This document shows, piece by piece, positions 1-64,000 of a stretch of DNA of 64,000 nt. The notes beneath the pieces were generated by a model that saw nothing but the letters and a program-made list of their open reading frames with translations, did not search any database and had not been told where the DNA came from. Made by a program: the position numbers and the translations under genes. The stretch is taken from the NCBI GenBank assembly GCA_041652815.1, contig JBAZGN010000002.1, forward strand, positions 238,261 to 302,260. The letters are read 5' to 3'. Source of the DNA: Candidatus Omnitrophota bacterium. Lineage in GTDB: Bacteria; Omnitrophota; Gorgyraeia; Duberdicusellales; 4484-171. The first letter of the stretch is position 1; each line of letters opens with the position of its first letter.

Positions 1-818
1 TTGACTTTAATGATGAGAAAGAAACGCGCGCTTTCTATCAGTATGTACAAAAAGACATTAAAAATGAAGGCTTCTTCGTTGGAGAAGGCTTATATGAACG
101 CCTTGGCCTTCAAGATACAATAGAATATTACCCTCTCGATAAAACTTTTAAACTTAAAGCAGAAAAGATTCGGGGTTATTTTAAAATGGGTATTTACGAC
201 ATCGATAATAATTATTTGATAATAGATTTGGAAAAAGCCAAGAGCCTTTCACCTAACTATTATATGTTTTTAGGGGTGAGGATGAAAGACCCGATGGATG
301 CAAAAAAGATAAAAAATATTATAACCCAGGAATTTCCTCACGGCCTGGCAGTAAATACCTGGATGGATAATCAGGTTTTGCTTTCCGCACTTGCGCTTGA
401 AAAATTAACCATGTTCGTGTTGCTAAGCCTGATTGCGCTGGTTGCATCTTTTAATATTTTCGCTACCCTGATGGTAAAAGTAGTAGAAAAAACTAAGGAT
501 ATTGGAATACTTAAAGCTTTGGGGTTTACCTCAAGAAAGATTTTAGCAATATTCAGCCTGCAGGGTTTATTCCTGGGCTTAATCGGCGTATTTTTAGGCA
601 CAGTTTCCGGGCTTGGTTTATGCCTGCTTATGCAGAAATACCATTTTGTAAAAATTCCCGTAGATATTTATTCCATTGAATATCTACCCGTTTTCATTAA
701 TTACCGCGATATATTCTTAATTGCTGTCTTGGGGCTTTTGTTTTCTTTTATTTCAAGCTTATTCCCCGCTATACGGGCGTCAAGATTATCACCCTGTGAG
801 GCCTTGAGATATGAATAA
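1..818 (+). CDS. LolC/LolE-family lipoprotein-release ABC permease (FtsX domain), 5' partial; the frame is open from the window edge
   Basis: Frame 3 is open from base 3 with no stops. The C-terminal FtsX-like 3-TM region with hydrophobic helices is visible. It is overlapped by the downstream ABC ATPase gene as in lolCDE. Confidence 0.65.
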   Translation, partial: DFNDEKETRAFYQYVQKDIKNEGFFVGEGLYERLGLQDTIEYYPLDKTFKLKAEKIRGYFKMGIYDIDNNYLIIDLEKAKSLSPNYYMFLGVRMKDPMDAKKIKNIITQEFPHGLAVNTWMDNQVLLSALALEKLTMFVLLSLIALVASFNIFATLMVKVVEKTKDIGILKALGFTSRKILAIFSLQGLFLGLIGVFLGTVSGLGLCLLMQKYHFVKIPVDIYSIEYLPVFINYRDIFLIAVLGLLFSFISSLFPAIRASRLSPCEALRYE

Positions 819-1482
819 TTTAGTACAAATCGCACAACTTAATAAGACATTTCATAACGGCCAGGAAGAAGTATTCGCACTTAAAAACATTTCATTGCGG
901 ATTGATACGAAAGACTATCTTGCTATAGTAGGGCCTTCAGGTGCGGGTAAATCTACATTATTACACATAATCGGCGGATTGGATGAGCCTTCGGGTGGAT
1001 GCGTTACATACAAAGGCAGGGACGTCTATGCGATGGGAGAAAAAGAGCGCGCTTTATGGAGGAACCAAAGCGTAGGTTTTGTTTTTCAGTTCTATCATCT
1101 GATAGAGGAATTAAATGTCCTGGAAAATGTTGCTATTGGTTCTTTTGTGCGTTTAAGAAAATCTGCTTTCAAAACTGCCCAAACATTGTTAGAATATTTA
1201 AACATAGAAGAAAGAAAGAATTTTTTTCCATCACAATTAAGCGGAGGAGAACGTCAAAAGGTAGCCTTGGCTAGAGCGCTTATTAATGACCCTGAGATTG
1301 TCTTGTGCGATGAGCCAACAGGAAATCTGGATAAAGATTCGCAGGATAAAGTAGTTGAGCTGCTTGAAAGGCTAAATACAGAAAAACAAAAGACAGTTAT
1401 ACTGGTAACACATAATCTTGAGCTTGCAAAAAGAGCAAAAAGGATGATAACGCTAAAAAGCGGGGAAATGGTTATAAGTTGA
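811..1482 (+). CDS. lolD: ABC transporter ATP-binding protein, LolD-like
   Basis: Walker A GPSGAGKST, signature LSGGERQ, Walker B ILCDEPTGNLD. There is an 8-bp overlap with the upstream permease. Confidence 0.75.
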   Translation: MNNLVQIAQLNKTFHNGQEEVFALKNISLRIDTKDYLAIVGPSGAGKSTLLHIIGGLDEPSGGCVTYKGRDVYAMGEKERALWRNQSVGFVFQFYHLIEELNVLENVAIGSFVRLRKSAFKTAQTLLEYLNIEERKNFFPSQLSGGERQKVALARALINDPEIVLCDEPTGNLDKDSQDKVVELLERLNTEKQKTVILVTHNLELAKRAKRMITLKSGEMVIS

Positions 1483-1484
1483 CA

Positions 1485-1520
1485 TGTTGATAAGTTGATA
1501 GGTTTAAACTTATCAACATA
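1485..1520. terminator. Perfect palindrome ATGTTGATAAG-N13-CTTATCAACAT after lolD; hairpin or factor-binding dyad
   Basis: The 11-bp arms are exact reverse complements. It is followed by an AT-rich stretch and the ilvE RBS. Confidence 0.4.
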
Positions 1521-1558
1521 ATAACCTAATAACATAAAAACCATCAGGAGGTTTTATT

Positions 1559-2434
1559 ATGAAGATTTATTTAAATGGAAAATTAGTTGATAAAGATGAA
1601 GCTAAAATTTCTGTCTTTGACCACGGTTTTTTATATGGAGACGGAGTTTTTGAAGGAATACGCGCTTACGATTGCCTGGTGTTTAAGCTAAAAGAACACA
1701 TCGACAGGCTTTTTGAGTCAGCGCATTCCATAATGCTGCCGGTTAAGTTAAGCAGGGAAAAAATGACGGAGGCGGTTGTTGAAACATTGAAAGCAAATAA
1801 CCTTAAAGACGCTTATATACGTTTGATTATTTCTCGCGGCGAAGGCGACTTGGGGCTGGATCCTAGAAAATGTAAAGGAAACGCAACAATAGTTATCATC
1901 ACGGACAAGGTAGCCCTTTATCCTGGGAAGCTTTATCGTGAAGGAATGGCAATTATTACTGTTCCTACTATCAGAAATATACCGGAAGCATTAAACCCGC
2001 AGATAAAATCTCTTAATTATTTGAATAATATTCTGGCTAAGATAGAAGCTGTTAATTGCGGGTATGAAGAGGCTCTTATGCTGGATCATCTTGGCTACAT
2101 TGCCGAGTGTACCGGCGATAATATTTTCGTAGTTGAGAAGGAAGAGCTTTATACTCCGCCCCAATGCATGGGTACATTACGAGGTATCACCCGTGATGCG
2201 GTTTTGGCTATCGCAAGAAAATTAAAAATTCCTACCCATGAGCACGTTTTAACGCGCCATGAATTGTATAATAGCCAGGAATGTTTCTTAACCGGTACAG
2301 CCGCAGAAATTATTCCTGTTGTTAAAGTCGATGGAAGAGCAATCGGCGAAGCAAAGCCGGGGAAAGTTACTAAATTTCTAATGCAGGAGTTTAAGAAACT
2401 GACAAAAACAGACGGAGTGAAGTATAGTTTATAA
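1559..2434 (+). CDS. ilvE: Branched-chain amino acid aminotransferase (class IV PLP aminotransferase)
   Basis: The N-terminus MKIYLNGKLV...FDHGFLYGDGVFEGIRAY is class IV typical, and the ~290 aa length fits. There is a strong RBS CAGGAGG. Confidence 0.8.
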   Translation: MKIYLNGKLVDKDEAKISVFDHGFLYGDGVFEGIRAYDCLVFKLKEHIDRLFESAHSIMLPVKLSREKMTEAVVETLKANNLKDAYIRLIISRGEGDLGLDPRKCKGNATIVIITDKVALYPGKLYREGMAIITVPTIRNIPEALNPQIKSLNYLNNILAKIEAVNCGYEEALMLDHLGYIAECTGDNIFVVEKEELYTPPQCMGTLRGITRDAVLAIARKLKIPTHEHVLTRHELYNSQECFLTGTAAEIIPVVKVDGRAIGEAKPGKVTKFLMQEFKKLTKTDGVKYSL

Positions 2435-2524
2435 GTTGTTATGTTGTTAAGTTATTAGGTTTATAGATTGTAATATATAACCTGTCAACCTATCAACATA
2501 TTAACCTATCAACCCAATAACCCA

Positions 2525-3010
2525 ATGCTTTGCGATATTTGCCACAAAAATATAGCTACTGTTCATCTTACAGAAATTATCAACGATAAAGTTGTTGAAA
2601 TGCACATCTGCCAGAATTGTACAAAAACAAAAACCCAGGAACTTAAGGAAAATTTAACTATACCGGAACTTTTAACTGGATTGATAAATACAACTGAAGC
2701 TCACAAAAAAGAAGCCCCGCTTAAATGCGAGTTTTGCGGTTTAACTTACGTAGATTTTAAGAAAAAAGCACGGTTTGGCTGTGGTAGGTGCTATTCGGTT
2801 TTCAAAGTGCAGATTCTGCCGCTGCTTAAAAAAATACATGGTTCACTTACTTACGCGGGAAAATCCGCAATTGATATGCAGAAAGATTCTTTTTCAAATA
2901 GCGTGAAGGAATTAAAAATAAGGCTTGAACGCGCTATAAAATTAGAAGAATACGAAGAAGCTGCGCGCCTACGGGACGAACTTAAAAAGCTGGAGCAAAA
3001 ACCCATCTAG
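2525..3010 (+). CDS. mcsA: McsA-like activator of protein arginine kinase (two CxxC zinc-finger pairs + C-terminal UVR motif)
   Basis: CDICH...HICQNC and CEFCG...CGRC pairs are present. The C-terminal EEYEEAARLRDELKKLE UvrB/C motif is present. It lies immediately upstream of mcsB-clpC. Confidence 0.7.
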   Translation: MLCDICHKNIATVHLTEIINDKVVEMHICQNCTKTKTQELKENLTIPELLTGLINTTEAHKKEAPLKCEFCGLTYVDFKKKARFGCGRCYSVFKVQILPLLKKIHGSLTYAGKSAIDMQKDSFSNSVKELKIRLERAIKLEEYEEAARLRDELKKLEQKPI

Positions 3011-3105
3011 ATGCTTGATGCTCGCTACTTGATGCTTGTAGAAAAAATAACGAGTATCTAGCATCTAGGATCGAGCATCAATGTTGAAGTTTTGGTATAA
3101 AAAAC

Positions 3106-4149
3106 ATGTTTGAAGAATTATTAAACAACAAAGATACGTGGTTAAGCGGAAAAGGGCCGTTTTCTGAAATAATTTTTTCATCCCGGGTGCGCCTGGCAAG
3201 AAACTTTTCAGATTATCCTTTCCCTCAACGTGCGACAATCATCCAAAAAGAAAAGATTTTAAAGAGCATGGAATCGGTGTGTACGAAAATCAGCACTTTT
3301 AAAAATATTATTTTTTTACGAATGGAAGAAGCTAGTGAAATAGACAGGCAGTTTCTTCTGGAGCGGCACCTTATAAGCCAGGAACATATGCATGTAGCAA
3401 AAGGTAAAGGGCTTATTCTATCATTAGATGAAAAAATCGCTCTTATGATAAACGAAGAGGACCATTTAAGGATGCAGGCCATGGCTTCAGGATTTGATTT
3501 GAAAAAGTGCTGGGAGGTAATCAACACAATTGATGACTCGATAGCTCAATTTGTAAATTTTTCATTTATGCCTAATTTAGGATATTTGACATCCTGCCCT
3601 ACTAATGTAGGAACCGCTCTTCGGGCCTCCTGCATGCTGCATTTGCCGGCGTTAACTTTTACAAAAAGAATAAATAAAGTTCTTGAGTTGCTTGCAAAGA
3701 TTTCTTTTGCTACAAGAGGATTTTTCGGCGAAGGCACACAGGCTCTTGGAGATTTTTTCCAGATTTCAAACCAGATAAGCCTTGGTTTATCAGAGCTGGA
3801 AGTTATAAATAATTTAGCTGGGGTAGTTAATCAGGTAAAAGAACAGGAAATTGATGCGCGTGAAATTTTATTAAAAAAACATAAGCTTGAGCTCGAAGAT
3901 AATGTCTGGCGGTCATACGGCGTTTTGCGTAATTGCCGCCTAGTTAGCAGCAAAGAAGCATTAAGCCATCTTTCTATATTGTCTTTGGGCCTGGATTTAG
4001 GTATAATTAATAGTATAAACAGAGCGCTGTTGAATAACTTGTTTCTAATGATCCAACCGGCTCATCTTCAGAAGATAGAAGCAAGAGTTTTAAAAGAAGA
4101 AGAAAGGGATTTTATAAGGGCTCAGATTTTAAGAGAGAAATTAAGTTAA
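3106..4149 (+). CDS. mcsB: Protein arginine kinase McsB (ATP:guanido phosphotransferase domain)
   Basis: The phosphagen-kinase signature CPTNVGTALRAS is present. The length is 347 aa. It sits in an operon context with mcsA and clpC. Confidence 0.85.
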   Translation: MFEELLNNKDTWLSGKGPFSEIIFSSRVRLARNFSDYPFPQRATIIQKEKILKSMESVCTKISTFKNIIFLRMEEASEIDRQFLLERHLISQEHMHVAKGKGLILSLDEKIALMINEEDHLRMQAMASGFDLKKCWEVINTIDDSIAQFVNFSFMPNLGYLTSCPTNVGTALRASCMLHLPALTFTKRINKVLELLAKISFATRGFFGEGTQALGDFFQISNQISLGLSELEVINNLAGVVNQVKEQEIDAREILLKKHKLELEDNVWRSYGVLRNCRLVSSKEALSHLSILSLGLDLGIINSINRALLNNLFLMIQPAHLQKIEARVLKEEERDFIRAQILREKLS

Positions 4150-4151
4150 AG

Positions 4152-4246
4152 ATAGAAGCGGATATCCGCGGATCTAAACGCGGATAAACGCAAGCTGATT
4201 GGCGTGCGTAAATCCGCGTAGATATCCGCGGCAATCCGCTTCTACT
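4152..4246. repeat. Intergenic dyad-symmetric element, family R1 (CGCGGAT words), copy A
   Basis: It is ~88% identical over ~90 bp to 59556..59645. It contains the ATCCGCGGAT palindrome and a nested AAACGCGGATAAACGC / GCGTAAATCCGCG inverted repeat. Confidence 0.8.
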
Positions 4247-4268
4247 AAAAAGGGAGGTAATAAGATCA

Positions 4269-6701
4269 ATGTTTAACAGATTTACAGAGAGAGCAAGAAA
4301 AGTTTTGGTTCTTGCGAAAGAAGAAGCAAGGCGTTTTAATCATGATTACATAGGCACAGAGCATATACTACTTGGTTTGGTAAGAGAAGGCGAGGGGGTG
4401 GCTTGTGCTGTTTTGCAGAATTTAGGTATTGATTTGGAGCGCTTGAGAATCGAAATAGAAAAACTGATTTCTCCCGGAAGCTCGGCTTCTGTTTTGGGAG
4501 AAATACCGTTTACACCGCGCGCCAAAAAAGCCTTAGAGCTTGCTGCTGAGGAAGCGCATAATCTGGGGCACAATTACATAGGCACAGAGCATATTCTCCT
4601 TGGCTTAATAAGGGAAGGCGAGGGGTTAGCTTCACAGGTCCTTTTTTCGTTAGGTGTTGATTTACGAAAAATAAGGGAAGAAATAGCAGCTCTTCTTGGA
4701 GGAGGCCAGTCTTATCAGGGGGCTGCCCCGCAGGCTACATCCAAAACCCCGGCATTAGATTCTTTCGGAAGAGATTTAACCAAACTTGCAAAAGAAGGCA
4801 AATTAGACCCGGTTATCGGCCGTAAAGGCGAGATAGAAAGAGTTATCCAGGTGCTTTCACGCAGGACCAAAAACAATCCTGTTCTTTTGGGTGAAGCTGG
4901 CGTAGGCAAAACTGCAATCGTAGAAGGTTTAGCTCAAAGCATAACACTTGGTGAGGTACCGGAGATTCTTCGGAATAAAAGAATAGTTGTGCTTGATTTG
5001 GCGCTGATGATAGCCGGAACAAAATACCGCGGGCAGTTTGAAGAAAGAATTAAAGCAGTAATGGAGGAAATAAAACGTTCCAAAGACGTTATTATTTTCA
5101 TAGATGAGTTGCATACTCTCGTTGGCGCAGGCGCAGCTGAAGGAGCGATAGATGCTTCAAATATTTTAAAGCCGTCCTTGTCCAGAGGGGAAATTCAGTG
5201 TATAGGTGCAACCACCCTTGATGAATACAGAAAATATATAGAAAAAGATGCGGCGCTCGAGAGGAGGTTTCAGCCGATAATCGTTGAGCCGAATTCTGTT
5301 GAAGAAACAGTTGAAATATTAAAAGGCCTACGCGATAAATACGAAGCGCACCACAGAGTTAAATTTTCTAATGAAGCAGTTGAGGCAGCATCAAAGCTTT
5401 CTGACAGGTATGTATCCGGAAGATTTTTGCCGGATAAAGCAGTTGATTTAATTGATGAGGCGGGTGCCCGCGCGCGTTTGGCGGTTTTGACGGCTCCGAA
5501 AGAGATAAAAGACCTTGAAGACAAATTAAATGGAATAGACCGCGAAAAAGAAGCTCTTATAAAACAGCAGGATTTTGAAGCAGCGGCACGGCTTCGTGAC
5601 GAAGAAAAAAAGCTACGGCTGCAGCTGGATTCTTTAAGAAAGGATTGGAGCAAAAAAAGAGACCAGATTATTCCGACTGTAAGCGAAGAAGATATTGCGC
5701 ATTTAGTTGCGCAAATTACAGGTATACCCATCTACAGGCTTGAAGAAAGAGAATCGGAAAAGCTTCTTAAGATTGAAGAAAAATTAACCGAAACAGTCAT
5801 CGGCCAGACAGAAGCCCTCCAGGCTATAGCGCGTTCTATCAGGCGTGCAAGGGCAGGGATAAAAGAGCCGCGCCGGCCAATTGGCTCATTTATGTTTCTC
5901 GGGCCAACCGGAGTAGGCAAGACTTTGCTTGCGCGGGCTCTTGCTGAACTTATGTTCGGTGATGAAGAGGCATTGCTTCAAATTGATATGAGCGAGTATA
6001 TGGAGAAATTCAATGTTTCAAGGCTTATAGGAGCCCCCCCCGGCTATGTAGGTTACGAGGAGGGAGGCCAGCTTACCGAACGTGTTAGAAGAAGGCCGTA
6101 TTCCGTAATTTTGCTTGATGAAATAGAAAAAGCCCATCCAGATGTGTTTAATTTACTTTTACAGATATTGGAAGAAGGCAGGCTTACCGACAGCTTCGCA
6201 AGAAAGATTGATTTTAGAAATACCATTTTGATAATGACTTCTAATGTTGGCGCTGAAATAATCAGGCAGCGTGGTTCCTTGGGTTTTAAGCCTCTGACAG
6301 AAGATATAGGCTACGAAGATATGAAGAACATGCTTCTTGATGAAGTAAAAAAAGCGTTTAAACCGGAATTTTTGAATAGGCTAGATGAGGTTATAGTTTT
6401 TAGGCCTCTTGGTAAAGAAGACCTTGGCAAGATAGTTGACATTGAGCTTTCCTACGTGAACAGCCGCCTGAAAGACCAGGGTGTTGAGGTCCAACTTTCC
6501 AATGATGCCAAGGATTTTTTTGTAGAGAAAGGTTTTGATCCGGTGTTTGGTGCGCGCCCTTTAAAGAGAGTTATACAAAGGTTTTTAGAGGATCCGTTGG
6601 CGGAAGATATAATAAAAGGAGAATTTACAGAGAGATTGAAAAAAGAAAAACCAGTGAAAATAAAAGTAACTAGAAAAGGCGAAGAATTGAAGTTTGAATG
6701 A
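4269..6701 (+). CDS. clpC: ATP-dependent Clp protease ATP-binding subunit ClpC
   Basis: Tandem Clp-N repeats, two AAA+ modules (GEAGVGKT and GPTGVGKT Walker A) and a UVR-like coiled coil between the AAA modules. The length is 810 aa. Confidence 0.9.
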
Positions 6702-7603
6702 AATTTTTTTTCCTTCTTGTATTATTATTGATAACTATACAGCCAGTAAGTTTAGCTTATAATTTTATAGAAATTGATTTAGTCAGGCGTAAGATTGTCT
6801 TAGACGATTTTTGTTTCGGTAATTACAATATAAACGCCGACGTCGGTTTTGATTTTAAGCAGGAAGACGGTTCTTTGATAGTTAATCTGGAAGGAAAAGA
6901 TATCGAGTTATTGCCCAATGGCCTTGATGATGCGTTATTTGGCAAAAGGCAGATGCAATATCTTTCGGCAAAATTGGTGAAGAAAGATAACTTACTTTTT
7001 GTAAATTATTTACGTTCGCCTCAGTTTCTGGCAAGAGGAAAAATTGATCTTGACAAAAACGAGCTACTTTTGGATGTAGATTGTAATTGGCGGGAAAATT
7101 CTTCTTTTATCGAAGGCGACATCGAAGGCAAGATAAAAATCTGGGGCAAGATAAATGATTTTCTTATAAACGGTTCATTGGATATAAAAAATGGCACATA
7201 CCAGGATGTAGATTTCTCGCGCCTGGTTTTTCATTTTTTGGGCAAACCCCCTTTGTTTACTTTAAGTGATTCTGAAATTGTGCTTCTCGATGGAAATATC
7301 TATAAAATAGAAGGCGTTATGAATTTAAGGGATTTTTCCAATATTTTGCCTAAAGCCGAATATATTTCTAAAAAGGTAAACCTCGGAGGATGGGAAATCC
7401 TATCTGAAGAAAAAACCAGCGTAGGGCTTAAGAAAAACGTTGATGATAATTTTGATATTCTTTTGGATACCTACGACAGAGAAGATAGCTCAATGAAAAC
7501 AGGCGCAGAGGTTCGTTACAAATTGCTGAATGATCAATTTTTACGTTTGCGCATGGAGGACGACAGGACTATCGTTGGCTTTGAGCGGCGAAAGGAATTC
7601 TAA
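6698..7603 (+). CDS. Hypothetical exported protein, translationally coupled to clpC (ATGA overlap)
   Basis: The N-terminal hydrophobic signal-like segment is [20 protein letters not shown]. No recognisable domain was found. Confidence 0.5.
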
Positions 7604-7624
7604 TTAAATTAAAACATAGGGGGT

Positions 7625-8428
7625 TTGGTGAGTGCCCGTTCAAAATTAAACGTTTTCGTAGTTGTTCCGTTCCTGAGTAATCTACAAATTTTATTCCAAT
7701 ACATAGGAAGTATAGCTTTTTTTATAGGAGATATTTTCTGGTGGCTTTTTGCCAAGAAGCGCGACCTTAAGGCAGTAAGGAGAGAAATTATCCTTATAGG
7801 CTTAAACAGCCTTCCGCTAGTTTCGCTTATTTCCTTTTTCGTTGGTATAATCATTGCCTTCCAAACCGCTTATCAGCTAAAGCAATTTTCTTCAGAAATT
7901 TATATAGCGTCTTTAGTTGCACTTTCTCTGGTAAGAGAGTTAGGGCCTGTACTCGGTTCGTTGATTGTAGCGGCAAGAAGCGGGGCTTCTATAACCGCCG
8001 GCATAGGCTCTATGAAAATAAGCGAGCAGGTGGACGCATTAGAAGCTTTTGCGGTTGAACCAATAGACTATCTGGTTGTTCCAAAGTTCCTGGCTTTAAT
8101 TATCGCTATGCCGATTTTGATTATTTACGCAGATTTTTTAGGTATTTTAGGCGGGTACCTAGTGGGCAGTTCAAAGTTTGGCATACCTTTTCAGTTTTAT
8201 TTTAAGCTTACTTTTGATGCGTTGAAAATAAAAGATATCGCCAGCGGGCTTATAAAGAGTGTTTGTTTTGGGGCCATAATTGCTTTTGTTTCTTCTTATG
8301 AAGGTTTCAAACCATTTTCTTCCACTGATGTTTCAGCGTCCGTAACGCATTCGGTAGTGCGCTCGTTTATTTTAATAATTATATGTGACTGTATTCTTAC
8401 GGCTTTATTTTATTTTATGTTCGTATAG
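7625..8428 (+). CDS. mlaE: MlaE-family ABC permease (phospholipid/lipid asymmetry transporter)
   Basis: The ~265 aa polytopic membrane protein is followed by an MlaF-like ATPase and an MCE-domain protein. The start is a non-ATG (TTG/GTG) codon. Confidence 0.7.
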   Translation: MVSARSKLNVFVVVPFLSNLQILFQYIGSIAFFIGDIFWWLFAKKRDLKAVRREIILIGLNSLPLVSLISFFVGIIIAFQTAYQLKQFSSEIYIASLVALSLVRELGPVLGSLIVAARSGASITAGIGSMKISEQVDALEAFAVEPIDYLVVPKFLALIIAMPILIIYADFLGILGGYLVGSSKFGIPFQFYFKLTFDALKIKDIASGLIKSVCFGAIIAFVSSYEGFKPFSSTDVSASVTHSVVRSFILIIICDCILTALFYFMFV

Positions 8429-8448
8429 AATAGTATTGCTTATTAAGA

Positions 8449-9222
8449 ATGAATGACATGGTAAAAGAAATGATAAAATTGGAAAATGTTTCCAAATATT
8501 TTGGAGATAAACAGGTATTAAAAGGAGTAAACCTTTCGGTAGGTAGAGGAGAAACATTTCTTATTATCGGAAGAAGCGGGGCTGGCAAGACAGTTCTTCT
8601 TAAAAACATAATAGGTTTACTTAGGCCTGACTCTGGTAAAGTTTTTATTGACGGTGTCGACTCAACCGGGCTTAACAATAAAGAGCTTGAAAAGGTGCGA
8701 TATCAGTTTGGCCTGGTTTTCCAAAGCGCGGCTTTATTTGATTTTCTGACTATTGATGAAAACGTAGGTTTTTTCCTTTATCAGCATACAAATCTTAAAA
8801 AAATTGAGATACGAAAAAAAGTAAAAGAAACTCTTGCTTTGGTAGGCTTAGAGGGGATAGAAGACCATTACCCTTATCAACTAAGCGGCGGTATGAAAAA
8901 AAGAGTGGCTATCGCAAGGGCAGTTATTTATAATCCGAAAATTATAATCTATGATGAGCCGACAACAGGCATTGACCCTATAGCGATTGACAAGGTGGTC
9001 TCGTTGATTGAAGATTTACACAAGCGGCTTTCAATTACCTCGCTGGTAGTCACGCATGACCTTGAGGTCGGTTTAAAAATTTCCGAGCGCATAGCATTTT
9101 TATTGGGTGGAAGGATAATTTTTCAGGGCAAAAAAGATGACCTGGAAAACATTAAGGATCCACGCGTGGTGCAGTTTTTGCATGGCTCTTCAGCCGGGCC
9201 GATAAAAGAGATGGAGGTATAA
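8449..9222 (+). CDS. mlaF: MlaF-like ABC ATP-binding protein
   Basis: Walker A GRSGAGKT, signature LSGGMKKR, Walker B IIYDEPTTGID. Confidence 0.75.
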   Translation: MNDMVKEMIKLENVSKYFGDKQVLKGVNLSVGRGETFLIIGRSGAGKTVLLKNIIGLLRPDSGKVFIDGVDSTGLNNKELEKVRYQFGLVFQSAALFDFLTIDENVGFFLYQHTNLKKIEIRKKVKETLALVGLEGIEDHYPYQLSGGMKKRVAIARAVIYNPKIIIYDEPTTGIDPIAIDKVVSLIEDLHKRLSITSLVVTHDLEVGLKISERIAFLLGGRIIFQGKKDDLENIKDPRVVQFLHGSSAGPIKEMEV

Positions 9223-9407
9223 AATTAGAGTATAATTATGTATTATTTTAATCTTTATTATCCCGCCTCGCCTGTATATGTGGTAAATTTTTCAAGAAAA
9301 ATTTACCACAAGCTCGGCGGGATCAATTCGCACTATCATTTTTTCTGCGCCCTGCCACCGAAGGTGGCGAGGCTTGAAAAAAATGATGTGCTCATTGAGG
9401 AGGTGTA
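9223..9407. repeat. Intergenic dyad element, family R6 (GTGGTAAATTT...AAATTTACCAC), copy A
   Basis: The inverted repeat GTGGTAAATTTTTCAAGAAAAATTTACCAC is followed by a GC hairpin CCACCGAAGGTGG. It is related to 57586..57742. Confidence 0.6.
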
Positions 9408-10115
9408 ATGGCTAACAATCTTTCCAACATAAAAAAGTATTTCTTGGAAATGAGAGTAGGTGCTTTTTTTATCGGCGCGCTAATTTTGCTTTTGATTACG
9501 CTCCTCTCGATAAGAGAAACCACTTTCTGGAAGGGGACCCGTCTTCTAAAAGTAAGATTTAATTTTGCAGAAGGGCTTCGCCCGGCTTCTCCCGTACGGT
9601 TTTGCGGTGTAGATGTTGGTGAGGTTAAGTATGTTGAAGTCAAACAAGATGATGATTTACAGCCGTATGTATTTGTCTATGTAAAGGTAAGTACAGATTC
9701 ACGCATACCGAAGAATTCTTATTTTTTTATAAACTCTTTAAGTTTATTCGGAGAAAAATACCTTGAAATAGTGCCTCCCGTGAAGCCGGAAGGATTTTTA
9801 ACCGGAGGAGAAGTGGTTGAAGGAATCTCTCCAACGCCACTTTTTAACGTAGTTACCAATTTTAACAAGACCATGGAAGAGGTGAATGCTTTCGTGAAAG
9901 ATGGAAAGCTTAAGGAATCATTTGCAAACACAATTACTAATGTAGAAAAGATAAGTGCCGATGTGCGGCAATTAATAGAAGACGTGAGAAACAAAAAAGG
10001 CACTCTCGGCAAATTTTTTTACGATGATTCTCTCTATACTAAGACGGAAGAATTCATTGACGAGTTAAAAGAGAATCCCTGGAAATTACTTTATAAGCCA
10101 AAAGATGCCAAATAG
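9408..10115 (+). CDS. mlaD: MCE-domain protein MlaD-like
   Basis: A single N-terminal TM is followed by an MCE domain. There is a strong RBS GAGGAGG. It is the third gene of the mlaEFD-like set. Confidence 0.7.
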   Translation: MANNLSNIKKYFLEMRVGAFFIGALILLLITLLSIRETTFWKGTRLLKVRFNFAEGLRPASPVRFCGVDVGEVKYVEVKQDDDLQPYVFVYVKVSTDSRIPKNSYFFINSLSLFGEKYLEIVPPVKPEGFLTGGEVVEGISPTPLFNVVTNFNKTMEEVNAFVKDGKLKESFANTITNVEKISADVRQLIEDVRNKKGTLGKFFYDDSLYTKTEEFIDELKENPWKLLYKPKDAK

Positions 10116-10230
10116 CATAGCGCATAGCGCAAAGCGCGAAGCGTGAGAAACAGGAAGCAGAAGTCTTTATTTTCTATGTTCGAAATCTGCTATTTGTTTT
10201 CTTCATTTTTTCCGCTATGCGCCATGCTCT
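10116..10230. repeat. Intergenic dyad element (CATAGCGC / GCGCTATG words), singleton in this window
   Basis: CATAGCGCATAGCGCAAAGCGCG lies at the 5' end. The 3' end is CCGCTATGCGCCATGCTCTATGCGCCATGCG, in the reverse-complement sense. Confidence 0.6.
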
Positions 10231-11580
10231 ATGCGCCATGCGATTATTATGTTTTATTGCTCCAATTGCGGATATAAATCGGTTAAGTGGTTAGGCAAAT
10301 GCCCTCTTTGCGAAGGATGGGAAACTTTTTTCGAAGAAAAGGAAGAGCTGCGTGATGGGGAAATTATTAAAGAAAAGCAAGCGCCTCGCCTTGTAAAAGA
10401 TATAGAAGGAAAAGATTATAACAGGATTGTAACAGGAATAGATGAGTTTGACCGCATAATCGGCGGAGGGCTCGTAAATGGAGAGATAATCCTTATAGGC
10501 GGAGAGCCGGGAGTCGGCAAATCTACCCTTCTTTTAGAAATTTCATCAGCCTTGGCGGCTAAAGCAAAAACTCTCTATGTGAGCGCCGAAGAATCTCCCC
10601 ATCAAGTATCCTTACGCGCAAACAGGCTTAATACCCAGGATAGCAATCTTTACATTCTGGGAGAAGATAATCTTGAAACTGTCTTCGGCTACATAAAAGA
10701 GCATGGTTTTAAATTCATAGTTATAGATTCGATACAAGTTGTCTGGAACGCGCGCTCCGAAGGGCCAAAAGGAAGCGTTTCGCAGCTTAAAGGCTCTGCC
10801 GATTATCTTACTCAGATTGCCAAGTCTTTGAATGTAGTTATTTTTGTCGTCGGCCATGTTACTAAAGAAGGAGTAATCGCAGGGCCTAAACTACTTGAGC
10901 ATATTGTTGACTGCGTTCTTTATTTTGAAGGGGAAATCCTTTCCAATTACAGGATTCTGCGCGCAGTTAAAAATCGATTCGGCCCTACCGGAGATATCGC
11001 GGTATTTGAAATGTTATCCAGCGGCCTTAAAGAAGTCAAAAAGACTACGGATCTTTTTCTTCCCCATAAAGATGAAGCTATTTCCGGAAGCTCCGTCGTC
11101 TGCGTTATAGAGGGGTTACGGCCTTTACTTATTGAGTTACAGTCCCTTGTGAGCAAGGCCAGTTTCGGGGTTGTTAGAAGGCGAAGCCTTGGGTTTGATT
11201 TTAACAGATTTTCTTTACTTATTGCCATAATCGAAAAGAGGCTTAAAATGTCTCTTTCGAGCGAAGATGTGTTTTTAAATGTCGCAGGAGGCCTTAAGAT
11301 AAATGATCCCGCTGCTGACCTGGGAGCAGTAATTGCAATAATTTCAAGTTACAAAGAAAAAGAGCCGCCTCTAAGCAGCGCATTTATTGCCGAGGTAGGC
11401 CTGGCGGGAGAGCTTCGACGTGTCAGCAATATAAATCTAAGGCTTAAAGAAATAGGAAGAGCGGGGTTTGCGCGCTGTTTTATCCCGGAAAGTAATTTAA
11501 AAGATGTCGACGCCAAGTTTAAATTTAAAATAGAAGGGTTTTCTTCTTTAAAAGAAGTTATAGAAAAAATCTGGAGGTAG
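10231..11580 (+). CDS. radA: DNA repair protein RadA/Sms
   Basis: N-terminal C4 zinc finger CSNCGY...CPLCEGW, RecA-like Walker A GEPGVGKST and a Lon-protease-like C-terminal domain. ATG 10249 is an alternative start. Confidence 0.9.
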   Translation: MRHAIIMFYCSNCGYKSVKWLGKCPLCEGWETFFEEKEELRDGEIIKEKQAPRLVKDIEGKDYNRIVTGIDEFDRIIGGGLVNGEIILIGGEPGVGKSTLLLEISSALAAKAKTLYVSAEESPHQVSLRANRLNTQDSNLYILGEDNLETVFGYIKEHGFKFIVIDSIQVVWNARSEGPKGSVSQLKGSADYLTQIAKSLNVVIFVVGHVTKEGVIAGPKLLEHIVDCVLYFEGEILSNYRILRAVKNRFGPTGDIAVFEMLSSGLKEVKKTTDLFLPHKDEAISGSSVVCVIEGLRPLLIELQSLVSKASFGVVRRRSLGFDFNRFSLLIAIIEKRLKMSLSSEDVFLNVAGGLKINDPAADLGAVIAIISSYKEKEPPLSSAFIAEVGLAGELRRVSNINLRLKEIGRAGFARCFIPESNLKDVDAKFKFKIEGFSSLKEVIEKIWR

Positions 11581-11582
11581 GT

Positions 11583-12560
11583 ATGAAAGGTTTATTTATC
11601 ATCAGGGCTTTCTTTGTTTTTATCTGTACGGCCGCAGCATTTAGGCTGGGTGACTTTAATCCGTTATTGGCAACCAGTATAGGTTTTGCAGTCGGTCTAG
11701 TAGTTGTATTCTTCGAAGTTTTCGCGAGAAAAATTTCCTTAAAAGGGCTTTCTTCGGCAGTTTTTGGGATATTTCTCGGACTGCTTGTTGCCTGGATTTT
11801 TAACAGGACACTTGAATTATTTCTCTTGCCTAAAGAAATTACTTACAATATGAAAGTGTTCGTTACGTTCATATTTATTTATTTGGGAGTTACATTAGGG
11901 CTTAAAGGAAGAGGCGAATTTAACCTTATCATTCCTTATGTTAAATTCCAGCGTAAGGAACTAAAGGAAGAAACTATTGTTGTAGATACAAGCATAATTA
12001 TTGATGCAAGGATTCTAGATATAGTTAAAACCGGATTTTTAGAAGCGCGGTTTATTGTGCCGCGGTTTGTTTTAAACGAACTTCAGGCGCTGGCCGATTC
12101 AACCGATCACATGAAGCGCCAGAAGGGAAAACGCGGCATTGAAGTGTTGCACTCTCTTAAAAATGAACCCAATATAGAAATTGACATTTACAATGAAGAC
12201 GTAGAGGGGGTTAAAAGCGTTGACGAAAAGGTGGTTGTGCTTGCGCAAACTCTCGATGCAAAGATTATTACAACCGACTACAATTTAAACCGCATAGCCC
12301 AGTTACAGGGTATAAAAGTTTTAAATATTAATGACCTGGCAAATGCGCTAAAACCTACATTCGTAGCTGGCGAAAAGTTTTCCATAAAACTTATAAAAGA
12401 AGGGAAAGAACATAACCAGGCAGTTGGATACCTTGAAGACGGCACCATGGTGGTAGTAGAAAACGCTAAATGGCTAATTGGTAAAAATGTAGATATAGAA
12501 GTAACATCAGTTTTGCAAAGCCCAAGCGGTCGAATAGTATTTACGAGATTGGCAAGTTAA
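11583..12560 (+). CDS. PIN + TRAM domain membrane protein (YacL-like)
   Basis: N-terminal TM helices, a PIN-like central domain and a C-terminal TRAM-like beta domain. Its synteny after radA matches Bacillus yacL. Confidence 0.65.
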   Translation: MKGLFIIRAFFVFICTAAAFRLGDFNPLLATSIGFAVGLVVVFFEVFARKISLKGLSSAVFGIFLGLLVAWIFNRTLELFLLPKEITYNMKVFVTFIFIYLGVTLGLKGRGEFNLIIPYVKFQRKELKEETIVVDTSIIIDARILDIVKTGFLEARFIVPRFVLNELQALADSTDHMKRQKGKRGIEVLHSLKNEPNIEIDIYNEDVEGVKSVDEKVVVLAQTLDAKIITTDYNLNRIAQLQGIKVLNINDLANALKPTFVAGEKFSIKLIKEGKEHNQAVGYLEDGTMVVVENAKWLIGKNVDIEVTSVLQSPSGRIVFTRLAS

Positions 12561-12767
12561 AGAGATAATAGAGCCCATAAATCTTAGGTTACTCGCCTGT
12601 CACGGCAGGCAGGTTACGTAGGCCACAGGCTTTCAGCCTGCTGGGTAGGTTACGAAGGTTACATAAATAAAGTGATTTTAATGTAACTTCCGTAACTTTC
12701 GTAACTTAATTCTTCCGCCGAAGGCGAAAGAATTAACGTAACCTCCGTAACATTTATTGTAACGAAT
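12561..12767. repeat. Intergenic dyad element, family R2 (GGTTACG / CGTAACC words), copy A
   Basis: It has multiple GGTTACG words, then AATGTAACTTCCGTAACTTTCGTAACTT, with the embedded GC hairpin CCGCCGAAGGCG. It is related to 44449..44593. Confidence 0.7.
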
Positions 12768-13439
12768 ATGCCATCTAATGTCGGTGCTGTAATAGTTTGC
12801 GCAGGCAAGGGTAAGCGTTTAGGTGCTGATAAAGCTGCAATTAAATTAGAAGGTAAACCCCTCTTTTATCATACCTACAAGCTTTTTAAGGACATAAAGG
12901 CGATAAAACAAATCGTTATTGTCCTAAGAAAAAAGAATTTTACCCTTGCGCAAAAACTTATCAAAGACAAAAGAGTTTCTTTAGCTGAAGGAGGCGTGCG
13001 CCGTCAGGATTCTGTTTTTGCAGGGCTATCCCGATTGGATAAAAATATAGGCTATGTGCTTATTCACGACGGCGCGAGGCCTTTTACGCCAAGAGCGGTA
13101 ATAGTTGAAATGCTAAAGAATGTTAAAAAATACCCCGCAGTTATTTGCGCAGTTAAATCCAGAGACACATTAAAAGGCATTCGTGGTAATTTTGTAAAAA
13201 ATACTCTTAATAGAAATGATATAGCGATGGTCCAGACTCCCCAGGCTTTTAAGAAGAGCCTGTTGTTGGATGCATATCAAAAATTTAACCACAGGAATAC
13301 TTTTGACGATGCCGAGCTTTTTGAGTTTATGAAGAAAAAAGTAAGAATAGTAAATGGAAGCCACCGTAATATAAAAATTACCTATCCGCAGGATATGGTT
13401 TTGGCAAAAGCACTATTGAAGACGAAAGGTACCACGTAA
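12768..13439 (+). CDS. ispD: 2-C-methyl-D-erythritol 4-phosphate cytidylyltransferase
   Basis: The N-terminal AVIVCAGKGKRLG nucleotide-binding motif is present. The ~220 aa length fits, and it is followed by ispF. Confidence 0.8.
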   Translation: MPSNVGAVIVCAGKGKRLGADKAAIKLEGKPLFYHTYKLFKDIKAIKQIVIVLRKKNFTLAQKLIKDKRVSLAEGGVRRQDSVFAGLSRLDKNIGYVLIHDGARPFTPRAVIVEMLKNVKKYPAVICAVKSRDTLKGIRGNFVKNTLNRNDIAMVQTPQAFKKSLLLDAYQKFNHRNTFDDAELFEFMKKKVRIVNGSHRNIKITYPQDMVLAKALLKTKGTT

Positions 13440-13523
13440 CAGGTATCACGTAGCACGTCCTGACGTATGTAATTTTTTAAAGACGTGATACTTGATACGT
13501 GTTACCTGATACACTAAAGAATT
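13440..13523. repeat. Intergenic dyad element (ATCACGT / ACGTGAT words)
   Basis: The repeated words ATCACGTAGCACGTCCTGACGT ... GACGTGATACTTGATACGTG lie between ispD and ispF. Confidence 0.5.
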
Positions 13524-14000
13524 ATGAAAGGATACAGGGTTGGCTTAGGTTTCGATGTTCACCGGTTTTCCAAAAAAAAGAGGCCGCTCGTTTTAGGTGG
13601 TGTCGAGATTGCCTCTAATTTTGGCCTTGAGGCTGTGTCTGACGGAGACGTCCTTTTGCATGCGGCGTCTGACGCTATTTGCGGAGCATGCGCCCTTGGT
13701 GATATAGGCGATTATTTCCCGCCACAAAATATAAAATCAAAAGGTATAGATAGCAGAAAAATTGTGCAGTTTATATTGAAAAAAATCAAAAATAAATTTA
13801 ATATCATTAATATCGATGCAACAATAATTACCGAGAAACCAAAGCTATCCGTGCACAAAAAAAGGATTTTAACGTCCCTTCGTGAAATTTTTCAGACAAA
13901 AGCAATAAATGTTAAAATAAAATCTAAGGAAGGATTGGATATTTTGGGTTCAAAGAAAGCTATTTCCTGTTTAGCTCTTGCAGTAGTTAAAAAATGCTAA
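13524..14000 (+). CDS. ispF: 2-C-methyl-D-erythritol 2,4-cyclodiphosphate synthase
   Basis: GLGFDVHRF and the HSDGDV-like motifs are present. The length is 158 aa. Confidence 0.85.
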   Translation: MKGYRVGLGFDVHRFSKKKRPLVLGGVEIASNFGLEAVSDGDVLLHAASDAICGACALGDIGDYFPPQNIKSKGIDSRKIVQFILKKIKNKFNIINIDATIITEKPKLSVHKKRILTSLREIFQTKAINVKIKSKEGLDILGSKKAISCLALAVVKKC

Positions 14001-15379
14001 AAATAAACAATACTTTAAGCCGAAAGAAAGAGCATTTCACCCCGCAAAACCCGCCGCATGTTTCAATGTATACCTGCGGAGTAACCGTATATGATGACTG
14101 CCACATCGGCCATGCCAGAAGCCTCTATATTTTTGATGTAATGCGCAGGTACTTAAAATACAGAGGATATGACGTTAAATTTGTGCGTAATATCACTGAT
14201 ATAGATGACAAAATCATAAACCGGGCTAATGAATTAAAAGTAAACTGGCAGGAATTGGTTAAAAAATATATTGAGAGATACTACGAAGATTTAAACGCAC
14301 TTGGTATTGACAAGGCCGATTTTGAACCGAGAGCCACGGAAAATATCCCGGATATGATTAAGTATATACAAAAGCTTATTGATAAAGATTTTGCTTATGT
14401 CGCCGCAGGCGATGTATATTTTAATGTCAGAAAATTCAATGAATACGGAAAGCTTTCCGGGCAAAAGATTGAGGAAATGGAGGCAGGTGTAAGAATATCT
14501 CCCACTGAACTTAAAAAAGACCATTTAGATTTTGCTCTCTGGAAGGCATCAAAGGAAAATGAACCTTTCTGGGTAAGTCCATGGGGTAATGGCAGGCCTG
14601 GCTGGCACATAGAGTGTTCGGTGATGAGCCAGAAGTTTTTAAAAACCGAGACGCTTGATATACATGCGGGAGGGCGCGACCTTGTTTTTCCGCACCACGA
14701 GAATGAGCTTGCGCAGGCTGAGGCGTGCACCGGCAAGCCTTTTGCAAAATACTGGATACATCACGGGCTTTTAACAATTAACTCACAAAAGATGTCAAAA
14801 TCATTAGGTAATTTTGTAACGATAAAGGATTTTATAAATAAATATAAGAATATTAATTTACTAAAACTATTTTTCTTATCAGCACACTATTCACACCCCA
14901 TAGATTACAACCAAGAAAAGATAGAGGAAACAAAAAAACAAAAAGAAAGCCTAGATAGTTTTTTTAATACAGTGTATATATTACATAGAGGAGAAGCAGA
15001 ACCAACTATTTCCGACAAAGACAAGAATAAGATTGATAGTATTTTTAGTAAGTTTGAAGAAGCTATGGACAATGATTTCAATACAGCTCAAGCATTAAGT
15101 TGTTTGTTTGAATTACGAGATACAGCTCTCAGTTTTTCAAATCTGAAGTCTTTTGAATACGCACGTACAAAAATGAAAGATTTATTCAACATTTTCAATT
15201 TAAGTGTGCAGCCGCAGCTTGAGTTATTGGAAGAACAATATGAGGACCAATATCAACGAGAAAAATTACGCCAACTAAGAGATTTTGATTCAGCAGATAA
15301 AATAAGAAAGAGATGGGAAGAGCTAGGTTATATTTTAGAGGATCATAAAGGAGCGACTGCCTGGAGGAAAAAAGAATGA
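13994..15379 (+). CDS. cysS: Cysteine--tRNA ligase
   Basis: The class I HIGH motif (CHIGHARS) and KMSKS motif (KMSKSLGN) are present. The length is 461 aa. Confidence 0.9.
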   Translation: MLKINNTLSRKKEHFTPQNPPHVSMYTCGVTVYDDCHIGHARSLYIFDVMRRYLKYRGYDVKFVRNITDIDDKIINRANELKVNWQELVKKYIERYYEDLNALGIDKADFEPRATENIPDMIKYIQKLIDKDFAYVAAGDVYFNVRKFNEYGKLSGQKIEEMEAGVRISPTELKKDHLDFALWKASKENEPFWVSPWGNGRPGWHIECSVMSQKFLKTETLDIHAGGRDLVFPHHENELAQAEACTGKPFAKYWIHHGLLTINSQKMSKSLGNFVTIKDFINKYKNINLLKLFFLSAHYSHPIDYNQEKIEETKKQKESLDSFFNTVYILHRGEAEPTISDKDKNKIDSIFSKFEEAMDNDFNTAQALSCLFELRDTALSFSNLKSFEYARTKMKDLFNIFNLSVQPQLELLEEQYEDQYQREKLRQLRDFDSADKIRKRWEELGYILEDHKGATAWRKKE

Positions 15380-16014
15380 GGACAAAATTCATAACCTTTG
15401 AAGGATTGGAAGGCAGCGGAAAGAGTAGTGTGATTAACTTTTTAGAAAAACTCTTGAAAGCCAAAGGGTTTTCGGTAGTCGTATTTCGCGAGCCCGGCTC
15501 AACTGCGGTAGGTGAGAAAATACGCCAGATTCTTTTAGATAAAGCAAATAAAAAATTAAGCCGCCACACAGAACTGCTTTTATATTTGGCGGCCCGGACA
15601 CAGTTAATTGAAGAAAAACTTATGGGCGCTTTTAAAAAATATGATTTTATAATTTGCGACCGTTTTTTTGACTCAACTTTAGTGTATCAGGGTTATGCCT
15701 TAGGCTTGGGCGCTATAGTTGAGAAATCAGTTCAAATGTTTTCTCTTGGCATTACGCCGGATTTAACTCTTGTGTTAGATGTTTCTGCCCGCGAAGGCTT
15801 AAAAAGAATAAAAAATAAAGACCGTATAGAATCGCGGCCAATTGATTTTCATAATAAATTAAGGAAGGGTTATCTTGCGCTTGCTAAAAAGTATCCTGAC
15901 AGAATAAAAGTTATTAATGCACAGGCTAATCTGGAAGAAATTTACAAGCGGACGGAAAAGGCCCTTGTGAATAAATTCAAGTTTATCCGCCTTCGCCCTT
16001 TATTAAGGCACTAA
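15376..16014 (+). CDS. tmk: Thymidylate kinase
   Basis: The P-loop FITFEGLEGSGKSS is present. The ~210 aa length fits, and it overlaps the cysS stop. Confidence 0.85.
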   Translation: MRTKFITFEGLEGSGKSSVINFLEKLLKAKGFSVVVFREPGSTAVGEKIRQILLDKANKKLSRHTELLLYLAARTQLIEEKLMGAFKKYDFIICDRFFDSTLVYQGYALGLGAIVEKSVQMFSLGITPDLTLVLDVSAREGLKRIKNKDRIESRPIDFHNKLRKGYLALAKKYPDRIKVINAQANLEEIYKRTEKALVNKFKFIRLRPLLRH

Positions 16015-16104
16015 TGACTATGGTGGGCTTCCTCCTACGCTAAAGCTTCGGAGGACAAGTCGGCGGATGTCACTATATCGGTGATTTATTAAGGTGTTCC
16101 ATAA

Positions 16105-16896
16105 ATGCAAACTCAGAATAAAATATTAAATTATTTTTCTTTACTTAAAAAGCGGGGCATAATAGGAAAATCTTATCTTTTTATAGGAGATGATTTTTCT
16201 ATTGTGAAAGATATCGCAAAGCTCATAAACTGTACAAATGACGCGGAACATTTTTGTAATACTTGCTGGGATTGCAGTAATATAGAGCGTTATGCTCATC
16301 CTGATCTTTTTATGCTTAAACCCGAGACTCTGACAATTACGATTGAAAATATAAAACAAGCCCAGCAATTCCTGCGGCTCAAAAGTTTTCGCGCGCAAAA
16401 AAAGGTTCTTGTAATTGAGGATGCCCAAAATATGGGAGAAGCGTCTGCCAACGCTTTTTTAAAAACACTGGAAGAGCCGCCAAAAAATTCTTTGATCGCT
16501 ATCTGCGCTTCAAGAATAGACAGCCTTATACCGACCATAGTTTCGCGTTGCAATAAGATTTTTCTTCCTCCTCAAGAAAATAAAACTGAAGATTCCAGGT
16601 TCACTCAAATTTTAGGTTTTCTAAAAGGAGAGCGCCCGGTTTTTAAAGATAGGAAGGATTTTTTATCATTTATTTGGAGCCTTAATCTTGTGCTCAGAGA
16701 CGCTTTCCTGTTTTCATTAGGCAGAAACAATCGTTTGCTTAGGTTTAGTGATTGTGAGATAATCCTTGAAAACATAAGGATAAAAAATGTAAACACTTAT
16801 TGCGCGGCCATAAAAGATATCCTTGAAATTTATGCTAACGGCGCAACAATTAATGAAAATTTAGCTTTAAATTTAATAAGGGAGAGGATTTTATGA
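16105..16896 (+). CDS. holB: DNA polymerase III delta-prime subunit
   Basis: It has an AAA+ clamp-loader-like fold with a degenerate Walker A. Its conserved position after tmk supports the call. Confidence 0.65.
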   Translation: MQTQNKILNYFSLLKKRGIIGKSYLFIGDDFSIVKDIAKLINCTNDAEHFCNTCWDCSNIERYAHPDLFMLKPETLTITIENIKQAQQFLRLKSFRAQKKVLVIEDAQNMGEASANAFLKTLEEPPKNSLIAICASRIDSLIPTIVSRCNKIFLPPQENKTEDSRFTQILGFLKGERPVFKDRKDFLSFIWSLNLVLRDAFLFSLGRNNRLLRFSDCEIILENIRIKNVNTYCAAIKDILEIYANGATINENLALNLIRERIL

Positions 16897-17798
16897 GAGT
16901 AGCTTCAGTGCGCCTACGGGAATCAGGGCAAATCGTAACCTATAGGATAGAAGAAGGCGTAAACGTTAACGATTATGTGATAATTGAAGCCGATAGGGGT
17001 ACTGATTATGGAGAGGTGGTAGAAGTAAGTGATATCTCTGAACCCCAAAAAGAAGAAGCACAATCTTCAGTTAAAAGCATAGTAAGAAAGGTTTCTAGCC
17101 AGGATATGGAACGTATAAAACAGAATGAAGCTGATGCTAAAGAGGCAATGCGCCAGTGTTCAAGAAAGATAGGTGAGTATAAACTATCGATGAAATTGGT
17201 TGATGCTGAATATTCTTTTGACAGGAAAAAGATAGTTTTTTATTTTACTGCCGAAGGCCGGGTAGATTTCAGGGAGCTTGTTAAAGACCTGGCAAAGGTT
17301 TTTAAGATAAGGATTGAGATGCGCCAGATAGGGGTCAGGGACGAGGCTCGTCTTTTCGGAGGAATTGGGCCTTGCGGGCAATCTCTTTGCTGTGTAAAAT
17401 TTTTAAGAAATTTTGAAGCGGTAAGTATGAAAATGGCAAAAACACAGAAGTTGCCGCTTAGTTCCGGAAAAATATCAGGCATATGCGGAAGGCTTATGTG
17501 TTGCCTTTTCTACGAATATAAAACCTACAAGGATTTAGCGAAGGGGCTTCCCAAGGAAGGAGATACCATAGATACACCGCAAGGAAAAGGTAAGGTTACT
17601 TCAGTAAATATTCTAAAAAGGCTTGTATGCGCGGAACTTGAAGACGGCAGAATAGAAAAAATTTCCTTTGGTTGCCCTTGCGAAGCCGGAGCTTCTGCGA
17701 CGTGCAAAGCATCACAGAAAGGGGGCTTTGAGGTTCCCCAGAAAGGCGGTTCTGAAGCGCCTGAGAGAGAGGACGCCGAAGATAAAAAAGAGAAATAG
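16893..17798 (+). CDS. ricT: PSP1 C-terminal domain protein (RicT/YaaT-like)
   Basis: The Cys cluster GPCGQSLCC...CGRLMCC is typical of the PSP1/YaaT family. It lies immediately after holB as in Bacillus. Confidence 0.7.
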   Translation: MRVASVRLRESGQIVTYRIEEGVNVNDYVIIEADRGTDYGEVVEVSDISEPQKEEAQSSVKSIVRKVSSQDMERIKQNEADAKEAMRQCSRKIGEYKLSMKLVDAEYSFDRKKIVFYFTAEGRVDFRELVKDLAKVFKIRIEMRQIGVRDEARLFGGIGPCGQSLCCVKFLRNFEAVSMKMAKTQKLPLSSGKISGICGRLMCCLFYEYKTYKDLAKGLPKEGDTIDTPQGKGKVTSVNILKRLVCAELEDGRIEKISFGCPCEAGASATCKASQKGGFEVPQKGGSEAPEREDAEDKKEK

Positions 17799-17831
17799 CC
17801 CAGGCGTTTATAAAAAGCAGATTTCCAATTG

Positions 17832-18578
17832 ATGTTTATAGATGCTCACTGCCATATTAATGGTCTTGACCCGGAAGAAAGAAATAATATTGCTTCTACC
17901 CGCCGCAGCGGTTATATATTCATAGATTCAAGTATTAATTTTCAAAGTACTTTAAATTCTTTACAATTAAGCGATAAATATCCTTATATTTATTCGGCTA
18001 TAGGGTTTCATCCATTTTCTGTAAAAGAATTCAATGAAAGTACGATTTCAGATTACGAAAAAGTTTTGCACCAGAACAAAAAAATTGTTGCAATAGGAGA
18101 AATAGGCCTTGATGAAACAGCCAAAACATCGCACGAAGCCCAAGAAAAAATTCTTAAAGTATTTTTCCAGCTGGCGAAAAATGTTAATTTGCCTGTACTT
18201 ATTCACAATAGGTTAAAGGAACCGGAAATTTTTGATATCCTCGATGATTTTTTTACATCTTACGAAAAGGTTGTTTTCCATTGCTTTTCTTATGATTATG
18301 GAATGTTGCAGAGAATAACCGAAAGAGGCGGCTATGTTTCTTTTTCCCTCAACATACTCAGAAAAAAGAAAGACATAATCGATTCGCTGATAAAGTGCCC
18401 TCTGGAAAATATTTTACTTGAGACTGATTCGCCGTATATGAAGATTGACGGACACGCATCGAGCCCTCTTGACATAGAAGCGGTTTATTCTTTTGCCGCA
18501 GCAATAAAAAACTTAAAACTGCAAGAATTAAAAGAAGCCGTATGCTCAAACGCGAATAAAGTATTTTCATTCAAATGA
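17832..18578 (+). CDS. tatD: TatD-family metal-dependent DNase/hydrolase
   Basis: The N-terminal MFIDAHCHI motif is present. The ~250 aa length fits. Confidence 0.8.
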   Translation: MFIDAHCHINGLDPEERNNIASTRRSGYIFIDSSINFQSTLNSLQLSDKYPYIYSAIGFHPFSVKEFNESTISDYEKVLHQNKKIVAIGEIGLDETAKTSHEAQEKILKVFFQLAKNVNLPVLIHNRLKEPEIFDILDDFFTSYEKVVFHCFSYDYGMLQRITERGGYVSFSLNILRKKKDIIDSLIKCPLENILLETDSPYMKIDGHASSPLDIEAVYSFAAAIKNLKLQELKEAVCSNANKVFSFK

Positions 18579-19711
18579 AAAAAGTAGTTATTCTAAAAAT
18601 CGAAGATTATAATCGTGGCATATTGAAAGAAAAAATAAAAGTAACCCTCGAGAAGCACTTTCAGATATCAAAGAATTTTAAGCCCCTAGACAAAATAGTA
18701 TTGAAACCAAATCTTTTGATGGAGGCTAGGCCGGAAGAGGCCATCACTACGCATCCGTTGTTTGTTGAGGTTGTGGGAAAAATTTTTAAAGAAATGGGAA
18801 ATGCTGTTTTTGTCGCAGACAGCCCGGGAGGTTTTGTAAGCAACAAGGATATGGATTCAATTTATGAAAAAACCGGCATCAAAGAGGTCGCGCAAACTAA
18901 CAATTTTGACCTTTTGTATCCTACGCAAAGCCTTGTAGTTGGCGATATCCCTATGTGCTGGTGGGCGGCTGATAACGGAAAGAGCGAAGGCAACTTTAAA
19001 ATGATAAACCTTGCTAAGTTAAAAACACACGATGTTATGGTCTTAACTCTGGCAACAAAAAATCTTTATGGCTGTATAAGCGGATTGCATAAAAGCCACC
19101 TGCATAAGATGCACCCGAAAACACGCGATTTAACCGGTGTGGTGTTAAAGCTTTATGAGATGTTAAAGCCTAAGCTTAATATCGTAGACGGCATTCTTTC
19201 ACTTTCCGGTAACGGCCCTGCGAAACAAGGCCGGCCAAGAAAATTAGGATTAGTTATCTTGGGTGATGATGCTCTATACACAGATTATGCTATAAGTAAG
19301 GCACTTGGAATAAAAGATAATGATAATCCTTTGATAAAGGAAGCAAAAATAAGAGGGCTTTTGAAGGAAGATGAACTTGAGATAGTATCGGATCTTCACG
19401 GAGAAACCATCAAAAATTTTGAGTTGCCCGACCATTTTATCGTAAACAGTATACCTTCCCCTTTACTCAATTTGCTTATGCCTTTAATTAGCTTTAAGCC
19501 TGTAATCGATGTGAAACAATGCAGGCTTTGCGGAAAGTGTGTGCAGGTTTGCCCCAAGGGTGCAATACATTTGAACAAAACTCTTCGCATAGATTATAAA
19601 CATTGTATAATGTGTATGTGTTGTTCTGAGATGTGCCCCCATGCGGCTATAGATGTAAAACATAGTCTTTTAATCAAAATAATAAAGGGTATACACAAAT
19701 GTTTTCAATAA
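18575..19711 (+). CDS. DUF362 domain protein with C-terminal 2x[4Fe-4S] ferredoxin domain
   Basis: The CxxCxxCxxxCP motifs are CRLCGKCVQVCP and CIMCMCCSEMCP. Confidence 0.6.
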   Translation: MKKVVILKIEDYNRGILKEKIKVTLEKHFQISKNFKPLDKIVLKPNLLMEARPEEAITTHPLFVEVVGKIFKEMGNAVFVADSPGGFVSNKDMDSIYEKTGIKEVAQTNNFDLLYPTQSLVVGDIPMCWWAADNGKSEGNFKMINLAKLKTHDVMVLTLATKNLYGCISGLHKSHLHKMHPKTRDLTGVVLKLYEMLKPKLNIVDGILSLSGNGPAKQGRPRKLGLVILGDDALYTDYAISKALGIKDNDNPLIKEAKIRGLLKEDELEIVSDLHGETIKNFELPDHFIVNSIPSPLLNLLMPLISFKPVIDVKQCRLCGKCVQVCPKGAIHLNKTLRIDYKHCIMCMCCSEMCPHAAIDVKHSLLIKIIKGIHKCFQ

Positions 19712-20739
19712 AATTTAAAAATTCAAAATTGTTTTTCTTGGACCAGACCAAATTACCGCAAAAGGAAGTTTGGAAAGAATGTAAAAATGTTCGCGAGGGG
19801 TTTCTAGCCATAAAAGAGCTTAAGGTTCGGGGCGCGCCATTAATCGGTGTTTTTGCGGCGTATTGCATTGCTGTTTATGCAAAAAACCTTAAATTAGGAA
19901 AAGAAAGATTTTTAGGCGAGCTTAAACGAGCCATAATGGGACTAAAATTGTGCCGGCCTACCGCAGTCAACCTACGCTGGGCGCTAAGCGAACTTGAAAA
20001 GGTAATTCTTCAAAATAGCGGAAAAAGCATAGATGCAATCAGGAAAGCTCTTCTGGATGAAGCACAAAAAATATACAAGCAGGATATAGAATTATGCGAA
20101 AAAATGGCTGATTTCGGCGTAAAGCTTATTAAAAGCGGTGACAACATACTTACCCACTGTAATGCCGGCTTTCTGGCAACCGCAGGCGAGGGTACTGCTT
20201 TAAGCCTTATTTATAAGGCGCAAAAGATTTACAAAAATATTAAGGTTTATGCCGATGAGACAAGGCCTCTCTTACAGGGCGCGCGTTTAACTGCCTGGGA
20301 ATTAACCAAAAGAAGAATAAACTGCACGCTTATATGTGATAACATGGCAGCTTATCTTATGCAAAAAGGAAAAATCGATAAAATATTTGTAGGTGCTGAC
20401 AGAATTGCCGCCAACGGAGATGTCGCTAACAAAATAGGAACTTATAGCGTTGCCGTAGCTGCAAAGTATCATAAAGTGCCATTTTACGTAGTTGCTCCTT
20501 TTAGCACGTTTGATTTGTCTCTTTCAAATGGAGGACAAATTCCTATCGAAGAAAGAGATAGCTGCGAAGTAAAAACAGTATTAGGTAAAATTGATATCGC
20601 GCCAAAGAATGTGAAAGTGTTTAATCCCGCTTTTGACGTAACGCCTTCCCGGCTTATTACGGCTATCGTAAGCGACAGAGGCATAATTTATCCTCCTTAC
20701 GATAAAAATATAAAAAAGTTACTTAGCAAGAATATTTAA
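19699..20739 (+). CDS. mtnA: eIF-2B alpha/beta/delta-family isomerase (methylthioribose-1-phosphate isomerase or ribose-1,5-bisphosphate isomerase type)
   Basis: The MtnA-like N-terminus is followed by a GAD / ANKIGT-like core. The length is 346 aa. Confidence 0.6.
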   Translation: MFSIKFKNSKLFFLDQTKLPQKEVWKECKNVREGFLAIKELKVRGAPLIGVFAAYCIAVYAKNLKLGKERFLGELKRAIMGLKLCRPTAVNLRWALSELEKVILQNSGKSIDAIRKALLDEAQKIYKQDIELCEKMADFGVKLIKSGDNILTHCNAGFLATAGEGTALSLIYKAQKIYKNIKVYADETRPLLQGARLTAWELTKRRINCTLICDNMAAYLMQKGKIDKIFVGADRIAANGDVANKIGTYSVAVAAKYHKVPFYVVAPFSTFDLSLSNGGQIPIEERDSCEVKTVLGKIDIAPKNVKVFNPAFDVTPSRLITAIVSDRGIIYPPYDKNIKKLLSKNI

Positions 20740-20741
20740 TT

Positions 20742-21596
20742 ATGGCATTTAATGAGCTTAATTGGGTTGATTTTTTAAAGAATAAAGTAAAAAAAAGCAA
20801 TAATGTTTTGGTCGGTATAGGAGATGATTGTGCCCTGGTTAAGTTAGAAAACAGAAATGTTCTTTTAAAGAGCGATTTGTTTATAGAAGATATTCATTTT
20901 AAGCTGCAGGATACTTCTTATAAAACGATAGGTATGCGCGCGGTTGCGAGGGTACTTTCTGATATTGCCGCGTGTGGCGGCATGCCAAAATTTTTAGGCA
21001 TATCAATAGGGATTTCGCGTTTTGTAAGTGAAAAAAACCTCAAAGAAATATTAAAGGGAGCAATTTACTTAAGTAAAAAATATAATTTTCGCCTGATAGG
21101 CGGGGATACAGCTTGTACCGATAAGATTTTTTTGGATGTTTGGGCCATCGGAAGTTGTGATAAGTTTATAAAAAGAAGCACTGCTAATGATGGCGATTAT
21201 ATTTTTGTAACCGGAAAATTAGGCGAACGTAAATTTAATGAAAGTTTTACCCCCCGCCTTAATGAAGCAAAATACCTCGCCTCAAATTTTAAGATCAGCT
21301 CAATGATTGATATTTCAGACGGGTTTGCGCTTGACCTCGCCCGGTTGCTTAAAGAAAGCAGGAAAGGCGCGCTTATACATAAGAACAAGATACCGGCCGT
21401 ACACGGCGAGAGCGATTTTTATAGAGGCGAGGATTATGAACTTATTTTCACGGTAGATAAAAATGAGCGAAAAATGGATTTATTAAAGTCAAAATTTTAT
21501 TTTCTGGGGACTGTTGAAAGCCGTAAGTTTGGATATAAAATAGAGGATAATAATAAATTGAGTAAAGTAAATATAACAGGATACACACATTTCTAA
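20742..21596 (+). CDS. thiL: AIR-synthase-related protein, thiamine-monophosphate kinase-like
   Basis: The N-terminal GDDCALV...EDIHF pattern is present. The ~285 aa length fits. Confidence 0.5.
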   Translation: MAFNELNWVDFLKNKVKKSNNVLVGIGDDCALVKLENRNVLLKSDLFIEDIHFKLQDTSYKTIGMRAVARVLSDIAACGGMPKFLGISIGISRFVSEKNLKEILKGAIYLSKKYNFRLIGGDTACTDKIFLDVWAIGSCDKFIKRSTANDGDYIFVTGKLGERKFNESFTPRLNEAKYLASNFKISSMIDISDGFALDLARLLKESRKGALIHKNKIPAVHGESDFYRGEDYELIFTVDKNERKMDLLKSKFYFLGTVESRKFGYKIEDNNKLSKVNITGYTHF

Positions 21597-21615
21597 GAAT
21601 TGGAGCATTGGTTTT

Positions 21616-22071
21616 GTGGGGTTAGAAAAAAATACCGTTTATACGAGGTCCTTTGAAGAAACAATTTCGCTTGGTAAGAAATTTTCCGCTACCTTAACTA
21701 AAAAAGACGTTGTTGTTTTAGAGGGGGCCTTAGGCGGCGGTAAAACGACTTTTATAAAAGGGGTAGTTAAGGGGCTTGATATAAAAGCAAAAGTTTTAAG
21801 CCCCTCATTTACTCTTGTGCGGCAATATGGCACAGGCAGGTTAAGCTTTTACCATATTGATCTTTACCGGCTAAAAGAAAATGAAATTTTTAATATTGGT
21901 ATTGAAGATTTCCTTTACGCAAAGGATACAATCACTGTGATTGAATGGGGAGAGAAAATCGAAGATTTTATTCCTGCGTATATAAAGATAGAATTTTCTT
22001 TATTGGATCAAAATGTCCGTAAAATAGATTTTTCTTTGAAAGGTTATAAAGGTAGGGAAATGAAAATATGA
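21616..22071 (+). CDS. tsaE: tRNA t6A biosynthesis protein TsaE (YjeE ATPase)
   Basis: The P-loop LEGALGGGKTTFIKG is present. The start is GTG. Confidence 0.75.
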   Translation: MGLEKNTVYTRSFEETISLGKKFSATLTKKDVVVLEGALGGGKTTFIKGVVKGLDIKAKVLSPSFTLVRQYGTGRLSFYHIDLYRLKENEIFNIGIEDFLYAKDTITVIEWGEKIEDFIPAYIKIEFSLLDQNVRKIDFSLKGYKGREMKI

Positions 22072-22177
22072 ACCTAATATTTACACCGCTAAAACGCAAA
22101 ATGCCGCGAAATCACAAAGTTTTGCGGTTTTGTTTTTGCGTCTTTGCGGATTTTAGCGGTTTTGCGGTGTTCACACA
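22072..22177. repeat. Intergenic dyad element, family R3 (ACACCGC...GCAAAA / TTTTGCGG...GCGGTGTT), copy A
   Basis: It starts with TACACCGCTAAAACGCAAAA and ends with TTTTGCGGTGTTCAC. It is related to 26256..26410. Confidence 0.65.
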
Positions 22178-22849
22178 ATGAATATCTTAGCGATTGATTC
22201 ATCATCGGAAAACCTTTCAATCAGCCTGCTCTGGCGGGGAAAAATTTTGTTTGATTTTAACAGGCATCTTAAATTTGGCGCCTCACAGCTTGTCTATTTT
22301 ATTGATAAAAATCTTCGTAAACACCATATAAGCCTAAAGGATATAGATATTTTTGCAATTGGCCAGGGGCCAGGGTCTTTTACCGGGCTTAGAGTATCTT
22401 TCAGTGTAATTAAAGCTTTTATGATATCTTTAAATGTGCCGGCAGTTTGCGTTGGAAGTTTCTACTCTATGGTTTACCCGTTCAGTAAAGGCCATAAGAA
22501 GATCGCAGTTGTTTCAGATGCCAGAAGAGGCCTTGTGTATGCTGCTACATTTATAGTAAGGAATAACTTGCTGCAAAGAGAAACAAAAGAGCATTTGGCT
22601 GCGCTACGGGATTTTGTGCGCGGTAAATCAGAATATTTTTTTATAACCTGCGATGAGCATTTATATAAGGAGTTGTCTGGAATAAATCAGGAAATAAATT
22701 TTAGTCAAACAGTAGTCTATCCTAAGGCAAAGTATTATTTGAAAATTGCACAGGATCTGGCTAAGAAAAAAAGATTTGTTGCGATTGGTGATTTAGAGCC
22801 GTTATATTTGCATCCGAAAACCTGTCAAATAAGGAAAAAATATGTTTAG
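22178..22849 (+). CDS. tsaB: tRNA t6A biosynthesis protein TsaB (YeaZ)
   Basis: The N-terminal MNILAIDSSSENLSISL is present. The length is 223 aa. Confidence 0.7.
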   Translation: MNILAIDSSSENLSISLLWRGKILFDFNRHLKFGASQLVYFIDKNLRKHHISLKDIDIFAIGQGPGSFTGLRVSFSVIKAFMISLNVPAVCVGSFYSMVYPFSKGHKKIAVVSDARRGLVYAATFIVRNNLLQRETKEHLAALRDFVRGKSEYFFITCDEHLYKELSGINQEINFSQTVVYPKAKYYLKIAQDLAKKKRFVAIGDLEPLYLHPKTCQIRKKYV

Positions 22850-23987
22850 GCCATTGTGGATAGAGATAGATTTAAAAGCTTTACGGGAAAACTTTAACTT
22901 TATAAGAAAATCAGTTGGCAGCCACGTAAAAATAATTGCAACTATCAAACAGCAGGCTTACGGCCACGGTTTAATTCCCGTTGCGAGAGAGTTATCCTAT
23001 CTTAACGTAGATTGTTTTGGTGTTGGGTCAATTGAGGAGGCAGTTTCGCTTCGAGAAAATGGATTTAAAGAGCCAATACTTACCATAAGCGCTATACTTC
23101 CAGACTATGTAGAAGAAATTTTAAGATACAAAATAACACCTACTATTGCCGATTTAAATTTTGCAAAAAGGCTGAATAAGGCAGCGGCAAGGTCAAATGC
23201 CCAGGTTCCCGTGCATGTTAAAATTGATACCGGCATGGGTAGGCTTGGTTTATACTATAAAGAAGCTTATGGCCTTATACGTGAATTAAAACGCCTTAAA
23301 GCCATTAATATGGAGGGTGTGTATACGCACTTTCCTGTTGCAGATACAGACCCTGATTTTACTAATTCTCAGATAAATGTGTTTAACAAATTCATTTCAC
23401 GCCTTGCGAAAGAAGGAATTACGTTTAAATATCAACACTGCGCAAACAGTTTAGGTGTTGCGCATTACCCGCATTCGCATTTTAATATAGTCAGGCCAGG
23501 CCTTATACTTTATGGGATTAAACCTTCTGCGAAGGCTATCCTAAATCTAAAACCGGTGCTTTCTCTTAAATCAAAAACCATATTTATAAAAAAGATAAAA
23601 AAGGGCATGAGCGTAAGCTATGGCAGGACGTTTGTCGCAACTAAATCTACAAATATCGCAACCATTTCTATAGGTTATGCGGATGGATATCCTTGGTCGC
23701 TGTCAAACAGCGCAAAGACAATAATAGGGGATAGTTTTTTCAATCTGGCAGGAAGAGTTTGCATGGACCATATAATGGTAAATTTGGGCAGCAATTCCGG
23801 TATAAAGGTGGGAGATGAGGTGGTTTTAATCGGGAAGAAGAATAATCTGAAGATAACAACAGAGGAAGTAGCAACCTGGGCCAAAACTATTCCCTATGAA
23901 ATAGTCAGCCGGCTTTCCTTAAAAATACCCAGGCTATATAAAAACGCCAACGAGAAACAGCTATGTTTCCTTAGGAATCAATTTTGA
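22842..23987 (+). CDS. alr: Alanine racemase
   Basis: The PLP-lysine region VKIIATIKQQAYGHG is present. The length is 381 aa. Confidence 0.85.
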   Translation: MFRPLWIEIDLKALRENFNFIRKSVGSHVKIIATIKQQAYGHGLIPVARELSYLNVDCFGVGSIEEAVSLRENGFKEPILTISAILPDYVEEILRYKITPTIADLNFAKRLNKAAARSNAQVPVHVKIDTGMGRLGLYYKEAYGLIRELKRLKAINMEGVYTHFPVADTDPDFTNSQINVFNKFISRLAKEGITFKYQHCANSLGVAHYPHSHFNIVRPGLILYGIKPSAKAILNLKPVLSLKSKTIFIKKIKKGMSVSYGRTFVATKSTNIATISIGYADGYPWSLSNSAKTIIGDSFFNLAGRVCMDHIMVNLGSNSGIKVGDEVVLIGKKNNLKITTEEVATWAKTIPYEIVSRLSLKIPRLYKNANEKQLCFLRNQF

Positions 23988-24091
23988 TTTAAGCGATAAT
24001 AATTAGAGGGCAGATAAACGTATCTGCTCAACACGCTGAAGGCCTGTTAGACTTCCATCTGCCATCCAAATTAAATTTTCAGTTTGATTAG

Positions 24092-25180
24092 TTATTTCAA
24101 GAAAATAAGCCCGGTTATGCCGGCACTTACAAAAAACAGAGGGGCAAGCCAGGGTGAGAAATTAGCAAGTATTATTCCACCTTTGCCAAGAGCTATTCCA
24201 AAATACATAAAGGTATAATAAACAAAGCTGCATATTATACCCACTCCAAGAGAAGAAAATCCGGCCCGTCTCTTTTTTATTTCCAGGGCCAACGGTAAAA
24301 TTCCTATTACCAGAAACAAAGTAGAAAGCGGTTCAACGATTTTTCTGTTGTAGTCTATCGTGAGGTTGGCAAGCTTATCAAAAGCTTTTATCTGCTTTAA
24401 TTGCCGTATTTCTTTTTTTAGATTTTTCAATGAAGCAAACTGGAAAAGTATACTTTTCTTAAAAACCAGGGTTTCGGGTTTTTCTTCGAGTTTTATTTCT
24501 TTTTTGGCCCAATAAACCGGCATTCCGGTTATATTACCCGCACTGTCAAGCTTATATTCCATTACCCCGTTTGCTTCCCATTTATTCTCCGCATAAACCA
24601 TGCTTTTAGCTATAGTTTTTTTAGTAATATTCTTTCTTTCGTTTTCTTCAAACATTATTACATCAGATAATGTTTTTTTCTGAGGGGAGAACTTTCCCAC
24701 AAAAAAAATCGTATTCATCGAAGAAAATGCAAGATTTGTTTCGTCTGATTGTGAGGAATAAGTTTTCTTTATCGAATGAATTTTTATATCTTCTATTTTT
24801 TTCTGCGCGCCGATAAGTATTTTTTCCTGTATAAAAAGAGAGCCGGATGAAACTATAATTGAAAAGAATATTATGGGAAAAGCTATTCTTAAAACACTTA
24901 TTCCGGAAGCGCGCATGCTTAAAACTTCATTGTGGCGGCCGAGTTCACCAAAAGTGTAAAAAACGCTTATCGGCAGAGAAAAAGGGCTTACGGTTAAAAA
25001 TATCAAAGGAATCATGTTGAGGTAGTAAGAAATAAGAACGGAGGCCGGGGGTTTAGATTTCAAAATATCTGAAAGGGTGTAAGAGATGTCTATAATAAAA
25101 TAAAGCGTAATAAAAACAAAGAGTATGAATAGATAACAGTAAACAATATTTTTTAAAATATATTTATCTAAAATGCGCAT
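24092..25180 (-). CDS. lptG: LptG-like LPS export permease (YjgP/YjgQ family)
   Basis: The N-terminus MRILDKYILKN, 6-TM topology and periplasmic beta-jellyroll insert are present. It is in tandem with a paralog. Confidence 0.65.
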   Translation of the reverse strand: MRILDKYILKNIVYCYLFILFVFITLYFIIDISYTLSDILKSKPPASVLISYYLNMIPLIFLTVSPFSLPISVFYTFGELGRHNEVLSMRASGISVLRIAFPIIFFSIIVSSGSLFIQEKILIGAQKKIEDIKIHSIKKTYSSQSDETNLAFSSMNTIFFVGKFSPQKKTLSDVIMFEENERKNITKKTIAKSMVYAENKWEANGVMEYKLDSAGNITGMPVYWAKKEIKLEEKPETLVFKKSILFQFASLKNLKKEIRQLKQIKAFDKLANLTIDYNRKIVEPLSTLFLVIGILPLALEIKKRRAGFSSLGVGIICSFVYYTFMYFGIALGKGGIILANFSPWLAPLFFVSAGITGLIFLK

Positions 25181-26255
25181 TTTTGTATAAAAAGAAGCTT
25201 CCTATCGCGGCAATTATGATATTGGGCAGCCACATACCTATAGCTGGGCTTAGCATGCGGTACTCGATAAGAGTTTCTGCGGGTATAAAAAGCAGAAAAT
25301 ATACAAGCGCCGTAAAGGCTGCGATTCCGAAATTTATGGACTTTTCCCTGTGCCTTACAAGCAGGGATACGCCAAAACCAAGCAGCGTAAAAGTAAGCAT
25401 AGAGAAAGAAAAACTTATTCGTTTATGAAATTCTGCCAATAGTTCTCGTGTGTCAATTCCCATTTGTTTATAGTTTTTTATTTTTTCCAGCAATTCTTTT
25501 ATCGTCATGTCCGCTGCTTTTTTATCTACTTTAACCGCTTTTTTATCGGAGATAGGTATATCCATAAAAAATATTTCGAAATTAAGACGGAATAATTCCT
25601 TTTTATCGTCGGAAGAATTTTCATCTCTGAATCCGTTTTCAAGCTTCATTTTAAGGATATTTTTTTCAACAACGAATTCTCCTTTCTTTGCGTAAGTTAC
25701 GCGGCTAACGCCTTCTTTGTCGCTTATTTCGTAAATAAATACATTTTTCAATTTATTCCCGTCTTTATCCGATACGTAAAGAATGTAATTCGGGAAAGTT
25801 TCCATAAACACGCCAGGTTCTATCAAAGAAGAGATGTTTTTAGGCTGTACATTTTTCATCTGCACACGGTAACTGTAATGAAAGTAAGGGTCGATTCTAT
25901 CATTGATGATATAAAGGCAAAGAGAAAGGGCAAAACCGATAATTAGAAAAATATTAAGGAGCTTTAAAGACGAAACGCCCGCTACATTCATCGCAACTAT
26001 TTCGTTATCGGAGATAATCCTGCCCATCGATAAAAGAATGCCGAACAGAAAAGAAAACGGCAAAGTGTAACGTAAGAGGTTTACCAAATACGGCGCGCAT
26101 ATCTTTAAAGCCATACCCAAATCCATGCCTTTTCGTATTACAAGTTGGGAAGCCATCATCAAATTTACAAGCAGCATCAATAAGGTTGCAAAAAGCAGAG
26201 AGAAGAAGAAGGTAGTAAAAAAATCCTTTAAAATGTAATTACGTAATATTTTCAT
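25164..26255 (-). CDS. lptF: LptF-like LPS export permease (YjgP/YjgQ family)
   Basis: The N-terminus is MKILRNYILKD. It is paired and overlapping with lptG. Confidence 0.65.
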   Translation of the reverse strand: MKILRNYILKDFFTTFFFSLLFATLLMLLVNLMMASQLVIRKGMDLGMALKICAPYLVNLLRYTLPFSFLFGILLSMGRIISDNEIVAMNVAGVSSLKLLNIFLIIGFALSLCLYIINDRIDPYFHYSYRVQMKNVQPKNISSLIEPGVFMETFPNYILYVSDKDGNKLKNVFIYEISDKEGVSRVTYAKKGEFVVEKNILKMKLENGFRDENSSDDKKELFRLNFEIFFMDIPISDKKAVKVDKKAADMTIKELLEKIKNYKQMGIDTRELLAEFHKRISFSFSMLTFTLLGFGVSLLVRHREKSINFGIAAFTALVYFLLFIPAETLIEYRMLSPAIGMWLPNIIIAAIGSFFLYKNAHFR

Positions 26256-26410
26256 ATATTTAAAGTGTTAAAAACTTTTTCTACACCGCAAACCCGCTAA
26301 AGACCGCAAAAAATGCAAAAGGAGAAATATCGATATACTGTAAAAATACAATGGAAATGCAATTTATTTTTTGCGATTTTGGTCTCCTTTGCGCCTTCGC
26401 GGTGTTTTCT
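26256..26410. repeat. Intergenic dyad element, family R3, copy B
   Basis: It runs TACACCGCAAACCCGCTAAAGACCGCAAAAAATGCAAAA ... TTTTTGCGATTTTGG ... GCGCCTTCGCGGTGTT. Confidence 0.6.
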
Positions 26411-27121
26411 CTATGTTTTTGAAAAAGCTATCACTGTAATCGCAGCCCCTTTTTCTTTAAGCGCATAAGCGCATTCTTTTACGGTTGAACCGGTAGTAAA
26501 AATATCATCTACTAGTATAACTTTTTTGTTTTCCAGGCCTGCCTGCGCCGAGAAAGCGCCTTTTAGGTTCTTAAGCCGGCTGATTTTATCCAGTTTTGCC
26601 TGGGATGAGCTTTCTCTAGTAGCATAGATTATATCATCTTTAAAGCAAATTTTGAAATAATTTGCTAAATATTGTGCAAGCAGGCCTGCCTGATTATAGC
26701 CTCTGTCGCGTAACTTGGTTTTATATAAAGGGACTGCTGTTATAATATCATAACCGCAGGGCTCAAAACCAATTCGTGTTAAATGTTTAATCATCAAAGA
26801 AGCAAACAACTCAACAAGGAAATCGTAATTTTTATATTTAAAAGAATGTATTAAATCTACGACAGGATTTTTATATTTTGTTATGCAAATCAATTTTTCG
26901 TAAGGGAATTTTTTCTTTAAACACTTGGCGCAGATTTTTTCTTTTTTATTTGTTAGCCGGTTTGAACAAAAAGGACACAGTGGAGGATAAATAAATTCTA
27001 TTTGGTTAAGGCATTTTGGGCAAAGATACCCTTCAATTATTTTTTCTTCGCAGGCGAAGCAAATTTTTGGTAAAAGAATATCTTTTATTGCCATCAAATA
27101 ATTTTTCAGCATAACCCACAT
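26411..27121 (-). CDS. comFC: ComF-family protein (N-terminal zinc ribbon + phosphoribosyltransferase domain)
   Basis: There are N-terminal CxxC...CxxC pairs. The C-terminal PRTase motif is VILVDDIFTTGST. Confidence 0.7.
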   Translation of the reverse strand: MWVMLKNYLMAIKDILLPKICFACEEKIIEGYLCPKCLNQIEFIYPPLCPFCSNRLTNKKEKICAKCLKKKFPYEKLICITKYKNPVVDLIHSFKYKNYDFLVELFASLMIKHLTRIGFEPCGYDIITAVPLYKTKLRDRGYNQAGLLAQYLANYFKICFKDDIIYATRESSSQAKLDKISRLKNLKGAFSAQAGLENKKVILVDDIFTTGSTVKECAYALKEKGAAITVIAFSKT

Positions 27122-27332
27122 TCTAAGGTTTTTTATGCAATTTGCAAACCTTATTGATGCACAGATGAGATATTCGTCTAACGGTTGCCTGCCCGCCGCA
27201 GGCGGGCGAGTTCGTTACGGTTGCGTTAAGCGCAGGGCGTCATTAAGACGCAACCGATAAACGATAGATGAAACGAGTCGCACAACCGATGGACGATTTA
27301 CGATATACTAAATCTGTGCCATAAACCTCACA
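27122..27332. repeat. Intergenic dyad element, family R4 (CAACCGAT / CGTTAC words + GC hairpin GCCTGCCCGCCGCAGGCGGGCGAG), copy A
   Basis: It shares the CAACCGATGGACG...ACGATATAC 3' module with 32084..32297. The GC hairpin module is present in reverse-complement orientation there. Confidence 0.7.
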
Positions 27333-27386
27333 TTGCAAAATTACGCTTGTGGTAGTAAAATATGCCTTCAAAAAGGGGGGTATTTT

Positions 27387-28028
27387 ATGAACAAAAAGAT
27401 AGTTTTTTTCATTATGGCTATTACATTTTTATGGTCAGCCAGCTTATTTGCTGAAGCAGTAAAATTAATTAAATTGCCTCAACCTGATATGCAGGGAGGA
27501 AAACCCTTAATGCAGGCTCTAAAAGAAAGAAAATCCAGCCGTGAATTTTCTAATAAGTTGCTTTCTCCCCAAATGCTTTCAGATTTATTATGGGCTGCTT
27601 ATGGCGTAAATAGAGTTGAATCAAAGGGAAGAACCGCCCCTTCGGCTATGAATGTCCAGGAAATAGATATATATGTTGCACTTTCTTCAGGCTTATACTT
27701 ATACGATTCTTTCAAAAACACACTTGAGCTTATTGTGGCGCAGGATATAAGAGGTGTAACCGGCACTCAGCTTTTCGTTAAAGAAGCGCCGATAAACTTA
27801 ATTTTTGTTGCAGATTTTTCCCGCGCAGAAAAATTGGAAGGGGATAAGGAAGCCATCGCAGCCTGCGATACGGGCTTCATTAGCCAGAACGTTTATCTTT
27901 ATTGTGCATCCAGCGGGTTATCAACTGTTGTGCGAGGTTGGTTTGATAAAAAAGAGCTTTCTCAAGCTATGAAGCTTAAACCCAATCAAAAAATAATTCT
28001 TACGCAGACAGTCGGATATCCGAAATGA
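27387..28028 (+). CDS. Nitroreductase-family (SagB-type dehydrogenase-like) protein with N-terminal signal peptide/anchor
   Basis: The hydrophobic N-terminus MNKKIVFFIMAITFLWSASLFA is present. The nitroreductase-fold core is KERKSSREF...LLWAAYGVNR. A strong RBS precedes ATG 27387. Confidence 0.55.
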   Translation: MNKKIVFFIMAITFLWSASLFAEAVKLIKLPQPDMQGGKPLMQALKERKSSREFSNKLLSPQMLSDLLWAAYGVNRVESKGRTAPSAMNVQEIDIYVALSSGLYLYDSFKNTLELIVAQDIRGVTGTQLFVKEAPINLIFVADFSRAEKLEGDKEAIAACDTGFISQNVYLYCASSGLSTVVRGWFDKKELSQAMKLKPNQKIILTQTVGYPK

Positions 28029-28049
28029 AATAATCTACGATAAGCTTAT

Positions 28050-29198
28050 ATGGATAAAATATATTTTGACTACAATTCAAGCACTCCTTTGGATAAAAGA
28101 GTTTTCAAGAAAATGCTTCCATACCTTGGGGCTAATTTTGCAAATCCGTCGGCAATTTACAGTATTGCCCAAAAGGCAAAGAATGCCATTGAGGATGCAA
28201 GAATTTCTGTTGCGAATCTACTTGGGGCAAAGCCAAAAGAGATAATTTTTACAAGTGGCGGCACAGAAGCAAATAACTTAGCGATAAAAGGATTTTGTTT
28301 TGCAAATCGCGCAAAGGGCAACCATATTATTACTTCAAAAATAGAGCATTCTTCGGTTTTGAATGTTTTTAATTTCTTAGAAACAAAAAATTTTAAGGTA
28401 ACATATCTTGATGTTGATGAATATGGCATAATCAATATGGAGCAGCTTGAAAGCTGTATGGACAAAGAAACCATTTTGCTTTCCATAATGCACGTAAATA
28501 ACGAAATTGGAACTATTCAGCCTATTGAAAAGCTCAAGGCTATCTGCAATAAACGTAAAGTCTGTTTCCATACAGATGCTGTACAGAGTTTCGGTAAAGT
28601 GGAGGTTGACGTAGCCTTCGCCGATTTAATTACTGTTTCTTCCCATAAAATTTATGGCCCCAAAGGTGCGGGTGCATTGTATGTTGGTAGTGGCATAAGC
28701 ATTGAACCGTTATTGCACGGTGGCCATCAAGAAGAGGAATTGCGTCCGGGTACAGAGGCGGTTGCATCAATCGTAGGTTTCGGAGAAGCGTGCCGATTAA
28801 GGTTGCAGGAAATGAAAGCAGAACAAATTAAAGTGAAAAAGATGAGAGATGCTCTAGAGGCGGGCATTCTTAAGACAGTAAAGGGAATAAAAGTAAATGG
28901 ACATCCTCAAAATCGGTTATATAATACTCTGAATATTTGTATTGAGGGCGTTGAAGCCCAGAATCTTGTAATAAACCTGGATATGAGAGGATTTTGTGCC
29001 TCAAGTGGCTCCGCCTGCCAGGCAAGGGTGCCGGAAGTTTCCTATGTTCTTATTGCAACAGGTATGAGCCAAAAAGATTGTGCTGGCGCTTTACGCTTAA
29101 GTTTGGGTAAGTTTAATAAGGAAAGTGATATTCACGCTTTACTTAAAGTATTACCGGAAATTATAAAAAATTTACGGGCATCAGCAAGCCATGGATAA
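28050..29198 (+). CDS. Cysteine desulfurase (class V PLP aminotransferase, IscS/NifS-like)
   Basis: The PLP-lysine region SSHKIYGPKG and the active-site Cys loop SSGSAC are present. The length is 382 aa. Confidence 0.8.
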   Translation: MDKIYFDYNSSTPLDKRVFKKMLPYLGANFANPSAIYSIAQKAKNAIEDARISVANLLGAKPKEIIFTSGGTEANNLAIKGFCFANRAKGNHIITSKIEHSSVLNVFNFLETKNFKVTYLDVDEYGIINMEQLESCMDKETILLSIMHVNNEIGTIQPIEKLKAICNKRKVCFHTDAVQSFGKVEVDVAFADLITVSSHKIYGPKGAGALYVGSGISIEPLLHGGHQEEELRPGTEAVASIVGFGEACRLRLQEMKAEQIKVKKMRDALEAGILKTVKGIKVNGHPQNRLYNTLNICIEGVEAQNLVINLDMRGFCASSGSACQARVPEVSYVLIATGMSQKDCAGALRLSLGKFNKESDIHALLKVLPEIIKNLRASASHG

Positions 29199-30096
29199 AT
29201 TAATAAAAAAAATTTTAGAGTTAAAGGAAGAAAAGAAAGCGCTGATTTTAGCGCACAATTATCAGATTTCCCAGATACAGGATATTGCTGATTTTGTGGG
29301 GGATTCTCTTGAGTTGTCAAAGACTTCCAAAGGAGTATCTGTTCCTTTAATTGTTTTCTGCGGAGTCAGGTTTATGGCTGAAACCGCAAAGATACTGTCA
29401 AAAGATAAAAAAGTACTTTTGCCTGCCCAAACTGCAGGCTGCCCACTTGCCGAAACCATAAACGCCAAGGATGTTTTGAATTTGCGCAAATTACACCCTA
29501 GCGCCTGGGTTGTAAGTTATGTAAACACATCTGCCGAGGTAAAAGCTGTAAGTGATGTTTGCTGCACTTCCAGTAACGCGATAAATGTGGTCAAGAATGT
29601 TCCGACAAAAGATGTAATATTCGTGCCTGATAAAAATCTTGGCTGGTGGGTGAGAAAGAATGTGCCGGAAAAAAATGTGATATTGTGGAATGGCAGTTGC
29701 TATGTGCACGAACAATTTACCTTAAATGATTTGCTTGAAGCAAGAAAGAAATTTCCCGAAGCGGAAATTATAGTTCACCCCGAATGTAAGAAGGAAATTC
29801 TTGAAAGGTGCGATTTTGTTGCCTCCACCGCAGGAATGTTAAAAAGGGCAAAGCAGTCAAACGCAAAAACAATCATTATCGGGACAGAAGAAGGTTTATT
29901 ACATAAACTGAAAAAGGAAAATCCCAACAAGCAATTTTTCTCTCTCGGGATTTCGCGGACCTGCCTAAATATGAAAAAAACAACACTGAATGAGCTCCTT
30001 ACTTCGTTAGAAAAAGAAATATACGAAATCAATCTAGAGGAAGATATTATCGAAAAAGCTGGAATTGCTTTGGAGCGAATGGTTCAATATATTTAG
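29191..30096 (+). CDS. nadA: Quinolinate synthase
   Basis: The N-terminus ...ILAHNYQ and the 301 aa length are typical of NadA. There is an 8-bp overlap with the upstream desulfurase. Confidence 0.85.
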   Translation: MDKLIKKILELKEEKKALILAHNYQISQIQDIADFVGDSLELSKTSKGVSVPLIVFCGVRFMAETAKILSKDKKVLLPAQTAGCPLAETINAKDVLNLRKLHPSAWVVSYVNTSAEVKAVSDVCCTSSNAINVVKNVPTKDVIFVPDKNLGWWVRKNVPEKNVILWNGSCYVHEQFTLNDLLEARKKFPEAEIIVHPECKKEILERCDFVASTAGMLKRAKQSNAKTIIIGTEEGLLHKLKKENPNKQFFSLGISRTCLNMKKTTLNELLTSLEKEIYEINLEEDIIEKAGIALERMVQYI

Positions 30097-30140
30097 CGCT
30101 TTACCTTCCTTATGCCCCATCTAATTTCTAATATTCAACA

Positions 30141-31214
30141 ATGAAGAAGAAAGCTAAAGTAGCAGTTGGTTTAAGCGGAGGAATCGACTCAAGTTTCGCC
30201 GCCTATCTCTTGAAAAAACAAGGCTATGATGTCTGTGGTTTTACTCTAAAATTTTATCCGCAGGATAACCGTTGCTGCGATTTGGATGGTTTATATCAGG
30301 CGCAGCGTCTCTGTAGTAAGCTTAATATACCCCACTATACGATAGATACTACGGATTTTTTTAAAAAAGAAATAGTTGATTATTTTATTACAAGCTATCT
30401 ATCAGGGCTTACTCCTAATCCCTGTTCTTTTTGTAACCGGCTGGTTAAGTTTGGATATCTTTTTGAAAAAATAAGAGCAATGGGCTTTGACTATCTTTCA
30501 ACCGGCCACTACGCCAATATAGTAAAAAGAAAAGAACATTTGTTGTTAGGGTGTGCAAAGGATACTATCAAGTCACAGGAATATTTCTTGTCATTGATAA
30601 AGCCAGAGATTCTTCCCTGTCTTATTTTTCCTTTAGGCAGGTTTACTAAAGACAAAGTAAAAAAAATAGCCAAAAAAGAAAAACTTATGTTCCAGGAGAG
30701 GAAAGAAAGCCAGGATATATGTTTTGTGAAAGAAAAACAATATTATGGTTTCATAGAAAAGATGCTCCAAGCCCCGCAGAAATATTACGGCGATATTCGC
30801 CATATAAACGGTAAAGTCTTAGGCAGGCATAAAGGCATATATTATTTTACTTACGGCCAGCGTGCGGGCCTTGGGATAAGCTGGCATGAACCATTATATG
30901 TTTTAAAGGTTGACGAGAAAGACAATTCTGTTATTGTGGGAGAAAGAAAATACCTGAGCAAAGAAAGTTTTAGCGTAAGAAACATAAATTCTTTCATCGA
31001 TTGGAAGAATTATTTTCCGGACAATAATTTAACCGATATTAAGGTAAAAATACGCTATAATTCAAAATTTTATGATTGTATTCCGGAATTAAAAGGAGAA
31101 AGAATTTTAGTTAGCCTTAAAACTGCAGCAGAAGCAGTAACTCCCGGACAAATTGCGGTTTTTTACCACAAAGATGCGGTTTTGGCCGCCGGCGTTATCG
31201 AGAAAGATGTTTAG
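30141..31214 (+). CDS. mnmA: tRNA-specific 2-thiouridylase
   Basis: The PP-loop VAVGLSGGIDSS is present. The length is 357 aa. Confidence 0.85.
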   Translation: MKKKAKVAVGLSGGIDSSFAAYLLKKQGYDVCGFTLKFYPQDNRCCDLDGLYQAQRLCSKLNIPHYTIDTTDFFKKEIVDYFITSYLSGLTPNPCSFCNRLVKFGYLFEKIRAMGFDYLSTGHYANIVKRKEHLLLGCAKDTIKSQEYFLSLIKPEILPCLIFPLGRFTKDKVKKIAKKEKLMFQERKESQDICFVKEKQYYGFIEKMLQAPQKYYGDIRHINGKVLGRHKGIYYFTYGQRAGLGISWHEPLYVLKVDEKDNSVIVGERKYLSKESFSVRNINSFIDWKNYFPDNNLTDIKVKIRYNSKFYDCIPELKGERILVSLKTAAEAVTPGQIAVFYHKDAVLAAGVIEKDV

Positions 31215-31288
31215 GATGCCAGATGCTCGATTCTCGATGCTGGATGGTAAAACGAGTATCCAGTATCGAGGGTCAGTTACGTATTATA
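31215..31288. repeat. Intergenic dyad element, family R5 (GATGCTCGA / TCGAGCATC, AAAACGAGTATC words), copy B
   Basis: It is related to 3011..3105 and, in inverted orientation, to 33600..33679. Confidence 0.6.
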
Positions 31289-32083
31289 ATGAAACTATTA
31301 CAAAAAAAATATCTTAAGCTTAAACGCCGGATAAATAATTTAGGTTCCGCGGTTATTGCGTTTTCCGGAGGCCTTGACAGTACTATTTTGGCAAAAATTT
31401 GTTTTGATTGTTTAGGAAGAAACGCTATTGCCGTAACCGCCAAATCTGCCACTTACACATCTAGCGAGTTAAAAGAAGCAACCAAGGCTGCAAAATTAAT
31501 AGGGATAAAGCATATAGTTATAGAAACTGATGAATTTAAAAATGAAAAATTTATAAATAATCCTCTAAACAGGTGTTATTGGTGTAAACGCGAATTGTTC
31601 ATTAAATTGAAAAAGTTTGCCCGCGCGTATAAAATAAAAAATATTTTAGACGGTACGAATCTTGATGATTGTTCTGATGTGCGGCCGGGATTCGCGGCAA
31701 ATAAGGAATTTAACGTAATAAGCCTTTTCCTTGAATGCGGTTTGGCTAAAAAAGATATAAGACAATTGGCTGAAAGGTTAAATATTTCCGTGAAAACATC
31801 TAACGCCTGCCTTGCCTCGCGCATACCTTTTTACGAGAAAATCACTCCCTTGAAATTGGCAAAAATAGAAAAAGCAGAAAATATCTTAAGGAAATATTTC
31901 GGAAACAAAAACATATTACGTGCGCGTGACCATGGCGGAATTTTACGCATAGAAATGGAAAATAAAGAATGGACTAAGCTTGGTAATTCTGGTATAAATA
32001 ACCTTGTAAAAAAATTGAAAAAAATTGACTACAAATATATAACCGTTGATTTGGAAGGGTATATTCCGGCAGGACTTAGATGA
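31289..32083 (+). CDS. PP-loop ATP pyrophosphatase, LarE-like/TIGR00268-type
   Basis: The PP-loop AFSGGLDST is present. Start ATG 31289 was chosen because the upstream in-frame extension runs through the repeat element. Confidence 0.6.
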   Translation: MKLLQKKYLKLKRRINNLGSAVIAFSGGLDSTILAKICFDCLGRNAIAVTAKSATYTSSELKEATKAAKLIGIKHIVIETDEFKNEKFINNPLNRCYWCKRELFIKLKKFARAYKIKNILDGTNLDDCSDVRPGFAANKEFNVISLFLECGLAKKDIRQLAERLNISVKTSNACLASRIPFYEKITPLKLAKIEKAENILRKYFGNKNILRARDHGGILRIEMENKEWTKLGNSGINNLVKKLKKIDYKYITVDLEGYIPAGLR

Positions 32084-32297
32084 AATACACAGACGATCAC
32101 AGATTGGAAAGCAGATTATCACAGATAGACTTGCGTTAATCGGTTGCGGTTACGCCGCTTGTATCGGTTGCGTTAATCGTCAATCGTCTTTTTGGACGCA
32201 ACCGAATAACGAACGATGAGATAAGCTCGCCCGCCAAAGGCGGGCAGGCAACCGATGGACGGAAGACGATATACCAAGTGTATTAAGGAGGATAAAG
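32084..32297. repeat. Intergenic dyad element, family R4, copy B
   Basis: It contains CTCGCCCGCCAAAGGCGGGCAGGC (the reverse complement of the copy A hairpin) and CAACCGATGGACGGAAGACGATATACC. Confidence 0.7.
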
Positions 32298-32912
32298 ATG
32301 AAAAGATTTGATTTTGCTGCGATTATATTTTCGTTAAGTATTGTCCTAGTTGGTTGTTCGAATGCACCTACTGAAGTTATGATTGATAGTTTCGAGGGGC
32401 CGCTGACAAAGGAAACAGTTGATTACGGAGCCGCAGAAGGCTCTTTTCTAAAAGTAGAAGCTGATACCAATATCAAGATATGCGATATGCAGTCGCTCAA
32501 AATAGAGTATGAATTAAAACCTTCCGGCTATATGTGGATAGCGCGTGGGTATAATCTTGATGTAAAAGGCGCAGCTAAATGGAATGTTTTGCCTGAAAAT
32601 ATAAAATGGCGTAGCTTTAACGCTATAAGTTTACAGATGTACGGCACAAATAGCGGCGGGGTGGTTGCCTTTGACATTAAAGATAAAGGCGGAGAAATCT
32701 GGCGATACATAATTGACGATGATTTTACCGGATGGAAAGAAATAACCTGCAAGTTTAAGGATTTTTTTGTCCGCAAAGATTGGCAGCCGGATAGCGCAAC
32801 TAAAAATGAGACAATAGATTTTCCGATTATGAGTTTCCAGTTTGAACCGCGCCTTCCGGGAAAGGGTATTTACTATTTTGATTGCATAAAGGTTGTCAGG
32901 GCAAAGAAATAA
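32298..32912 (+). CDS. Hypothetical lipoprotein (lipobox LVGCS)
   Basis: A signal peptide with a Cys lipobox is present. There is a strong RBS AAGGAGG. Confidence 0.45.
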   Translation: MKRFDFAAIIFSLSIVLVGCSNAPTEVMIDSFEGPLTKETVDYGAAEGSFLKVEADTNIKICDMQSLKIEYELKPSGYMWIARGYNLDVKGAAKWNVLPENIKWRSFNAISLQMYGTNSGGVVAFDIKDKGGEIWRYIIDDDFTGWKEITCKFKDFFVRKDWQPDSATKNETIDFPIMSFQFEPRLPGKGIYYFDCIKVVRAKK

Positions 32913-32915
32913 GCC

Positions 32916-33599
32916 ATGAGCATTAAAAACAGATTGAAGAGATGGTTTAAGCTCAGATTTTTCGTAACTTATCCTTTCGGTTTATTTGTTTTATTTTTCT
33001 GCAGCCCCACTACGGAATCTTTTAACTCCGGCATTTGGTTTGTGATTGCGGGTTTAATTATGCGGCTTTGGGCAAATGGTTATGCTATCAAGACGCATAA
33101 ACTTACAACTTCAGGGCCTTATTCTATTGTGCGTAACCCTTTATATCTTGGCACGATGCTGATTGCGATAGGTTTTATGATACTGTTAGATACTTCTTAT
33201 GTGGGATTAGTTTTTATAATAATTATGGCAGCAGTATATTACCGTACTATCAGATACGAAGAGCGGGCATTGACGGAAAAGCACGGAAAAATTTATCTTG
33301 ATTATAAAGATAAAGTGCCGATGATATTGCCTACTTTTTTCAGGTATAAAAAAGGTGAAAAGTGGCCGTTTAGCTTTAAACGCATAATTGAAAATAAAGA
33401 ATATAAACTTTTTATATGGGTAATTAATATTACGATAATCTTTAGATTAAAAGGGTACTTCTTAATAGACCATGAAAGCATAGATGCAAAGAAATGGTTT
33501 CTCATTGCTTTATTTATAATTTTAGCCGCTATAGACATCGGCGGAGAAATCTTTAAGTGGAATAAGAAAAGAGCGAAGAGAATGGGGAACACACAATAG
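32916..33599 (+). CDS. Isoprenylcysteine carboxyl methyltransferase/phospholipid methyltransferase-family membrane protein
   Basis: The family motif GPYSIVRNPLYLG...YEERAL is present, along with multi-TM topology and a C-terminal extension. Confidence 0.55.
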   Translation: MSIKNRLKRWFKLRFFVTYPFGLFVLFFCSPTTESFNSGIWFVIAGLIMRLWANGYAIKTHKLTTSGPYSIVRNPLYLGTMLIAIGFMILLDTSYVGLVFIIIMAAVYYRTIRYEERALTEKHGKIYLDYKDKVPMILPTFFRYKKGEKWPFSFKRIIENKEYKLFIWVINITIIFRLKGYFLIDHESIDAKKWFLIALFIILAAIDIGGEIFKWNKKRAKRMGNTQ

Positions 33600-33679
33600 A
33601 TGCCCGATACTAGATTCTAGATACTCGTCGTTTTTATCACGGGCATCTAGCATCAAGTATCTAGAATCTATTTAGTAAT
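33600..33679. repeat. Intergenic dyad element, family R5, copy C (inverted)
   Basis: It runs GATACTAGATTCTAGATACTCGTCGTTTTT...CATCTAGCATCAAGTATCTAGAATCTA. Confidence 0.55.
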
Positions 33680-34870
33680 ATGACATACGATATCGCAATA
33701 ATCGGAGCCGGCCCCGCAGGTTTAACTGCCGCAATAAATGCTGCTTCTTTAAGAAAAAGCATAATTCTGCTTGAGAAACAAAATTCAGTTGGGAGAAAAC
33801 TTTCTGTCTGTGGTGCAGGTAGGTGTAATTTTCTTAATGAGAAACTTGATGAAAGCTTCTACAATAACGCAGCCCAAAAACTTGTGAAGTCGGTTTTTGG
33901 CCAATTTGGAAAGAACGAGATACTTGAGTTTTTCGATAAGCTCGGGCTTAAATATTATTCAGACCAAGGGCGTTTTTTTCCTGTTACTAACCAATCAGCT
34001 TCGGTTTTAAAAGTATTGGAAATTTGGCTTAAGAAACTTATGGTTCCTGTTGAACTAGGGTTTGAAGTGGTTGAGGTAACTAAAAATAAAGATGGTTTTC
34101 TTATAAAATCAAAGGCTTCGCAAAAAATAAGTTGTAAAAAAATCATATTTGCAACAGGAGGCAAGGCTTATCCTGCTTTAGGTTCAAGCTTAAGCCTTTA
34201 TGATGTAGCAGCTAAATTTGGCCACTCAATAATTACTCCTGTGCCGGCTGCTGTACCTTTAGTTGTCAAAGGCCCCTTTTGCCATTTTTTGCAGGGGCAA
34301 AAAATATATGCAAAAGTAAAGTGTGTAATTGATAATAAAATGACTGCGCAAGCCAACGGAGAAATGCTTTTTACCAAATACGGCTTATCCGGCACAGCAA
34401 TACTCGATATAAGCGAGGAAGCATCTATTGCCATAAACCGGTATAGCAAAAATGTAAAGATAGAAGTAGATATGGTGCCTTTTATCGACAAGGAAAAGCT
34501 GGAATCGGAATTAACTAAAAGAATAAATAATGGATTTAACGGCGAAGATTTAATTGCAGGAATATTGCCGAATAAATTCGTGAAAGTATTAAAAGATTTG
34601 CTTGAGGAAAAAAATATCAAGGCATTACCATCTGTTCTTAAGGGAAAAATTTTTGATGTGCTTGGTACGAGAGGTTGGAATGAAGCAGAATTTACATCCG
34701 GCGGGATAAATACTGACGAAGTAGATGAAAAAACTCTTGAGTCAAAACTGATAAAAGGCTTATATCTGGCAGGTGAGATTTTAGATGTAACCGGCAGCCG
34801 CGGAGGATATAATTTAGCCTGGGCCTGGGCTTCCGGATATTTAGGTGCAAAATATGCAGCAAATGCGTAA
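33680..34870 (+). CDS. HI0933/BaiN-like FAD-dependent flavoprotein
   Basis: The N-terminal Rossmann motif is DIAIIGAGPAGLTAA. The ~400 aa length fits. Confidence 0.7.
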   Translation: MTYDIAIIGAGPAGLTAAINAASLRKSIILLEKQNSVGRKLSVCGAGRCNFLNEKLDESFYNNAAQKLVKSVFGQFGKNEILEFFDKLGLKYYSDQGRFFPVTNQSASVLKVLEIWLKKLMVPVELGFEVVEVTKNKDGFLIKSKASQKISCKKIIFATGGKAYPALGSSLSLYDVAAKFGHSIITPVPAAVPLVVKGPFCHFLQGQKIYAKVKCVIDNKMTAQANGEMLFTKYGLSGTAILDISEEASIAINRYSKNVKIEVDMVPFIDKEKLESELTKRINNGFNGEDLIAGILPNKFVKVLKDLLEEKNIKALPSVLKGKIFDVLGTRGWNEAEFTSGGINTDEVDEKTLESKLIKGLYLAGEILDVTGSRGGYNLAWAWASGYLGAKYAANA

Positions 34871-35438
34871 AATAATTTTGGCTTCAAAATCAAAAGCAAG
34901 AAAAGATTTGCTTAAAGGAATAGGGCTTAAGTTTTCTGTTTATGTTTCCGGGGCCAAAGAAACCCATAGCTTAAGCAAAGGCTGCCATCATCTTGTTGTA
35001 AAAAACGCACTCATAAAAGCGAGAGATGCGGCAAAAAGGTTTAACGCAGGCGTAGTTATAGCCGCAGATACGGTTGTTTTAGCAAATAATAAAATAATTG
35101 GAAAACCCAAGAATTTGAATGAGGCATTTAAAACGCTTAAAACTATTTCAAAGAAACCGCAATGGGTTTATACGGGACTTGCCGTAATTGACATAGATAA
35201 AAATAAAATATTTACGGATTACGAAAAAACAAAGATTTATATGCTAGCTTTAAGCGATAGGCAGATAAGAAATTATTTTAAAAAAGTTTCTCCTTTGGAT
35301 AAGGCCGGAAGTTTTGATATCCAGGGGCTGGGGGGCATATTTATTGACCGTATTGAAGGTTGTTTTTATAATGTAGTAGGGCTACCGCTTGCTAAATTAG
35401 CAAAGCTGCTTAAAAAGGCAGGAATTGAGATATTCTGA
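34863..35438 (+). CDS. maf: Maf-family nucleoside triphosphate pyrophosphatase
   Basis: The N-terminus is MRKIILASKSKAR. It has an ATGCGTAA overlap with the upstream gene. Confidence 0.8.
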   Translation: MRKIILASKSKARKDLLKGIGLKFSVYVSGAKETHSLSKGCHHLVVKNALIKARDAAKRFNAGVVIAADTVVLANNKIIGKPKNLNEAFKTLKTISKKPQWVYTGLAVIDIDKNKIFTDYEKTKIYMLALSDRQIRNYFKKVSPLDKAGSFDIQGLGGIFIDRIEGCFYNVVGLPLAKLAKLLKKAGIEIF

Positions 35439-35543
35439 TAGAGAACAGATAGCAGAGTACAGAGAACAGAGAAAAAATAAGAGAGTTTGTTCTGTAATCT
35501 GTACTCTGTTTTCTGTACTCTTTCCGAGCGTAGCGAGGAAAAC
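35439..35543. repeat. Intergenic dyad element (ACAGAG / CTCTGT words)
   Basis: GAGAACAGATAGCAGAGTACAGAGAACAGAG lies opposite CTGTAATCTGTACTCTGTTTTCTGTACTCT. Confidence 0.55.
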
Positions 35544-36446
35544 ATGAAACATTTTCACAGGCCAAAACAAACACTATCTGCTGCGGATGAGCTTTTTGAG
35601 TATAAGTCTCTTGAGAAAAAAAAGCTAAAAATAGCCGCTGCAATAACCTGCATTACTATGCTTGTTGAAATAATCGGCGGCATATTTACCAATAGTTTGG
35701 CTTTAATAAGCGATGCCGGGCATATGTTTACGCATTTTTTTGCACTGGCAATAAGCGGTGCTGCGCTTGTCTGTGCCGACAGGCCGGTGTGCCACCACAG
35801 AACCTTTGGTTTTTATAGAATAGAAATTTTGGCTGCGTTTTTTAACAGTATATTTATCTTTGCGGTAACGGCTTGGATTTTTATTGAAGGCGTGCATAGA
35901 ATCATCCAGCCTAAGACAATAATAGGCTTTGAAATGTTTATTATTGCCGTGATAGGCTTGGTAGTAAATTTGATAACGGCATGGATTCTTCATGGAGCAG
36001 CTAAAGAAAGTTTGAATATAAAAAGCGCATTTGTGCATATGCTTGCGGATACATTTTCATCGGTTGCAATAGTTATAGGCGCAATAGTAATTTATTTTAC
36101 AAAATGGAATATAATTGACCCCATTTTAAGTATTGCTATAGCTTGTGTAATTTTAATTTGGGGCTGGGGGCTTTTTAGGGATTCTGCCAATATACTTCTT
36201 GAGGCAGCTCCTAAAGGTATAGACAGCGATAAGGTACGTACAGTGCTTATGGAACAAGTAAAGGAAATAGAGGAAATAACCGATATGCACATTTGGGAAA
36301 TAACTTCAAAAATGTATTCAATGACTGCACACATTAAAATAAAAGGCGATGAAAAATGCGTGGATGTTAAGAAAATACTTGGCCGCATAAAGCAGATTGT
36401 AAACGATGAATTTGACATTGAGCACACAACTATTGAGCTTGATTAA
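35544..36446 (+). CDS. Cation diffusion facilitator (CDF) family metal efflux transporter
   Basis: It has six TMs with HxxxD-type motifs (HMFTHFF, HMLAD) and a C-terminal cytoplasmic domain. Confidence 0.8.
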   Translation: MKHFHRPKQTLSAADELFEYKSLEKKKLKIAAAITCITMLVEIIGGIFTNSLALISDAGHMFTHFFALAISGAALVCADRPVCHHRTFGFYRIEILAAFFNSIFIFAVTAWIFIEGVHRIIQPKTIIGFEMFIIAVIGLVVNLITAWILHGAAKESLNIKSAFVHMLADTFSSVAIVIGAIVIYFTKWNIIDPILSIAIACVILIWGWGLFRDSANILLEAAPKGIDSDKVRTVLMEQVKEIEEITDMHIWEITSKMYSMTAHIKIKGDEKCVDVKKILGRIKQIVNDEFDIEHTTIELD

Positions 36447-36509
36447 TTTGAACAAAATAAGATAATGTAATAAGGTATAATTTATTAATTATTAAAAAGG
36501 ACAACAAAC

Positions 36510-37370
36510 ATGTGGGATTATTCGGAAAAAGTAAAAGAATTCTTTAAGAACCCTCTTAATGTCGGCGAAATAGAAAATCCTGATGCAATAGGGGAAGTTG
36601 GTAGTATCATTTGCGGTGATGCCCTCAAGTTAACTCTACGTATAGATAAAAAAACAGAAAAGATAATTGATGCAAAATTTAAAACCTTTGGTTGCGCCAG
36701 CGCAATTGCATCGTCATCAGCCTTAACCGAAATTATTAAAGGAATGACCATCGATGAAGCCTCTAAAGTTACTAACCAGGATATCGCTGATTATCTTGGC
36801 GGGCTTCCTGAAGAGAAAATGCATTGTTCGGTTATGGGAATGGAGGCGCTTGAGGCTGCTATTGCAAATTACAGGGGAGCCCCGGCAAAAAAAGAAATGA
36901 TTGGCGAAGAGAAAATAGTATGCAAATGTTTTAGCGTAACCGACCAGAAAATAATACGTGCTATAAAGGAAAATAACCTAAAAACAGTTGAAGAAGTTAC
37001 CCATTATACCAAAGCCGGAGGCGGATGCGGAAAGTGTAAGCCGCAGATACAAAGCCTTCTTAATGAATTTTGGGAGAAGGAAGAAACAAAAGTTATCCAG
37101 CATAAAGAGGCGCCTAGAAAGAAAACGCTTACCAATCTCGAAAGAATATCTCTTATTAAAGAAACAATGGAAAGAGAAATCAGGCCTCAGCTTAAAGCTG
37201 ACGGCGGTGATGTTGAGCTGGTTGATGTGGATAGAAATAAAGTTTATGTAAAATTCTTAGGCGTATGTTTAGGGTGCCCTTCCGCCGGGATTACGCTAAA
37301 AGAATTAGTCGAAGCCCGGCTGCGGGAATTTATTGATAGCGACATAGTAGTTGAGGAAATTAAAGAATGA
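36510..37370 (+). CDS. nifU: NifU (N-terminal IscU-like scaffold + BFD-like [2Fe-2S] + C-terminal NifU domain)
   Basis: The IscU motifs are GCASAIASS and HCSVMG. The BFD-like segment is CKCFSV...CGKC. The C-terminal motif is CLGCPS. Confidence 0.8.
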   Translation: MWDYSEKVKEFFKNPLNVGEIENPDAIGEVGSIICGDALKLTLRIDKKTEKIIDAKFKTFGCASAIASSSALTEIIKGMTIDEASKVTNQDIADYLGGLPEEKMHCSVMGMEALEAAIANYRGAPAKKEMIGEEKIVCKCFSVTDQKIIRAIKENNLKTVEEVTHYTKAGGGCGKCKPQIQSLLNEFWEKEETKVIQHKEAPRKKTLTNLERISLIKETMEREIRPQLKADGGDVELVDVDRNKVYVKFLGVCLGCPSAGITLKELVEARLREFIDSDIVVEEIKE

Positions 37371-38524
37371 AAACCGTATATTTAGATAATAATGCAACAA
37401 CTTGCGTAGCACCCGAAGTATTTGGAGCAATGCAGCCATTTTTAACCGAAAACTATGGAAATCCTTCCAGTATGCATACTTTTGGCGGAAAGATAAAAAA
37501 GAACATAGATAGCGCAAGGGAAAGTGTTGCTGACCTAATAGGCGCAAACGATGTAAATGAAATAATATTTACAAGCTGCGGTACAGAAAGCGATAACACC
37601 GCTATAATTGGGACATTAAGGTCTTACCCCGACAAAAAACATATCATAACCACAAAAGTAGAGCACTCGGCAGTACTTAGCCTTTGTAAATATCTTGAAA
37701 CGCAGGGTTATAGAATTACGTATCTTGATGTTGGCAGCGACGGGCTGCTTGATTTAAACGAGCTCAAAAGCGCAATCGATTATGATACTGCAATGATTTC
37801 TATAATGCATGCAAATAATGAGACAGGTGTGCTTTTTCCGATAGACGAGATTGCTGAGATTGCAAGGTTGAGAGGAGTAGTTTTTCATACAGACGCAGTA
37901 CAATCTGTAGGAAAAATAAATTTGGACATGAAAAAAATTCCGGTAGATTTTTTATCTTTATCAGGGCATAAGCTCCATGCGCCAAAAGGCGTGGCAGCTT
38001 TATATGTCCGTAAAGGTACAAGGTTTTCCCCGTTTTTAATCGGAGGCCATCAAGAGCAGGGTAGGCGCGGTGGCACAGAGAATGTTGCCTCAATAGTTGG
38101 TTTAGGTGTTGCCTGTGCACTTGCCCAAAAAAATATGGATGAAGAAATTACCCGCGTTAAAAACTTGCGTGATAAACTGGAAAACGGAATTGTAGAAAAA
38201 ATTTCCAACGTCCGTGTGAATGGGCATAAAGAATTACGCCTGCCAAATACAACCAATATAGGTTTTGAATTTATAGAAGGTGAATCTATCCTGCTTAAGC
38301 TTGATGAAAAAGGCATCGCCGCGTCATCCGGCTCAGCCTGCACTTCAGGTTCGCTTATGCCTTCCCATGTTCTACGCGCAATGGGTATACCATTTACCTT
38401 TATACAGGGTTCGATAAGGTTTAGCCTTTCCCGCTATAACGGGGAAGAGGATATCGACTATACTATCGAGCATCTACCTTCAATTATAAAACTTCTGCGA
38501 GAAATTTCTCCCTACGGAAAGTAA
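37367..38524 (+). CDS. nifS: Cysteine desulfurase NifS
   Basis: The PLP-lysine SGHKLHAPKG and active-site SSGSACTS are present. It is coupled to nifU. Confidence 0.85.
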   Translation: MKTVYLDNNATTCVAPEVFGAMQPFLTENYGNPSSMHTFGGKIKKNIDSARESVADLIGANDVNEIIFTSCGTESDNTAIIGTLRSYPDKKHIITTKVEHSAVLSLCKYLETQGYRITYLDVGSDGLLDLNELKSAIDYDTAMISIMHANNETGVLFPIDEIAEIARLRGVVFHTDAVQSVGKINLDMKKIPVDFLSLSGHKLHAPKGVAALYVRKGTRFSPFLIGGHQEQGRRGGTENVASIVGLGVACALAQKNMDEEITRVKNLRDKLENGIVEKISNVRVNGHKELRLPNTTNIGFEFIEGESILLKLDEKGIAASSGSACTSGSLMPSHVLRAMGIPFTFIQGSIRFSLSRYNGEEDIDYTIEHLPSIIKLLREISPYGK

Positions 38525-38589
38525 AAAAGCATACCAGTATTAAGTTTTATCATCTAATCAGCTTCCTTTAAAAATTTTCTAAAATAGCC

Positions 38590-38618
38590 TTGACATCTAT
38601 TAAAATATATTGTATACT
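38590..38618 (+). promoter_or_regulatory. Sigma70-like promoter TTGACA-N17-TATACT upstream of the Rrf2 regulator gene
   Basis: Consensus -35 and near-consensus -10 elements sit at ideal spacing in an AT-rich UP-like context. Confidence 0.45.
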
Positions 38619-38660
38619 CTACTAAGTTTATAGAGATAGTATAAATAAGAAGGAGAAAAG

Positions 38661-39101
38661 ATGAAAATAACTTATAAAGGTGATTATGCGCTAAAGGCAG
38701 TTTTGGTTTTATCTGTAAGGTATGGCAGTGGTGTTGTGACTATCCATGACTTGGCAAAAGAGGCAGATATCCCGATAAAATTTCTCGAGCAGGTGCTTTT
38801 AGAGCTTAAAAGGGGCGGGTTTGTCGAGAGCAAAAGGGGTAAAATCGGAGGATATCTTTTAGCCAAGCATCCAGCTGAGATAAAAATAGGGGATGTGGTT
38901 AGGTTTGTTGATGGTCCGATTGAGCCGATAACTTGCGTAGAGAAAGATTATTCCGGTTGTCGAGACGTTTATAAGTGCGCATTTCGCGGTATATGGCAGG
39001 ATGTCTCAAGAGCAATCAGCGGTATAATTGATAACATTACATTTGATGACTTAGCCAGCCAGACAAAGAAACGGCAGGAAGTGTGTTCATATTCAATATA
39101 A
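38661..39101 (+). CDS. Rrf2-family transcriptional regulator (IscR/CymR-like)
   Basis: The N-terminal wHTH is MKITYKGDYALKAVLVL. The C-terminal Cys residues are present. The length is 146 aa. Confidence 0.75.
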   Translation: MKITYKGDYALKAVLVLSVRYGSGVVTIHDLAKEADIPIKFLEQVLLELKRGGFVESKRGKIGGYLLAKHPAEIKIGDVVRFVDGPIEPITCVEKDYSGCRDVYKCAFRGIWQDVSRAISGIIDNITFDDLASQTKKRQEVCSYSI

Positions 39102-39134
39102 AATAAAATGGTAATTAGTCAGTTGGAATAAAAG

Positions 39135-39323
39135 ATGGATAAGAATAAGACCGATAAAAATATTGTTAATGATGCAATAATAAAAGATATAAGTGATTCG
39201 GTCCATAATTTGAAATATGGTACTGTAACTATAACTGTTCATAACTCAAAAATAGTTCAGGTGGAAGTTGCCCAAAAAAATCGTTTTGATGATGTTTGGT
39301 TAATTGAAGGAGGTGGGATATAA
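39135..39323 (+). CDS. YezD-like small protein (DUF2292)
   Basis: The motif KYGTVTITVHNSKIVQVE is present. Its position after an Rrf2 regulator is typical. Confidence 0.5.
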   Translation: MDKNKTDKNIVNDAIIKDISDSVHNLKYGTVTITVHNSKIVQVEVAQKNRFDDVWLIEGGGI

Positions 39324-39441
39324 AATAAAAAAGTTTTTCTTAACCGGACAATCCGGACAGTATTTATAATAAATATGCATATGTAGCAGGTATTACCGGT
39401 CAACTGGATAGTCTTGCTGAAAAGATTTAGGAGGCTATCCA

Positions 39442-40299
39442 ATGAAAAAGCTTTTAATCGCATTACTTATAACTGGCGCTATCGTAAATATTCCTGTTCT
39501 TTCTTATGCAGGTCCCCCGTTTAATAGTCTTGAAGGCGAGGGTGGTGTGGCATTTAATCCATTGGCATATGTCGCTGATTCTACAGAAGAAGGCAGCCAT
39601 TTAACAGTCAAGGGTGTGGATATTATAGGTAAGCCGCGGTTCGGCGCCTGGTATGTAAATCTTCCCGATTCAAAAATTGACTGGACCGCTTTCGGCGTTG
39701 CTGATACTTTATTTAAGAGGATTGAGATTTCCTATGGTTATGAAACAATTAATTGGGAAAATCATCCGACATTTCACAAGAATAATATCGGAGCCAAGGT
39801 GCTGCTTTTGGATGAAAATTCCTTTGGTTCGCAGTTTGTTCCTGCATTTTCAATCGGAACTATCTATAAGACGACCAGCGCCAACAGCTTGCACCAATTG
39901 GGATTACCACTGCGCACAACCGGTGTTGACTGGTATGCGGTAGCAACGAAAACAATTACGCAAACCCCGCTGCCTGTGATTCTTTCCGGAGGCATACTTT
40001 CTTCTCAGGAGTATGTTACCGGTGTGCTTGGATTTGATACGGATAGAGAAATAACTGGGTTTGCTAATATTGATGTGGTTTTGCCACACGGTTTTGTGGT
40101 GGGCTATGAGTTTAAGCAGGGAGAGCAATTTGATGACGGATATAAAAACGCTAACTATTGGGACGCGCATTTGGCGTGGCTCGCGAACAAAAATCTTACC
40201 ATTATTGCAGCTTATACTTATACGGGAAATGTTAAGACCGAAACAACAAGGACTGGGTTGGGCGGAGGGTTTGTGATAAGCGCTCAATATGCTTTTTAG
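39442..40299 (+). CDS. Outer-membrane beta-barrel protein (putative porin), signal peptide, C-terminal ...YAF
   Basis: It has a signal peptide, an alternating amphipathic pattern and a terminal aromatic residue. Confidence 0.5.
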   Translation: MKKLLIALLITGAIVNIPVLSYAGPPFNSLEGEGGVAFNPLAYVADSTEEGSHLTVKGVDIIGKPRFGAWYVNLPDSKIDWTAFGVADTLFKRIEISYGYETINWENHPTFHKNNIGAKVLLLDENSFGSQFVPAFSIGTIYKTTSANSLHQLGLPLRTTGVDWYAVATKTITQTPLPVILSGGILSSQEYVTGVLGFDTDREITGFANIDVVLPHGFVVGYEFKQGEQFDDGYKNANYWDAHLAWLANKNLTIIAAYTYTGNVKTETTRTGLGGGFVISAQYAF

Positions 40300-40304
40300 T
40301 AATG

Positions 40305-40338
40305 ATTATTCCGGGTAAGTACGCTTACCCGGAATAAT
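40305..40338 (+). terminator. Hairpin ATTATTCCGGGTAAGT-ACGCTTACCCGGAATAAT after the OMP gene
   Basis: It is a 14-bp near-perfect stem, but it lacks a clean U-tract. Confidence 0.4.
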
Positions 40339-40355
40339 TTAAAAGAGGAGGTTAA

Positions 40356-41648
<1,293 letters not shown>

Positions 41649-41662
41649 TTAAGGAGGAAAAC

Positions 41663-42598
41663 ATGGCTAGAATTTTTAATAATATAGTTGATACAATTGG
41701 TAATACCCCGCTGGTAAGATTAAATCGTCTTACCGAGGGATTAAACGCGACAGTGGTTGTTAAATTAGAGTCTTTTAACCCATTATCAAGTGTAAAAGAC
41801 CGTATAGGCGCAGCAATGATTGAGGATGCTGAGAAAAGAGGGATTCTTAAAAAGAATTCCGTAATCATTGAGCCTACAAGCGGTAATACCGGCATTGCGC
41901 TTGCGTTTGTTGCTGCAGTAAAAGGGTATCGTTTAATTCTTACTATGCCCGAAACTATGAGCGTTGAGCGCAGGCAGCTCTTAAAGATATTCGGCGCGGA
42001 GCTTGTGCTCACAGACGGAACTAAAGGTATGAAAGGCGCCATAGAGAAAGCGGAAGAATTGGCTAAATCTATTCCAAACAGCTTTATGCCTCAACAGTTT
42101 AATAATCCTGCAAATCCTGAAATTCATAGAAAAACAACTGCGCAGGAAATATGGAACGATACAGACGGTAAGGTTGATATTCTTATTTCAGGTGTTGGTA
42201 CCGGCGGAACGCTTACGGGTATTTCTGAAGTGATTAAGAAAAAGAAAAAAAGTTTTAAGGCAATTGCGGTTGAGCCTGCTGATTCTCCGGTTCTATCCGG
42301 TGGTAATCCCGGCCCACACAAAATCCAAGGTATAGGCGCAGGATTCCTGCCGCAGGTTTTAAACAAAGATATTATTGACGAGGTTATCCGTGTTACTAAC
42401 GATGATGCCGGAGAAACATCCAGGCGGCTTGCCAAGCTTGAAGGAATTCTTGCGGGAATTTCCAGCGGTGCAGCTGTTTGGGCGGCTTTAGAAGTAGCGA
42501 AAAGAAAAGAAAATAAAGAAAAACTTATTGTAGTTATACTTCCTGATACAGGGGAGAGGTATCTTTCTACCTGGCTTTTTCAGGATGCTAAATCTTAA
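41663..42598 (+). CDS. cysK: Cysteine synthase A (O-acetylserine sulfhydrylase)
   Basis: The PLP-lysine SSVKDR and the GTGGT loop are present. Confidence 0.85.
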
Positions 42599-42718
42599 TT
42601 TAAAAATTTGGACAAAAGCAAAATAACGTAATAAAATATGTGAAGTCTAATTTATGTGTTTTTGTCTTATTGGATAAATGTGTACTAAAATTGAATCTGG
42701 TTTTTGAAGGAGCAAACG

Positions 42719-43855
42719 ATGACTAAAACGAGCGTTGGCGCGGTTGAGACAAAATATTTTACTTTTGCAACTCCGCCCGAGGAGTTTATTCTTGAGAGTA
42801 AAGAGAGATTAAGCCCGGTTGTGCTTGCCTATGAAACATATGGCACGCTTAACCCGGATAAATCAAACGCGATTTTGATTTTACATGCTCTTTCCGGGGA
42901 TGCTCACGCGGCAGGATATTACAAAGATGAGGAAAAACCCGGTTGGTGGGATAATATGATTGGCCCGGGACGGGCTTTTGACACAGAAAAATATTTTGTT
43001 ATCTGTTCGAATATACTTGGAGGTTGCCGCGGCTCAACCGGCCCTTCTAGCATAAATCCTAAAACCAATAAACCATACGCCTTGGATTTTCCAGTTATAA
43101 GCATAGGCGATATGGTAGCAGCGCAAAAAGCATTGATAGATTATCTTGGCATTGATAAGTTGCTTACGGTTGTGGGTGGCTCAATGGGTGGAATGCAGGC
43201 TTTGGCGTGGCTCGTTAAATATTCCGATAGAATACGTAGCGCGATACCGATAGCCTGTGCGCTTAAACATTCTCCGCAGCAAATCGCTTTTGATGAGGTT
43301 GGCAGGCAGGCGATAATGGCTGATCCGGACTGGAAATCAGGGAATTACTACGGAGGAAAACCTCCGGACAAAGGCCTGGCTGTTGCAAGGATGCTTGGGC
43401 ATATTACCTACATGAGCGATATTTCTATGGCTGAAAAATTCGGGCGGCAGAAAAAAAATAACATTCAGCCTTTTAAGTTTACTGCCGATTTTGAGGTCGA
43501 GGGTTATTTGCATTACAGGGGGGATAATTTCGTAAAAAGGTTCGATGCGAATTCTTACCTTTACATTACTAAAGCCATGGATAATTTTGATGCATCGAAA
43601 GATAAACCATTGCACGAAGTGCTTTCCGGAAAACCCCTTAAGGTTTTGGTAATAGCATTTAAATCTGATTGGTTGTATCCGGTGTATCAGTCAAAAGAAA
43701 TCGTAAAAGTATGCAAACATGCCGGCATTGGAGCAAGCTTTTGCGAGGTTGATTCTACGTATGGCCACGACGCCTTTCTTTTAGAAACTGAAGAGGAAAC
43801 TCACCTTATTTCTCATTTTCTAAAAAGTGTTTCACAAAAACGAGGTAAAACATGA
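42719..43855 (+). CDS. metX: Homoserine O-acetyltransferase
   Basis: The alpha/beta hydrolase nucleophile motif GGSMGG is present. The RBS GAAGGAG precedes ATG 42719. Confidence 0.85.
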   Translation: MTKTSVGAVETKYFTFATPPEEFILESKERLSPVVLAYETYGTLNPDKSNAILILHALSGDAHAAGYYKDEEKPGWWDNMIGPGRAFDTEKYFVICSNILGGCRGSTGPSSINPKTNKPYALDFPVISIGDMVAAQKALIDYLGIDKLLTVVGGSMGGMQALAWLVKYSDRIRSAIPIACALKHSPQQIAFDEVGRQAIMADPDWKSGNYYGGKPPDKGLAVARMLGHITYMSDISMAEKFGRQKKNNIQPFKFTADFEVEGYLHYRGDNFVKRFDANSYLYITKAMDNFDASKDKPLHEVLSGKPLKVLVIAFKSDWLYPVYQSKEIVKVCKHAGIGASFCEVDSTYGHDAFLLETEEETHLISHFLKSVSQKRGKT

Positions 43856-44448
43856 AAGAAAACGAAATTATTAAAAGCGACCACAAAGCGATACTTGATA
43901 TGGTTGAGCAAAATTCATCAGTGCTTGATCTTGGTTGCGGCGGCGGAGAGCTACTTGAGCTTTTAACCCTGAGAAAAAATGTACGCGGCCAGGGCATAGA
44001 AATAGATGAGCAGGCGATATACAGGTGCGTGGCAAGGGGTTTAAGCGTGCTTCACGGCGATATAGATACCGGGCTTTCAGAATATAAAGATAAAGCTTTT
44101 GATTACATAATACTTAACCAGAGCCTCCAGCAGTTAAAGCACGTTGAAACTGTGCTTTTTGACGCGTTGAGAGTAGGTAAAAAAGTAATCGTTGGTTTTC
44201 CAAACTTTGCCTATTACCGGGCGCGCCTGCGCCTTTTCTTTAGAGGCAGAGTTCCTGTAACGGCGTCTCTTCCTTATACTTGGTATGAGACACCAAACCT
44301 GCACTTTTTGAGCACACTTGATTTTCTTGATTATTGCAGGGAAAAGAAAATCAAAGTTGAGCGCAAGGTGTATATTGCTGGAGAAAACCGTATATTCCTA
44401 TTGCCTAATTTTTTTGCGAACATAGGGATATTTCTTATTTCAAAATAA
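43852..44448 (+). CDS. metW: Methionine biosynthesis protein MetW
   Basis: The SAM-MTase-like motif is LDLGCGGG. It is coupled to metX. Confidence 0.75.
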   Translation: MKENEIIKSDHKAILDMVEQNSSVLDLGCGGGELLELLTLRKNVRGQGIEIDEQAIYRCVARGLSVLHGDIDTGLSEYKDKAFDYIILNQSLQQLKHVETVLFDALRVGKKVIVGFPNFAYYRARLRLFFRGRVPVTASLPYTWYETPNLHFLSTLDFLDYCREKKIKVERKVYIAGENRIFLLPNFFANIGIFLISK

Positions 44449-44593
44449 AAGGTTACGAATGTTACGCAGGTTACGAATGTTACGCAGGTCACACTTAATC
44501 ACGATGGTTCAATGTAACTTTCGTAACTTCCCGTAACCTGCCTCGCCTTGCTCGGCAAGGCGGGCATCCGTAACCCTCGTAACCCAAATAACA
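44449..44593. repeat. Intergenic dyad element, family R2, copy B
   Basis: It runs GGTTACGAATGTTACGCAGGTTACGAATGTTACGCAGG ... AATGTAACTTTCGTAACTTCCCGTAACC, with the GC hairpin CCTCGCCTTGCTCGGCAAGGCGGG. Confidence 0.7.
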
Positions 44594-46357
44594 ATGAATA
44601 TAATTTTAGTTGGTAATGCCAATGTTGGTAAAAGCGTTATCTTTAACGCGCTTACCAGAAGCTATGTCACTGTTTCGAATTACCCGGGCACAACCGTAGA
44701 CATATCAAAAGGCATAGCGAAACTCGGGCTACAGAATTTTACAGTCTACGATACGCCCGGGATAAACAGCCTCATCGTTCATTCCGAAGATGAAAAAGTA
44801 ACCCGCGATATACTTTCAAAAAGCGATATCACCTGCGTTGTACAGGTTGCTGACAGTAAAAACCTCAAACGTTCGCTTGTGCTCACCCTTGAGCTTATTG
44901 AATTGGGCCTGCCACTGGTGCTTAACCTAAATATGAGCGATGAAGCAAAAGAACGCGGCATAAGCATAGACATAAAAAAACTTTCTCAAAAATTGGGTAT
45001 AGATATTGTCGAAACAGTAGCGGTAACCGGAGAAGGTATTCCTAAATTAAAAGAAGCAATCTCCCGGGCGAAAACTACGCAACCGCCTAAAGGCTTTACT
45101 GTTTTTTCTTCTGATGAAATAGCCTCACTTAGGAAAAAAAATCAGAAAATTGAAGAATTATTGAGAGATATTTTGCGTATTTCAAAACCAAAAGCCAAAA
45201 GCGCGTCTGAATTTATAGGCGCTCTTACTGTAAGCCCCATAAGCGGAATACCAATACTTATTGTTGTGCTTTTTATAATGTATCTTTTTGTTGGTAGGTT
45301 AGCTGCTGTGTGGGGTGTAGATTTTTTTGAAAATAAGATATTCGGCCAATATATTAACCCGTTTTTAGGTGGTATTATAGATAAATTTATTCCAATACCA
45401 ATCGTCAAAGAATTTTTGATGGGTCAATATGGTATTATCAGCATGGCTGTTACTTACGCATTTGCCATAATATTTCCGATAGTAACTGCATTTTTTTTAT
45501 TTTTTGGAATACTCGAAGATTCAGGATACCTGCCGCGGCTTTCTGTGCTATCGGACAAGGTTTTTAGGATAATCGGGCTTAACGGCCGCGCAATACTTCC
45601 AATGGTGCTCGGCCTTGGCTGCGGCACAATGGCAACGCTGACCTCGCGGATATTGGAAACAAAAAAAGAGCGTATTCTGGTTAGTATTATACTTACGCTG
45701 GCGATTCCCTGTTCTGCACAGCTGGGCGTGATTATGGCAATGCTTAGCCAGTTTTCGCTAAGGGCATTTCTTCTTTGGTTTTCCACGATTCTTTTCGTCA
45801 TAATCACTATTGGATTTTTATCTTCGAGATTAGTTCCGGGTAAGCGTAGCCCATTTATTCAGGAATTACCTCCGATGAGGTTTCCCCAGATTGCAAACAT
45901 TATTGTAAAGACCGGCGCCCGCCTTAAATGGTACTTAAAAGAAGCAGTGCCTTTATTTATCCTTGGAACATTTATACTCTTTGTATCCGATAAAATAGGA
46001 TTGTTAAATTTAATAGAAAGAGTTTTAAGCCCATTTATTGTAGTCTGGCTGCATTTACCCAAAGAGACAACGGCTGCATTTATTATCGGCTTTTTACGAA
46101 GGGATTACGGCGCCGCCGGATTGTATCAATTGGCAAGAGCAGGCGTACTTGATAAAATACAAATTTTCGTAAGCCTTATTGTAATAACCTTGTTTGTGCC
46201 CTGTATTGCGCAGTTTTTCGTAACAGTTAAAGAAAGAGGCCTTAAAGTTGCGCTTATGATTGCCGGTTTCGTATTTCTTTTTGCATTTTTGGCAGGAGGG
46301 CTCTTGAATCATTTGTTGCGTTATTTGATTTTGGTGAAGGGGATAGCAGTGTTATAA
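44594..46357 (+). CDS. feoB: Ferrous iron transporter FeoB
   Basis: The N-terminal G domain (GNANVGKS, DTPG) is followed by a polytopic membrane domain. Confidence 0.8.
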   Translation: MNIILVGNANVGKSVIFNALTRSYVTVSNYPGTTVDISKGIAKLGLQNFTVYDTPGINSLIVHSEDEKVTRDILSKSDITCVVQVADSKNLKRSLVLTLELIELGLPLVLNLNMSDEAKERGISIDIKKLSQKLGIDIVETVAVTGEGIPKLKEAISRAKTTQPPKGFTVFSSDEIASLRKKNQKIEELLRDILRISKPKAKSASEFIGALTVSPISGIPILIVVLFIMYLFVGRLAAVWGVDFFENKIFGQYINPFLGGIIDKFIPIPIVKEFLMGQYGIISMAVTYAFAIIFPIVTAFFLFFGILEDSGYLPRLSVLSDKVFRIIGLNGRAILPMVLGLGCGTMATLTSRILETKKERILVSIILTLAIPCSAQLGVIMAMLSQFSLRAFLLWFSTILFVIITIGFLSSRLVPGKRSPFIQELPPMRFPQIANIIVKTGARLKWYLKEAVPLFILGTFILFVSDKIGLLNLIERVLSPFIVVWLHLPKETTAAFIIGFLRRDYGAAGLYQLARAGVLDKIQIFVSLIVITLFVPCIAQFFVTVKERGLKVALMIAGFVFLFAFLAGGLLNHLLRYLILVKGIAVL

Positions 46358-46443
46358 TATTACGCAGATGATCACAGTTAAAATCATCTGTGATCATCTG
46401 TTTTGCTATCTGCGATCATCTGCGTATAAAAAAGGAAAATAAA
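46358..46443. repeat. Intergenic dyad element (CAGATGATCACA words)
   Basis: GCAGATGATCACAG...ATCATCTGTGATCATCTG...CTGCGATCATCTGCG lies between feoB and the regulator gene. It may be the operator for the DtxR-like repressor. Confidence 0.5.
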
Positions 46444-47097
46444 ATGGATTATAACCAAAGAATCGAAGAGGCTTTAACTATAATCTGGGAAGAAAGAGAA
46501 AAGAAAATCTCCAATAAAGATGCGATAGCAAAAAGATTCTTGGAGGCTGTTAACGAAGACGTTTCCGAGAGTCTATTAAGCGAAGGATTTGTTTTAATAG
46601 AAAAAGATATTATAAAATTTAGCAATAAAGGCGAATCTAAGGCGAGAGATATCATTAGGCGCCAGCGTTTGGCAGAACGCCTTTTGATGGATGTGCTTGA
46701 ACTTGGTAGGAGGGAAGTTGATTCTTCAGCCTGTGCTTTTGAGCATATATTGTCGAAAGAGGTTGAAGAAAGCATCTGTACGCTTTTGGGCCACCCTAAA
46801 GAATGCCCTCACGGTTTAAGTATTCCAGCGGGTGCATGCTGCGAAAAAGCAAAAGGCTTAATTGAAAGTATTGTCATACCGCTAACCAAGCTTAAAGTCG
46901 CAGAGACGGGAAAAATTGTTTATGTCTTGACAAGAAATCACCCTCAACTCCACAGGCTTATGTCTTTTGGCATTGTGCCGGGTGCAAGAATAAAGCTTCA
47001 CCAAACCCAGCCATCTGTTATAATACAGGTTGAAGAAACGCAAGTAGCGCTGGAAGAAGAAATAGCGAAAGAAATTTATATTAAGAAGATAAGCTAA
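46444..47097 (+). CDS. DtxR/MntR-family metal-dependent repressor with C-terminal FeoA/SH3-like domain
   Basis: It has an N-terminal wHTH plus dimerisation region with metal-site His/Cys/Glu. The C-terminal SH3-like segment is KIVYVLTRNHP...IKLHQTQ. Confidence 0.5.
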   Translation: MDYNQRIEEALTIIWEEREKKISNKDAIAKRFLEAVNEDVSESLLSEGFVLIEKDIIKFSNKGESKARDIIRRQRLAERLLMDVLELGRREVDSSACAFEHILSKEVEESICTLLGHPKECPHGLSIPAGACCEKAKGLIESIVIPLTKLKVAETGKIVYVLTRNHPQLHRLMSFGIVPGARIKLHQTQPSVIIQVEETQVALEEEIAKEIYIKKIS

Positions 47098-47144
47098 CAT
47101 TTATAATAAATTGATACCTAAGCTATTTGTAATTTAAGATAGCA

Positions 47145-47282
47145 AATTAAACAGGGGAGGTCGTGAAACGACCTGAGAGTTCCCGTAAACGGGATTACCC
47201 TTTGAACCTGTTCCGCTTTAGGCGGAACCACCTAAATATCTGTATGGGGTGGTGGTCTGGATAATGCCAGCGTAGGGAGTAG
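47145..47282 (+). promoter_or_regulatory. TPP (THI-box) riboswitch
   Basis: The GGGGAGG...CTGAGAG J3-2, ACCCTTTGAACCTG and CTGGATAATGCCAGCGTAGGGAG core are present. It lies upstream of thi4-thi4-thiM-thiE. Confidence 0.7.
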
Positions 47283-47297
47283 GTGTAATCATAATTA

Positions 47298-47330
47298 ATC
47301 CTTGTGTTGCTGGCACAAGGATTTTTCATT
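47298..47330 (+). terminator. Intrinsic terminator (riboswitch expression platform) ATCCTTGTG-TTGCTGG-CACAAGGAT + TTTTT
   Basis: It is a 9-bp stem plus a U-tract immediately 3' of the aptamer and 5' of the thi4 RBS. Confidence 0.6.
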
Positions 47331-47346
47331 TTAACAGGAGGTTGCG

Positions 47347-48147
47347 ATGTTTGAAAGGGTAAGTGAGGCGCAAGTAAGCAGGGCGATTGTCGGTGAATTT
47401 ACTAAATGGTTTCAGGAATATATTGTTTGTGATGCAATTATCATAGGCGGCGGACCAAGCGGGCTTGTAGCGGCGAAAGAATTGGCAAGCTCAGGATTTA
47501 AAACTTTAGTAGTTGAGAGTAATAATTATATCGGTGGAGGTTTCTGGATTGGTGGATATTTGATGAATACCTTAACCTTTCGATCGCCTTCCCAGGAAAT
47601 CCTTGATGAGCTTAAAATTCCATATAAAGAGGTAGAGAATAATTTGTTTGTTTCTGATGGGCCTTCGGCATGCTCCAAACTCATTTCTGCCGCATGTGAC
47701 GCGGGGGTAAAAATTCTTAACATGACAAAATTTGACGATGTTGTGCTTCGAAACAACAGGGTGGAAGGGGTTGTTATTAATTGGACGCCAGTATCGGCAT
47801 TACCAAGAGCTATAACTTGTGTAGATCCTATTTCGTTGGAGTCCAAGATTGTTATTGATGCTACAGGGCACGATGCATGGGTTTGTAAAAGTTTGGAAAA
47901 AAGGCATTTAATAAAGCTTGAAACTTTTGGCCCTATGGATATTAATACTTCGGAAGATGCTGTAGTTGAAAAGACAGGAGAGATTTATCCGGGCTTGTTT
48001 GTGTCAGGTATGGCCGTATCTACAGCGTATGGTATACCTCGTATGGGCCCGACTTTTGGTGCGATGTTGTATTCCGGTAAAAAAGTGGCAAGTCAGGTAA
48101 AGAAAATATTATCAGCTAATTCCCAAGATTTACTTCATGTCAAATAA
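47347..48147 (+). CDS. thi4: Thi4-family thiazole synthase, paralog 1
   Basis: The FAD/NAD Rossmann motif IIGGGPSGL, the ATGHDA motif and the C-terminal GMAV...GIPRMGPTFGAM motif are present. Confidence 0.75.
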   Translation: MFERVSEAQVSRAIVGEFTKWFQEYIVCDAIIIGGGPSGLVAAKELASSGFKTLVVESNNYIGGGFWIGGYLMNTLTFRSPSQEILDELKIPYKEVENNLFVSDGPSACSKLISAACDAGVKILNMTKFDDVVLRNNRVEGVVINWTPVSALPRAITCVDPISLESKIVIDATGHDAWVCKSLEKRHLIKLETFGPMDINTSEDAVVEKTGEIYPGLFVSGMAVSTAYGIPRMGPTFGAMLYSGKKVASQVKKILSANSQDLLHVK

Positions 48148-48201
48148 CCCCATTGACATGCTGTTAATGACGAAACAGATTTTTATAAAAAAGGAGTAAA
48201 A

Positions 48202-48975
48202 ATGCAGCTAGATGAAATTAAAATTTCCAAAGCTATCATTGAGTCGTTTAACAAAAAATTGATAGATGCCTTGGATGTTGATGTGGCGATAGTTGGAGCA
48301 GGCCCTGCTGGAATGGTTTGCGGCTATTATCTGGCAAAAGCTAATAAGAAAGTTGTGCTTTTTGAGAGAAAACTTTCAGTTGGAGGAGGAATGTGGGGCG
48401 GTGGAATTATGTTTAATGAAATTGTAGTACAGGCTGCGGCCAAAAGAATCTTGGATGATTTTGGCGTTAAAAGCCGGCTTTATGAGAAAGGTTATTACCT
48501 TGCTGATTCGATTGAATCTGTTTCAGTTATCTGTTCGAAAGCGGTTCAGGCAGGATTGAGGATTTTCAATCTAATTAGCGTTGAAGATGTAATGGTGCGG
48601 AGCAAAAAAGTAACCGGGCTTGTGTTAAACTGGACAGCAGTTGAAATGGCGAATTTGCATGTTGACCCGATTACAATGCGGGCTAAATTTGTAGTGGATG
48701 CGACAGGCCATCCAGCAGAAGTGGCAAGGATTGTTGAAAGAAAATCAGGCATAAGGCTTGAAACTAAAACCGGTAAAACCATGGGCGAAGAATCAATGTG
48801 GGCAGAAGTCGGAGAAGATACCATTGTGAAAAATTCCAAAGAAATTTGCCCCGGCTTATATGCATGCGGTATGTGTGCAAATGCCGTATTCGGCGGGCCA
48901 CGCATGGGCCCGGTATTTGGCGGAATGCTTTTGGCCGGAGAGCATGTTGCAAAAGACTTGCTCAAGGTGCTTTAA
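48202..48975 (+). CDS. thi4: Thi4-family thiazole synthase, paralog 2
   Basis: The [15 protein letters not shown] and GMCA...[12 protein letters not shown] motifs are present. Confidence 0.7.
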
Positions 48976-49012
48976 AGTTATAATATAATTTATTGTGTGG
49001 GGGTGCGTTAAT

Positions 49013-49816
49013 ATGATTAAAACAAAAATTGATGTGTGTAGTTTATTAAAGAAAATCAGAAAAGAGAAGCCAATTGTGCACCATTTAACCAATTGGGTTA
49101 CGATTTATGATTGTGCAAACATAGTAAAAGCGGTGGGTGCTTCTCCGGTTATGGCGCACGCCAAAGAGGAAGTCGCTGAAATGGCGAATATTGCCTCAAG
49201 CCTTGTTTTAAATATCGGAACGCTAACGCCCGAATTTGTTGAGGCAATGAAAATTGCTGCCAGAAGTGCAAATAAAAAGGGAATTCCTGTTATCCTTGAT
49301 GTTTGCGGCGCAGGCGCAACGCGGTTACGCGATGAAAAATCTTTTGAGTTGTTAAATGAAGTAAAGATAGATATTATTAAAGGAAATGCTTCCGAAATTG
49401 TGAGGCTTTCCGGAGAAAACATTCGGACAAAAGGCGTAGATTCTGCCGAGGTCGAGCAAGATATACTTGCTGTTAGTGGGTGGCTTGCAAACAGGTTTAA
49501 AGCCGTTATTGTAGCCACAGGCAAGCATGACATTGTAAGAGGTAAAGACAAGAGCTATATTATAAAAAATGGCCATCCGATGATGACGCATGTTGTAGGA
49601 ACTGGCTGTATGGCAGCATCGGTTATCGGAGCATTTGCCGCCGTTAGCAAAGATTTAATTTATGCAGCCTCATCTGCGCTTGTATGTTTTGAGGTTGCTG
49701 CAGAGCTTGCTGCTAAAAAATCCAAAGGCCCGGCTTCGTTTAAGGAGGAACTATTTGATCGTATTTTCAATTTAGACGAAAGAACAATCAATAAAATGCA
49801 AAAGATATATTTATGA
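49013..49816 (+). CDS. thiM: Hydroxyethylthiazole kinase
   Basis: The ThiM-like core includes the ...MMTHVVGTGC region. RBS GGGGGTG is 5 nt before ATG 49013. Confidence 0.8.
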   Translation: MIKTKIDVCSLLKKIRKEKPIVHHLTNWVTIYDCANIVKAVGASPVMAHAKEEVAEMANIASSLVLNIGTLTPEFVEAMKIAARSANKKGIPVILDVCGAGATRLRDEKSFELLNEVKIDIIKGNASEIVRLSGENIRTKGVDSAEVEQDILAVSGWLANRFKAVIVATGKHDIVRGKDKSYIIKNGHPMMTHVVGTGCMAASVIGAFAAVSKDLIYAASSALVCFEVAAELAAKKSKGPASFKEELFDRIFNLDERTINKMQKIYL

Positions 49817-50418
49817 AAGGTTATTATTTTATTACAGGTAGCTTTTTAAGCCGGCTTGGAAACGTAAGTGACGTTAAAAATGCTTTGAAGGCAGGAGTAA
49901 AAATCGTGCAGTACCGTGAAAAAAATGCGGCTACTTACGAAATGTATATCGAAGCGCTTAAGTTAAGAAAAATCTGCAAAGACATAATTTTTTTGATAAA
50001 CGATAGAGTCGATATAGCTTTGGCATCCGGCGCAGACGGCGTTCATCTTGGGCAAAGTGATTTACCGTATCGAATGGCAAGAAAATTATTGGGAAAAAAG
50101 AAAATCATTGGAGTTACCGTGCATAGTTTAAAAGAAGCTAAGGTGGCACAGGCTAAAGGCGCTGATTACGTGGGTATTGCGCCGATATTTCCTACCTCAA
50201 CAAAACCGGATGCAAGAAATCCCGTAGGAATAGAATTAATACAGGAGATAAAAAAGCATATAAACTTACCTATAGTAGCTATAGGCGGTATAAATCTTTC
50301 AAATGCCAAGGAAGTGATTGCATCCGGAGCCAATTGTGTATGTGCTATATCTGCAGTGGTTGCCAGCAAAAACGTAAAGCGTCAAATAAATAAATTTCAA
50401 AAGATGTTTAATGCTTAG
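49813..50418 (+). CDS. thiE: Thiamine-phosphate synthase
   Basis: The TIM-barrel ThiE motifs INDRVDIAL...GADGVHLGQSD are present. The length is 201 aa. Confidence 0.85.
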   Translation: MKGYYFITGSFLSRLGNVSDVKNALKAGVKIVQYREKNAATYEMYIEALKLRKICKDIIFLINDRVDIALASGADGVHLGQSDLPYRMARKLLGKKKIIGVTVHSLKEAKVAQAKGADYVGIAPIFPTSTKPDARNPVGIELIQEIKKHINLPIVAIGGINLSNAKEVIASGANCVCAISAVVASKNVKRQINKFQKMFNA

Positions 50419-50515
50419 AAGAATCGTATAAGGTTATGTATAGCTTTACTGTGCTGCTTTCCGCCTTATAAATTTTCCTCTTTAAATAAAGCCTAATTAC
50501 GGTAAAATAATAATC

Positions 50516-53221
50516 ATGTCAAACGAGAAAAATTTTTACAATTTATCTATTCAGGGCATTGCTGAGGCGCTTAACGCCAACATCGATAAAGGGCTTAGTA
50601 GCGATGAAGCCAGCAAGCGGCTATCAGATTTTGGGCTTAATCAGCTTGAAGAAAAAAAGAAGATTTCTCCTTTTGAAATTTTCTTTGAGCAATTTAATGA
50701 TTTCATAATATGGATTTTGATAGGCGCCGCGGTTGTGTCAGGATTCTTAGGTGAATGGATAGACGCGCTCGCGATAGTTGCGATTGTTATATTAAATGCA
50801 ATTTTAGGTTTTATTCAGGAATACCGCGCAGAAAAATCACTCGCTGCCTTAAAAAAATTATCTTCACCTACCTCAAAAGTTATTAGAAACGCAGAGCGCC
50901 AGATTGTTTCGTCTTTACATCTTGTGCCGGGAGATTTAATTGAGCTTGAAGCAGGAGACAATGTTCCTGCTGATTCAAGAGTTATTTGGCATACCTCAAA
51001 TTTTAGCGTGCTCGAGGCAAGCCTTACAGGCGAGTCAACTCCGGTTGCAAAAACGTTACACGCCTTAGAAGAGAAAAAAATTCCCTTGGCGGATAGAGCG
51101 AATATGGTTTATATGGGAACCTCCGTAGTTTCCGGTAAAGCAAAGGCATTGGTTACTGAAACCGGAATGCGCACTGAACTTGGAAAAATTGCAACCATGG
51201 TTCAGCAGATTGGACGTGAAACCACGCCTTTACAGAAAAAACTTGAAACATTCGGAAAGTGGATAGTTTACCTTTGTTTTGCGCTTGTTGCTATTGTATT
51301 TATATTAGGCATTGTGCGTGGAGGAAAAATACTGGATATGTTTTTAACCGCAGTAAGCCTTGCGGTTGCGGCAATTCCGGAAGGCCTTCCCGCGGTAGTA
51401 ACTATTGCTCTAGCTTTAGGCGTGCAAAGAATGGTTAAGCGCCACGCGCTTATTAGGAAATTGCCGTCCGTTGAAACGCTTGGTTGTGCTACGGTTATTT
51501 GTTCTGATAAAACAGGTACGTTAACTAAGAATGAAATGACAGTGCAGGCAGTATTTGCCGCTAATTGTCTTTTTAAGGTAACCGGTATAGGATATGCGCC
51601 TGACGGGAACTTTCTGTCTTTCGAAAAAGAAATAAACCCTTCGCAATACCCTGATTTACTCAAGACGTTAACTTTAGGCGTATTATGTAATGCAGCTACA
51701 TTAATAAAAAAAGATACAGGCTACAAAATAATCGGTGACCCTACGGAAGGCGCGCTTTTAACCTGTGCTGCCAAGGCTGGGATTTTAAAGGAAGATATGG
51801 AAAAAGAATTTAATTTTTTCGATGAAATACCTTTTGATTCCGAAAGAAAAAAAATGACTGTCATCCGTAATTCTGCTGACGGAAAGAGGTTTGCTTTTGT
51901 AAAGGGTGCACCCGACATATTACTTAATGATTGTAAGGTGATTTACGAAAATTCAAGCACAAGAACTCTCTCTGCCGAAGACAGAAAAATAATATTAAAA
52001 GTAAATAATGATTTAGCAGATTCCGCAATGCGCGTTTTAGCGGTTGCCTATAAAGAAGTTTCGCCAGCTGAGAAAATCGAAGCGGAAACAATAGAGAACA
52101 ATCTTATTTTTTCAGGCTTAGTTGCTATGATTGACCCTCCGCGTGAAGAAGTAAAATTCGCAATGGAGGAATGTAAAACTGCCGGCATAAAAACAGTTAT
52201 GATTACTGGCGACCATAAAAATACAGCTGTGGCGATAGCGAAAGACCTGGGTTTTTTTAAGGAAGGCTCCATAGCTTTGGCTGGTGAAGAACTCGATAGA
52301 TTAAGCGAGGATGAATTTAGGAGTAAAATTGAAAAAATACCGGTATACGCAAGAGTTTCCCCGGAAAATAAATTAAGAATTGTGCGCGCATGGCGTGCGC
52401 GCCATGAGGTCGTTGCTATGACCGGCGACGGTGTAAATGACGCCCCGGCAGTAAAAGAAGCTGATATAGGCGTTGCCATGGGGATTACCGGCACCGACGT
52501 TACAAAAGAAGTTTCGGATATGGTAATTACCGATGATAACTTTGCTTCAATTGTCGCAGCAGTAGAAGAAGGCAGGGGTATTTACGAAAATATAAAGAAA
52601 TTTATTCATTATTTACTCTCCTGTAATACTGGAGAAATTCTGGTTATGTTTATTTCTTCTTTGGTTGGTTTGCCGGCGCCACTTCTTCCTATACATATAC
52701 TTTGGGTTAATCTTGTAACTGACGGATTTCCTGCGCTCGCTCTTGGCGTTGACCCGGTTGACCCTAACATTATGACAAAGCCGCCCCGTCCTACTAATGA
52801 ACCGGTAGTTACAAAACAAAGAGCAATTCTTATGCTTATGCAGGGCGCTTTTATTGCTTTTTGCAGTTTATTTGCTTTTATATTTGTGTTATTTATTGAG
52901 AAAGAAGGAATTGTTCGTGCGAGAACCGCGGCATTTATAGTTCTTGCCTGTAGCCAGTTGTTTCATTCATTTAATTGCCGGAATATGACGGAATCACTTT
53001 TTAAAATAGGAATTTTTACGAATAAAAAACTTATCCTGGCAAATTTTATATCATTTTTTTTACTGATGGCAGTTGTATATGTCCCATTTTTACAAAAAAT
53101 TTTTAAGACAGAGCCTTTAGGCAGCTTTGATTGGGTTTTGGTTGTGGCCATTTCTTCTTTCCCGTTGTGGGCAATGGAAATTGTAAAGATAATTAATAAG
53201 AAAAGAGGGTTTCTAAAATAA
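50516..53221 (+). CDS. P-type ATPase, type IIA (Ca2+-transporting, SERCA/PMR-like)
   Basis: The phosphorylation motif DKTGTLT, the hinge motif TGDGVNDAPA, the ion-site motif PEGLP and ten TMs are present. The length is 901 aa. Confidence 0.85.
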   Translation: MSNEKNFYNLSIQGIAEALNANIDKGLSSDEASKRLSDFGLNQLEEKKKISPFEIFFEQFNDFIIWILIGAAVVSGFLGEWIDALAIVAIVILNAILGFIQEYRAEKSLAALKKLSSPTSKVIRNAERQIVSSLHLVPGDLIELEAGDNVPADSRVIWHTSNFSVLEASLTGESTPVAKTLHALEEKKIPLADRANMVYMGTSVVSGKAKALVTETGMRTELGKIATMVQQIGRETTPLQKKLETFGKWIVYLCFALVAIVFILGIVRGGKILDMFLTAVSLAVAAIPEGLPAVVTIALALGVQRMVKRHALIRKLPSVETLGCATVICSDKTGTLTKNEMTVQAVFAANCLFKVTGIGYAPDGNFLSFEKEINPSQYPDLLKTLTLGVLCNAATLIKKDTGYKIIGDPTEGALLTCAAKAGILKEDMEKEFNFFDEIPFDSERKKMTVIRNSADGKRFAFVKGAPDILLNDCKVIYENSSTRTLSAEDRKIILKVNNDLADSAMRVLAVAYKEVSPAEKIEAETIENNLIFSGLVAMIDPPREEVKFAMEECKTAGIKTVMITGDHKNTAVAIAKDLGFFKEGSIALAGEELDRLSEDEFRSKIEKIPVYARVSPENKLRIVRAWRARHEVVAMTGDGVNDAPAVKEADIGVAMGITGTDVTKEVSDMVITDDNFASIVAAVEEGRGIYENIKKFIHYLLSCNTGEILVMFISSLVGLPAPLLPIHILWVNLVTDGFPALALGVDPVDPNIMTKPPRPTNEPVVTKQRAILMLMQGAFIAFCSLFAFIFVLFIEKEGIVRARTAAFIVLACSQLFHSFNCRNMTESLFKIGIFTNKKLILANFISFFLLMAVVYVPFLQKIFKTEPLGSFDWVLVVAISSFPLWAMEIVKIINKKRGFLK

Positions 53222-53225
53222 AAAA

Positions 53226-53756
53226 ATGAGCATAACCACGAAAACAGGCGATAGCGGAAAAACTTCTTTATTTTTTGGAGAAAGGATTTCTAAAGATGAT
53301 TTGAGAGTAGAGGCGTATGGAACGCTCGATGAGTTATGTTCATTCATGGGCATGGCAAAGAGCCTGGTTAAAGATAAGGCTACTAAAGGAATTGTAGAGG
53401 GCATCCAGCGCGATTTATTTATAATTGGTGCAGAAACAGCAACCCTGCCCAAATCCTTGAATAAACTTAAAAAAAGAATAAATACTAATTATGTATCAAA
53501 ACTTGAAAAGCTCATAAGGCACTGGGAGAGCAAAAAGAAATTCGAAGCCCGTTGTTTTTATTTACCGGGAGAAAACCTAATTTCCAGCTCTTTTGATATA
53601 TCAAGGACTATTGCGAGAAGGGCAGAACGCCTGCTGGTTGCTTTAAAAAGAAAGAAAATTATTAAAAATCCTGATATAATTATTTATCTAAACAGATTGT
53701 CCGATCTTTTATATCTTTTTGCGCGTAATTACGAAAAGAAGCCTAAAAGAAAGTAA
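53226..53756 (+). CDS. PduO-type ATP:cob(I)alamin adenosyltransferase
   Basis: The N-terminus is TKTGDSGKTSL. The ~176 aa length fits the PduO-type fold. Confidence 0.75.
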   Translation: MSITTKTGDSGKTSLFFGERISKDDLRVEAYGTLDELCSFMGMAKSLVKDKATKGIVEGIQRDLFIIGAETATLPKSLNKLKKRINTNYVSKLEKLIRHWESKKKFEARCFYLPGENLISSSFDISRTIARRAERLLVALKRKKIIKNPDIIIYLNRLSDLLYLFARNYEKKPKRK

Positions 53757-53777
53757 CTCGAAAATAAGGAGGTGTTT

Positions 53778-54176
53778 ATGAGAACCGTATTTAACTTTTT
53801 GTTTATTTTGTCTGTTTTTTGCTCGTTTCCGGCAAACGCCGTTGACTATGATGATACTTATTCAAAGGATGAAATAGGTTATGATAAATTTCTTTCCGTT
53901 CAGGATGACTATAAACTTGTTATGAAAGATAATGATATATACGTATATGATATAGCAGGCTTAAGCCGGCGGCGCATAACCCATACGGCAAAGTTAAATA
54001 AGCCAATGGCAACTTTTTCAAAGGACAGAGGTTATATCTTGTATGCGGAATATTCGAAAGAGGGTGAAAATGAGGGAGAGTTAAAATATTACAGGGTTAA
54101 ATTTGACCAGGACGATGATTCCCGGCAGCTTATTTCCAGTGACGAATATAACGCCTTAGCTTCCGGAGGCAAGTAA
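53778..54176 (+). CDS. Hypothetical exported protein
   Basis: A signal peptide and the RBS AAGGAGG are present. There is no known domain. Confidence 0.45.
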   Translation: MRTVFNFLFILSVFCSFPANAVDYDDTYSKDEIGYDKFLSVQDDYKLVMKDNDIYVYDIAGLSRRRITHTAKLNKPMATFSKDRGYILYAEYSKEGENEGELKYYRVKFDQDDDSRQLISSDEYNALASGGK

Positions 54177-54292
54177 AATAAAAATACGGATTTTATATAT
54201 TGATTGTTAACAGGTAAAAATACAAAAATTTACACCATTGGACACATCAAGCCACAAATAATTACGTACCGGCAGGCAGCCTTGTTTTTGGC

Positions 54293-54320
54293 TTGACAAA
54301 CATATCGGCAGGAGTATATT
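54293..54320 (+). promoter_or_regulatory. Sigma70-like promoter TTGACA-N16-TATATT driving a noncoding transcript
   Basis: It has a consensus -35 element and a good -10 element. There is no ORF downstream before the terminator. Confidence 0.4.
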
Positions 54321-54327
54321 AAAGGCA

Positions 54328-54497
54328 CAATCAGGCAATCGTCCCGAGTTTGAAGGGCTAAATCCAGGACGTTCCGCCTTCGCCCTTTGTTAGGGTAGTA
54401 GAAACTCTGACGGGCTACGGCGGACCAGCCCAGATAGATAGATTAAGGTGGCTGGAAAAACAATTAAAACCTTTGCATAAAGAGCAAAGGTTTTTTT
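54328..54497 (+). ncRNA. Candidate structured small RNA / unknown riboswitch-like leader (~170 nt) bounded by promoter and intrinsic terminator
   Basis: There is no ATG in the transcript. The GGGCT/AGCCC and TCCGCC/GGCGGA pairings are present. The terminator CCTTTGC-ATAAAGA-GCAAAGG + T7 lies at 54469..54497. Confidence 0.35.
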
Positions 54498-54516
54498 ATT
54501 TTATAGGAATTGAAAT

Positions 54517-55650
54517 ATGTTGATTAAAGCAAATATTAGCCTGGAAGAAAAACTTTCTATATTATCAAATGACTCGAAATATGACCTTGCCTGTGCCTGC
54601 GCTCCTTCTAAAGAGGAACATCGTAAGCGCTCGAAGGAAGATAAATGGATATATCCGGTTGTATTTCCTAACGGAGGCAAAACTTTTCTTTTTAAAACCC
54701 TTCTTTCCAATGAATGCATCAATAATTGTAAGTATTGCCCTTTAAGGATAAATGCAGATACAAAACGCTTAAGGTTAGAACCAGAAGAGCTTGTTAGGCT
54801 ATTTCTATCGTATTATAAAAGCGGAAAAGTATCCGGACTTTTCCTAAGCAGCGGCGTTATAAATAACCCCGACGTTACAATGGAACGTATCAACCATGCG
54901 GCAGTTTTACTGCGCCGTCAAAATTTCAGAGGTTACATTCATTTAAAAATTATTCCGGGAGCCTCAGACGCAGCTATCCGTAAGACGATTGCCTTGGCCA
55001 GTGCCGTATCGCTTAACATTGAAACAGCCGGAGAAGTAAATTTCAAAGAGCTTTCTACGACAAAGAACTATCTGCGTGACATAATAAACCCAACAAACCT
55101 TATCAGTAGATTAACTCAAAGGGGCTCTTTCTATCAAAACGTAAAACATACTACACAGTTTGTTGTCGGCGCATCCAAAGAGACAGATAAAGAGATTGTA
55201 GGCTATAGCTGGAAGCTTTATAGGGAGTTTAACCTTGACCGCGTATATTTTAGCAGTTATCAGCGCGGCGCAGGCGCGCAGGATTGTTTCGGCGAACGTT
55301 CCAGCTATACGAACAACCAATTGCTTACTCGGGAACACAGGCTTTATCAGGCAGACTGGTTGCTGCGTAAATACGGATTTCAAGCCTGCGAAATCCCTTT
55401 TTGTCCGGATGGTAACCTTTCTCTGGAGACTGACCCAAAAGAAATGTGGGCGCGAAGGCATCCGGAATCCTTCCCGATAAACATAAATAAAGCAGATAGA
55501 TTGAGCCTTCTTCGTATACCAGGTATCGGTATAGTTCTGGCAGAACGCATCCTTGCCTTTAGGAAAAACCGCGTAAAGTTGAGCTCTCTATCTGATTTGG
55601 GAAAAGTAAATAAAAACTTGAGAAAAGCCTTATCTTATATAGCTTTTTAG
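54517..55650 (+). CDS. Putative DNA modification/repair radical SAM protein (CxxxCxxC + C-terminal helix-hairpin-helix)
   Basis: CINNCKYCP is the radical SAM cluster motif. The C-terminal HhH is LLRIPGIGIVLAERIL. The length is 377 aa. Confidence 0.7.
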   Translation: MLIKANISLEEKLSILSNDSKYDLACACAPSKEEHRKRSKEDKWIYPVVFPNGGKTFLFKTLLSNECINNCKYCPLRINADTKRLRLEPEELVRLFLSYYKSGKVSGLFLSSGVINNPDVTMERINHAAVLLRRQNFRGYIHLKIIPGASDAAIRKTIALASAVSLNIETAGEVNFKELSTTKNYLRDIINPTNLISRLTQRGSFYQNVKHTTQFVVGASKETDKEIVGYSWKLYREFNLDRVYFSSYQRGAGAQDCFGERSSYTNNQLLTREHRLYQADWLLRKYGFQACEIPFCPDGNLSLETDPKEMWARRHPESFPININKADRLSLLRIPGIGIVLAERILAFRKNRVKLSSLSDLGKVNKNLRKALSYIAF

Positions 55651-55726
55651 CATAGGCAATACTAGTTGACAAATCCCCAGATAGGCGTATCATAAACATA
55701 CAAACAAACAAAAGATTAGAGTTCTT

Positions 55727-55768
55727 AGCCGTAAGGATAGGATAACTAACTTTACGGCTTTTTTATTA
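55727..55768 (+). terminator. Hairpin AGCCGTAA-N16-TTACGGCT + TTTTTT in the csp leader / after the radical SAM gene
   Basis: It has an 8-bp stem and a U-tract. It lies between a TTGACA-N16-TATCAT promoter-like site (55666..55693) and the csp RBS. Confidence 0.4.
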
Positions 55769-55803
55769 ATAGCGCACTTAGGTTGCGCAAAAAAGGAGGT
55801 TCA

Positions 55804-56013
55804 ATGCATACAGGTAAAATCAAAAAACTAGTCAGGGAAAGAGGTTTTGGCTTTATTAGTGACACTGACGGAAGCGAAGTGTTTTTTCACAAAAGCAGCT
55901 TGCTTGAGGCTCAGTTTGATTCTTTGAACGAAAACCAGGAAGTCGAATTTGAAACCCGTAAAGGCCCAAAAGGCCCAAGTGCTGTCAGCGTCCGTGTAAA
56001 AGCCCAACAATAG
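55804..56013 (+). CDS. Cold-shock protein (CspA family)
   Basis: The RNP1-like RGFGFI and the beta-barrel core are present. The length is 70 aa. The RBS AAAAAGGAGG precedes it. Confidence 0.8.
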   Translation: MHTGKIKKLVRERGFGFISDTDGSEVFFHKSSLLEAQFDSLNENQEVEFETRKGPKGPSAVSVRVKAQQ

Positions 56014-56022
56014 TTTATCGAT

Positions 56023-57309
56023 ATGAAAATAGCGTTTATCGAGCCTAGCCCTGTTGAGAGCAATGTTTACAGTAAATTGCACATGCCATTGCTGGGCCCT
56101 CTTTATTTGGGAGCAATCCTTAAACAACGAGGGCACCAGGTTTCGATTTTTAACGAAAATATTTACCGCCCCGATTATTCAAAACTTGATGCGGATTTAA
56201 TCGGAATTTCTATTCTTACCTCAACTTCTAAACGCGGCTATGAAATAGCCAAAAAATTTCCAAAAGAAAAAGTAATTATCGGAGGAGTCCATGCGAGTTT
56301 GCTCCCTGAAGAGTCTCTGCAATATGCGCGGCAAGTTGTTATTGGAGAAGCAGAAGAAGTTATCGCTGACATAGTTGAAGGCAGGATGAAAGATCCTATC
56401 GTGCGCGGTAGGGAAGTTAAAAATCTGGATAGTCTGCCGCAGCCGGATTTTTCTCTGGTAAAAGGCTATAAAATTCCGGCAATGATTATGCCGGTTTCTA
56501 CATCCAGAGGTTGCCCTTTTGACTGTAGTTTTTGTTCGGTAACAAAACTTTTTGGACGAAATTACCGTTTTAGAAGCGCGCAAAGTGTTATGCAGGAATT
56601 ATTAACGCGGAGAACCGGTACTTTATTTTTCTGCGATGATAATTTTACCGCTCATCCAAAGCGTACAGAAGAGTTATTGAAGCTTATGATGGAAAATAAG
56701 ATAAATAATTGGACATGTCAAGCGCGTTGCGATGTTGCTAAGAATGATAAATTGCTTAATATGATGGTTCGTGCCGGCTGCACCACGGTTTGCGTGGGCT
56801 TTGAGTCGGTTAACAACAAAACACTTGAGGCATACCACAAAAAACAAACAATAGAAGATATAATAAAAGCCATAAAATCTTTTCATAGAAAAAAAATTAA
56901 AATTCACGGTATGTTCATTTTAGGAGCAGATCAGGATAGCGCAAAAACCGTATGGGAAACATTAAAGTTTGCGATAAAGCAAAAAATTGATACTATTCAG
57001 ATGTCAATCCTAACGCCTTTCCCTGGGACTAAAATTTGCGAAGAGCTGGAACGGGAAAAAAGGATTTTTAGCCGCGACTGGAGCCTTTATGACGGCCAGC
57101 ACATTGTTTTTAAGCCAAAGCTACTGTCTGCGAGAGAACTTCAGCTAAACGTTGTAAGAGCGTATGCCAAATTTTATTCGCTTTCTAATTCTTTAGCTTT
57201 ACTTTTAGGGCTACGCTTAAGAAATGCTTTCTTTAGATTTATGGGCAACAGGATTGTTAAGAAATGGGTTGCTCATAACCGAAAGATGCAGTGGATACTG
57301 CAAGGATAG
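56023..57309 (+). CDS. B12-binding domain radical SAM protein (class B, DUF4070-like C-terminus)
   Basis: The N-terminal cobalamin-binding Rossmann-like domain is followed by SRGCPFDCSFCSV. The length is 428 aa. Confidence 0.75.
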   Translation: MKIAFIEPSPVESNVYSKLHMPLLGPLYLGAILKQRGHQVSIFNENIYRPDYSKLDADLIGISILTSTSKRGYEIAKKFPKEKVIIGGVHASLLPEESLQYARQVVIGEAEEVIADIVEGRMKDPIVRGREVKNLDSLPQPDFSLVKGYKIPAMIMPVSTSRGCPFDCSFCSVTKLFGRNYRFRSAQSVMQELLTRRTGTLFFCDDNFTAHPKRTEELLKLMMENKINNWTCQARCDVAKNDKLLNMMVRAGCTTVCVGFESVNNKTLEAYHKKQTIEDIIKAIKSFHRKKIKIHGMFILGADQDSAKTVWETLKFAIKQKIDTIQMSILTPFPGTKICEELEREKRIFSRDWSLYDGQHIVFKPKLLSARELQLNVVRAYAKFYSLSNSLALLLGLRLRNAFFRFMGNRIVKKWVAHNRKMQWILQG

Positions 57310-57318
57310 TTTTAAGAT

Positions 57319-57459
57319 ATGCAAAAAATAAAAACTTCAAGTAAAGGAAGAAGATGCAAATATCCTACCTGCAATATAGTTCTCAGTATCTATAACCACG
57401 AACGCTACTGTTATCTGCATAAGTGTAAAATGCTTCTTAAGCCAGCGAAAGTTAAATAA
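57319..57459 (+). CDS. Possible small basic Cys-rich protein (46 aa; C-x4-C ... C-x4-C zinc-ribbon-like)
   Basis: The ORF lies 10 bp after the B12-rSAM stop. It was not in the ORF track because it is under 60 aa. Its RBS is weak. Confidence 0.25.
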   Translation: MQKIKTSSKGRRCKYPTCNIVLSIYNHERYCYLHKCKMLLKPAKVK

Positions 57460-57585
57460 CCATCTTTTCCTCCAGCTCAACATCTTCATTAAAGCATAAA
57501 CTTTCTGCAGCATTACTAATATTCTAAAATCTTCAATTGATATATTTTTAATTCGGAAGTAAAATAATCTAGGATTTATAAACAT

Positions 57586-57742
57586 GTAATTGCTAGAAGC
57601 AGATTGCCGTGGATATTCGTTTCTATATTTACCCCTCGCGCCTATATATCGTGTAAATTTTCTCGGCCTACGGCCAGGAAAATTTACACGAAGCGCTTCG
57701 GGGTTAATTTTCCGCCTCAGGCGGAAAATTAAGGAGGTCCAT
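57586..57742. repeat. Intergenic dyad element, family R6, copy B
   Basis: It runs CGTGTAAATTTTCTCGGCCTACGGCCAGGAAAATTTACACG, then GCGCTTCGGGG and the CCGCCTCAGGCGG hairpin. Confidence 0.6.
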
Positions 57743-58081
57743 ATGAAAATAGAGGATTTGACCGGTAAGTTGGTTCTGTTTAAATTTTCTGAAGAAATAC
57801 GCTCAGATTTGTCGCTTTTTCAAATTTATAAAGACGAAATTTGGGCTTTGGTTACCGGCGTTGATGATATGGGCATATGGATAGAAAACCCGGCATATGA
57901 GCTTGGAATATGGTGGGATGAAAAAGGAAATTTAATACCACCGCACAAACAGGTGAAAGAAAAAGTAAAAACTGATATATTTATGCCCTGGCGTTATATA
58001 AAGGTTCTCATGAATGTGGTCGATGAAAGGTTTCAAAAGTCTAAAAACGAAAGGCTTCCGGGATTTCAGTCTTATAAATAA
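57743..58081 (+). CDS. Hypothetical protein (112 aa)
   Basis: The strong RBS AAGGAGG precedes ATG 57743. The upstream in-frame extension in the ORF track runs through the repeat. Confidence 0.45.
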   Translation: MKIEDLTGKLVLFKFSEEIRSDLSLFQIYKDEIWALVTGVDDMGIWIENPAYELGIWWDEKGNLIPPHKQVKEKVKTDIFMPWRYIKVLMNVVDERFQKSKNERLPGFQSYK

Positions 58082-58178
58082 TATAAACGGATTTTGTTAT
58101 AAACTAACTAGAAATTGAGATAACCCTTTTTTTAAAAATTTAGTATGCTGCAGAAAAATAAGTGATACGTTAAAAATA

Positions 58179-59555
58179 ATGAAATTTATCCCCCCTTTTA
58201 TTAATAGTTTCAGGGTAAAAGTAACTCTTACTTTAATCTTCTCATTGTTGTTTATTGCGGGATTGGATAATTTTATTCTTTACGAATATAACTTACGTCT
58301 GCAATTCAAAAATTTACAGGATAAATTAAAAACTATCGCCAGTACGGCAGCCATAGATATCGATGCGGATTTAATTGGGAAAGTCCCATTGAATAGGGAA
58401 GGAATAAACAGCCAAGCCTATGAAACAATAGCCGAACAGCTTAACAAAATTAAAAAAGCAAACCCGCAATTAAAATATATTTATACTCTTGCCAAAACCG
58501 GCACGCCCGGCATTGCGCAATTTATCGTTGATCCTTCGCCTTATATAGGCACGCGTACATCTTTGCCGGGAGATAAATACGATGCCTACCGTTTTCCGGA
58601 AATGCTCGAGGCTTACGGGGGCCCTACCGTAGACAAAAATCTTGTAATTGATGAATGGGGAGCAACGCTCTCGGCTTATGCGCCGATTTATGGTAAAAAT
58701 TTAAAAGCTGTTGCGATTTTGGGGGTGGATATAGATGCCAATGAAGTTTATACGCTGCAAAAGGCTGCCCGGTTAAAAACGCTTTTTATTCTAATACTTG
58801 TAATAGCTGTTTCAATATTGCTTGGAGCTTGGATTTCAATGGATGTTACGCGGCCGGTTCAGAATCTTGTTGAAGGCACGCGTAGGATTGCGGCCGGAAA
58901 TTTGGATTATAAAGTTGAGATTAAAAGTAAAGACGAGATAGGAGAACTAGCCGAGGCATTTAACGCTATGGCTGGGAATTTAGCAGCTTCGCGGGAAAAA
59001 CTGCACGATTATTTCTATCGTGTAGTCCAGGCTATGGTAAGGAGCCTTGAAGCAAAAGACCACTATACGCGAGGCCATTCCGACAGGGTAAGTGAATATT
59101 CCGCAGATATAGCAAAAGCTATTGGGTTTTCCGATGAAAAAGTAGAAATGCTTAAAAAGGCAGCGCAGCTGCATGATATAGGAAAATTAGGAATTCATGA
59201 GGATATTTTGAATAAAAAAAGCGCGCTTTCAGAGAATGAATGGGATTTAATTCATCAGCATCCTGCTGTAGGAGAAGAAATCTTAAAGCCCATTTTTCTG
59301 GACGAAGAAATGCTTGCCGTTGTAAGGAGCCACCACGAGCGGTATGATGGAAAAGGATATCCCGATGGCTTAAAGGCAGAGCAGATTAATATTTTTGCTC
59401 AAATTGTTTGTGTCGCTGATAGTTATGATGCAATGACATCATCCCGTTCCTATCGGGCTGCTTTAAGTAAAGAGGAAGCAATAGAGCGCCTTAAAAAAGA
59501 TTGCGGCGCTCAATTTAACCCGGAAATTGTAGAGGCATTTATAAAAGTATTATAG
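58179..59555 (+). CDS. HD-GYP phosphodiesterase with periplasmic sensor domain, TM and HAMP
   Basis: A signal/TM, a periplasmic domain, a second TM and HAMP are present. The HD-GYP motifs are HDIGKLGI and HHERYDGKGYP. Confidence 0.75.
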   Translation: MKFIPPFINSFRVKVTLTLIFSLLFIAGLDNFILYEYNLRLQFKNLQDKLKTIASTAAIDIDADLIGKVPLNREGINSQAYETIAEQLNKIKKANPQLKYIYTLAKTGTPGIAQFIVDPSPYIGTRTSLPGDKYDAYRFPEMLEAYGGPTVDKNLVIDEWGATLSAYAPIYGKNLKAVAILGVDIDANEVYTLQKAARLKTLFILILVIAVSILLGAWISMDVTRPVQNLVEGTRRIAAGNLDYKVEIKSKDEIGELAEAFNAMAGNLAASREKLHDYFYRVVQAMVRSLEAKDHYTRGHSDRVSEYSADIAKAIGFSDEKVEMLKKAAQLHDIGKLGIHEDILNKKSALSENEWDLIHQHPAVGEEILKPIFLDEEMLAVVRSHHERYDGKGYPDGLKAEQINIFAQIVCVADSYDAMTSSRSYRAALSKEEAIERLKKDCGAQFNPEIVEAFIKVL

Positions 59556-59645
59556 TAGCGGATTACCGCGGAACTAAACGCGGATAAACGCATGCTAATT
59601 CGCTTGCGTAAATCCGCGTAGGTATCCGCGGCAATCTGCTTCTAT
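59556..59645. repeat. Intergenic dyad element, family R1, copy B
   Basis: It is ~88% identical to 4152..4246. Confidence 0.8.
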
Positions 59646-59660
59646 AGCAAGGAAAAACAA

Positions 59661-61064
59661 ATGGCGGTTTCGATACAATTTTGTGGAGGAGCCAAGACTG
59701 TTACAGGCTCAGTCCATCTTATTACTACAAAACATTCCAAGGTTATCCTTGACTGCGGGCTGTTTCAGGGAAAGCGTGACGAATATTTTGCCATAAACTC
59801 GCAATTTCCGTTTAACCCGCAGAATCTTGATGCTTGCGTGTTATCACACGCGCACATAGACCATTCCGGCAATATCCCTACACTGGTAAAAAAGGGTTTT
59901 AGGGCCTCAGTTTATTGTACGCCTGTGACAAGAGATTTATGCCGCTATATGCTTCCTGACAGCGGCCACATACAGGAAGAAGATATAAAATACGTTAATA
60001 AAATAAATAGACGCCGTGGCTTGCCGCCGCGCGCGCCTCTTTATACGAAAGAGGATGCCGAAAAGGCGCTTAAGTATTTTCGTGCTCTTGATTATGACCA
60101 TACTATGCGAATCGCTGACGATGTAGATTTAAATTTTTATGACGGCGGCCATATTCTAGGTTCAACCATAACGGTATTGGATATTATGACAGGTTCAAGG
60201 CAGCCTATAAGAATCGCCTATGCTGTGGATTTAGGCAGGGAGGGTATGCCTCTTTTGGATGATCCGGAAGTCCCGCCAGGCATTAACTATTTAATTATGG
60301 AAAGTACCTATGGTGGAAGGCGCCACGAGACATTGGAAGAAGCGGAAATTAAACTTGCCAATACCATTAACAAAACAGTGCAGCGCGGCGGGAAGGTTAT
60401 TATTCCTTCTTTTGCTCTTGAGCGCACGCAACTGATTGTTTACTTTATAAGTGAATTAATAAAAAGAAAAATGGTGCCGAAAATTCCCATATACGTTGAT
60501 GGGCCTTTGGCGGTTAGTCTTACCCAGGTATTTAGAGAAAACTGGAAATATTTTGATGAAGCAACAAAAAAATCTTTTCGCGAGCACAAAGACCCTTTTA
60601 GCCATGATAATATTGAATATATAAGTAAAGTGGATGATTCCAAAAAACTTCACGATATAGATAAGCCGATAATAATTATATCTGCATCCGGCATGTGCGA
60701 AAACGGCCGCATCCAGCATCATTTGAAAAATAACATTGAAAACCCTAAAAATGCAATTATTGTTGTTGGGTTTATGGCGAAGGATACTTTGGGCAGGCGT
60801 ATAGTTGAGAAACAGGCTACCGTGCGTATTTTTGGCCGCCCCTATGATTTAAGGGCAGAGGTGGTTGTGATAAACGCTTTTAGCTCTCACGCTGACTGTG
60901 ACGGGTTGGTTGAATATGCCGGCAAATGCCGTGGTAATTTAAGGCAGATATTTTTAGTTCACGGAGAAGCTGACCAGGCAGAAATTTTGAAGAATAATAT
61001 CAGGAAGAAGTTCCGTTTAAAGGTAAGCATCCCGGAGAAAGGTGAAGCAGTTTATTTAAGATAA
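59661..61064 (+). CDS. MBL-fold beta-CASP family ribonuclease (RNase J/CPSF-like)
   Basis: The MBL motif HAHIDHSG is present, along with a beta-CASP region and a C-terminal RMMBL-like segment SSHAD. The length is 467 aa. Confidence 0.7.
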   Translation: MAVSIQFCGGAKTVTGSVHLITTKHSKVILDCGLFQGKRDEYFAINSQFPFNPQNLDACVLSHAHIDHSGNIPTLVKKGFRASVYCTPVTRDLCRYMLPDSGHIQEEDIKYVNKINRRRGLPPRAPLYTKEDAEKALKYFRALDYDHTMRIADDVDLNFYDGGHILGSTITVLDIMTGSRQPIRIAYAVDLGREGMPLLDDPEVPPGINYLIMESTYGGRRHETLEEAEIKLANTINKTVQRGGKVIIPSFALERTQLIVYFISELIKRKMVPKIPIYVDGPLAVSLTQVFRENWKYFDEATKKSFREHKDPFSHDNIEYISKVDDSKKLHDIDKPIIIISASGMCENGRIQHHLKNNIENPKNAIIVVGFMAKDTLGRRIVEKQATVRIFGRPYDLRAEVVVINAFSSHADCDGLVEYAGKCRGNLRQIFLVHGEADQAEILKNNIRKKFRLKVSIPEKGEAVYLR

Positions 61065-61074
61065 ATTATTTCTT

Positions 61075-61200
61075 GCGCACGGGAGCCCCGCAGGGGCGAC
61101 GTCCCGAACCGCCACGGTGGTGCAAGGCACCACCAGCCCGCGGGCTACCGAAAGCGAGCCCGCGGTATCTGGCAACGGAATAAGGCAGCCGCTTTACTAA
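61075..61200. repeat. GC-rich (visibly >65% GC) multi-hairpin island in an AT-rich genome
   Basis: The hairpins are CCCCGCAGGGG and GGTGGTGCAAGGCACCACC. The GCCCGCGGGC palindrome and GAGCCCGCGG are also present. Confidence 0.5.
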
Positions 61201-61202
61201 TT

Positions 61203-61233
61203 TTGTTACAAAATCAAATCTTTCTGTTATAAT
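61203..61233 (+). promoter_or_regulatory. Promoter-like TTGTTA/TTACAA ... TATAAT immediately upstream of the HEAT-repeat gene (possibly leaderless)
   Basis: The TATAAT -10 element lies 8 nt before ATG 61242. Confidence 0.3.
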
Positions 61234-61241
61234 ATGCCAGT

Positions 61242-62306
61242 ATGAAAAGGGTAAATCCGGTTTTAATATTCTTTATTGCCGCAAATTTAATGCTAAATGC
61301 AACTTATGCCCAGCCGAAAATACCTCAAGACAAAATTCCTTCTGACGTTGTACCTGGTTTAAAGAAGCAAATAGAAAAACTGTATTCGGAAAATCCCCTG
61401 GAGCGAAAACATGCTGTGATAACGATAGGGGAATACGGAAAAGAGGCAGAAGCGGCAATCCCTTTTCTTATAGAGCTTATGGCGGATTCAAATTGTTGCC
61501 CCGAGCCTGGAGTTATATATGAACATACTCCGCTTGTGAATGAAGCAGTTAACTGGGCTCTCATTCAGATAGGAACAACTTGCGTTAAACCGCTGATAAA
61601 TGTTTTGGATAGCAGTTCGCCGCTTGTGCGGCGTAACGCGGCATATTGTTTAGGGCAGATTGCCGACAAAAGAGCGCTTTTGCCGCTTATAACATTATTA
61701 GACGATAAGGACCCAGCAGTTAAATGGCAGGCAATACAGGCGCTTGCCGGATTAAAAGACAAACGTGCAACCGAGCCTTTGCTTAATTTATTAAACGATG
61801 AACATTTACGCGCGGATATAATATATGTTTTAGGGCAAATTGGAGATGGCAGCGCAATAGATACTCTAAGTTTTTATCTAAAAGATAAAAACTTAGAGGT
61901 TCGCATTGCAGCCGCTTCAGCTTTAGGAAGCATCGGCCATAAAAGTGCGGTATTTTATTTAGTTGATGCGCTTTCTGACAGCGATAGCCGGGTTAAAATT
62001 GCGGCGATTCTTTCTTTGGGGCAAATAGGCGATCCAAGCGCGGTAGATGCATTGGCTTCGGTTGTGAATAGCGAAAATACGGAATTAGGGGTTCGTGCAA
62101 TTGACGCTTTAATGCAGATAGGAGGCGTTCCCGCAGCTGAAGCTTTGATATTATTTCTTGATAATAAAAATCCGGATATTCGGAAAAATGCTTCCTGGGC
62201 TTTGTATAGCATATGTGGTGCAGGGGTTAGTTTTGGAGAAGATGCAACTAAATGGAAAAATTGGATTAACGCAAATAAAAGCAGGCTTAAAAATAAAAAA
62301 TCTTAA
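61242..62306 (+). CDS. Exported HEAT/PBS-lyase-like repeat protein
   Basis: A signal peptide is followed by about nine repeats of LGxIGDxxAIxxLxxxLxDxxxxVRxxAxxAL. Confidence 0.6.
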   Translation: MKRVNPVLIFFIAANLMLNATYAQPKIPQDKIPSDVVPGLKKQIEKLYSENPLERKHAVITIGEYGKEAEAAIPFLIELMADSNCCPEPGVIYEHTPLVNEAVNWALIQIGTTCVKPLINVLDSSSPLVRRNAAYCLGQIADKRALLPLITLLDDKDPAVKWQAIQALAGLKDKRATEPLLNLLNDEHLRADIIYVLGQIGDGSAIDTLSFYLKDKNLEVRIAAASALGSIGHKSAVFYLVDALSDSDSRVKIAAILSLGQIGDPSAVDALASVVNSENTELGVRAIDALMQIGGVPAAEALILFLDNKNPDIRKNASWALYSICGAGVSFGEDATKWKNWINANKSRLKNKKS

Positions 62307-62343
62307 ATTTCTGTGCTAATTTATGTGTTGAGAAGGAGGGTTT

Positions 62344-62730
62344 ATGATTAAAAGGTTGTTTGGTCTAATGTTTGTTACGGTTTTGTTGTTGAATTTTACC
62401 GGTTGTGTTGCAGTTGTCGCCGGAGCTGCTGGCGGGGCAGGAACAGCTTTTTGGTTGGAAGGTAAAATCAAAGAGGAAGTAAAAGCGCCTATCCCTAAAG
62501 TTGTAAAAGCCACCACTTCTGCGTTAAAATCAATGAGGCTTGAGATCACAAAAACTACAGTTAAGGATGAGGTGGCACAAATTAAGGCTGAATATACTGA
62601 CAAGAGAGTTGTTTGGATAGACATAAAAAAGCTGACGCAAGATTCATCGCAAATTGAGATACGCGTAGGCATGAAGGGCGATAAGGAAGCGTCTACGAAA
62701 ATTTTAGAGAGAATCAAAAGATACCTTTAA
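62344..62730 (+). CDS. Hypothetical lipoprotein (lipobox FTGC)
   Basis: A signal peptide with Cys is present. The RBS is GAAGGAGGG. Confidence 0.45.
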   Translation: MIKRLFGLMFVTVLLLNFTGCVAVVAGAAGGAGTAFWLEGKIKEEVKAPIPKVVKATTSALKSMRLEITKTTVKDEVAQIKAEYTDKRVVWIDIKKLTQDSSQIEIRVGMKGDKEASTKILERIKRYL

Positions 62731-62744
62731 TTTACCCCGACGTA

Positions 62745-62763
62745 TCGTCGGGGTTACGGAGAA
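62745..62763. terminator. Perfect palindrome CCCCGACG-TAT-CGTCGGGG after the lipoprotein gene
   Basis: It has an 8-bp GC-rich stem with no U-tract on either strand. Confidence 0.35.
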
Positions 62764-63114
62764 ACTTCAAGCAAAATTCAAGGGTATTTATTCGATGCCC
62801 CAATACGTCACACAAAAACATGAGGTTTATTATTCTCCGAAGCCGCACTGAAGGTTAATTCCAAACGGCGAAGGATAATAAAATTCAACCCGCCAGAATT
62901 CACCAGTCCGGTAAACTTTTATATTATTTGTATCGTCTAATTGTTATTATTTCTCTGAACTCCTTTTTAAACTTTATTGACACTGTGGTAAGATTATGGT
63001 ATCCTTTATCTATATAGTTATACTTTTCATACCAGTTATACTAAAGATTTTTTAATTCCCTACAGTGGGTTTATAAGGTTTTGATTTCTATGGCAAATCT
63101 AAAAAGGAGGAGAA

Positions 63115-63351
63115 ATGAGTAATTCCCCAAAATTTTACGGAAAAGTTCCGGTAGGAACTAAAGGGCAAATCGTTATTCCCCTCGAGGCGAGGAAAGCGAT
63201 GAATATCAATCCAGGCGATAGCCTAATTATTATTTCAGGCCCGCCGCATCATAATAAGGTTATCAGCATTATGCCTGAGGAAGAATTCAGTAAATTTTTA
63301 AAATTTTTCGAGGCACACATTACTAATCTTAAAAAAGCAGTTTCTGAATAA
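63115..63351 (+). CDS. AbrB/MazE/SpoVT-family DNA-binding domain protein
   Basis: The swapped-hairpin motif is GKVPVGTKGQIVIPLEARKAMNINPGD. The RBS is AAGGAGG. A TTGACA promoter-like site lies ~135 bp upstream. Confidence 0.65.
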   Translation: MSNSPKFYGKVPVGTKGQIVIPLEARKAMNINPGDSLIIISGPPHHNKVISIMPEEEFSKFLKFFEAHITNLKKAVSE

Positions 63352-63423
63352 TAAAAAAACATTATGCGCGTTGTATTTTTTCTCGGATGAGATAATATAA
63401 TTATATAAGTTTAAAAAAATAGT

Positions 63424-64000
63424 ATGCGGATAAGCTTTGTTATATTTTTATTGTTTTCTTGTTTTTTTTATCCATCAACGTTGGTGATGGCCGAGGAAGC
63501 ACTATCTTGGCATACTTGCGTAAAAGAGGCTGCGAAAAACCATCCAGATTTAATTTCTGCCGAAGAAGGCATAAAACAATCAGAAGCTACTAAAAAAGTT
63601 ACCGCCAGCGCACTTTTTCCTCAAGTAAACAGCAATCTGGATGTGTCTACTGGAAGAACTGATAACGGAACGGTCTCTGCGGCAGGAGATAACTATACCT
63701 ACGGAGTAACCGGCAGCCAACTTATCTTTGACGGAGCCAAAACCATAAATAATGTGAATGCGGCTAAAGAAAATATAAAAGCAGCCAAAGAAAATTTTCG
63801 TTTTACTTCCGTAGATGTAAGGTTGCGCCTAAGAAAAGCTTTTGTTAATTTACTAAAAGCACAGGAAGGCGTGCATATCGCCAAAGATATTTACAAAATA
63901 AGGAGTAAGAATTTAGCGTTAATTATGCTACGGTATCGTTCCGGCCTTGAACATAAGGGTGCGCTTTTGACTGCGGAAGCTAATTTATCGAAAGCAAAAC
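63424..64000 (+). CDS. TolC-family outer membrane efflux protein, 3' partial (runs off window)
   Basis: The frame is open from ATG 63424 to the window end. A signal peptide and the OEP repeat signature L..A...V..A..N...G are present. It is absent from the ORF track because there is no stop in the window. Confidence 0.6.
   Translation, partial: MRISFVIFLLFSCFFYPSTLVMAEEALSWHTCVKEAAKNHPDLISAEEGIKQSEATKKVTASALFPQVNSNLDVSTGRTDNGTVSAAGDNYTYGVTGSQLIFDGAKTINNVNAAKENIKAAKENFRFTSVDVRLRLRKAFVNLLKAQEGVHIAKDIYKIRSKNLALIMLRYRSGLEHKGALLTAEANLSKAK

Follow-up and report, generated by a model that had tools for sequence, protein, structure and literature searches.

The window examined in this study, a 64,000-nt stretch of a Candidatus Omnitrophota MAG from an uncultivated bacterium, contains 16 word-dyad elements and 2 two-hairpin elements, which fill about half (18) of its ~31 spacers of at least 44 nt. 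The preliminary description of this DNA, according to which almost every spacer is built in this manner, was therefore overstated. The distribution of the elements is uneven, with 14 of the 17 spacers before 36.4 kb being occupied and only those at 44449, 46358, 57632, and 59553 beyond that point. Spacers devoid of elements hold strong promoter-like sites, a TPP riboswitch, a structured leader, and small genes. An automatic criterion was positive for 11 of the 30 window spacers of 60-400 nt (37%) and for 16 of 421 (4%) spacers in loci from other phyla, an approximately 9-fold enrichment (Fisher p = 1e-7). All eleven words named previously were found, and the claim of families with 2-3 copies in the window was substantiated for five families by BLASTN and for two or three more by common words or termini. 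The GTAAATTT spacer does harbor an element, as had been proposed, but one of the two-hairpin kind rather than a word dyad. The closest homologues of ClpC, McsB, and beta-CASP of the window all belong to Omnitrophota MAGs. The elements are as follows, unstranded unless a strand is given:

1484..1545: GTTGATA(A/G)G element, opening with a perfect hairpin of 13 bp (1484-1519) and continuing as AAC-rich word copies
2435..2524: GTTGTTAT / TCAACMTA element with an 8-nt period and ~4 units per arm
3007..3083: GATGCT / CTAGATGC element, the first word of which contains the stop codon TAG
4153..4244: 92-nt member of the CGCGGAT family, bounded by TAGAAGCGGAT...ATCCGCTTCTA
9260..9403, plus strand: two-hairpin element ending at a ribosome-binding site (SD)
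10113..10248: CATAGCGC element with a 7-nt period, abutting the real RadA start at 10249
12583..12767: GGTTACG element enclosing three GC-rich hairpins, one of them at 12592-12612
13436..13510: ATCACGT element (7-nt period) that overlaps the IspD stop codon
22083..22172: ACCGCAAA / TTTGCGG element, its termini being ACACCGC...GCGGTGT
26283..26405: another ACCGCAAA element, sharing the termini of 22083..22172, between two minus-strand genes
27159..27319: mosaic element in a divergent intergenic region, with outer CACAGAT arms and inner CAACCGAT arms
32085..32283: mosaic element of CAGAYNATCACAGAT words and a CAACCGAT hairpin
33595..33672: CTAGAT / GATAC element related to 3007-3083
35437..35529: ACAGAG / CTCTGT hairpin, its right arm concealed by an over-long ORF call
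44451..44586: GGTTACG element with a three-way junction (MFE -62 kcal/mol, z = -7.6)
46361..46426: CAGATGATCACA element with termini TACGCAGATG...CATCTGCGTA, masked by a GTG start call
57594..57625: internally deleted CGCGGAT-family remnant, TAGAAGCAGAT...TTTCTA, with a terminal 11-mer match at 57594
57632..57737, plus strand: second copy of the two-hairpin element, ending at a ribosome-binding site (SD) ahead of a gene whose real start is 57743
59553..59644: CGCGGAT-family element of 92 nt (z = -8.3), the first three bases of which are the HD-GYP stop codon

The 16 word elements are imperfect hairpins of 65-200 nt, in which each arm consists of 2-5 tandem copies of a family-specific 6-9-nt word recurring with a period of 7-12 nt, and all 16 were predicted by RNA folding to form one long imperfect hairpin. 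The RNA hairpins of ten spacers reached z = -2.8 to -8.3 relative to dinucleotide shuffles. Both direct and inverted copies of the words were confirmed, with 5-mer self-matches of either type in excess (z up to 12; the 95th percentile of coding controls was ~3-3.5). At least 10 families with unrelated words are present in the window, and inverted termini are not confined to the CGCGGAT family (ACACCGC/GCGGTGT, TACGCAGATG/CATCTGCGTA). The embedded GC-rich hairpins reported earlier were recovered in five elements, with mini-hairpins at 9352-9371 in 9260..9403, at 27189-27210 in 27159..27319, at 32226-32247 in 32085..32283 (in the opposite arm and orientation to that at 27189), and at 44542-44563 in the right arm of 44451..44586. 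The two-hairpin element 9260..9403 is arranged as a GC stem plus a GTAAATTTT stem, followed by TCAATTCGCAC, a hairpin, GTGCTCATTGA, and GGAGG. The elements are small, within the MITE size limit of <~300 bp, and non-coding, none containing an ORF of 60 aa or more, and the Rfam 15 covariance models gave zero matches at gathering score across the whole window. A CRISPR array, which requires identical 24-48-nt repeats with regular unique spacers, does not describe them, as had been stated; the repeated units are of 6-9 nt, contiguous or 2-5 nt apart, and in both orientations. The observation that longest-ORF starts run into elements was true at four genes, where over-long starts at 10231, 35487, 46390, and 57590 have likely real counterparts at 10249, 35544, 46444, and 57743, respectively; the protein from start 35544 matches the Cation_efflux family from residue 29.

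Our right-arm pattern scan of metagenomes returned 31 loci; full CGCGGAT elements surrounded by unrelated DNA were present in ~20 low-GC loci, 13 of which originate from one metagenome. Sixteen copies, including 4153..4244 (MFE -58 kcal/mol, z = -7.9; 89% identity to 59553-59644), were aligned end to end over 87-93 nt, each with different flanks, and all share 11-bp inverted termini (TAGAAGCGGAT/ATCCGCTTCTA) at which the similarity ends exactly. Other words also recur (CACAGAT in 15 spacers, GGTTACG in 14), and BLASTN clustered the spacers into families across genomes, at non-orthologous sites. In the 16-copy alignment, the right arm of which is biased by the pattern used in the search, the words were better conserved than the short spacers between them. 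This conservation might be read as the signature of binding sites for regulators, nucleoid or partition-like proteins, helically phased by the 7-12-nt period, and the 10-12-nt CGCGGAT periods and A/T-run spacers of the ACCGCAAA elements do resemble phasing; however, the same conservation is equally expected if only paired segments are constrained, and a period of 7-9 nt does not keep in step with the helix. Moreover, the arrays lie mostly between co-directional genes without a nearby promoter, the elements are dispensable in close relatives, and at least 10 unrelated words in 64 kb would require many binding proteins, all of which renders a binding-site function very improbable.

Among five syntenic genomes, 9 gene junctions vary in state and 5 tight junctions are invariant, with orthologous spacers being filled, empty, or occupied by another family. 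The element at 1484..1545 (fold z = -4.2), which shows 72-78% identity to 2435-2524, L084:9413, and L087:4759, faces an empty orthologous spacer of 21 nt in L085 and L086. The spacer of 2435..2524, an element that begins at the stop codon, has an orthologous copy in L084, is empty (9 nt) in L085, and holds other families in L086 and L087. Similarly, the spacer of 3007..3083 (76% identity to 33600-33679 by BLASTN) is empty in L084 (21 nt), and the position of 4153..4244 carries only a small hairpin in L084, L086, and L087. The element at 10113..10248 is absent from L084, L085, and L086, and its L087 orthologue retains the same MFE despite 33 substitutions. Where the window has 12583..12767, a family member of 44451-44586, the spacer in L084, L086, and L087 is only 36-39 nt long and contains a small hairpin, and L085 has an unrelated MITE. 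The IspD-IspF spacer measures 84 nt in the window and 4 nt (AATT) in L085 and L086. An empty 49-nt spacer stands in L085, L086, and L087 where the window has 9260..9403, relatives of which precede other genes in L084, L085, L001, L111, L120, and at window position 57632; this second copy shows 83% identity over 126 nt to L084:8373-8536, and a different subfamily is present at the orthologous L120 site. BLASTN linked the element at 46361..46426 with L085:6660-6734 and with the left part of 32085. At a tenth varying junction, from HD-GYP to beta-CASP, the window has 105 nt and L120-L122 have 11-13 nt; L119 (95% aa identity) carries a CACGAAT-family element there instead of a CGCGGAT one. Deleting the 92-nt 59553..59644 from the window leaves a 13-nt spacer colinear with the empty L120 and L121 sites. 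The inserted units are complete, and they occupy short AT-rich intervals that separate a stop codon from the following SD, with some elements overlapping the stop codon or replacing the last codons of the upstream gene; some sites resemble segment replacement between conserved flanks rather than simple insertion. The same gaps are hit repeatedly in different lineages, and turnover is rapid.

Slippage could multiply a word and intrastrand template switching copy arm onto arm, so that hairpins would grow locally in neutral spacers, with no movement at all and with similar words in different spacers being convergent or ancestral. Several features speak for such events. The left arm of the GGTTACG element 44451..44586 contains a perfect 18-nt tandem duplication (44452-44487), word number differs among related copies, as in CACGAAT copies with 3 or 5 words per arm, and two CATAGCGC copies in L087 are alike in their outer words and unlike in their centers. 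One-armed arrays occur (e.g., GGTTACG in L086 and L087), and LysS of L084, L086, and L087 possesses a C-terminal tail translated from word arrays; for one-armed arrays and word arrays in gene 3' ends, local slippage is as good an explanation as mobility. MFE was preserved far better in diverged copies than in copies mutated at random (p = 0.007, 0.02, 0.09), and hairpin stability persists at 25% sequence divergence, as palindrome-correcting template switching predicts. Against a purely local origin, 16 copies of the 92-nt unit align fully, loop included, in unrelated flanks, a whole unit in the window corresponds to a 13-nt spacer in relatives without local precursor sequence, and the same families appear at non-orthologous sites of several genomes. 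As the only process, local growth fails and is an unlikely account of the elements, although slippage and template switching very likely modify them after insertion, and the arms do alter in place by slippage. The elements and small GC-rich hairpin modules also nest in one another, generating mosaics. A small module, CTGCC-stem-loop-GGCGAG, had 8 matches in 315 kb compared with 1 for a mirror-pattern control, with 7 of the 8 lying inside elements of three different families, and a GC-rich hairpin of a type other than CTGCC...GGCGAG is present in the L102 CGCGGAT copy and missing from the other copies.

Taken as a whole, we consider it probable (roughly 0.7) that the spacers have been filled by many families of small non-autonomous mobile palindromes, similar to MITEs or REPINs. 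They represent a known kind of selfish element that is here unusually dense and unusually built, and no description of such elements for the phylum Omnitrophota was found in the literature. The proposal of a genome-wide REP/BIME- or MITE-like feature accordingly stands, given the multi-copy dispersed families with sharp inverted termini and insertion polymorphism. Like MITEs, the elements are small and non-coding, with terminal inverted repeats, dispersed copies, and whole-unit presence or absence; a cognate autonomous element with a transposase was not found in the window, the fetched loci, or viral contigs. Pfam revealed no transposase, RAYT, or other candidate mobilizing gene in the 64-kb window, in agreement with the earlier remark that the elements are not IS-like, and the fetched comparison loci likewise contain no transposase. 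No autonomous copy with matching paired termini was present in the 80 kb-scale fetched loci or viral contigs. An enzyme encoded elsewhere in the genome would move the elements in trans; the unrelated words of at least 10 families would call for many cognate enzymes, or for a single one that reads structure rather than sequence. TA was found at both ends of all 16 CGCGGAT copies, and the one clean empty site (HD-GYP/beta-CASP) fits no duplication better than TA duplication. A 9-bp repeat flanks the L087 insert holding a CGGAT-word hairpin, and a 5-bp repeat accompanies the unrelated MITE of L085. Metagenome assemblies are the source of the window and of every comparison locus, and elements of this type might arise in them through assembly or binning artefacts, yet the same families were found in independent JGI, ENA, and Logan assemblies, with intact flanking genes and normal divergence between orthologous copies, leaving a negligible likelihood for this explanation.

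REP, BIME, and REPIN sequences occur in Enterobacteria and Pseudomonas (REPIN, PMC3116915; REP tags, PMC3733652). The elements of the window resemble them in being extragenic, multi-copy, hairpin-forming, and non-coding, in lying between co-directional operon genes with several families per genome, and, as in BIMEs, in forming mosaics; all 16 word elements are long hairpin doublets, comparable to the ~100-nt hairpin that a REPIN forms from inverted halves. However, their arms are tandem 6-9-nt word arrays, whereas a REP is one 20-40-nt palindrome, and the families per genome are far more numerous, turnover between relatives is much faster than reported, and a RAYT gene was not seen in the 64-kb window. 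Neither the GTAG nor the CGTC tag of REPs was found beside the CGCGGAT hairpin (the base before TAG is A in 13/16 and G in 2/16 copies), and no common end tag is shared across the element families. Correia/NEMIS (Neisseria) and ERIC/IRU (Enterobacteria, Yersinia) are palindromic MITEs, 100-170 bp long and with TA as the insertion site, which are co-transcribed with flanking genes and form RNA hairpins that change mRNA processing and stability; each forms a single family per genome, bounded by long specific inverted termini, and IHF and promoter motifs are present in Correia. The 92-bp CGCGGAT family, with TA at both ends and a location in operon spacers, is close to these, but at least 10 families with word-array arms are present here, and the empty site fits no TA duplication better. 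In cyanobacteria, Elhai et al. (2008, cited in PMC3116915) reportedly described STRR heptamer repeats and small dispersed repeats (SDR). Our elements share with them short heptamer-scale tandem repeats in intergenic DNA but come from another phylum, have unrelated sequences, and assemble their words into two complementary arms of a discrete mobile unit. Very small hairpin elements of ~20-30 nt there enter hairpins already present and lengthen them, and the nested CTGCC...GGCGAG module behaves alike. The BOX repeats of Streptococcus pneumoniae, whose modules of 45-60 nt constitute one family without word-scale arrays, are similarly modular and intergenic, with variable internal tandem modules and predicted stable RNA structure. 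Proliferation of palindromes is also recognized in organelles, namely the yeast mitochondrial GC clusters and the Volvox and Dunaliella organelles (e.g., PMC3017802). There too, AT-rich intergenic DNA is saturated with short, partly GC-rich, mobile-looking, and mutually nested palindromes, although those are eukaryotic organelles under relaxed selection on genome size, whereas the Omnitrophota genome is compact, free-living or host-dependent, with ancestral spacers of 2-50 nt.

The placement of the elements 3' of stop codons and 5' of the next RBS, mostly between co-directional genes, was confirmed and falls inside operons, where they end 5-25 nt from the next SD, and a promoter does not fit. 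Because they are inside operons, without T-tracts, and without room for a promoter, the elements are probably co-transcribed rather than acting as terminators, and this siting suggests that they would be transcribed as stable intercistronic RNA hairpins of -20 to -60 kcal/mol. As REP, Correia, and ERIC elements suggest by analogy, such hairpins would probably affect the decay or processing of mRNA and uncouple neighboring cistrons. A rival reading, in which every site retains its element as a cis-acting RNA structure (terminator, attenuator, RNase III/RNase E site, or mRNA stabilizer), with repetition reflecting recruitment for function instead of selfish spread, draws on the same location between stop codon and ribosome-binding site, on the very stable folds, and on the retention of structure by diverged copies; small covarying hairpins in the "empty" state after McsB and PIN-TRAM likewise suggest that a post-stop hairpin is useful there. 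We nevertheless regard it as quite unlikely. Close relatives with the same operons have no element or an unrelated one, which indicates that no site depends on a particular element, and 27159-27319 sits in a divergent promoter region. Folding of the sense and of the antisense RNA gave equal stability (-602.8 and -594.8 kcal/mol), with G-U pairs (41 and 30) not in excess on the transcribed strand, and owing to this lack of strand asymmetry, nothing shows selection at the RNA level. The terminator alternative raised in the preliminary description was not upheld, as terminator-like sites coincide with no more than 3 of the 16 word elements, in those cases arising from T-rich words; no T-tract was found after the element hairpins, and terminator-like matches were close to chance level. 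The elements thus do not look like intrinsic (Rho-independent) terminators, which consist of a GC-rich stem-loop directly followed by a T-run. Elsewhere in the window, clear terminators are found at 47297-47323 and 54466-54494.

The word-dyad elements, imperfect hairpins of 65-200 nt whose arms consist of tandem 6-9-nt words, lie in the spacers of a window with a G+C content of 38-39% and genes located nearly all on the + strand. The gene content is housekeeping (McsA/McsB/ClpC, MlaEFD, RadA, IspDF, CysS, Tmk, HolB, TsaE/B, Alr, LptFG, NadA, MnmA, NifU/S, MetXW, FeoB, and thiamine genes, along with a P-type ATPase, an HD-GYP protein, and a beta-CASP nuclease); the nearest relatives of the ClpC, McsB, and beta-CASP proteins were Candidatus Omnitrophota MAGs in every case, with a 100% match on a MAG contig of 448,591 nt. 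We counted 16 word-dyad elements and two copies of a separate two-hairpin element among approximately 31 spacers of at least 44 nt, so the preliminary description, which had assigned such elements to almost every spacer, was right about the elements and overstated their saturation. Their distribution was uneven, with 14 of 17 spacers occupied before 36.4 kb and few beyond. A hairpin fold was obtained for all 16 word-dyad elements, and the long imperfect hairpins in 10 folded spacers ranged from -19 to -62 kcal/mol (z = -2.8 to -8.3 relative to dinucleotide shuffles). Each arm contains 2-5 copies of its word, spaced at a period of 7, 8, 9, 10, or 12 nt. Because the words are degenerate, 5-mer pair z-scores were chosen over counting exact k-mers in each spacer; self-matches of 5-mers, both direct and inverted, exceeded shuffles by z-scores reaching 12, compared with approximately 3-3.5 at the 95th percentile of 200 coding controls. 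An automatic criterion was positive in 11/30 window spacers vs 16/421 spacers from 75 loci of other phyla (p = 1e-7). L001, the closest ClpC relative in the genome collection (82% amino acid identity, 46.5% G+C), displayed a like architecture with different words, and the architecture was only sporadic in distant Omnitrophota.

A sliding 6-mer scan was noisy in AT-rich coding DNA, yet it exposed two elements masked by over-long ORFs; such ORF calls masked the elements at 35437-35529 and 46361-46426, plus the end of that at 10113-10248. This agrees with the earlier remark that the elements mislead start-codon calling, as the longest-ORF starts at 10231, 35487, 46390, and 57590 fall within elements, and the real starts were placed at 10249, 35544, 46444, and 57743 based on alignment with relatives, Pfam coverage, and ribosome-binding-site position. 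The elements provide stop codons, take the place of C-terminal tails, and drag ORF starts upstream, with at least four window genes hit by element-related annotation errors, and they may also cause breaks when Omnitrophota are assembled from short reads.

Searching relatives, a check proposed in the preliminary description, revealed that whole elements have been gained or lost between congeners. Synteny with the window is complete across 21 kb in four congeneric loci (L084-L087), whose McsB is 87-91% identical and whose coding DNA is approximately 84-87% identical. The state varied at nine junctions across these five genomes, and five tight junctions (overlaps or ≤34 nt) were invariant. The IspD-IspF spacer measured 84 nt in the window vs 4 nt in L085 and L086, and the RadA-PIN-TRAM spacer was 2 nt except in L087 (148 nt; 18268-18415), where an insert of approximately 146 nt, with the 9-bp repeat AAAATCTGG on both sides, carries a CGGAT-word hairpin within AT-rich flanks, gives RadA a new stop (TAATAG), and restores the downstream ribosome-binding site. 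At the aminotransferase-McsA junction, a GTTGATA element was found in the window and L084, none in L085, AAGGC in L086, and CATAGCGC in L087. The tenth and cleanest case was the HD-GYP/beta-CASP junction, which is 13, 11, and 12 nt long in the comparison loci L120, L121, and L122, 105 nt in the window, including a CGCGGAT element, and 96 nt in L119, where a CACGAAT element is present; the beta-CASP proteins of L119 and the window share 95% identity. Removal of 59553-59644 from the window leaves TAG and a 13-nt spacer colinear with L120. All CGCGGAT copies start and end with TA, but this empty site is better fitted by the absence of a target duplication than by duplication of TA. The site was derived from beta-CASP homologues; no orthologous empty site was found among the metagenome loci with CGCGGAT copies, and L091 was syntenic but too divergent for empty-site comparison. 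These patterns depict a compact genome that tolerates hairpins of 65-200 nt repeatedly colonising operon spacers of 2-50 nt, and presence/absence patterns could serve as metagenome strain markers.

Two further kinds of variable site were observed in the congeners. Upstream of the TTGACA-N17-TATAAT promoter of LysS (L084-L087, approximately 4930-5200), a variable segment bordered by the conserved sequences GCAATAAATA and AATTAATTTGACA contains GGTCTT direct words in L084 and L086, a CACGAAT element in L085, and a GTTGATA element in L087, and looks like a replacement hotspot rather than a simple insertion. The "empty" spacers after McsB (11051-11098) and PIN-TRAM (19397-19445) in L084, L086, and L087 contain a small hairpin that immediately follows the stop codon and covaries among genomes (TCTTTG...CAAAGA, CCTTTG...CAAAGG; GTTCAAC...GTTGAAC) and may be either a conserved stem-loop or a seed or target for larger elements.

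Copy clustering, which had been suggested as a test of whether the families are genuine, showed them to be multi-copy and located at non-orthologous sites. BLASTN tied five window families to non-orthologous copies in spacers of six genomes, and an unbiased 7-mer census recovered CACAGAT in 15 spacers and GGTTACG in 14. In the CGCGGAT family, the window copies at 4153-4244 and 59553-59644 share 89% identity across 92 nt. Scanning metagenomes with a degenerate pattern for the right arm yielded 31 loci; full-length copies occurred in approximately 20 low-GC loci with unrelated flanks, 13 of which came from a single metagenome. The 16 aligned copies are 87-93 nt long, start with TAGAAGCGGAT, and end with ATCCGCTTCTA, with similarity ceasing precisely there; the paired word segments are conserved, and the apical loop and internal-loop spacers are variable. 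Since the search pattern fixed the right arm in this alignment, covariation statistics were dropped and mutation simulation on unbiased pairs was used. Despite 33 substitutions between the orthologous CATAGCGC copies of the window and L087, their folding energies are -52.4 and -51.8 kcal/mol, compared with a mean of -33 kcal/mol under random mutation (p = 0.007); the corresponding values were p = 0.02 for CGCGGAT and p = 0.09 for GTTGATA. This shows that a constraint or correcting process acts on dyad symmetry, at the DNA or RNA level. A strand test (sense vs antisense MFE, G-U counts) for selection acting on the RNA detected no asymmetry, and G-U pairs were unskewed.

The elements also change in place. 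The element at 44451-44586 has a perfect 18-nt tandem duplication in the left arm that is absent from the right, the number of words in each arm of CACGAAT copies is 3 or 5, one-armed word arrays were found, and the CGCGGAT copy of the comparison locus L102 bears, within its left arm, a GC-rich hairpin missing from other copies. Nesting was evident from a CTGCC-[stem-loop]-GGCGAG module, which had eight matches in 315 kb vs one for a mirror-image control pattern, seven of the eight lying within elements of three different families. The elements at 27159-27319 and 32085-32283 are mosaics in which outer arms of the CACAGAT type are combined with CAACCGAT inner arms and with this module; the module occupies opposite arms in the two. 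Together with this visible slippage of arms, the fact that nearly all occupied junctions differ among close relatives makes the group a good natural system for the birth, diversification, and death of REP/MITE-like families. Word arrays were also seen at the coding 3' ends of LysS (approximately 6440-6560 in L084, L086, and L087; 6620-6734 in L085) and McsA (L087, 9860-9900). AAGGCC-type arrays are translated as C-terminal tails, and in L085 LysS a CACAGATGATCACAGAT array stands in place of the tail and supplies the stop codon.

Elements start 0-5 nt past the stop codon, or on it, and end 5-25 nt ahead of the next start. An intrinsic terminator function was rejected, as no T-runs follow the elements and terminator-like matches were at chance level; because there is also no room for a promoter beside them, we infer that they are transcribed inside polycistronic mRNAs as stable intercistronic hairpins. 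REP, Correia, and ERIC hairpins can act as barriers to 3' exonucleases, recruit RNase III or RNase E, or decouple translation, and by analogy the hairpins described here may alter mRNA processing, decay, or translation coupling. If transcribed, hairpins of -20 to -60 kcal/mol are borne by about half of the intra-operon junctions and would be expected to influence how mRNAs differ in stability and how translation is coupled, in an uncultivated phylum where experimental genetics is near nil. No site seems to depend on a given element, given that close relatives lack it or carry an unrelated one. The best reading is selfish spread, the RNA effects being tolerated or, on occasion, useful. Known Rfam families and protein-coding mini-genes were rejected as identities for the elements.

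The initial MITE- or REP-like interpretation held up. The elements resemble MITEs in being small, having inverted termini, occurring in many copies, and being polymorphic for insertion; a cognate autonomous element was sought in the window, the loci, and viral contigs, and none was found, with no paired termini 0.5-3 kb apart in the fetched loci searched. Their closest analogues are REPIN/BIME, Correia and ERIC elements, cyanobacterial heptamer repeats in which small dispersed repeats are nested, and the palindromic repeat blooms of organelle genomes. Unlike REP, they carry no GTAG/CGTC tag, and no RAYT gene was seen in the window. A CRISPR array was rejected, and, consistent with the initial view that they are not IS-like, Pfam annotation of ORFs identified no transposase among the window genes. 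Such elements are unmentioned in searchable Omnitrophota genomics papers.

Recognition of specific terminal repeats by a classical transposase fits poorly with at least 10 unrelated families sharing one architecture and repeatedly reoccupying small spacers. Mobility may instead read structure rather than sequence, with new families derived from local slippage and template switching, although we consider this unlikely. In one version, a process would target existing post-stop hairpins or the stop codon/ribosome-binding-site junction and would insert or swap any hairpin-forming unit there, and new families would arise continually through local slippage and palindrome-correcting template switching, becoming mobile afterwards. 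Such a process would explain the single architecture common to at least 10 unrelated word families, the serial occupation of the same tiny spacers by different families in 85-95%-identical genomes, and the fact that no cognate transposase was seen.

Several other features were identified in the window and its relatives, as follows.

Window 47143-47295: TPP riboswitch upstream of thiazole and thiamine genes (46.6 bits vs the Rfam gathering threshold of 54.3)
Window 47297-47323: clear terminator after the TPP riboswitch
Window 54177-54516: GC-rich structured leader before a radical-SAM/HHH gene, with strong promoter-like site 54293-54320 and terminator 54466-54494
Window, within the 39135-39323 "spacer": DUF2292 protein, 62 aa, missed by the 100-aa ORF filter
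Window, within the 55804-56013 "spacer": cold-shock protein, 69 aa, missed by the 100-aa ORF filter
Window 61074-61190: GC-rich insert of ~115 nt (~70% G+C) with several hairpins, between the beta-CASP and HEAT-repeat genes
Window 9260-9403 and 57632-57737; L084 8373-8536 and 16058-16318; L085 11051-11207; L001 17017-17156; L111; L120 ~2800-2984: two-hairpin element
L085 19288-19454: conventional 128-nt MITE with termini CCCGTTAGAG/CTCTAATGGGG and a 5-bp TTTAC duplication

The TPP riboswitch, which the default Rfam scan did not recover, scored below threshold because 52 nt of extra hairpins occupy the position where P3 of the model has 8 nt. The strongest promoter-like sites (38590, 54293, and 55666) lie in element-free spacers, as do the TPP riboswitch, the structured leader with its terminator, and the genes for the cold-shock and DUF2292 proteins. 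The structured leader had no match in Rfam and may be an undescribed riboswitch or attenuator; a 58-nt stretch of it is 72% identical to 15972-16029, which spans the end of the thymidylate kinase gene and the next spacer. The two-hairpin element has a conserved core, TCAATTCGCAC...GTGCTCATTGA (or TTAATT...AATTAA), and always ends directly at a GGAGG ribosome-binding site, with unrelated genes behind it and polymorphism among congeners; it could be mobile, carrying or abutting the ribosome-binding site, or a conserved 5'-UTR regulator. The L085 MITE is missing at the same site in L084, L086, and L087. The insert at 61074-61190, absent from the 95%-identical L119, is another, GC-rich kind of inserted element.

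Follow-up and report, generated by a model that had tools for sequence, protein, structure and literature searches.

The window examined here, a 64,000-nt stretch of DNA from a Candidatus Omnitrophota bacterium, carries at positions 186-18578 what sequence comparison identifies as a co-directional string of housekeeping genes conserved across the phylum Omnitrophota, with a complete mcsA-mcsB-clpC module. Very probably this module lacks CtsR and a dedicated operator, and the hairpins between its genes are intercistronic repeats.

Gene content and order

The string reads lolC/E-lolD-ilvE-mcsA-mcsB-clpC-(301-aa protein)-mlaEFD-radA-yacL-ispD-ispF-cysS-tmk-holB-ricT-tatD on the forward strand.

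186-818, +: lolC/E-like permease, C-terminal part, the gene running off the window start (Pfam FtsX, 1.2e-18; NCBIfam TIGR02212 lolCE, 2.6e-47)
811-1482, +: lolD-like ABC ATPase, 8-nt overlap with the permease gene (Pfam ABC_tran, 1.1e-32)
1559-2434, +: ilvE, branched-chain aminotransferase, class IV (Pfam Aminotran_4, 2.4e-54; NCBIfam NF006185, 454 bits vs cut-off 363)
2525-3010, +: mcsA, McsB activator with UVR-like C-terminus (Pfam UVR; NCBIfam McsA, 7.2e-37; PDB 8wtb_B, 2.4e-27, residues 1-158)
3106-4149, +: mcsB, protein arginine kinase (Pfam ATP-gua_Ptrans, 1.1e-62; NCBIfam NF002194, 417 bits vs cut-off 385)
4269-6701, +: clpC, class I AAA+ unfoldase; two Clp_N repeats, short middle domain of UVR type, LGF loop (Pfam, PDB)
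6698-7603, +: 301-aa protein with N-terminal helix and all-beta body, TamB-like fold; 4-nt overlap of its start with the clpC stop
7625-10115, +: mlaE (7625-8428), mlaF (8449-9222) and mlaD (9408-10115) (Pfam MlaE, 5e-72; ABC_tran, 1e-34; MlaD, 2e-15)
10231-11580, +: radA (Pfam KaiC-type ATPase, zinc ribbon, ChlI-like C-terminus)
11583-12560, +: yacL-like PIN/TRAM protein (Pfam PIN and TRAM)
12768-14000, +: ispD (12768-13439) and ispF (13524-14000) (Pfam IspD, 1.9e-55; YgbB, 1.4e-49)
13994-15379, +: cysS (Pfam tRNA-synt_1e, 5.7e-132)
15376-18578, +: tmk (15376-16014), holB (16105-16896), ricT/yaaT (16893-17798) and tatD (17829-18578) (Pfam)
24092-26255, -: lptG/lptF pair, LPS export permeases (Pfam LptF_LptG, 4e-57 and 7e-77)

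The gene identities were observed directly: ORFs, Pfam and NCBIfam place the genes named by the initial annotation where it had located them, and the proposed order from mcsA to tatD holds, with the qualification that four genes (the 301-aa ORF and mlaEFD) lie between clpC and radA. The PSP1/RicT protein scored 292 bits with the NCBIfam model RicT_YaaT_fam (cut-off 70), and the complete lolC/E-like gene is visible in locus L082, where it encodes 384 aa with MacB_PCD and FtsX domains. The annotation had also listed disA, gltX/cysE, yaaQ/yaaR and yabA as missing, and indeed there is no room for them because the spacers are too short (2 nt for radA-yacL, an overlap for ispF/cysS, 90 nt for tmk-holB and 30 nt for ricT-tatD).

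The McsA-McsB-ClpC module

The presence of the arginine-phosphorylation genes mcsA and mcsB was supported by Pfam, NCBIfam and PDB matches. McsB aligned over its full length with the solved McsB structures 8wtb_A, 6tv6_A and 6fh1_A at about 1e-90, and a precomputed McsB_C match is also listed. McsA retains four CxxC motifs, which form two zinc-finger sites; its score with the Bacillus NCBIfam equivalog, 127 bits, lies below the cut-off of 210 and counts against our explanation. ClpC matched B. subtilis ClpC (3j3s) with 1045 bits over residues 1-786, as against 796 bits for ClpB, and both GTEH motifs and the LGF loop are kept. We take these GTEH motifs to hold the phospho-arginine contacts Glu32 and Glu106 of the published work on the ClpC N-domain.

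McsA, McsB and ClpC of this locus retain features of the Bacillus phospho-arginine system. By analogy with that system, McsA-activated McsB would phosphorylate arginine residues on damaged proteins, the mark would be read by the N-domain of ClpC, and ClpC would unfold the substrate, presumably to feed a ClpP whose gene lies elsewhere; the kinase and protease activities of the module are inferred in this way. As seen in the window the pathway is incomplete, the genes for ClpP, for the YwlE phosphatase and for any regulator lying outside it, which is a further point against our explanation.

Outer-membrane genes and the 301-aa protein

The organism is a diderm, as had been proposed from its outer-membrane genes. 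LolC/E, LolD, MlaEFD and LptF/LptG were all recovered; the TolC-like protein and the beta-barrel outer-membrane protein of the same proposal were not, as no scanned window ORF of at least 100 aa matched OEP/TolC or a recognisable beta-barrel family. The only candidates for these two are a DUF3034 protein (39442-40299) and the TamB-like all-beta protein downstream of clpC. The latter, 301 aa long, belongs to no Pfam or NCBIfam family, and its TamB match reached only E = 0.07. Its AF2 model (pLDDT 81.7) found TamB 9xdd_B as best PDB fold match (probability 0.99, E = 0.012). The protein appears to be specific to Omnitrophota, judging from 46 homologue clusters of which all organism-named ones come from this phylum, and its 4-nt overlap with clpC is kept in relatives.

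Upstream of mlaD a structured element was recognized:

9262-9407, +: P1-P2-P3 domain, followed by ATCAATTC, a hairpin and GCTCATTGAGGAGG, ending in the mlaD Shine-Dalgarno sequence

Compensatory changes occur in 11 of its 25 predicted pairs among five type-1 copies; no Rfam match was obtained for the element.

Lineage and origin of the gene order

The lineage, previously judged not to be assignable from the window, is Candidatus Omnitrophota, as related loci of metagenome-assembled genomes (MAGs) demonstrate. McsB is 92, 91 and 86% identical to its counterparts in the Omnitrophota MAG loci L001, L002 and L003, and all tested neighbour proteins are 73-97% identical to proteins of Candidatus Omnitrophota MAGs. 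The order ftsX-lolD-ilvE-mcsA-mcsB-clpC-(301-aa protein)-mlaEFD-radA-yacL-ispD-ispF-cysS-tmk is found again in about 48 Omnitrophota-type loci, whose McsB identity falls to as low as 43%. The next-nearest McsB proteins (about 45% identity) belong mostly to Omnitrophota and Planctomycetota; Aerophobetes, Elusimicrobiota and MAGs labelled Clostridia contribute a few.

Two other histories of this gene order were weighed. The initial annotation considered a deep-branching diderm relative of Firmicutes; on this view the genome, comparable to Negativicutes or Halanaerobiales, would have inherited a Bacillus-type order vertically. Three blocks (mcsA-mcsB-clpC, radA-yacL-ispD-ispF-cysS and tmk-holB-yaaT-tatD) resemble what we take to be the origin-proximal order of B. 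subtilis. However, the close relatives are all Omnitrophota MAGs, NCBI taxonomy places this phylum in the PVC group, the more distant McsB matches point the same way, and tmk-holB-ycfH(TatD) is also found in E. coli K-12, so that the order is in part shared beyond Bacillus. A Firmicutes affiliation is therefore extremely improbable, and the alternative named alongside it, another phylum with ancestral synteny, was the right branch. It is also unlikely, if far less so, that mcsA-mcsB-clpC, perhaps with radA-yacL-ispDF, passed horizontally from a Firmicute to an ancestor of Omnitrophota or the PVC group, with ctsR lost or never transferred and the synteny not a retained ancestral one. The literature treats the CtsR/McsAB system as Gram-positive, and Planctomycetota loci keep mcsA-mcsB alone, without the extended order. 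For Chlamydia, horizontal acquisition of mcsAB has been suggested from the tRNA genes on its flanks (PMC10128030). Against a transfer, the block does not differ in GC content (0.38-0.44) from the remaining window, and it is fixed across the phylum, where lolCDE flanks it and diderm-specific genes, mlaEFD and the TamB-like ORF, are interleaved with it; any transfer must therefore have been ancient.

Local absence of CtsR and probable nature of the spacer hairpins

The gene preceding mcsA is ilvE and not ctsR, as first noted, and the same arrangement occurs in about 48 Omnitrophota-type loci. With a query validated by Pfam, no CtsR gene was detected in the window or in 80 related mcsB loci totalling 1.18 Mb, nor was one present in the 7 kb that precede the window, read in locus L082 of the same population. 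CtsR boxes in the window remained at chance level (23 found, 28.5 expected), and the window holds no CIRCE element. The spacers of the string contain palindromes of a common build, in which a short word, repeated at intervals of 7-10 nt, gives way to its own reverse complement:

1472-1539, unstranded: octamer-periodic palindrome, word GTTGATAA/G, lolD-ilvE (lag 8, match 0.8 in the 5' arm)
2435-2513, unstranded: octamer-periodic palindrome, 30-pair imperfect hairpin, ilvE-mcsA (lag 8, match about 0.7 in both arms)
3013-3084, unstranded: heptamer-periodic palindrome, mcsA-mcsB (lag 7, 26 pairs, z = -3.4)
4153-4244, unstranded: 92-nt dispersed palindromic repeat, word CGCGGAT, 43-nt arms, mcsB-clpC (-58 kcal/mol)
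10119-10230, unstranded: heptamer-periodic palindrome (CATAGCG...), mlaD-radA (lag 7, 39 pairs, z = -3.5)
12611-12744, unstranded: nested periodic palindromes, word GGTTACG, yacL-ispD (lag 9)
13427-13508, unstranded: heptamer-periodic palindrome, ispD-ispF (palindrome and fold analysis)

With ctsR missing, the first two had been put forward as substitute operators at which another dimeric repressor would control mcsAB-clpC as a stress module. Both are real inverted repeats adjoining the module. The perfect palindrome reported at 1485-1520 exists one base from there, with a 13-bp stem (ATGTTGATAAGTT at 1484-1496, AACTTATCAACAT at 1507-1519) that begins 2 nt past the lolD stop codon, and a sigma-70-like match overlaps 1495-1522; the number of promoter-like matches around it does not, however, depart from chance (50 found, 46.7 expected). 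The dyad-rich spacer at 2435-2524 was likewise recovered, its hairpin beginning right after the ilvE stop codon and folding far above shuffled sequence (z = -5.0). Neither sequence is conserved at orthologous positions. The lolD-ilvE spacer holds a different element in L001 and L002 and measures only 21 nt in L003. The ilvE-mcsA spacer is reduced to 2-25 nt in 15 of 45 relatives, among them L001, the closest (8 nt), and the remaining relatives carry hairpins of unrelated words at this place. Hairpins of the same class fill spacers throughout the window and the phylum, in the window about half of them, beside unrelated genes. The operator proposal was rejected on these grounds; the comparison between genomes largely refutes it, and we regard it as highly improbable.

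As transcription terminators, the hairpins would cut the string into single-gene units and leave mcsA, mcsB and clpC each with its own promoter. Their start directly past stop codons and their stability, down to -58 kcal/mol, fit such a function, and some phyla terminate at hairpins without U-tracts. But no T-run follows any of them, a terminator scan reported none at these sites, and promoter space is scant: the 2435-2513 hairpin stops 11 nt short of the start codon of mcsA, and mcsB and clpC each have about 20 nt in front of them. The gene order is moreover kept in relatives without hairpins at the same junctions, and we give termination at each junction only a small chance. 

The periodic hairpins are intercistronic repeats that start right after stop codons, turn over fast between genomes and include at least one dispersed family. 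The 4153-4244 repeat has a second copy in the window (59551-59646, 89% identical) and two in locus L009 at other positions (91-92% identical), and the word GGTTACG recurs at 44451-44584. The mcsA-mcsB spacer of relatives contains unrelated sequence or measures 9-21 nt. Among spacers of 50-400 nt, z < -3 was reached by 53% in the window, 44% in Omnitrophota-type loci and 14% in other phyla; strong short-period repetition was present in 20, 19 and 2%, respectively, with a period of 7 nt in 35 of the 45 Omnitrophota cases. Most likely the hairpins either act on the transcript, by protecting its 3' end, by directing its processing or by terminating it in part, or represent selfish DNA.

Under the preferred reading, the module would work without a CtsR repressor layer and without a dedicated operator before mcsA, most likely being expressed together with the lolCDE-ilvE genes upstream or by read-through from them. 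In locus L018, which comes from a complete genome, 16 nt separate ilvE from mcsA, and no spacer between position 1706 and mcsB exceeds 49 nt, most being 3-17 nt long. Two observations count against this reading: the mcsA gene of the window has no recognisable Shine-Dalgarno sequence, and the strong hairpins between mcsA, mcsB and clpC (-25 and -58 kcal/mol) could split the module into separate transcripts.

Comparison with known systems

The periodic hairpin repeats, a by-product of this analysis, are a phenomenon not known to have been described before; among known elements they come closest to the STRR hairpins of cyanobacteria. For the module there is a precedent within the PVC group: the diderm Chlamydia has been described as having ClpC and McsAB but no ctsR, and its ClpCP2P1 degrades arginine-phosphorylated casein (PMC10128030).

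Gene string and affiliation of the window

All genes named in the initial annotation were recovered in their places by ORF listing and profile searches.

Genes of the conserved string, with coordinates and strand
186-818, plus strand: LolC/E-type permease, C-terminal part
811-1482, plus strand: LolD
1559-2434, plus strand: ilvE (NCBIfam NF006185, 454 bits, cut-off 363)
2525-3010, plus strand: mcsA
3106-4149, plus strand: mcsB (NF002194, 417 bits, cut-off 385)
4269-6701, plus strand: clpC
6698-7603, plus strand: ORF of 301 aa without assigned family
7625-10115, plus strand: mlaE, mlaF and mlaD
10231-11580, plus strand: radA
11583-12560, plus strand: YacL-like PIN/TRAM gene
ending at 18578, plus strand: ispD, ispF and cysS, followed by tmk, holB, a PSP1/RicT gene and tatD

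The spacers of this string are too small to accommodate disA, gltX/cysE, yaaQ/yaaR and yabA, so that their reported lack also holds. With the exception of three genes (24092-27121), all called genes of the window lie on the plus strand, and the GC skew is positive throughout positions 1-64000. Both observations are consistent with a single replichore with a leading-strand gene bias.

The initial annotation regarded the lineage as not assignable and considered a deep-branching relative of Firmicutes. A search with McsB that covered one genome per prokaryotic species settled this question. The protein is 92, 91 and 86% identical to those of three loci from Candidatus Omnitrophota metagenome-assembled genomes (L001-L003), and the neighbouring proteins tested share 73-97% identity with their counterparts in these loci. 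Homologues of the 301-aa ORF fall into 46 clusters, and all clusters with a named organism belong to Omnitrophota. The window thus derives from Candidatus Omnitrophota, which NCBI places in the PVC group; its closest protein relatives are found in this phylum and not in the Bacillota. A contig of the same population (L082; 32 mismatches in 6193 nt) extended the view by 7 kb upstream of the window.

The order lolC/E-lolD-ilvE-mcsA-mcsB-clpC-(301-aa ORF)-mlaEFD-radA-yacL-ispD-ispF-cysS-tmk was present in about 48 Omnitrophota-type loci with McsB identities down to 43%. The extended gene order is therefore a property of the phylum and no peculiarity of one genome. Loci from Planctomycetota, Phycisphaerae and Aerophobetes retain mcsA-mcsB, sometimes with clpC nearby, but lack the extended order. 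The likeness to the ctsR-to-yabD region of B. subtilis is real. Part of it is not specific to Bacillus, because E. coli K-12 shares the order tmk-holB-ycfH, ycfH encoding a TatD-family hydrolase. The E. coli cluster differs in having pabC-mltG upstream and in that no PSP1/RicT gene separates holB from the hydrolase gene. In Omnitrophota, two blocks that are far apart in Bacillus are joined, with cysS overlapping tmk, and clpC and radA are separated by an insertion of diderm-specific genes.

Envelope genes and the 301-aa protein

The outer-membrane toolkit ascribed to the window was found in part. Genes for Lol, MlaEFD and LptF/LptG are present, and on their presence a diderm envelope is a safe inference. 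The proposed TolC-like and beta-barrel proteins were not confirmed, as the scanned window ORFs of at least 100 aa gave no Pfam support for TolC/OEP or a recognisable beta-barrel outer membrane protein family.

Further genes of the window
24092-26255, minus strand: LptF and LptG
39442-40299: DUF3034 protein

The 301-aa ORF is located directly upstream of mlaEFD. In the window, as in 12 of the 13 relatives that were compared, its start shares 4 nt with the clpC stop. The structure, predicted with good confidence (pLDDT 81.7), consists of an N-terminal helix and an all-beta body, with TamB (9xdd_B) as the top fold match (probability 0.99, E = 0.012). Functionally, the protein may belong with the downstream Mla genes.

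The McsA-McsB-ClpC module

The catalytic domain of McsB matched the guanidino-phosphotransferase family (Pfam PF00217, 1.1e-62). Over its full length (residues 10-346) the protein aligned to McsB structures in the PDB, solved for Bacillus and Geobacillus, with about 1e-90, and a precomputed PF27454 match (McsB_C) indicated the C-terminal domain. McsA, encoded directly upstream, has CxxC motifs at C3/C6, C29/C32, C68/C71 and C86/C89, which yield two zinc sites; its C-terminus is UVR-like. The protein aligned to B. subtilis McsA (8wtb_B, 2.4e-27) and scored 127 bits against a Bacillus equivalog cut-off of 210, which makes it a divergent member. ClpC (810 aa) scored 1045 bits to B. subtilis ClpC versus 796 bits to ClpB and has a short, UVR-type middle domain. 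Aligned to 3j3s, the N-domain has both GTEH motifs in identical form; their glutamates, E32 and E106 in B. subtilis ClpC, bind phospho-arginine in the published structure of the Bacillus N-domain with this ligand. The tripeptide LGF takes the alignment position of the VGF by which B. subtilis ClpC docks to ClpP. The window contains no clpP gene and no gene for a YwlE-type phosphatase (LMW-PTP).

From these sequence features we infer kinase and degradation activities that would follow the known phospho-arginine mechanism. McsA-activated McsB would tag damaged proteins with phospho-arginine, and ClpC would read this mark and then unfold the tagged proteins.

The mcsA gene has no recognisable Shine-Dalgarno sequence at 2514-2527, where CCCAATAACCCA precedes the ATG, and the same was observed for mcsA in L002 and L003. 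Most neighbouring genes carry AGGAGG.

Absence of CtsR from the operon and probable lack of a dedicated operator

As the initial annotation had stated, ilvE and not ctsR lies upstream of mcsA. A B. subtilis CtsR sequence, whose identity Pfam supported (9e-37 and 1.5e-26), was searched with tblastn and phmmer and had no match in the window and 80 mcsB loci (1.18 Mb in total), and no CtsR gene was present in the 7 kb that L082 adds upstream. That ctsR is missing at the operon was thus confirmed as the rule in Omnitrophota and the other non-Firmicute loci examined. Two loci from genomes labelled Clostridia (L058, L063) had been expected to contain ctsR as a positive control and do not; they show the order truA-mcsA-mcsB-tilS, with neither ctsR nor clpC alongside. 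They represent a further ctsR-less mcsAB arrangement, and their Clostridia label may be unreliable.

The CtsR box, taken as A/GGTCAAA-N3-A/GGTCAAA with up to 3 mismatches, matched 23 times in the window versus 28.5 matches expected by chance, and not at all in the spacers 1483-1558 and 2435-2524. The closest of them (4134-4150, 3 mismatches) falls nearly completely within the end of mcsB. A scan of the window for the CIRCE element gave zero matches.

Two structures near mcsA had been put forward as substitute operators, and both exist. The first, at 1484-1519 between lolD and ilvE, is a perfect 13-bp stem within a larger palindrome (1472-1539) whose repeat unit is the octamer GTTGATAA/G. The second, at 2435-2513 between ilvE and mcsA, is an imperfect hairpin of 30 pairs in which a similar octamer is followed by its reverse complement. 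Sequence conservation at the promoter, which would be expected of an operator, is not seen in either case. The ilvE-mcsA spacer measures 8 nt in the closest relative (L001) and 2-25 nt in fourteen further relatives, while the remaining relatives have hairpins of unrelated words, e.g. CAGATAG, CAGCTTTC, AACCAGA, ATGACGA, CAGAAGT, CGCGGATA and GAAGATA. The lolD-ilvE spacer is likewise absent or replaced by unrelated sequence. In L018, a locus from a complete genome, the spacers from position 1706 to mcsB are at most 49 nt and mostly 3-17 nt long. This comparison of orthologous spacers is decisive against the operator role, and such hairpins are in addition not special to mcsA. Expression of mcsAB-clpC may instead be tied to the surrounding gene string without a dedicated operator.

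Nor are these structures canonical intrinsic terminators, since no T-run follows at 1484-1519, 2435-2513, 3013-3084 or 4153-4244 and the terminator scan reported no site there.

Periodic hairpins in intergenic spacers

Among the window spacers of 50-400 nt (n=30), 53% folded with z < -3 relative to shuffled sequences and 20% showed strong short-period repetition. The corresponding values were 44 and 19% for Omnitrophota-type loci (241 spacers), and 14 and 2% for loci of other phyla (139 spacers). A period of 7 nt prevailed (35 of 45 periodic Omnitrophota spacers); in the window, hairpins with lags of 7, 8, 9 and 10 occurred.

Hairpins in spacers of the window
3013-3084: between mcsA and mcsB, period 7
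4153-4244: between mcsB and clpC
10119-10230: between mlaD and radA
12611-12744: between yacL and ispD
13427-13508: between ispD and ispF
22083-22170, 26283-26405, 27159-27319, 32084-32284, 33606-33661, 35434-35527, 44451-44584 and 46361-46426: further periodic hairpins

Spacers of the loci L002-L036 hold such hairpins too, each consisting of a tandem word of 7-10 nt followed by inverted copies. The words vary between loci and, at one and the same locus, between genomes. GTTGATA, GGTTACG, GCGGTTTTG, ATCGGTTGCG and CTAGAT each occurred at least twice in the window, and some words recurred in other genomes. Rfam gave no match in the whole window at gathering thresholds; matches of long hairpins to miRNA precursors, obtained with E-value thresholds, were spurious. 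We found no publication on such intergenic palindromes in Omnitrophota.

A mobile family does not account for most of these hairpins, since a blastn search of all window hairpins against all loci returned copies elsewhere for a single element only. This palindromic element of 92 nt has 43-nt arms, contains the word CGCGGAT and folds with about -50 to -58 kcal/mol. It occurs in the window at 4153-4244 and 59551-59646 and in the locus L009 at 7311-7403 and 8215-8307. The copy at 4153-4244 is 89% identical to that at 59551-59646 and 91-92% identical to both L009 copies, which lie at other junctions; overall, the copies are 86-92% identical. With copies at non-orthologous junctions of two genomes, the element resembles a REPIN or MITE. 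A possible mobiliser of palindromic repeats is encoded about 7 kb upstream of the window, where L082 (1-349) carries the C-terminal part of a Y1_Tnp transposase of the IS200/RAYT type with the motif RYIHLNP, directly followed by a perfect 18-bp hairpin.

A second type of structured element, at 9262-9407, comprises a three-helix 5' domain, a conserved TTAATTC, a variable hairpin and GCTCATTAAGGAGG; the mlaD Shine-Dalgarno sequence forms its end. Copies were located in L001 (~1853-1983 and ~4520-4706), L002 (~860-969) and L011 (~18560-18664), and variants in L003, L005, L012 (mlaF-mlaD) and L020 (radA-yacL). Depending on the genome, the element precedes mlaD, ilvE, clpC or yacL, and its copies end 5-9 nt before the start codon. 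Compensatory changes affected 11 of 25 predicted pairs in five copies. Rfam contained no match for the element at either gathering or E-value thresholds.

A known structured RNA was observed in the window upstream of two tandem thi4 genes.

Thiamine-related features of the window
47143-47295: TPP riboswitch
47347-48147 and 48202-48975: two tandem paralogues of Thi4-family thiazole synthase, followed by thiM and thiE

The riboswitch scored 46.6 bits (E = 4e-06) versus a Rfam gathering score of 54.3 and was missed at the default threshold. Its span of 153 nt versus a model of 105 positions is probably the result of an insertion.

The periodic structures are probably intercistronic RNA hairpins or selfish repeats, subject in either case to rapid gain and decay. 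Across the phylum, they may follow one scheme of 3-8 tandem copies of a 7-10-nt word and subsequent inverted copies, with a vocabulary shared between genomes. Their origin may lie in processes such as repeat expansion with template switching, or in Y1-transposase activity. Tentatively, the periodic palindromes and the Shine-Dalgarno-carrying element might together make up an undescribed system of intercistronic RNA hairpins, phylum-wide and rapidly renewed, that is made by a specific mechanism and processes or stabilises very long polycistronic transcripts, a proposal we hold to be rather doubtful. If true, stress modules of the mcsAB-clpC type would be controlled after transcription and not by operators.

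In these small genomes, periodic hairpins that evolve fast fill the spacers. It is this part of our results that deserves a genome-wide follow-up; the ctsR-less module is of modest interest, useful as context and unsurprising to specialists browsing genome annotations. Should the hairpins hold genome-wide, they would bear on the expression of long co-directional gene strings in uncultured nanobacteria and on the origin of repeats.

Comparison with known systems

The module shares with the B. subtilis clpC operon the order mcsA-mcsB-clpC, the length of ClpC, a full-length McsB match, the zinc sites of McsA, both GTEH motifs and a putative [LIV]GF loop. It differs from that operon, headed in B. 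subtilis by the repressor gene ctsR, in lacking both this gene and a CtsR box, in having ilvE and lolCDE upstream, and in its diderm host. In the window, long repeat hairpins part mcsA, mcsB and clpC, and the TamB-like ORF and mlaEFD follow clpC, whereas in Bacillus radA follows directly.

A ctsR-less McsAB-ClpC is already known in kind from Chlamydia trachomatis, to which the Omnitrophota case adds a member. This diderm of the PVC group, for which CtsR-type control was not reported, has ClpC and encodes McsAB in an operon of its own; in vitro, casein is degraded by its ClpC-ClpP only when arginine-phosphorylated (PMC10128030). In Chlamydia, mcsAB is located away from clpC and flanked by tRNA genes (PMC10128030), whereas in Omnitrophota the three genes stand together in a long conserved string. 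No paper linking Omnitrophota with McsB or ClpC was found in the literature. Together with the work on Chlamydia, our data indicate that the phospho-arginine/ClpC degradation system is no speciality of Gram-positive bacteria, and they set the role of McsB in tagging for degradation apart from its role in the regulation of CtsR. Horizontal transfer of mcsAB was suggested for Chlamydia (PMC10128030). The complete mcsA-mcsB-clpC operon is a fixed feature of an entire diderm phylum, and mcsA-mcsB occurs commonly among Planctomycetota, which makes vertical descent inside the PVC group a serious alternative.

Among repeat families, the 92-nt element resembles REP/REPIN sequences in its dispersal and its nearly symmetric hairpin; unlike these, most periodic hairpins are single-locus sequences and not copies of one family, and a GTAG or CGTC tag is at most tentative. 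The nearest described analogue is the cyanobacterial STRR, tandem 7-bp repeats that are located between genes of one operon, form hairpins and were proposed to act in transcript stability or translational coupling (PMC2670836). The likeness is one of form only, namely a tandem 7-nt word in an intergenic, hairpin-forming position. The Omnitrophota hairpins belong to another phylum, use other words and are regular palindromes of repeat and inverted repeat, the period being 7-10 nt; the word is peculiar to almost every single locus and turns over fast between close genomes.

Follow-up and report, generated by a model that had tools for sequence, protein, structure and literature searches.

The 64-kb window analysed here is part of a contig from a Candidatus Omnitrophica MAG and carries two related palindromic elements in the spacers between co-directional genes. 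The first spacer separates a PIN/TRAM gene that is YacL-like (11583..12560, + strand; from the ORF list and Pfam matches on orthologous contigs) from ispD (12768..13439, + strand; named IspD in Candidatus Omnitrophica) and is filled by element 1, a 184-nt copy of what we refer to as the R2 family (12584..12767, + strand; delimited from the sequence, its folds and a family profile HMM). Its first GTTAC word lies 27 nt after the yacL stop codon, and the ispD ATG lies 4 nt 3' of its last GTAAC word with no Shine-Dalgarno sequence visible. Element 1 consists of a TTAG terminus, a left array of GTTAC words, a centre, a right array of GTAAC words and three nested hairpins. The left arm (12588..12662, + strand) has GTTAC at 12588, 12613, 12649 and 12658, and between its words we read the nested hairpins CCTGTCACGGCAGG (12596-12609) and, after GTTACGTAG, CCACAGGCTTTCAGCCTGCTGG (12623-12644). 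The central loop region, ATAAATAAAGTGATTTTAAT (12663..12682, + strand), runs into a AATGTAAC pivot (12680-12687). The right arm (12683..12763, + strand) has GTAAC at 12683, 12692, 12701, 12738 and 12747 and an extra word at 12759; its words 3 and 4 are separated by the nested hairpin TTAATTCTTCCGCCGAAGGCGAAAGAATTAA (12706-12736; from sequence and fold), which contains CCGCCGAAGGCG.

Element 2 (145 nt; 44449..44593, + strand; same lines of evidence) occupies the whole spacer between metW (43852..44448, + strand; ORF list) and feoB (44594..46357, + strand; ORF list and Pfam matches on orthologous contigs). Its first GTTAC word lies 3 nt after the metW stop codon. In the left arm (44452..44492, + strand), GTTAC recurs with a strict 9-nt period at 44452, 44461, 44470 and 44479, followed by a degenerate GTCAC at 44488. 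The central region, ACTTAATCACGATGGTTCAAT (44493..44513, + strand), again leads into the AATGTAAC pivot (44511-44518), and the right arm (44514..44583, + strand) has GTAAC at 44514, 44523, 44533, 44570 and 44579, with an optional GC hairpin, GCCTCGCCTTGCTCGGCAAGGCGGGC (44540-44565), between words 3 and 4. The feoB ATG follows 10 nt after the last word, also with no visible Shine-Dalgarno sequence; in sister genomes that lack the element, feoB has a GTG start preceded by AAGGAAGG. The first-pass annotation had placed the two spacers between PIN/TRAM and IspD and between MetW and FeoB, with which Pfam matches on identical or orthologous contigs agree, and had described an architecture common to both, which holds on direct reading of the sequence. 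The string that it gave for this architecture, AATGTAACTT(C/T)CGTAACTT(T/C)CGTAAC, is exact for element 1, while element 2 has one extra C (…CGTAACTTCCCGTAAC).

A word scan and the family profile HMM (E-values of 9e-17 for element 1 and 1.3e-27 for element 2) identify 12584-12767 and 44449-44593 as the only clusters of GTTAC/GTAAC words in the 64 kb. In both elements, four GTTAC words on the + strand are followed by five or six GTAAC words (the same word on the - strand), giving 9-10 words in less than 200 nt. The densest 200-nt stretch holds 10 words compared with a maximum of 4 and a mean of 2.8 in 100 first-order Markov simulations, while outside both elements these pentamers are ordinary in frequency (87 observed; ~75 expected for the whole window). 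Similarly, GGTTACG occurs 18 times in the window but 3.8 +/- 2.1 times in shuffled sequence, and 0/100 shuffles reach 18. Moreover, three independent assemblies (L001-L003) contain element 1 with the same sequence, so that it is not an assembly artefact, and homologous copies are present in other MAGs. Thus, the view that R2 reflects low sequence complexity, a faulty assembly or a common pentamer that happens to cluster, in favor of which there is nothing except the AT-rich background, is already refuted.

Both elements fold strongly. The predicted RNA folding energies are -71.4 and -71.0 kcal/mol for the + and - strands of element 1, and -62.4 and -67.2 kcal/mol for those of element 2, with z-scores against shuffled sequences between -5.8 and -7.6 for both elements and both strands; with DNA parameters, the z-scores are -8.6 for element 1 and -6.5 for element 2. 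A canonical relative, L004, forms a single hairpin of five words against five words (-45.2 kcal/mol, z -8.7). One long imperfect hairpin can form from either strand, and the stable fold is common to both copies on both strands, which bears out the proposal in the first-pass annotation that a long-range GGTTACG…CGTAACC inverted repeat gives rise to a stem-loop of more than 100 nt. In a named structure of 36 pairs, 93.5% of cells pair, compared with 28-44% if the partners are slid. Covariation in a 16-sequence alignment (RNAalifold and pair counts) is no higher than in shuffled controls; because the helices hardly vary, this result is uninformative rather than negative. Sense and antisense strands do not differ in MFE, either across the family (p=0.86) or across 17 structured spacers (p=0.26). 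Rfam 15 gives no match in the window at the gathering threshold, and permissive E-value searches return only noise (plant miRNA models, E ~0.7). Consensus scans for GC-rich stems of 5-20 bp with a U-tract immediately after them, and for sigma-70 -35/-10 hexamers spaced 16-18 nt apart on the + strand, find no terminator-like or promoter-like site inside either element. What comes after the outer stem is ATTTATT or CCAAATAAC, and not a U-tract, and the sole + strand promoter-like site (12540-12569) lies before element 1, across the yacL stop codon.

Scans of genome and metagenome collections together with synteny bring the family to 17 elements. These occupy 15 non-orthologous loci between genes in at least five named MAGs, including Omnitrophota STA_84, SO_2017_LW3_58, SO_2016_LW1_52 and DBS2-5.bin57, and further metagenome contigs. 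This wider search for word clusters substantiates the earlier suggestion that the two spacers belong to a repeated family. The canonical form has a length of ~105 nt and consists of five GTTACGRRN units, a centre of ~20 nt and five YYYCGTAAC units, all of which make up one long imperfect hairpin. Across the copies, the left array has 1-5 units with a 9-nt period, the centre of ~20 nt ends in (A/G)(A/G)TGTAAC and the right array has 3-6 units with a 9-10-nt period. The spacers between the words are near-identical across loci (gaat, gaaa, gtag and gaag on the left; tttc, ttccc, atcc and cttc on the right). The elements have terminal inverted repeats, the arms being the inverted arrays, with a terminal consensus in which W-W-A-G precedes GTTAC and M-T-A-A-A follows GTAAC; the AT-rich termini approximate tATTTAtAG…(A/C)TAAATa. 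With sizes of 79-184 nt, below the ~300 bp that bound a typical MITE, the elements are small, and they lack coding capacity: the words put TAA or TAG into several frames, no ORF spans either copy in the window, and weak ORFs on the opposite strand span only 3/16 elements.

The GC hairpins are optional modules that most family members lack. All of them lie in the spacers between words and none inside a GTTAC or GTAAC word and, therefore, the helices made by the words stay intact. In a composite subfamily, three loci with unrelated flanks (L010, L075 and L083) have one nested hairpin in common, GCCAACAGGCCACCCTGTTGGGC, which is identically placed in all three, and their CCAACAGG…CCTGTTGG hairpin sits where element 1 has its second hairpin. 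The CCAACAGG hairpin also stands alone in L090, while the ortholog of L010 in another MAG (L006) is without the nested hairpin. Likewise, the copy in an orthologous metW-feoB spacer (L096:10598-10694), which was found by synteny, has no counterpart of the GC hairpin in element 2. In L066, the central 22 nt are the reverse complement (21/22) of the centre of L010, with arm polarity unchanged, which points to palindrome dynamics at the level of DNA. The family copies are 76-96% identical across genomes, compared with 57-66% at four-fold sites. The family has multiple copies at non-homologous sites, namely the 15 non-orthologous loci including the three of the composite subfamily, and shows presence/absence polymorphism; it has dispersed in one piece and reached unrelated sites between genes in several genomes.

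Most copies were found with patterns for the right arm and the apparent invariance of words R1-R3 is, therefore, partly built in; L096, found by synteny, departs from these words. L096 is also the one further copy detected by the profile HMM over 654 kb, having first been recognised at the orthologous spacer. The density is two copies in ~69 kb of this genome and one in ~114 kb of close relatives; the 5 kb past the end of the window contain no family copies, and viral contigs gave 0 matches. We found no gene family that recurs beside the family loci and no transposase or other partner gene by the elements. In 16/16 elements from the pattern scans, the two arms lie no more than ~30 nt apart, and an autonomous copy was not among them. 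Three candidates from the genome scan (L007, L008 and L011) are chance matches, and most of the 76 loci from the metagenome pattern scan are unrelated, i.e. coding V-T-S-type repeats, direct 9-nt VNTR arrays and integrase-associated arrays in high-GC contigs. In L018, arrays of three GTAACTTCC words flank a tyrosine-integrase gene, and direct GTAACTTYC arrays adjoin promoter-like regions in unrelated contigs.

Of the 15 independent loci, 14 have the element in the same orientation as the genes on either side (two-sided binomial p ~0.001 by our own arithmetic); the exception, L035, is an inverted copy in a 5' leader. Where adjacent neighbours are on the same strand, the element begins 0-35 nt past the stop codon and ends 4-32 nt before the start codon. 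In other words, the element fills the short spacer between two co-directional genes almost exactly. Roughly half of the genes downstream of an element show no Shine-Dalgarno sequence.

Comparison of orthologous spacers shows that the family turns over at these sites. In the metW-feoB spacer, the GTTAC element is present in the window and in L096, while L095 and L097 have an unrelated spacer and L094 has a palindrome of CACGAAT words. In a gene tree (1316 aa), however, the window groups with L095 (93.8%) and L096 with L097 (90.5%); thus, the presence of the element contradicts vertical descent. In the yacL-ispD spacer, L092 has 36 nt with a small hairpin only, and L090, L091 and L093 have other palindromic elements. 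Family copies are, moreover, homogenised within genomes. We considered element 2 and its L096 counterpart as proof of selection and dropped this argument: element 2 is closer to non-orthologous copies (~84%) than to L096 (76% by BLAST), which leaves independent insertion or homogenisation as an equally good explanation. TA occurs one base outside the words in 11/17 left and 13/17 right flanks, but the flanks are AT-rich and this TA may be that of the TTAG/CTAA terminal inverted repeat. Among the spacers compared, there was no filled/empty pair with flanks conserved at nucleotide resolution.

R2 is one of many word-array palindrome families that fill the spacers of this genome. In the window, 19/32 spacers of at least 40 nt are strongly structured, and most of these represent other dispersed families of this type; at least eight other families with different words and the same architecture are present in the same 64 kb. 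These genomes also have canonical terminators apart from the arrays, e.g. at 40300-40355 in the window and next to L066.

R2 elements form a genuine family of Candidatus Omnitrophota repeats that are small (~80-185 nt), non-coding and palindromic, of the foldback type. We suggest that they are non-autonomous and either MITE-like or ERIC/Correia-like, and we consider this model reasonably probable. In this model, R2 would be copied in trans by some enzyme or would spread by gene conversion or recombination. Because the elements lie inside conserved strings of genes and are without promoter or terminator consensus, they are probably co-transcribed within polycistronic mRNAs, in which they could form a double-stranded hairpin of ~45 bp. 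By analogy with REP, ERIC and Correia sequences, this hairpin may act as a signal for processing, stability or partial termination between cistrons. The orientation bias might then reflect selection on the transcript or strand-specific insertion. Against this model weigh the low copy density, the absence of mobility genes beside the copies and, for a role as RNA, the equal stability of the two strands. Also, a purely selfish MITE accounts less well than a sequence-specific function for the strong orientation bias and for a conservation of primary sequence that reaches into unpaired spacers.

The same observations can be arranged around function in the host. If R2 were a cis-regulatory RNA module, i.e. 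an intercistronic hairpin under purifying selection in each spacer with an ancient or incidental dispersal, it could set the expression of the flanking cistrons by RNase III-type processing, as a barrier to 3'-exonucleases, as an attenuator or by replacing Shine-Dalgarno-dependent initiation. The co-orientation with transcription, the filling of the spacer from stop codon to start codon and the strong conservation of the copies relative to four-fold sites all speak for this possibility, as do the confinement of the optional hairpins to inter-word spacers and the missing Shine-Dalgarno sequences, with feoB starting as AAGGAAGG-GTG in element-free genomes. Nevertheless, we regard it as unlikely: covariation does not exceed that in shuffled controls, and there is neither a sense-strand advantage in stability nor a match to an Rfam family; the left arm has anywhere between one and five words against 3-6 in the right, and the long hairpin is, therefore, not always preserved; the central loop can be flipped, as in L066; L035 is inverted and in a 5' leader; and in sister genomes unrelated sequence serves in the same spacer. 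Still less weight falls on an in situ origin, in which R2 copies would be overgrown intrinsic or bidirectional terminators expanded by slippage and hairpin-templated repair without dispersal. The elements do closely follow stop codons, their arms change by whole 9-nt units as expected from slippage, and the element-free yacL-ispD spacer in L092 has a small hairpin and, after it, a T-rich run, CTTTAATTT. However, independent origins cannot account for near-identical composite sequences at 15 unrelated loci, spread over several genomes, and this, together with canonical terminators being separate entities and with the lack of terminator-like sites inside either element and of a U-tract after the outer stem, makes such an origin very improbable.

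A third way to account for the arrays is that R2 represents an ordered protein-binding array on DNA, or possibly RNA, in which the 9-nt-spaced words are iteron-like sites for an oligomeric protein, e.g. a transposase or recombinase, a ribbon-helix-helix or nucleoid protein, or a ring-shaped RNA-binding protein, and the hairpin is a by-product. It is the primary sequence of the words and the unpaired spacers (TTCCC, ATCC), and not structure alone, that is conserved, the periodicity is regular (9/10/9/9 nt), the arms vary by whole units, and the L018 and GTAACTTYC arrays make it plausible that such arrays are protein sites. On the other hand, no gene for a candidate protein is linked to any copy, a small genome would have to encode many specific proteins to serve the other word families in the 64 kb, and the search pattern inflates the conservation of R1-R3. 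Also, a 9-bp spacing in B-DNA does not place all sites on one face. We therefore find a binding array doubtful. In a bolder generalization, most co-directional spacers in Omnitrophota would carry word-array hairpins, made of inverted arrays of 7-12-nt units with one word per family, as phylum-specific, sequence-addressed platforms, located in the operon transcript or the DNA, that are read by oligomeric proteins with affinity for the periodic words and set processing, termination or re-initiation between cistrons, rather than passive selfish DNA. We offer this as a speculation with a low chance of being correct; if it were true, the conservation of the unpaired spacers, the co-orientation and the loss of Shine-Dalgarno sequences downstream would reflect function.

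Omnitrophota are uncultured bacteria with very small cells, and to our knowledge nothing is known about their gene-expression signals and mobile DNA; in the literature searched, we found no mention of these sequences or of such repeats in this phylum. With its consensus, modules, orientation and termini, R2 is a defined and searchable repeat family, and more than half of the longer spacers in the window hold similar word-array palindromes. If these elements are nothing but selfish repeats, they still provide markers for typing strains, for spotting faulty bins and assemblies, and for following how spacers turn over in compact genomes. If they are active in the transcript, the phylum would have in them its main intercistronic signals, and they would be a natural example of hairpins that can pair in several registers.

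Overall, R2 resembles known bacterial intergenic palindromic repeats by analogy, while several other systems can be set aside on anatomy, among them iteron origins and riboswitches. Integron attC sites have 5'-RYYYAAC … GTTRRRY-3' core sites, form imperfect hairpins and are downstream of mobile cassettes beside an IntI integrase. R2 has the reverse arrangement, GTTAC…GTAAC on both strands with GTT first and AAC last, and its flanks are syntenic housekeeping genes conserved in relatives. CRISPR arrays consist of direct repeats of 23-50 nt and unique spacers of similar length, while R2 has 9-nt units in two inverted arrays and no unique spacers. The REP/BIME elements, reportedly described by Gilson and Bachellier and, in the REPIN-RAYT work, by Nunvar in 2010 and Bertels and Rainey in 2011, are similarly extragenic palindromic repeats between co-transcribed genes, mosaics of small palindromic units (in R2, word arrays and GC hairpins) with several families per genome and a possible strand- or orientation-specific biology. 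However, a REP unit is a single palindrome of 20-40 nt with a conserved 5' tetranucleotide, and a REPIN consists of two such units in inverted order, whereas a single arm of R2 is a direct 9-nt array that does not pair with itself, pairing being possible only between the arms. Also, the copy number of R2 appears much lower, and neither the ORF lists nor the Pfam matches on the syntenic contigs, which span part of the window, show an apparent gene for a RAYT, an IS200-like Y1 transposase.

BOX elements of Streptococcus pneumoniae share with R2 a small, modular, intergenic organization, variable copy numbers of internal units and predicted stable RNA structures. A MITE of Porphyromonas gingivalis is reported to contain a minisatellite (PMC4596501), another bacterial case of tandem repeats inside a MITE-like element. 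In BOX and, reportedly, in the P. gingivalis MITE, a tandem module lies between distinct end modules, while in R2 the tandem units themselves form the inverted arms. The Correia elements of Neisseria (CREE/NEMIS) and TA-flanked MITEs such as Nezha have lengths of 100-160 nt and terminal inverted repeats as in R2, and the ambiguous TA in the R2 flanks is compatible with the TA at their borders. Correia elements are also intergenic, co-transcribed and hairpin-forming, and their RNA hairpins are cut by RNase III. They differ from R2 in that their inverted repeats are unique 26-bp sequences rather than arrays of 9-nt units, in their much higher copy density in Neisseria, and in that some copies carry promoters, while the scan of both R2 elements gave no promoter-like sites.

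The closest match to the architecture of R2 is the foldback (FB) elements of Drosophila and other eukaryotes, reportedly described by Truett in 1981 and Potter in 1982. In FB elements, too, the inverted terminal repeats are built of short tandem sub-repeats, the arms differ in length from copy to copy and also within one copy, and the whole element can snap back into a hairpin. This likeness is architectural only and implies no evolutionary link; FB elements are eukaryotic and kilobase-scale, have a 9-bp target duplication and sometimes coding loops. The ERIC/IRU sequences of Enterobacteria and Vibrio, said to have been described by Hulton in 1991 and Wilson and Sharp in 2006, show no sequence relationship to R2 by eye and serve as a functional and behavioural analogue only: they belong to a different phylum, their arms are not made of short tandem units, and they occur in both orientations, whereas R2 is co-oriented at nearly all loci. 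By analogy, it is nonetheless the ERIC/IRU pattern that the behaviour of R2 matches best, namely imperfect palindromes of ~100-130 nt that are intergenic and transcribed, number in the tens per genome, are conserved in sequence across species at differing locations, accept internal insertions at fixed positions and have no known transposase.

The R2 repeat has two copies in the window, one in the spacer between the PIN/TRAM gene (yacL) and ispD (element 1, 12584-12767) and one in the metW-feoB spacer (element 2, 44449-44593), and every word in both was located by direct sequence reading. The left arm of element 1 holds four GTTAC words (12588, 12613, 12649 and 12658), its 20-nt centre ends in the pivot AATGTAAC at 12680-12687, and its right arm holds six GTAAC words (12683, 12692, 12701, 12738, 12747 and 12759), with three small hairpins between words (12596-12609, 12623-12644 and 12706-12736). 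Element 2 opens with four GTTAC words in a strict 9-nt period (44452-44483), followed by GTCAC, a degenerate word, and by a centre of 21 nt containing the identical pivot at 44511-44518; five GTAAC words come next, and a GC hairpin (44540-44565) separates the third from the fourth. The central pattern quoted in the first-pass annotation is otherwise accurate, except that element 2 reads …CGTAACTTCCCGTAAC, with one extra C. Both elements have the polarity ++++ then ----- (GTTAC being + and GTAAC -) and they are the sole word clusters of the 64 kb; elsewhere in the window the GTTAC/GTAAC word is at background level. GGTTACG occurs 18 times in the window versus 3.8 +/- 2.1 times in shuffles, the densest 200 nt hold 10 words with a maximum of 4 across 100 Markov simulations, and the sequence of element 1 is identical across three independent assemblies (L001-L003; L numbers denote loci or contigs from other MAGs and metagenomes). 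Thus, the simulations, the shuffles and the identical assemblies exclude chance as the origin of the pattern, and word positions, shuffles and simulations confirm the two elements described in that annotation.

Both elements form stable folds on both strands. The RNA folds reach -71.4 (+ strand) and -71.0 (- strand) kcal/mol for element 1 and -62.4 (+ strand) and -67.2 (- strand) kcal/mol for element 2, with z of -5.8 to -7.6 and no shuffle matching them; folding with DNA parameters gives z of -8.6 and -6.5, respectively. In these stems, left-arm GTTAC word n pairs with right-arm GTAAC word n, numbered from the centre, and the main stem carries the extra hairpins as branches. The canonical copy L004 folds into a single long hairpin (-45.2 kcal/mol, z -8.7). 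In the specified 36-pair structure 93.5% of cells pair, versus 28-44% with the partners slid. None of the covariation measures for the R2 alignment departs from its shuffled control, as there is hardly any variation in the helices.

A scan of one genome per species with the pattern AATGTAACTTYCGTAACTT gave 10 loci, of which three are chance matches and seven lie in the Omnitrophota MAGs STA_84, SO_2017_LW3_58, SO_2016_LW1_52 and DBS2-5.bin57, where the architecture is cleaner and has the canonical form GTTACgaatGTTACgaaaGTTACgtagGTTACgaagGTTACa-[about 20 nt]-aatGTAACtttcGTAACttcccGTAACatccGTAACcttcGTAACa. A metagenome scan with a right-arm pattern gave 76 loci; most are unrelated (coding repeats, direct 9-nt arrays and integrase-linked arrays), and family copies are present on nine low-GC contigs, seven of them new. 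Altogether, R2 comprises 17 elements at 15 non-orthologous loci, including L096, which was found by synteny. These additional copies and the strong folds support the earlier reading of a repeat family that forms an inverted-repeat stem-loop. A family profile HMM scores each true copy 30-45 bits better in one orientation, and the polarity of R2 is therefore well defined despite its palindromic design; it detected no additional copies when run over the window, a 5-kb extension and 114 kb of sequence from close relatives.

Several other arrays share the word. Inverted GTTAC…GTAAC arrays with different spacers are present at L046:5118-5264 (= L078), L040:786-934, L017:3108-3230, L056:3233-3373 and L031:103-218, the first two with inserted G5/C5 hairpins; their matches to the family HMM are weak (E between 1e-7 and 1e-12), and they may be distantly related to R2 or have arrived at this design independently. 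At L018, inverted copies of …CTCTCTAC…TTCCGTAACTTCCGTAACTTCCGTAAC… (3974-3996 and 5866-5888) flank a tyrosine-recombinase (phage-integrase-like) gene, which is adjoined by a large primase/helicase-like ORF; the high-GC contigs L081, L036, L028, L034 and L079 are listed with it. At L018 the GTAAC 9-mer arrays may provide an integrative element with its iterons or with arm sites for its recombinase, and arrays of this type were rejected as R2 relatives, since their organism and system have no connection with the repeat of Omnitrophota. Tandem GTAACTTCC or GTAACTTTC units in direct orientation show the behaviour of a 9-nt VNTR, with a copy number from 4 to >13 at one locus across samples (L020, L022, L032, L038, L039 and L042; also listed are L030, L082, L064/L086 and L029). 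At other sites, some direct arrays lie within coding sequence, in frame, as V-T-S repeats.

Within the R2 family, arm length changes in whole units, with one to five words on the left and three to six on the right, and in L067 the GTAACATCC unit is duplicated; right-arm words 1-3 look invariant, in part because of the search patterns used. Beyond the outermost words, the left terminus reads W-W-A-G, its A at -2 being invariant, and the right one M-T-A-A-A, which gives TTAG…CTAA/ATAA inside AT-rich ends. GC hairpins are optional and absent from most copies. Copies L010, L075 and L083 have GCCAACAGGCCACCCTGTTGGGC directly after GTTACGTAG, at the site of the element 1 hairpin 12623-12644, and the right-arm hairpins of elements 1 and 2 both lie between words 3 and 4. 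Thus, all insertions are in inter-word spacers and none is within a word; the most used sites (gtag/ttccc and gaaa/atcc) appear to be spacers with poor pairing in the canonical stem. A free-standing copy of the hairpin CCAACAGG…CCTGTTGG lies in the radA-yacL spacer of the syntenic relative L090, where it reads CCCAACAGGGCGTCCTGTTGG and is the unit nested within L010, L075 and L083. Hence, the elements combine separable palindromic units as mosaics. In L066:749-861 (- strand), arm polarity is normal and the central 22 nt match the L010 centre in reverse complement at 21 of 22 positions; recombination or template switching between the inverted arms is expected to cause such a flip.

R2 copies sit tightly between genes. 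Of the 16 elements analysed, 14 closely follow the end of a same-strand gene; the stop codon of this gene is 0-35 nt before the first word in 13 of the 14 and at most 9 nt from it in seven, and judging from these distances the latter seven stop codons would fall inside the element's inferred AT-rich terminus. A same-strand gene starts 4-32 nt past the last word of 12 elements. L005 is upstream of a gene oriented like the element, and L035 is an inverted copy between a TTGACA/TATAAT pair, identified by sequence reading, and a start codon. When each orthologous pair counts as one locus, the element points in the direction of transcription at 14 of 15 loci (two-sided binomial p ~0.001). About half of the genes downstream of R2 have no Shine-Dalgarno sequence; feoB starts with ATG without a Shine-Dalgarno sequence in two element-bearing genomes and with GTG preceded by AAGGAAGG in two genomes without the element. 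No recurring gene family was found near R2 copies. Separately, 3' of the orthologous copies L006 and L010 (L006:7640-7860 and L010:2640-2870), a conserved TTGACC-N17-TATAAT/TATACT promoter-like pair is followed by ~150 nt of non-coding sequence conserved far above four-fold sites; this stretch has no Rfam match at the gathering threshold and may be an unannotated small RNA.

The elements at the orthologous loci L006 and L010, from two MAGs, are ~96% identical versus 64% at the four-fold sites of the adjacent gene. Similarly, element 2 and L096 are identical at 86 of 97 aligned positions, compared with 57-66% at four-fold sites. By BLAST, however, element 2 is nearer to non-orthologous copies (about 84%) than to L096 (76%), and the hairpin common to the paralogues L010, L075 and L083 is absent from the ortholog L006. 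Thus, the pattern is one of family-wide homogeneity and not of simple vertical conservation, and this homogeneity could result from continued copying, from gene conversion or from selection acting on the individual copies.

Five syntenic relatives were compared for each window locus. The yacL-ispD spacer, 207 nt with the GTTAC element in the window, is 36 nt in L092, with a small hairpin then a T-rich run and nothing else; 167 nt in L091, with the same small hairpin and an unrelated insert with its own inverted ends; 110 nt in L090 (2625-2734), with a different word-array palindrome, GTCAGA/TCTGAC; and 76 nt in L093 (9925-10000), with the same family as L090. The metW-feoB spacer carries the GTTAC element in the window, a 97-nt GTAAC-family element of 4 + 4 words without the GC hairpin in L096, mutually homologous sequences unrelated to R2 in L095 and L097, and a CACGAAT/ATTCGTG word palindrome with CCCGCC hairpins in L094 (4086-4215). 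The unrelated palindromes in L090, L093 and L094 indicate, therefore, that these sites have been repeatedly colonised by non-homologous elements. By 1316 aligned residues, the window is nearest to L095 (93.8%) and L096 to L097 (90.5%); as the window and L096 carry the element yet group with L095 and L097, element presence contradicts the gene tree. The L091 insert (9870-10000; ~125 nt relative to the L092 spacer), has ends CCCCGTTAGAGAA…TTCTCTAATGGGG and hairpins inside; it lacks word arrays and resembles a distinct MITE-like element. In the neighbouring radA-yacL gap, the window, L091 and L093 have 2 nt, and L090:1467-1646 and L092:8836-8983 have inserts of 148-180 nt.

Structured spacers are common in the window, with 19 of the 32 spacers of at least 40 nt folding with z of -3.2 or lower. 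At least eight further word-array palindrome families, i.e. inverted arrays of 7-12-nt units, lie between co-directional window genes. Their words are GCGGAT (4150-4268 and 59556-59660), ACCGCAAA (22072-22177 and 26256-26410), GATGCT/TAGAT (3011-3105 and 33600-33679), GTTGATAA (1483-1558 and 2435-2524), CGGTTGC with a GC hairpin (27122-27332 and 32084-32297), GCAGATGATCAC (46358-46440 and 32084-32126), CATAGCG (10116-10230), GTATCACGT (13440-13523) and ACAGAG (35439-35527). Several recur by BLAST at non-orthologous sites of other Omnitrophota contigs, and R2 is thus one family of a broader class. Another spacer, conserved in the relatives L095-L097, contains a TPP riboswitch match (47143-47295, +) upstream of a Thi4-like gene (47347-48147). 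The match covers the full model length and scores 46.6 bits (E=2.6e-07), below the Rfam gathering threshold of 54.3, and is accordingly absent from the gathering-threshold scan of the window; it exceeds the model by ~50 nt, and an insertion is therefore suggested.

Based on these data, R2 is best described as a non-autonomous, foldback-type dispersed repeat. It spreads, or is homogenised, as a unit and occupies the only sites that a compact genome permits, where few bases separate a stop codon from the next start codon. The main rivals, possible though less likely, hold that R2 is a host-maintained intercistronic RNA module or a periodic protein-binding array. R2 is most likely co-transcribed, and it is plausible by analogy that its RNA hairpin affects processing, stability or read-through. 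A strand-specific role is suggested by the orientation bias alone, and this bias could also arise through replication-strand-specific insertion because nearly all genes here share one direction. Sense and antisense folds are equally stable for 16 R2 elements (p=0.86), as they are for 17 structured window spacers (p=0.26), and no Rfam family matches the R2 elements. Sigma-70 and terminator scans found no gene-strand site within either window element. A plain terminator, an attC site and a CRISPR array are excluded as readings of R2.

No paper in the searched literature deals with these sequences or describes repeats of this kind in Omnitrophota. R2 belongs with the bacterial intergenic palindromic or MITE-like repeats. 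Its behaviour is most like that of ERIC, Correia and REP/BIME elements, while its architecture is most like that of eukaryotic foldback elements. What is unusual in R2 is the tandem-unit design of its arms and the company of many sister families.
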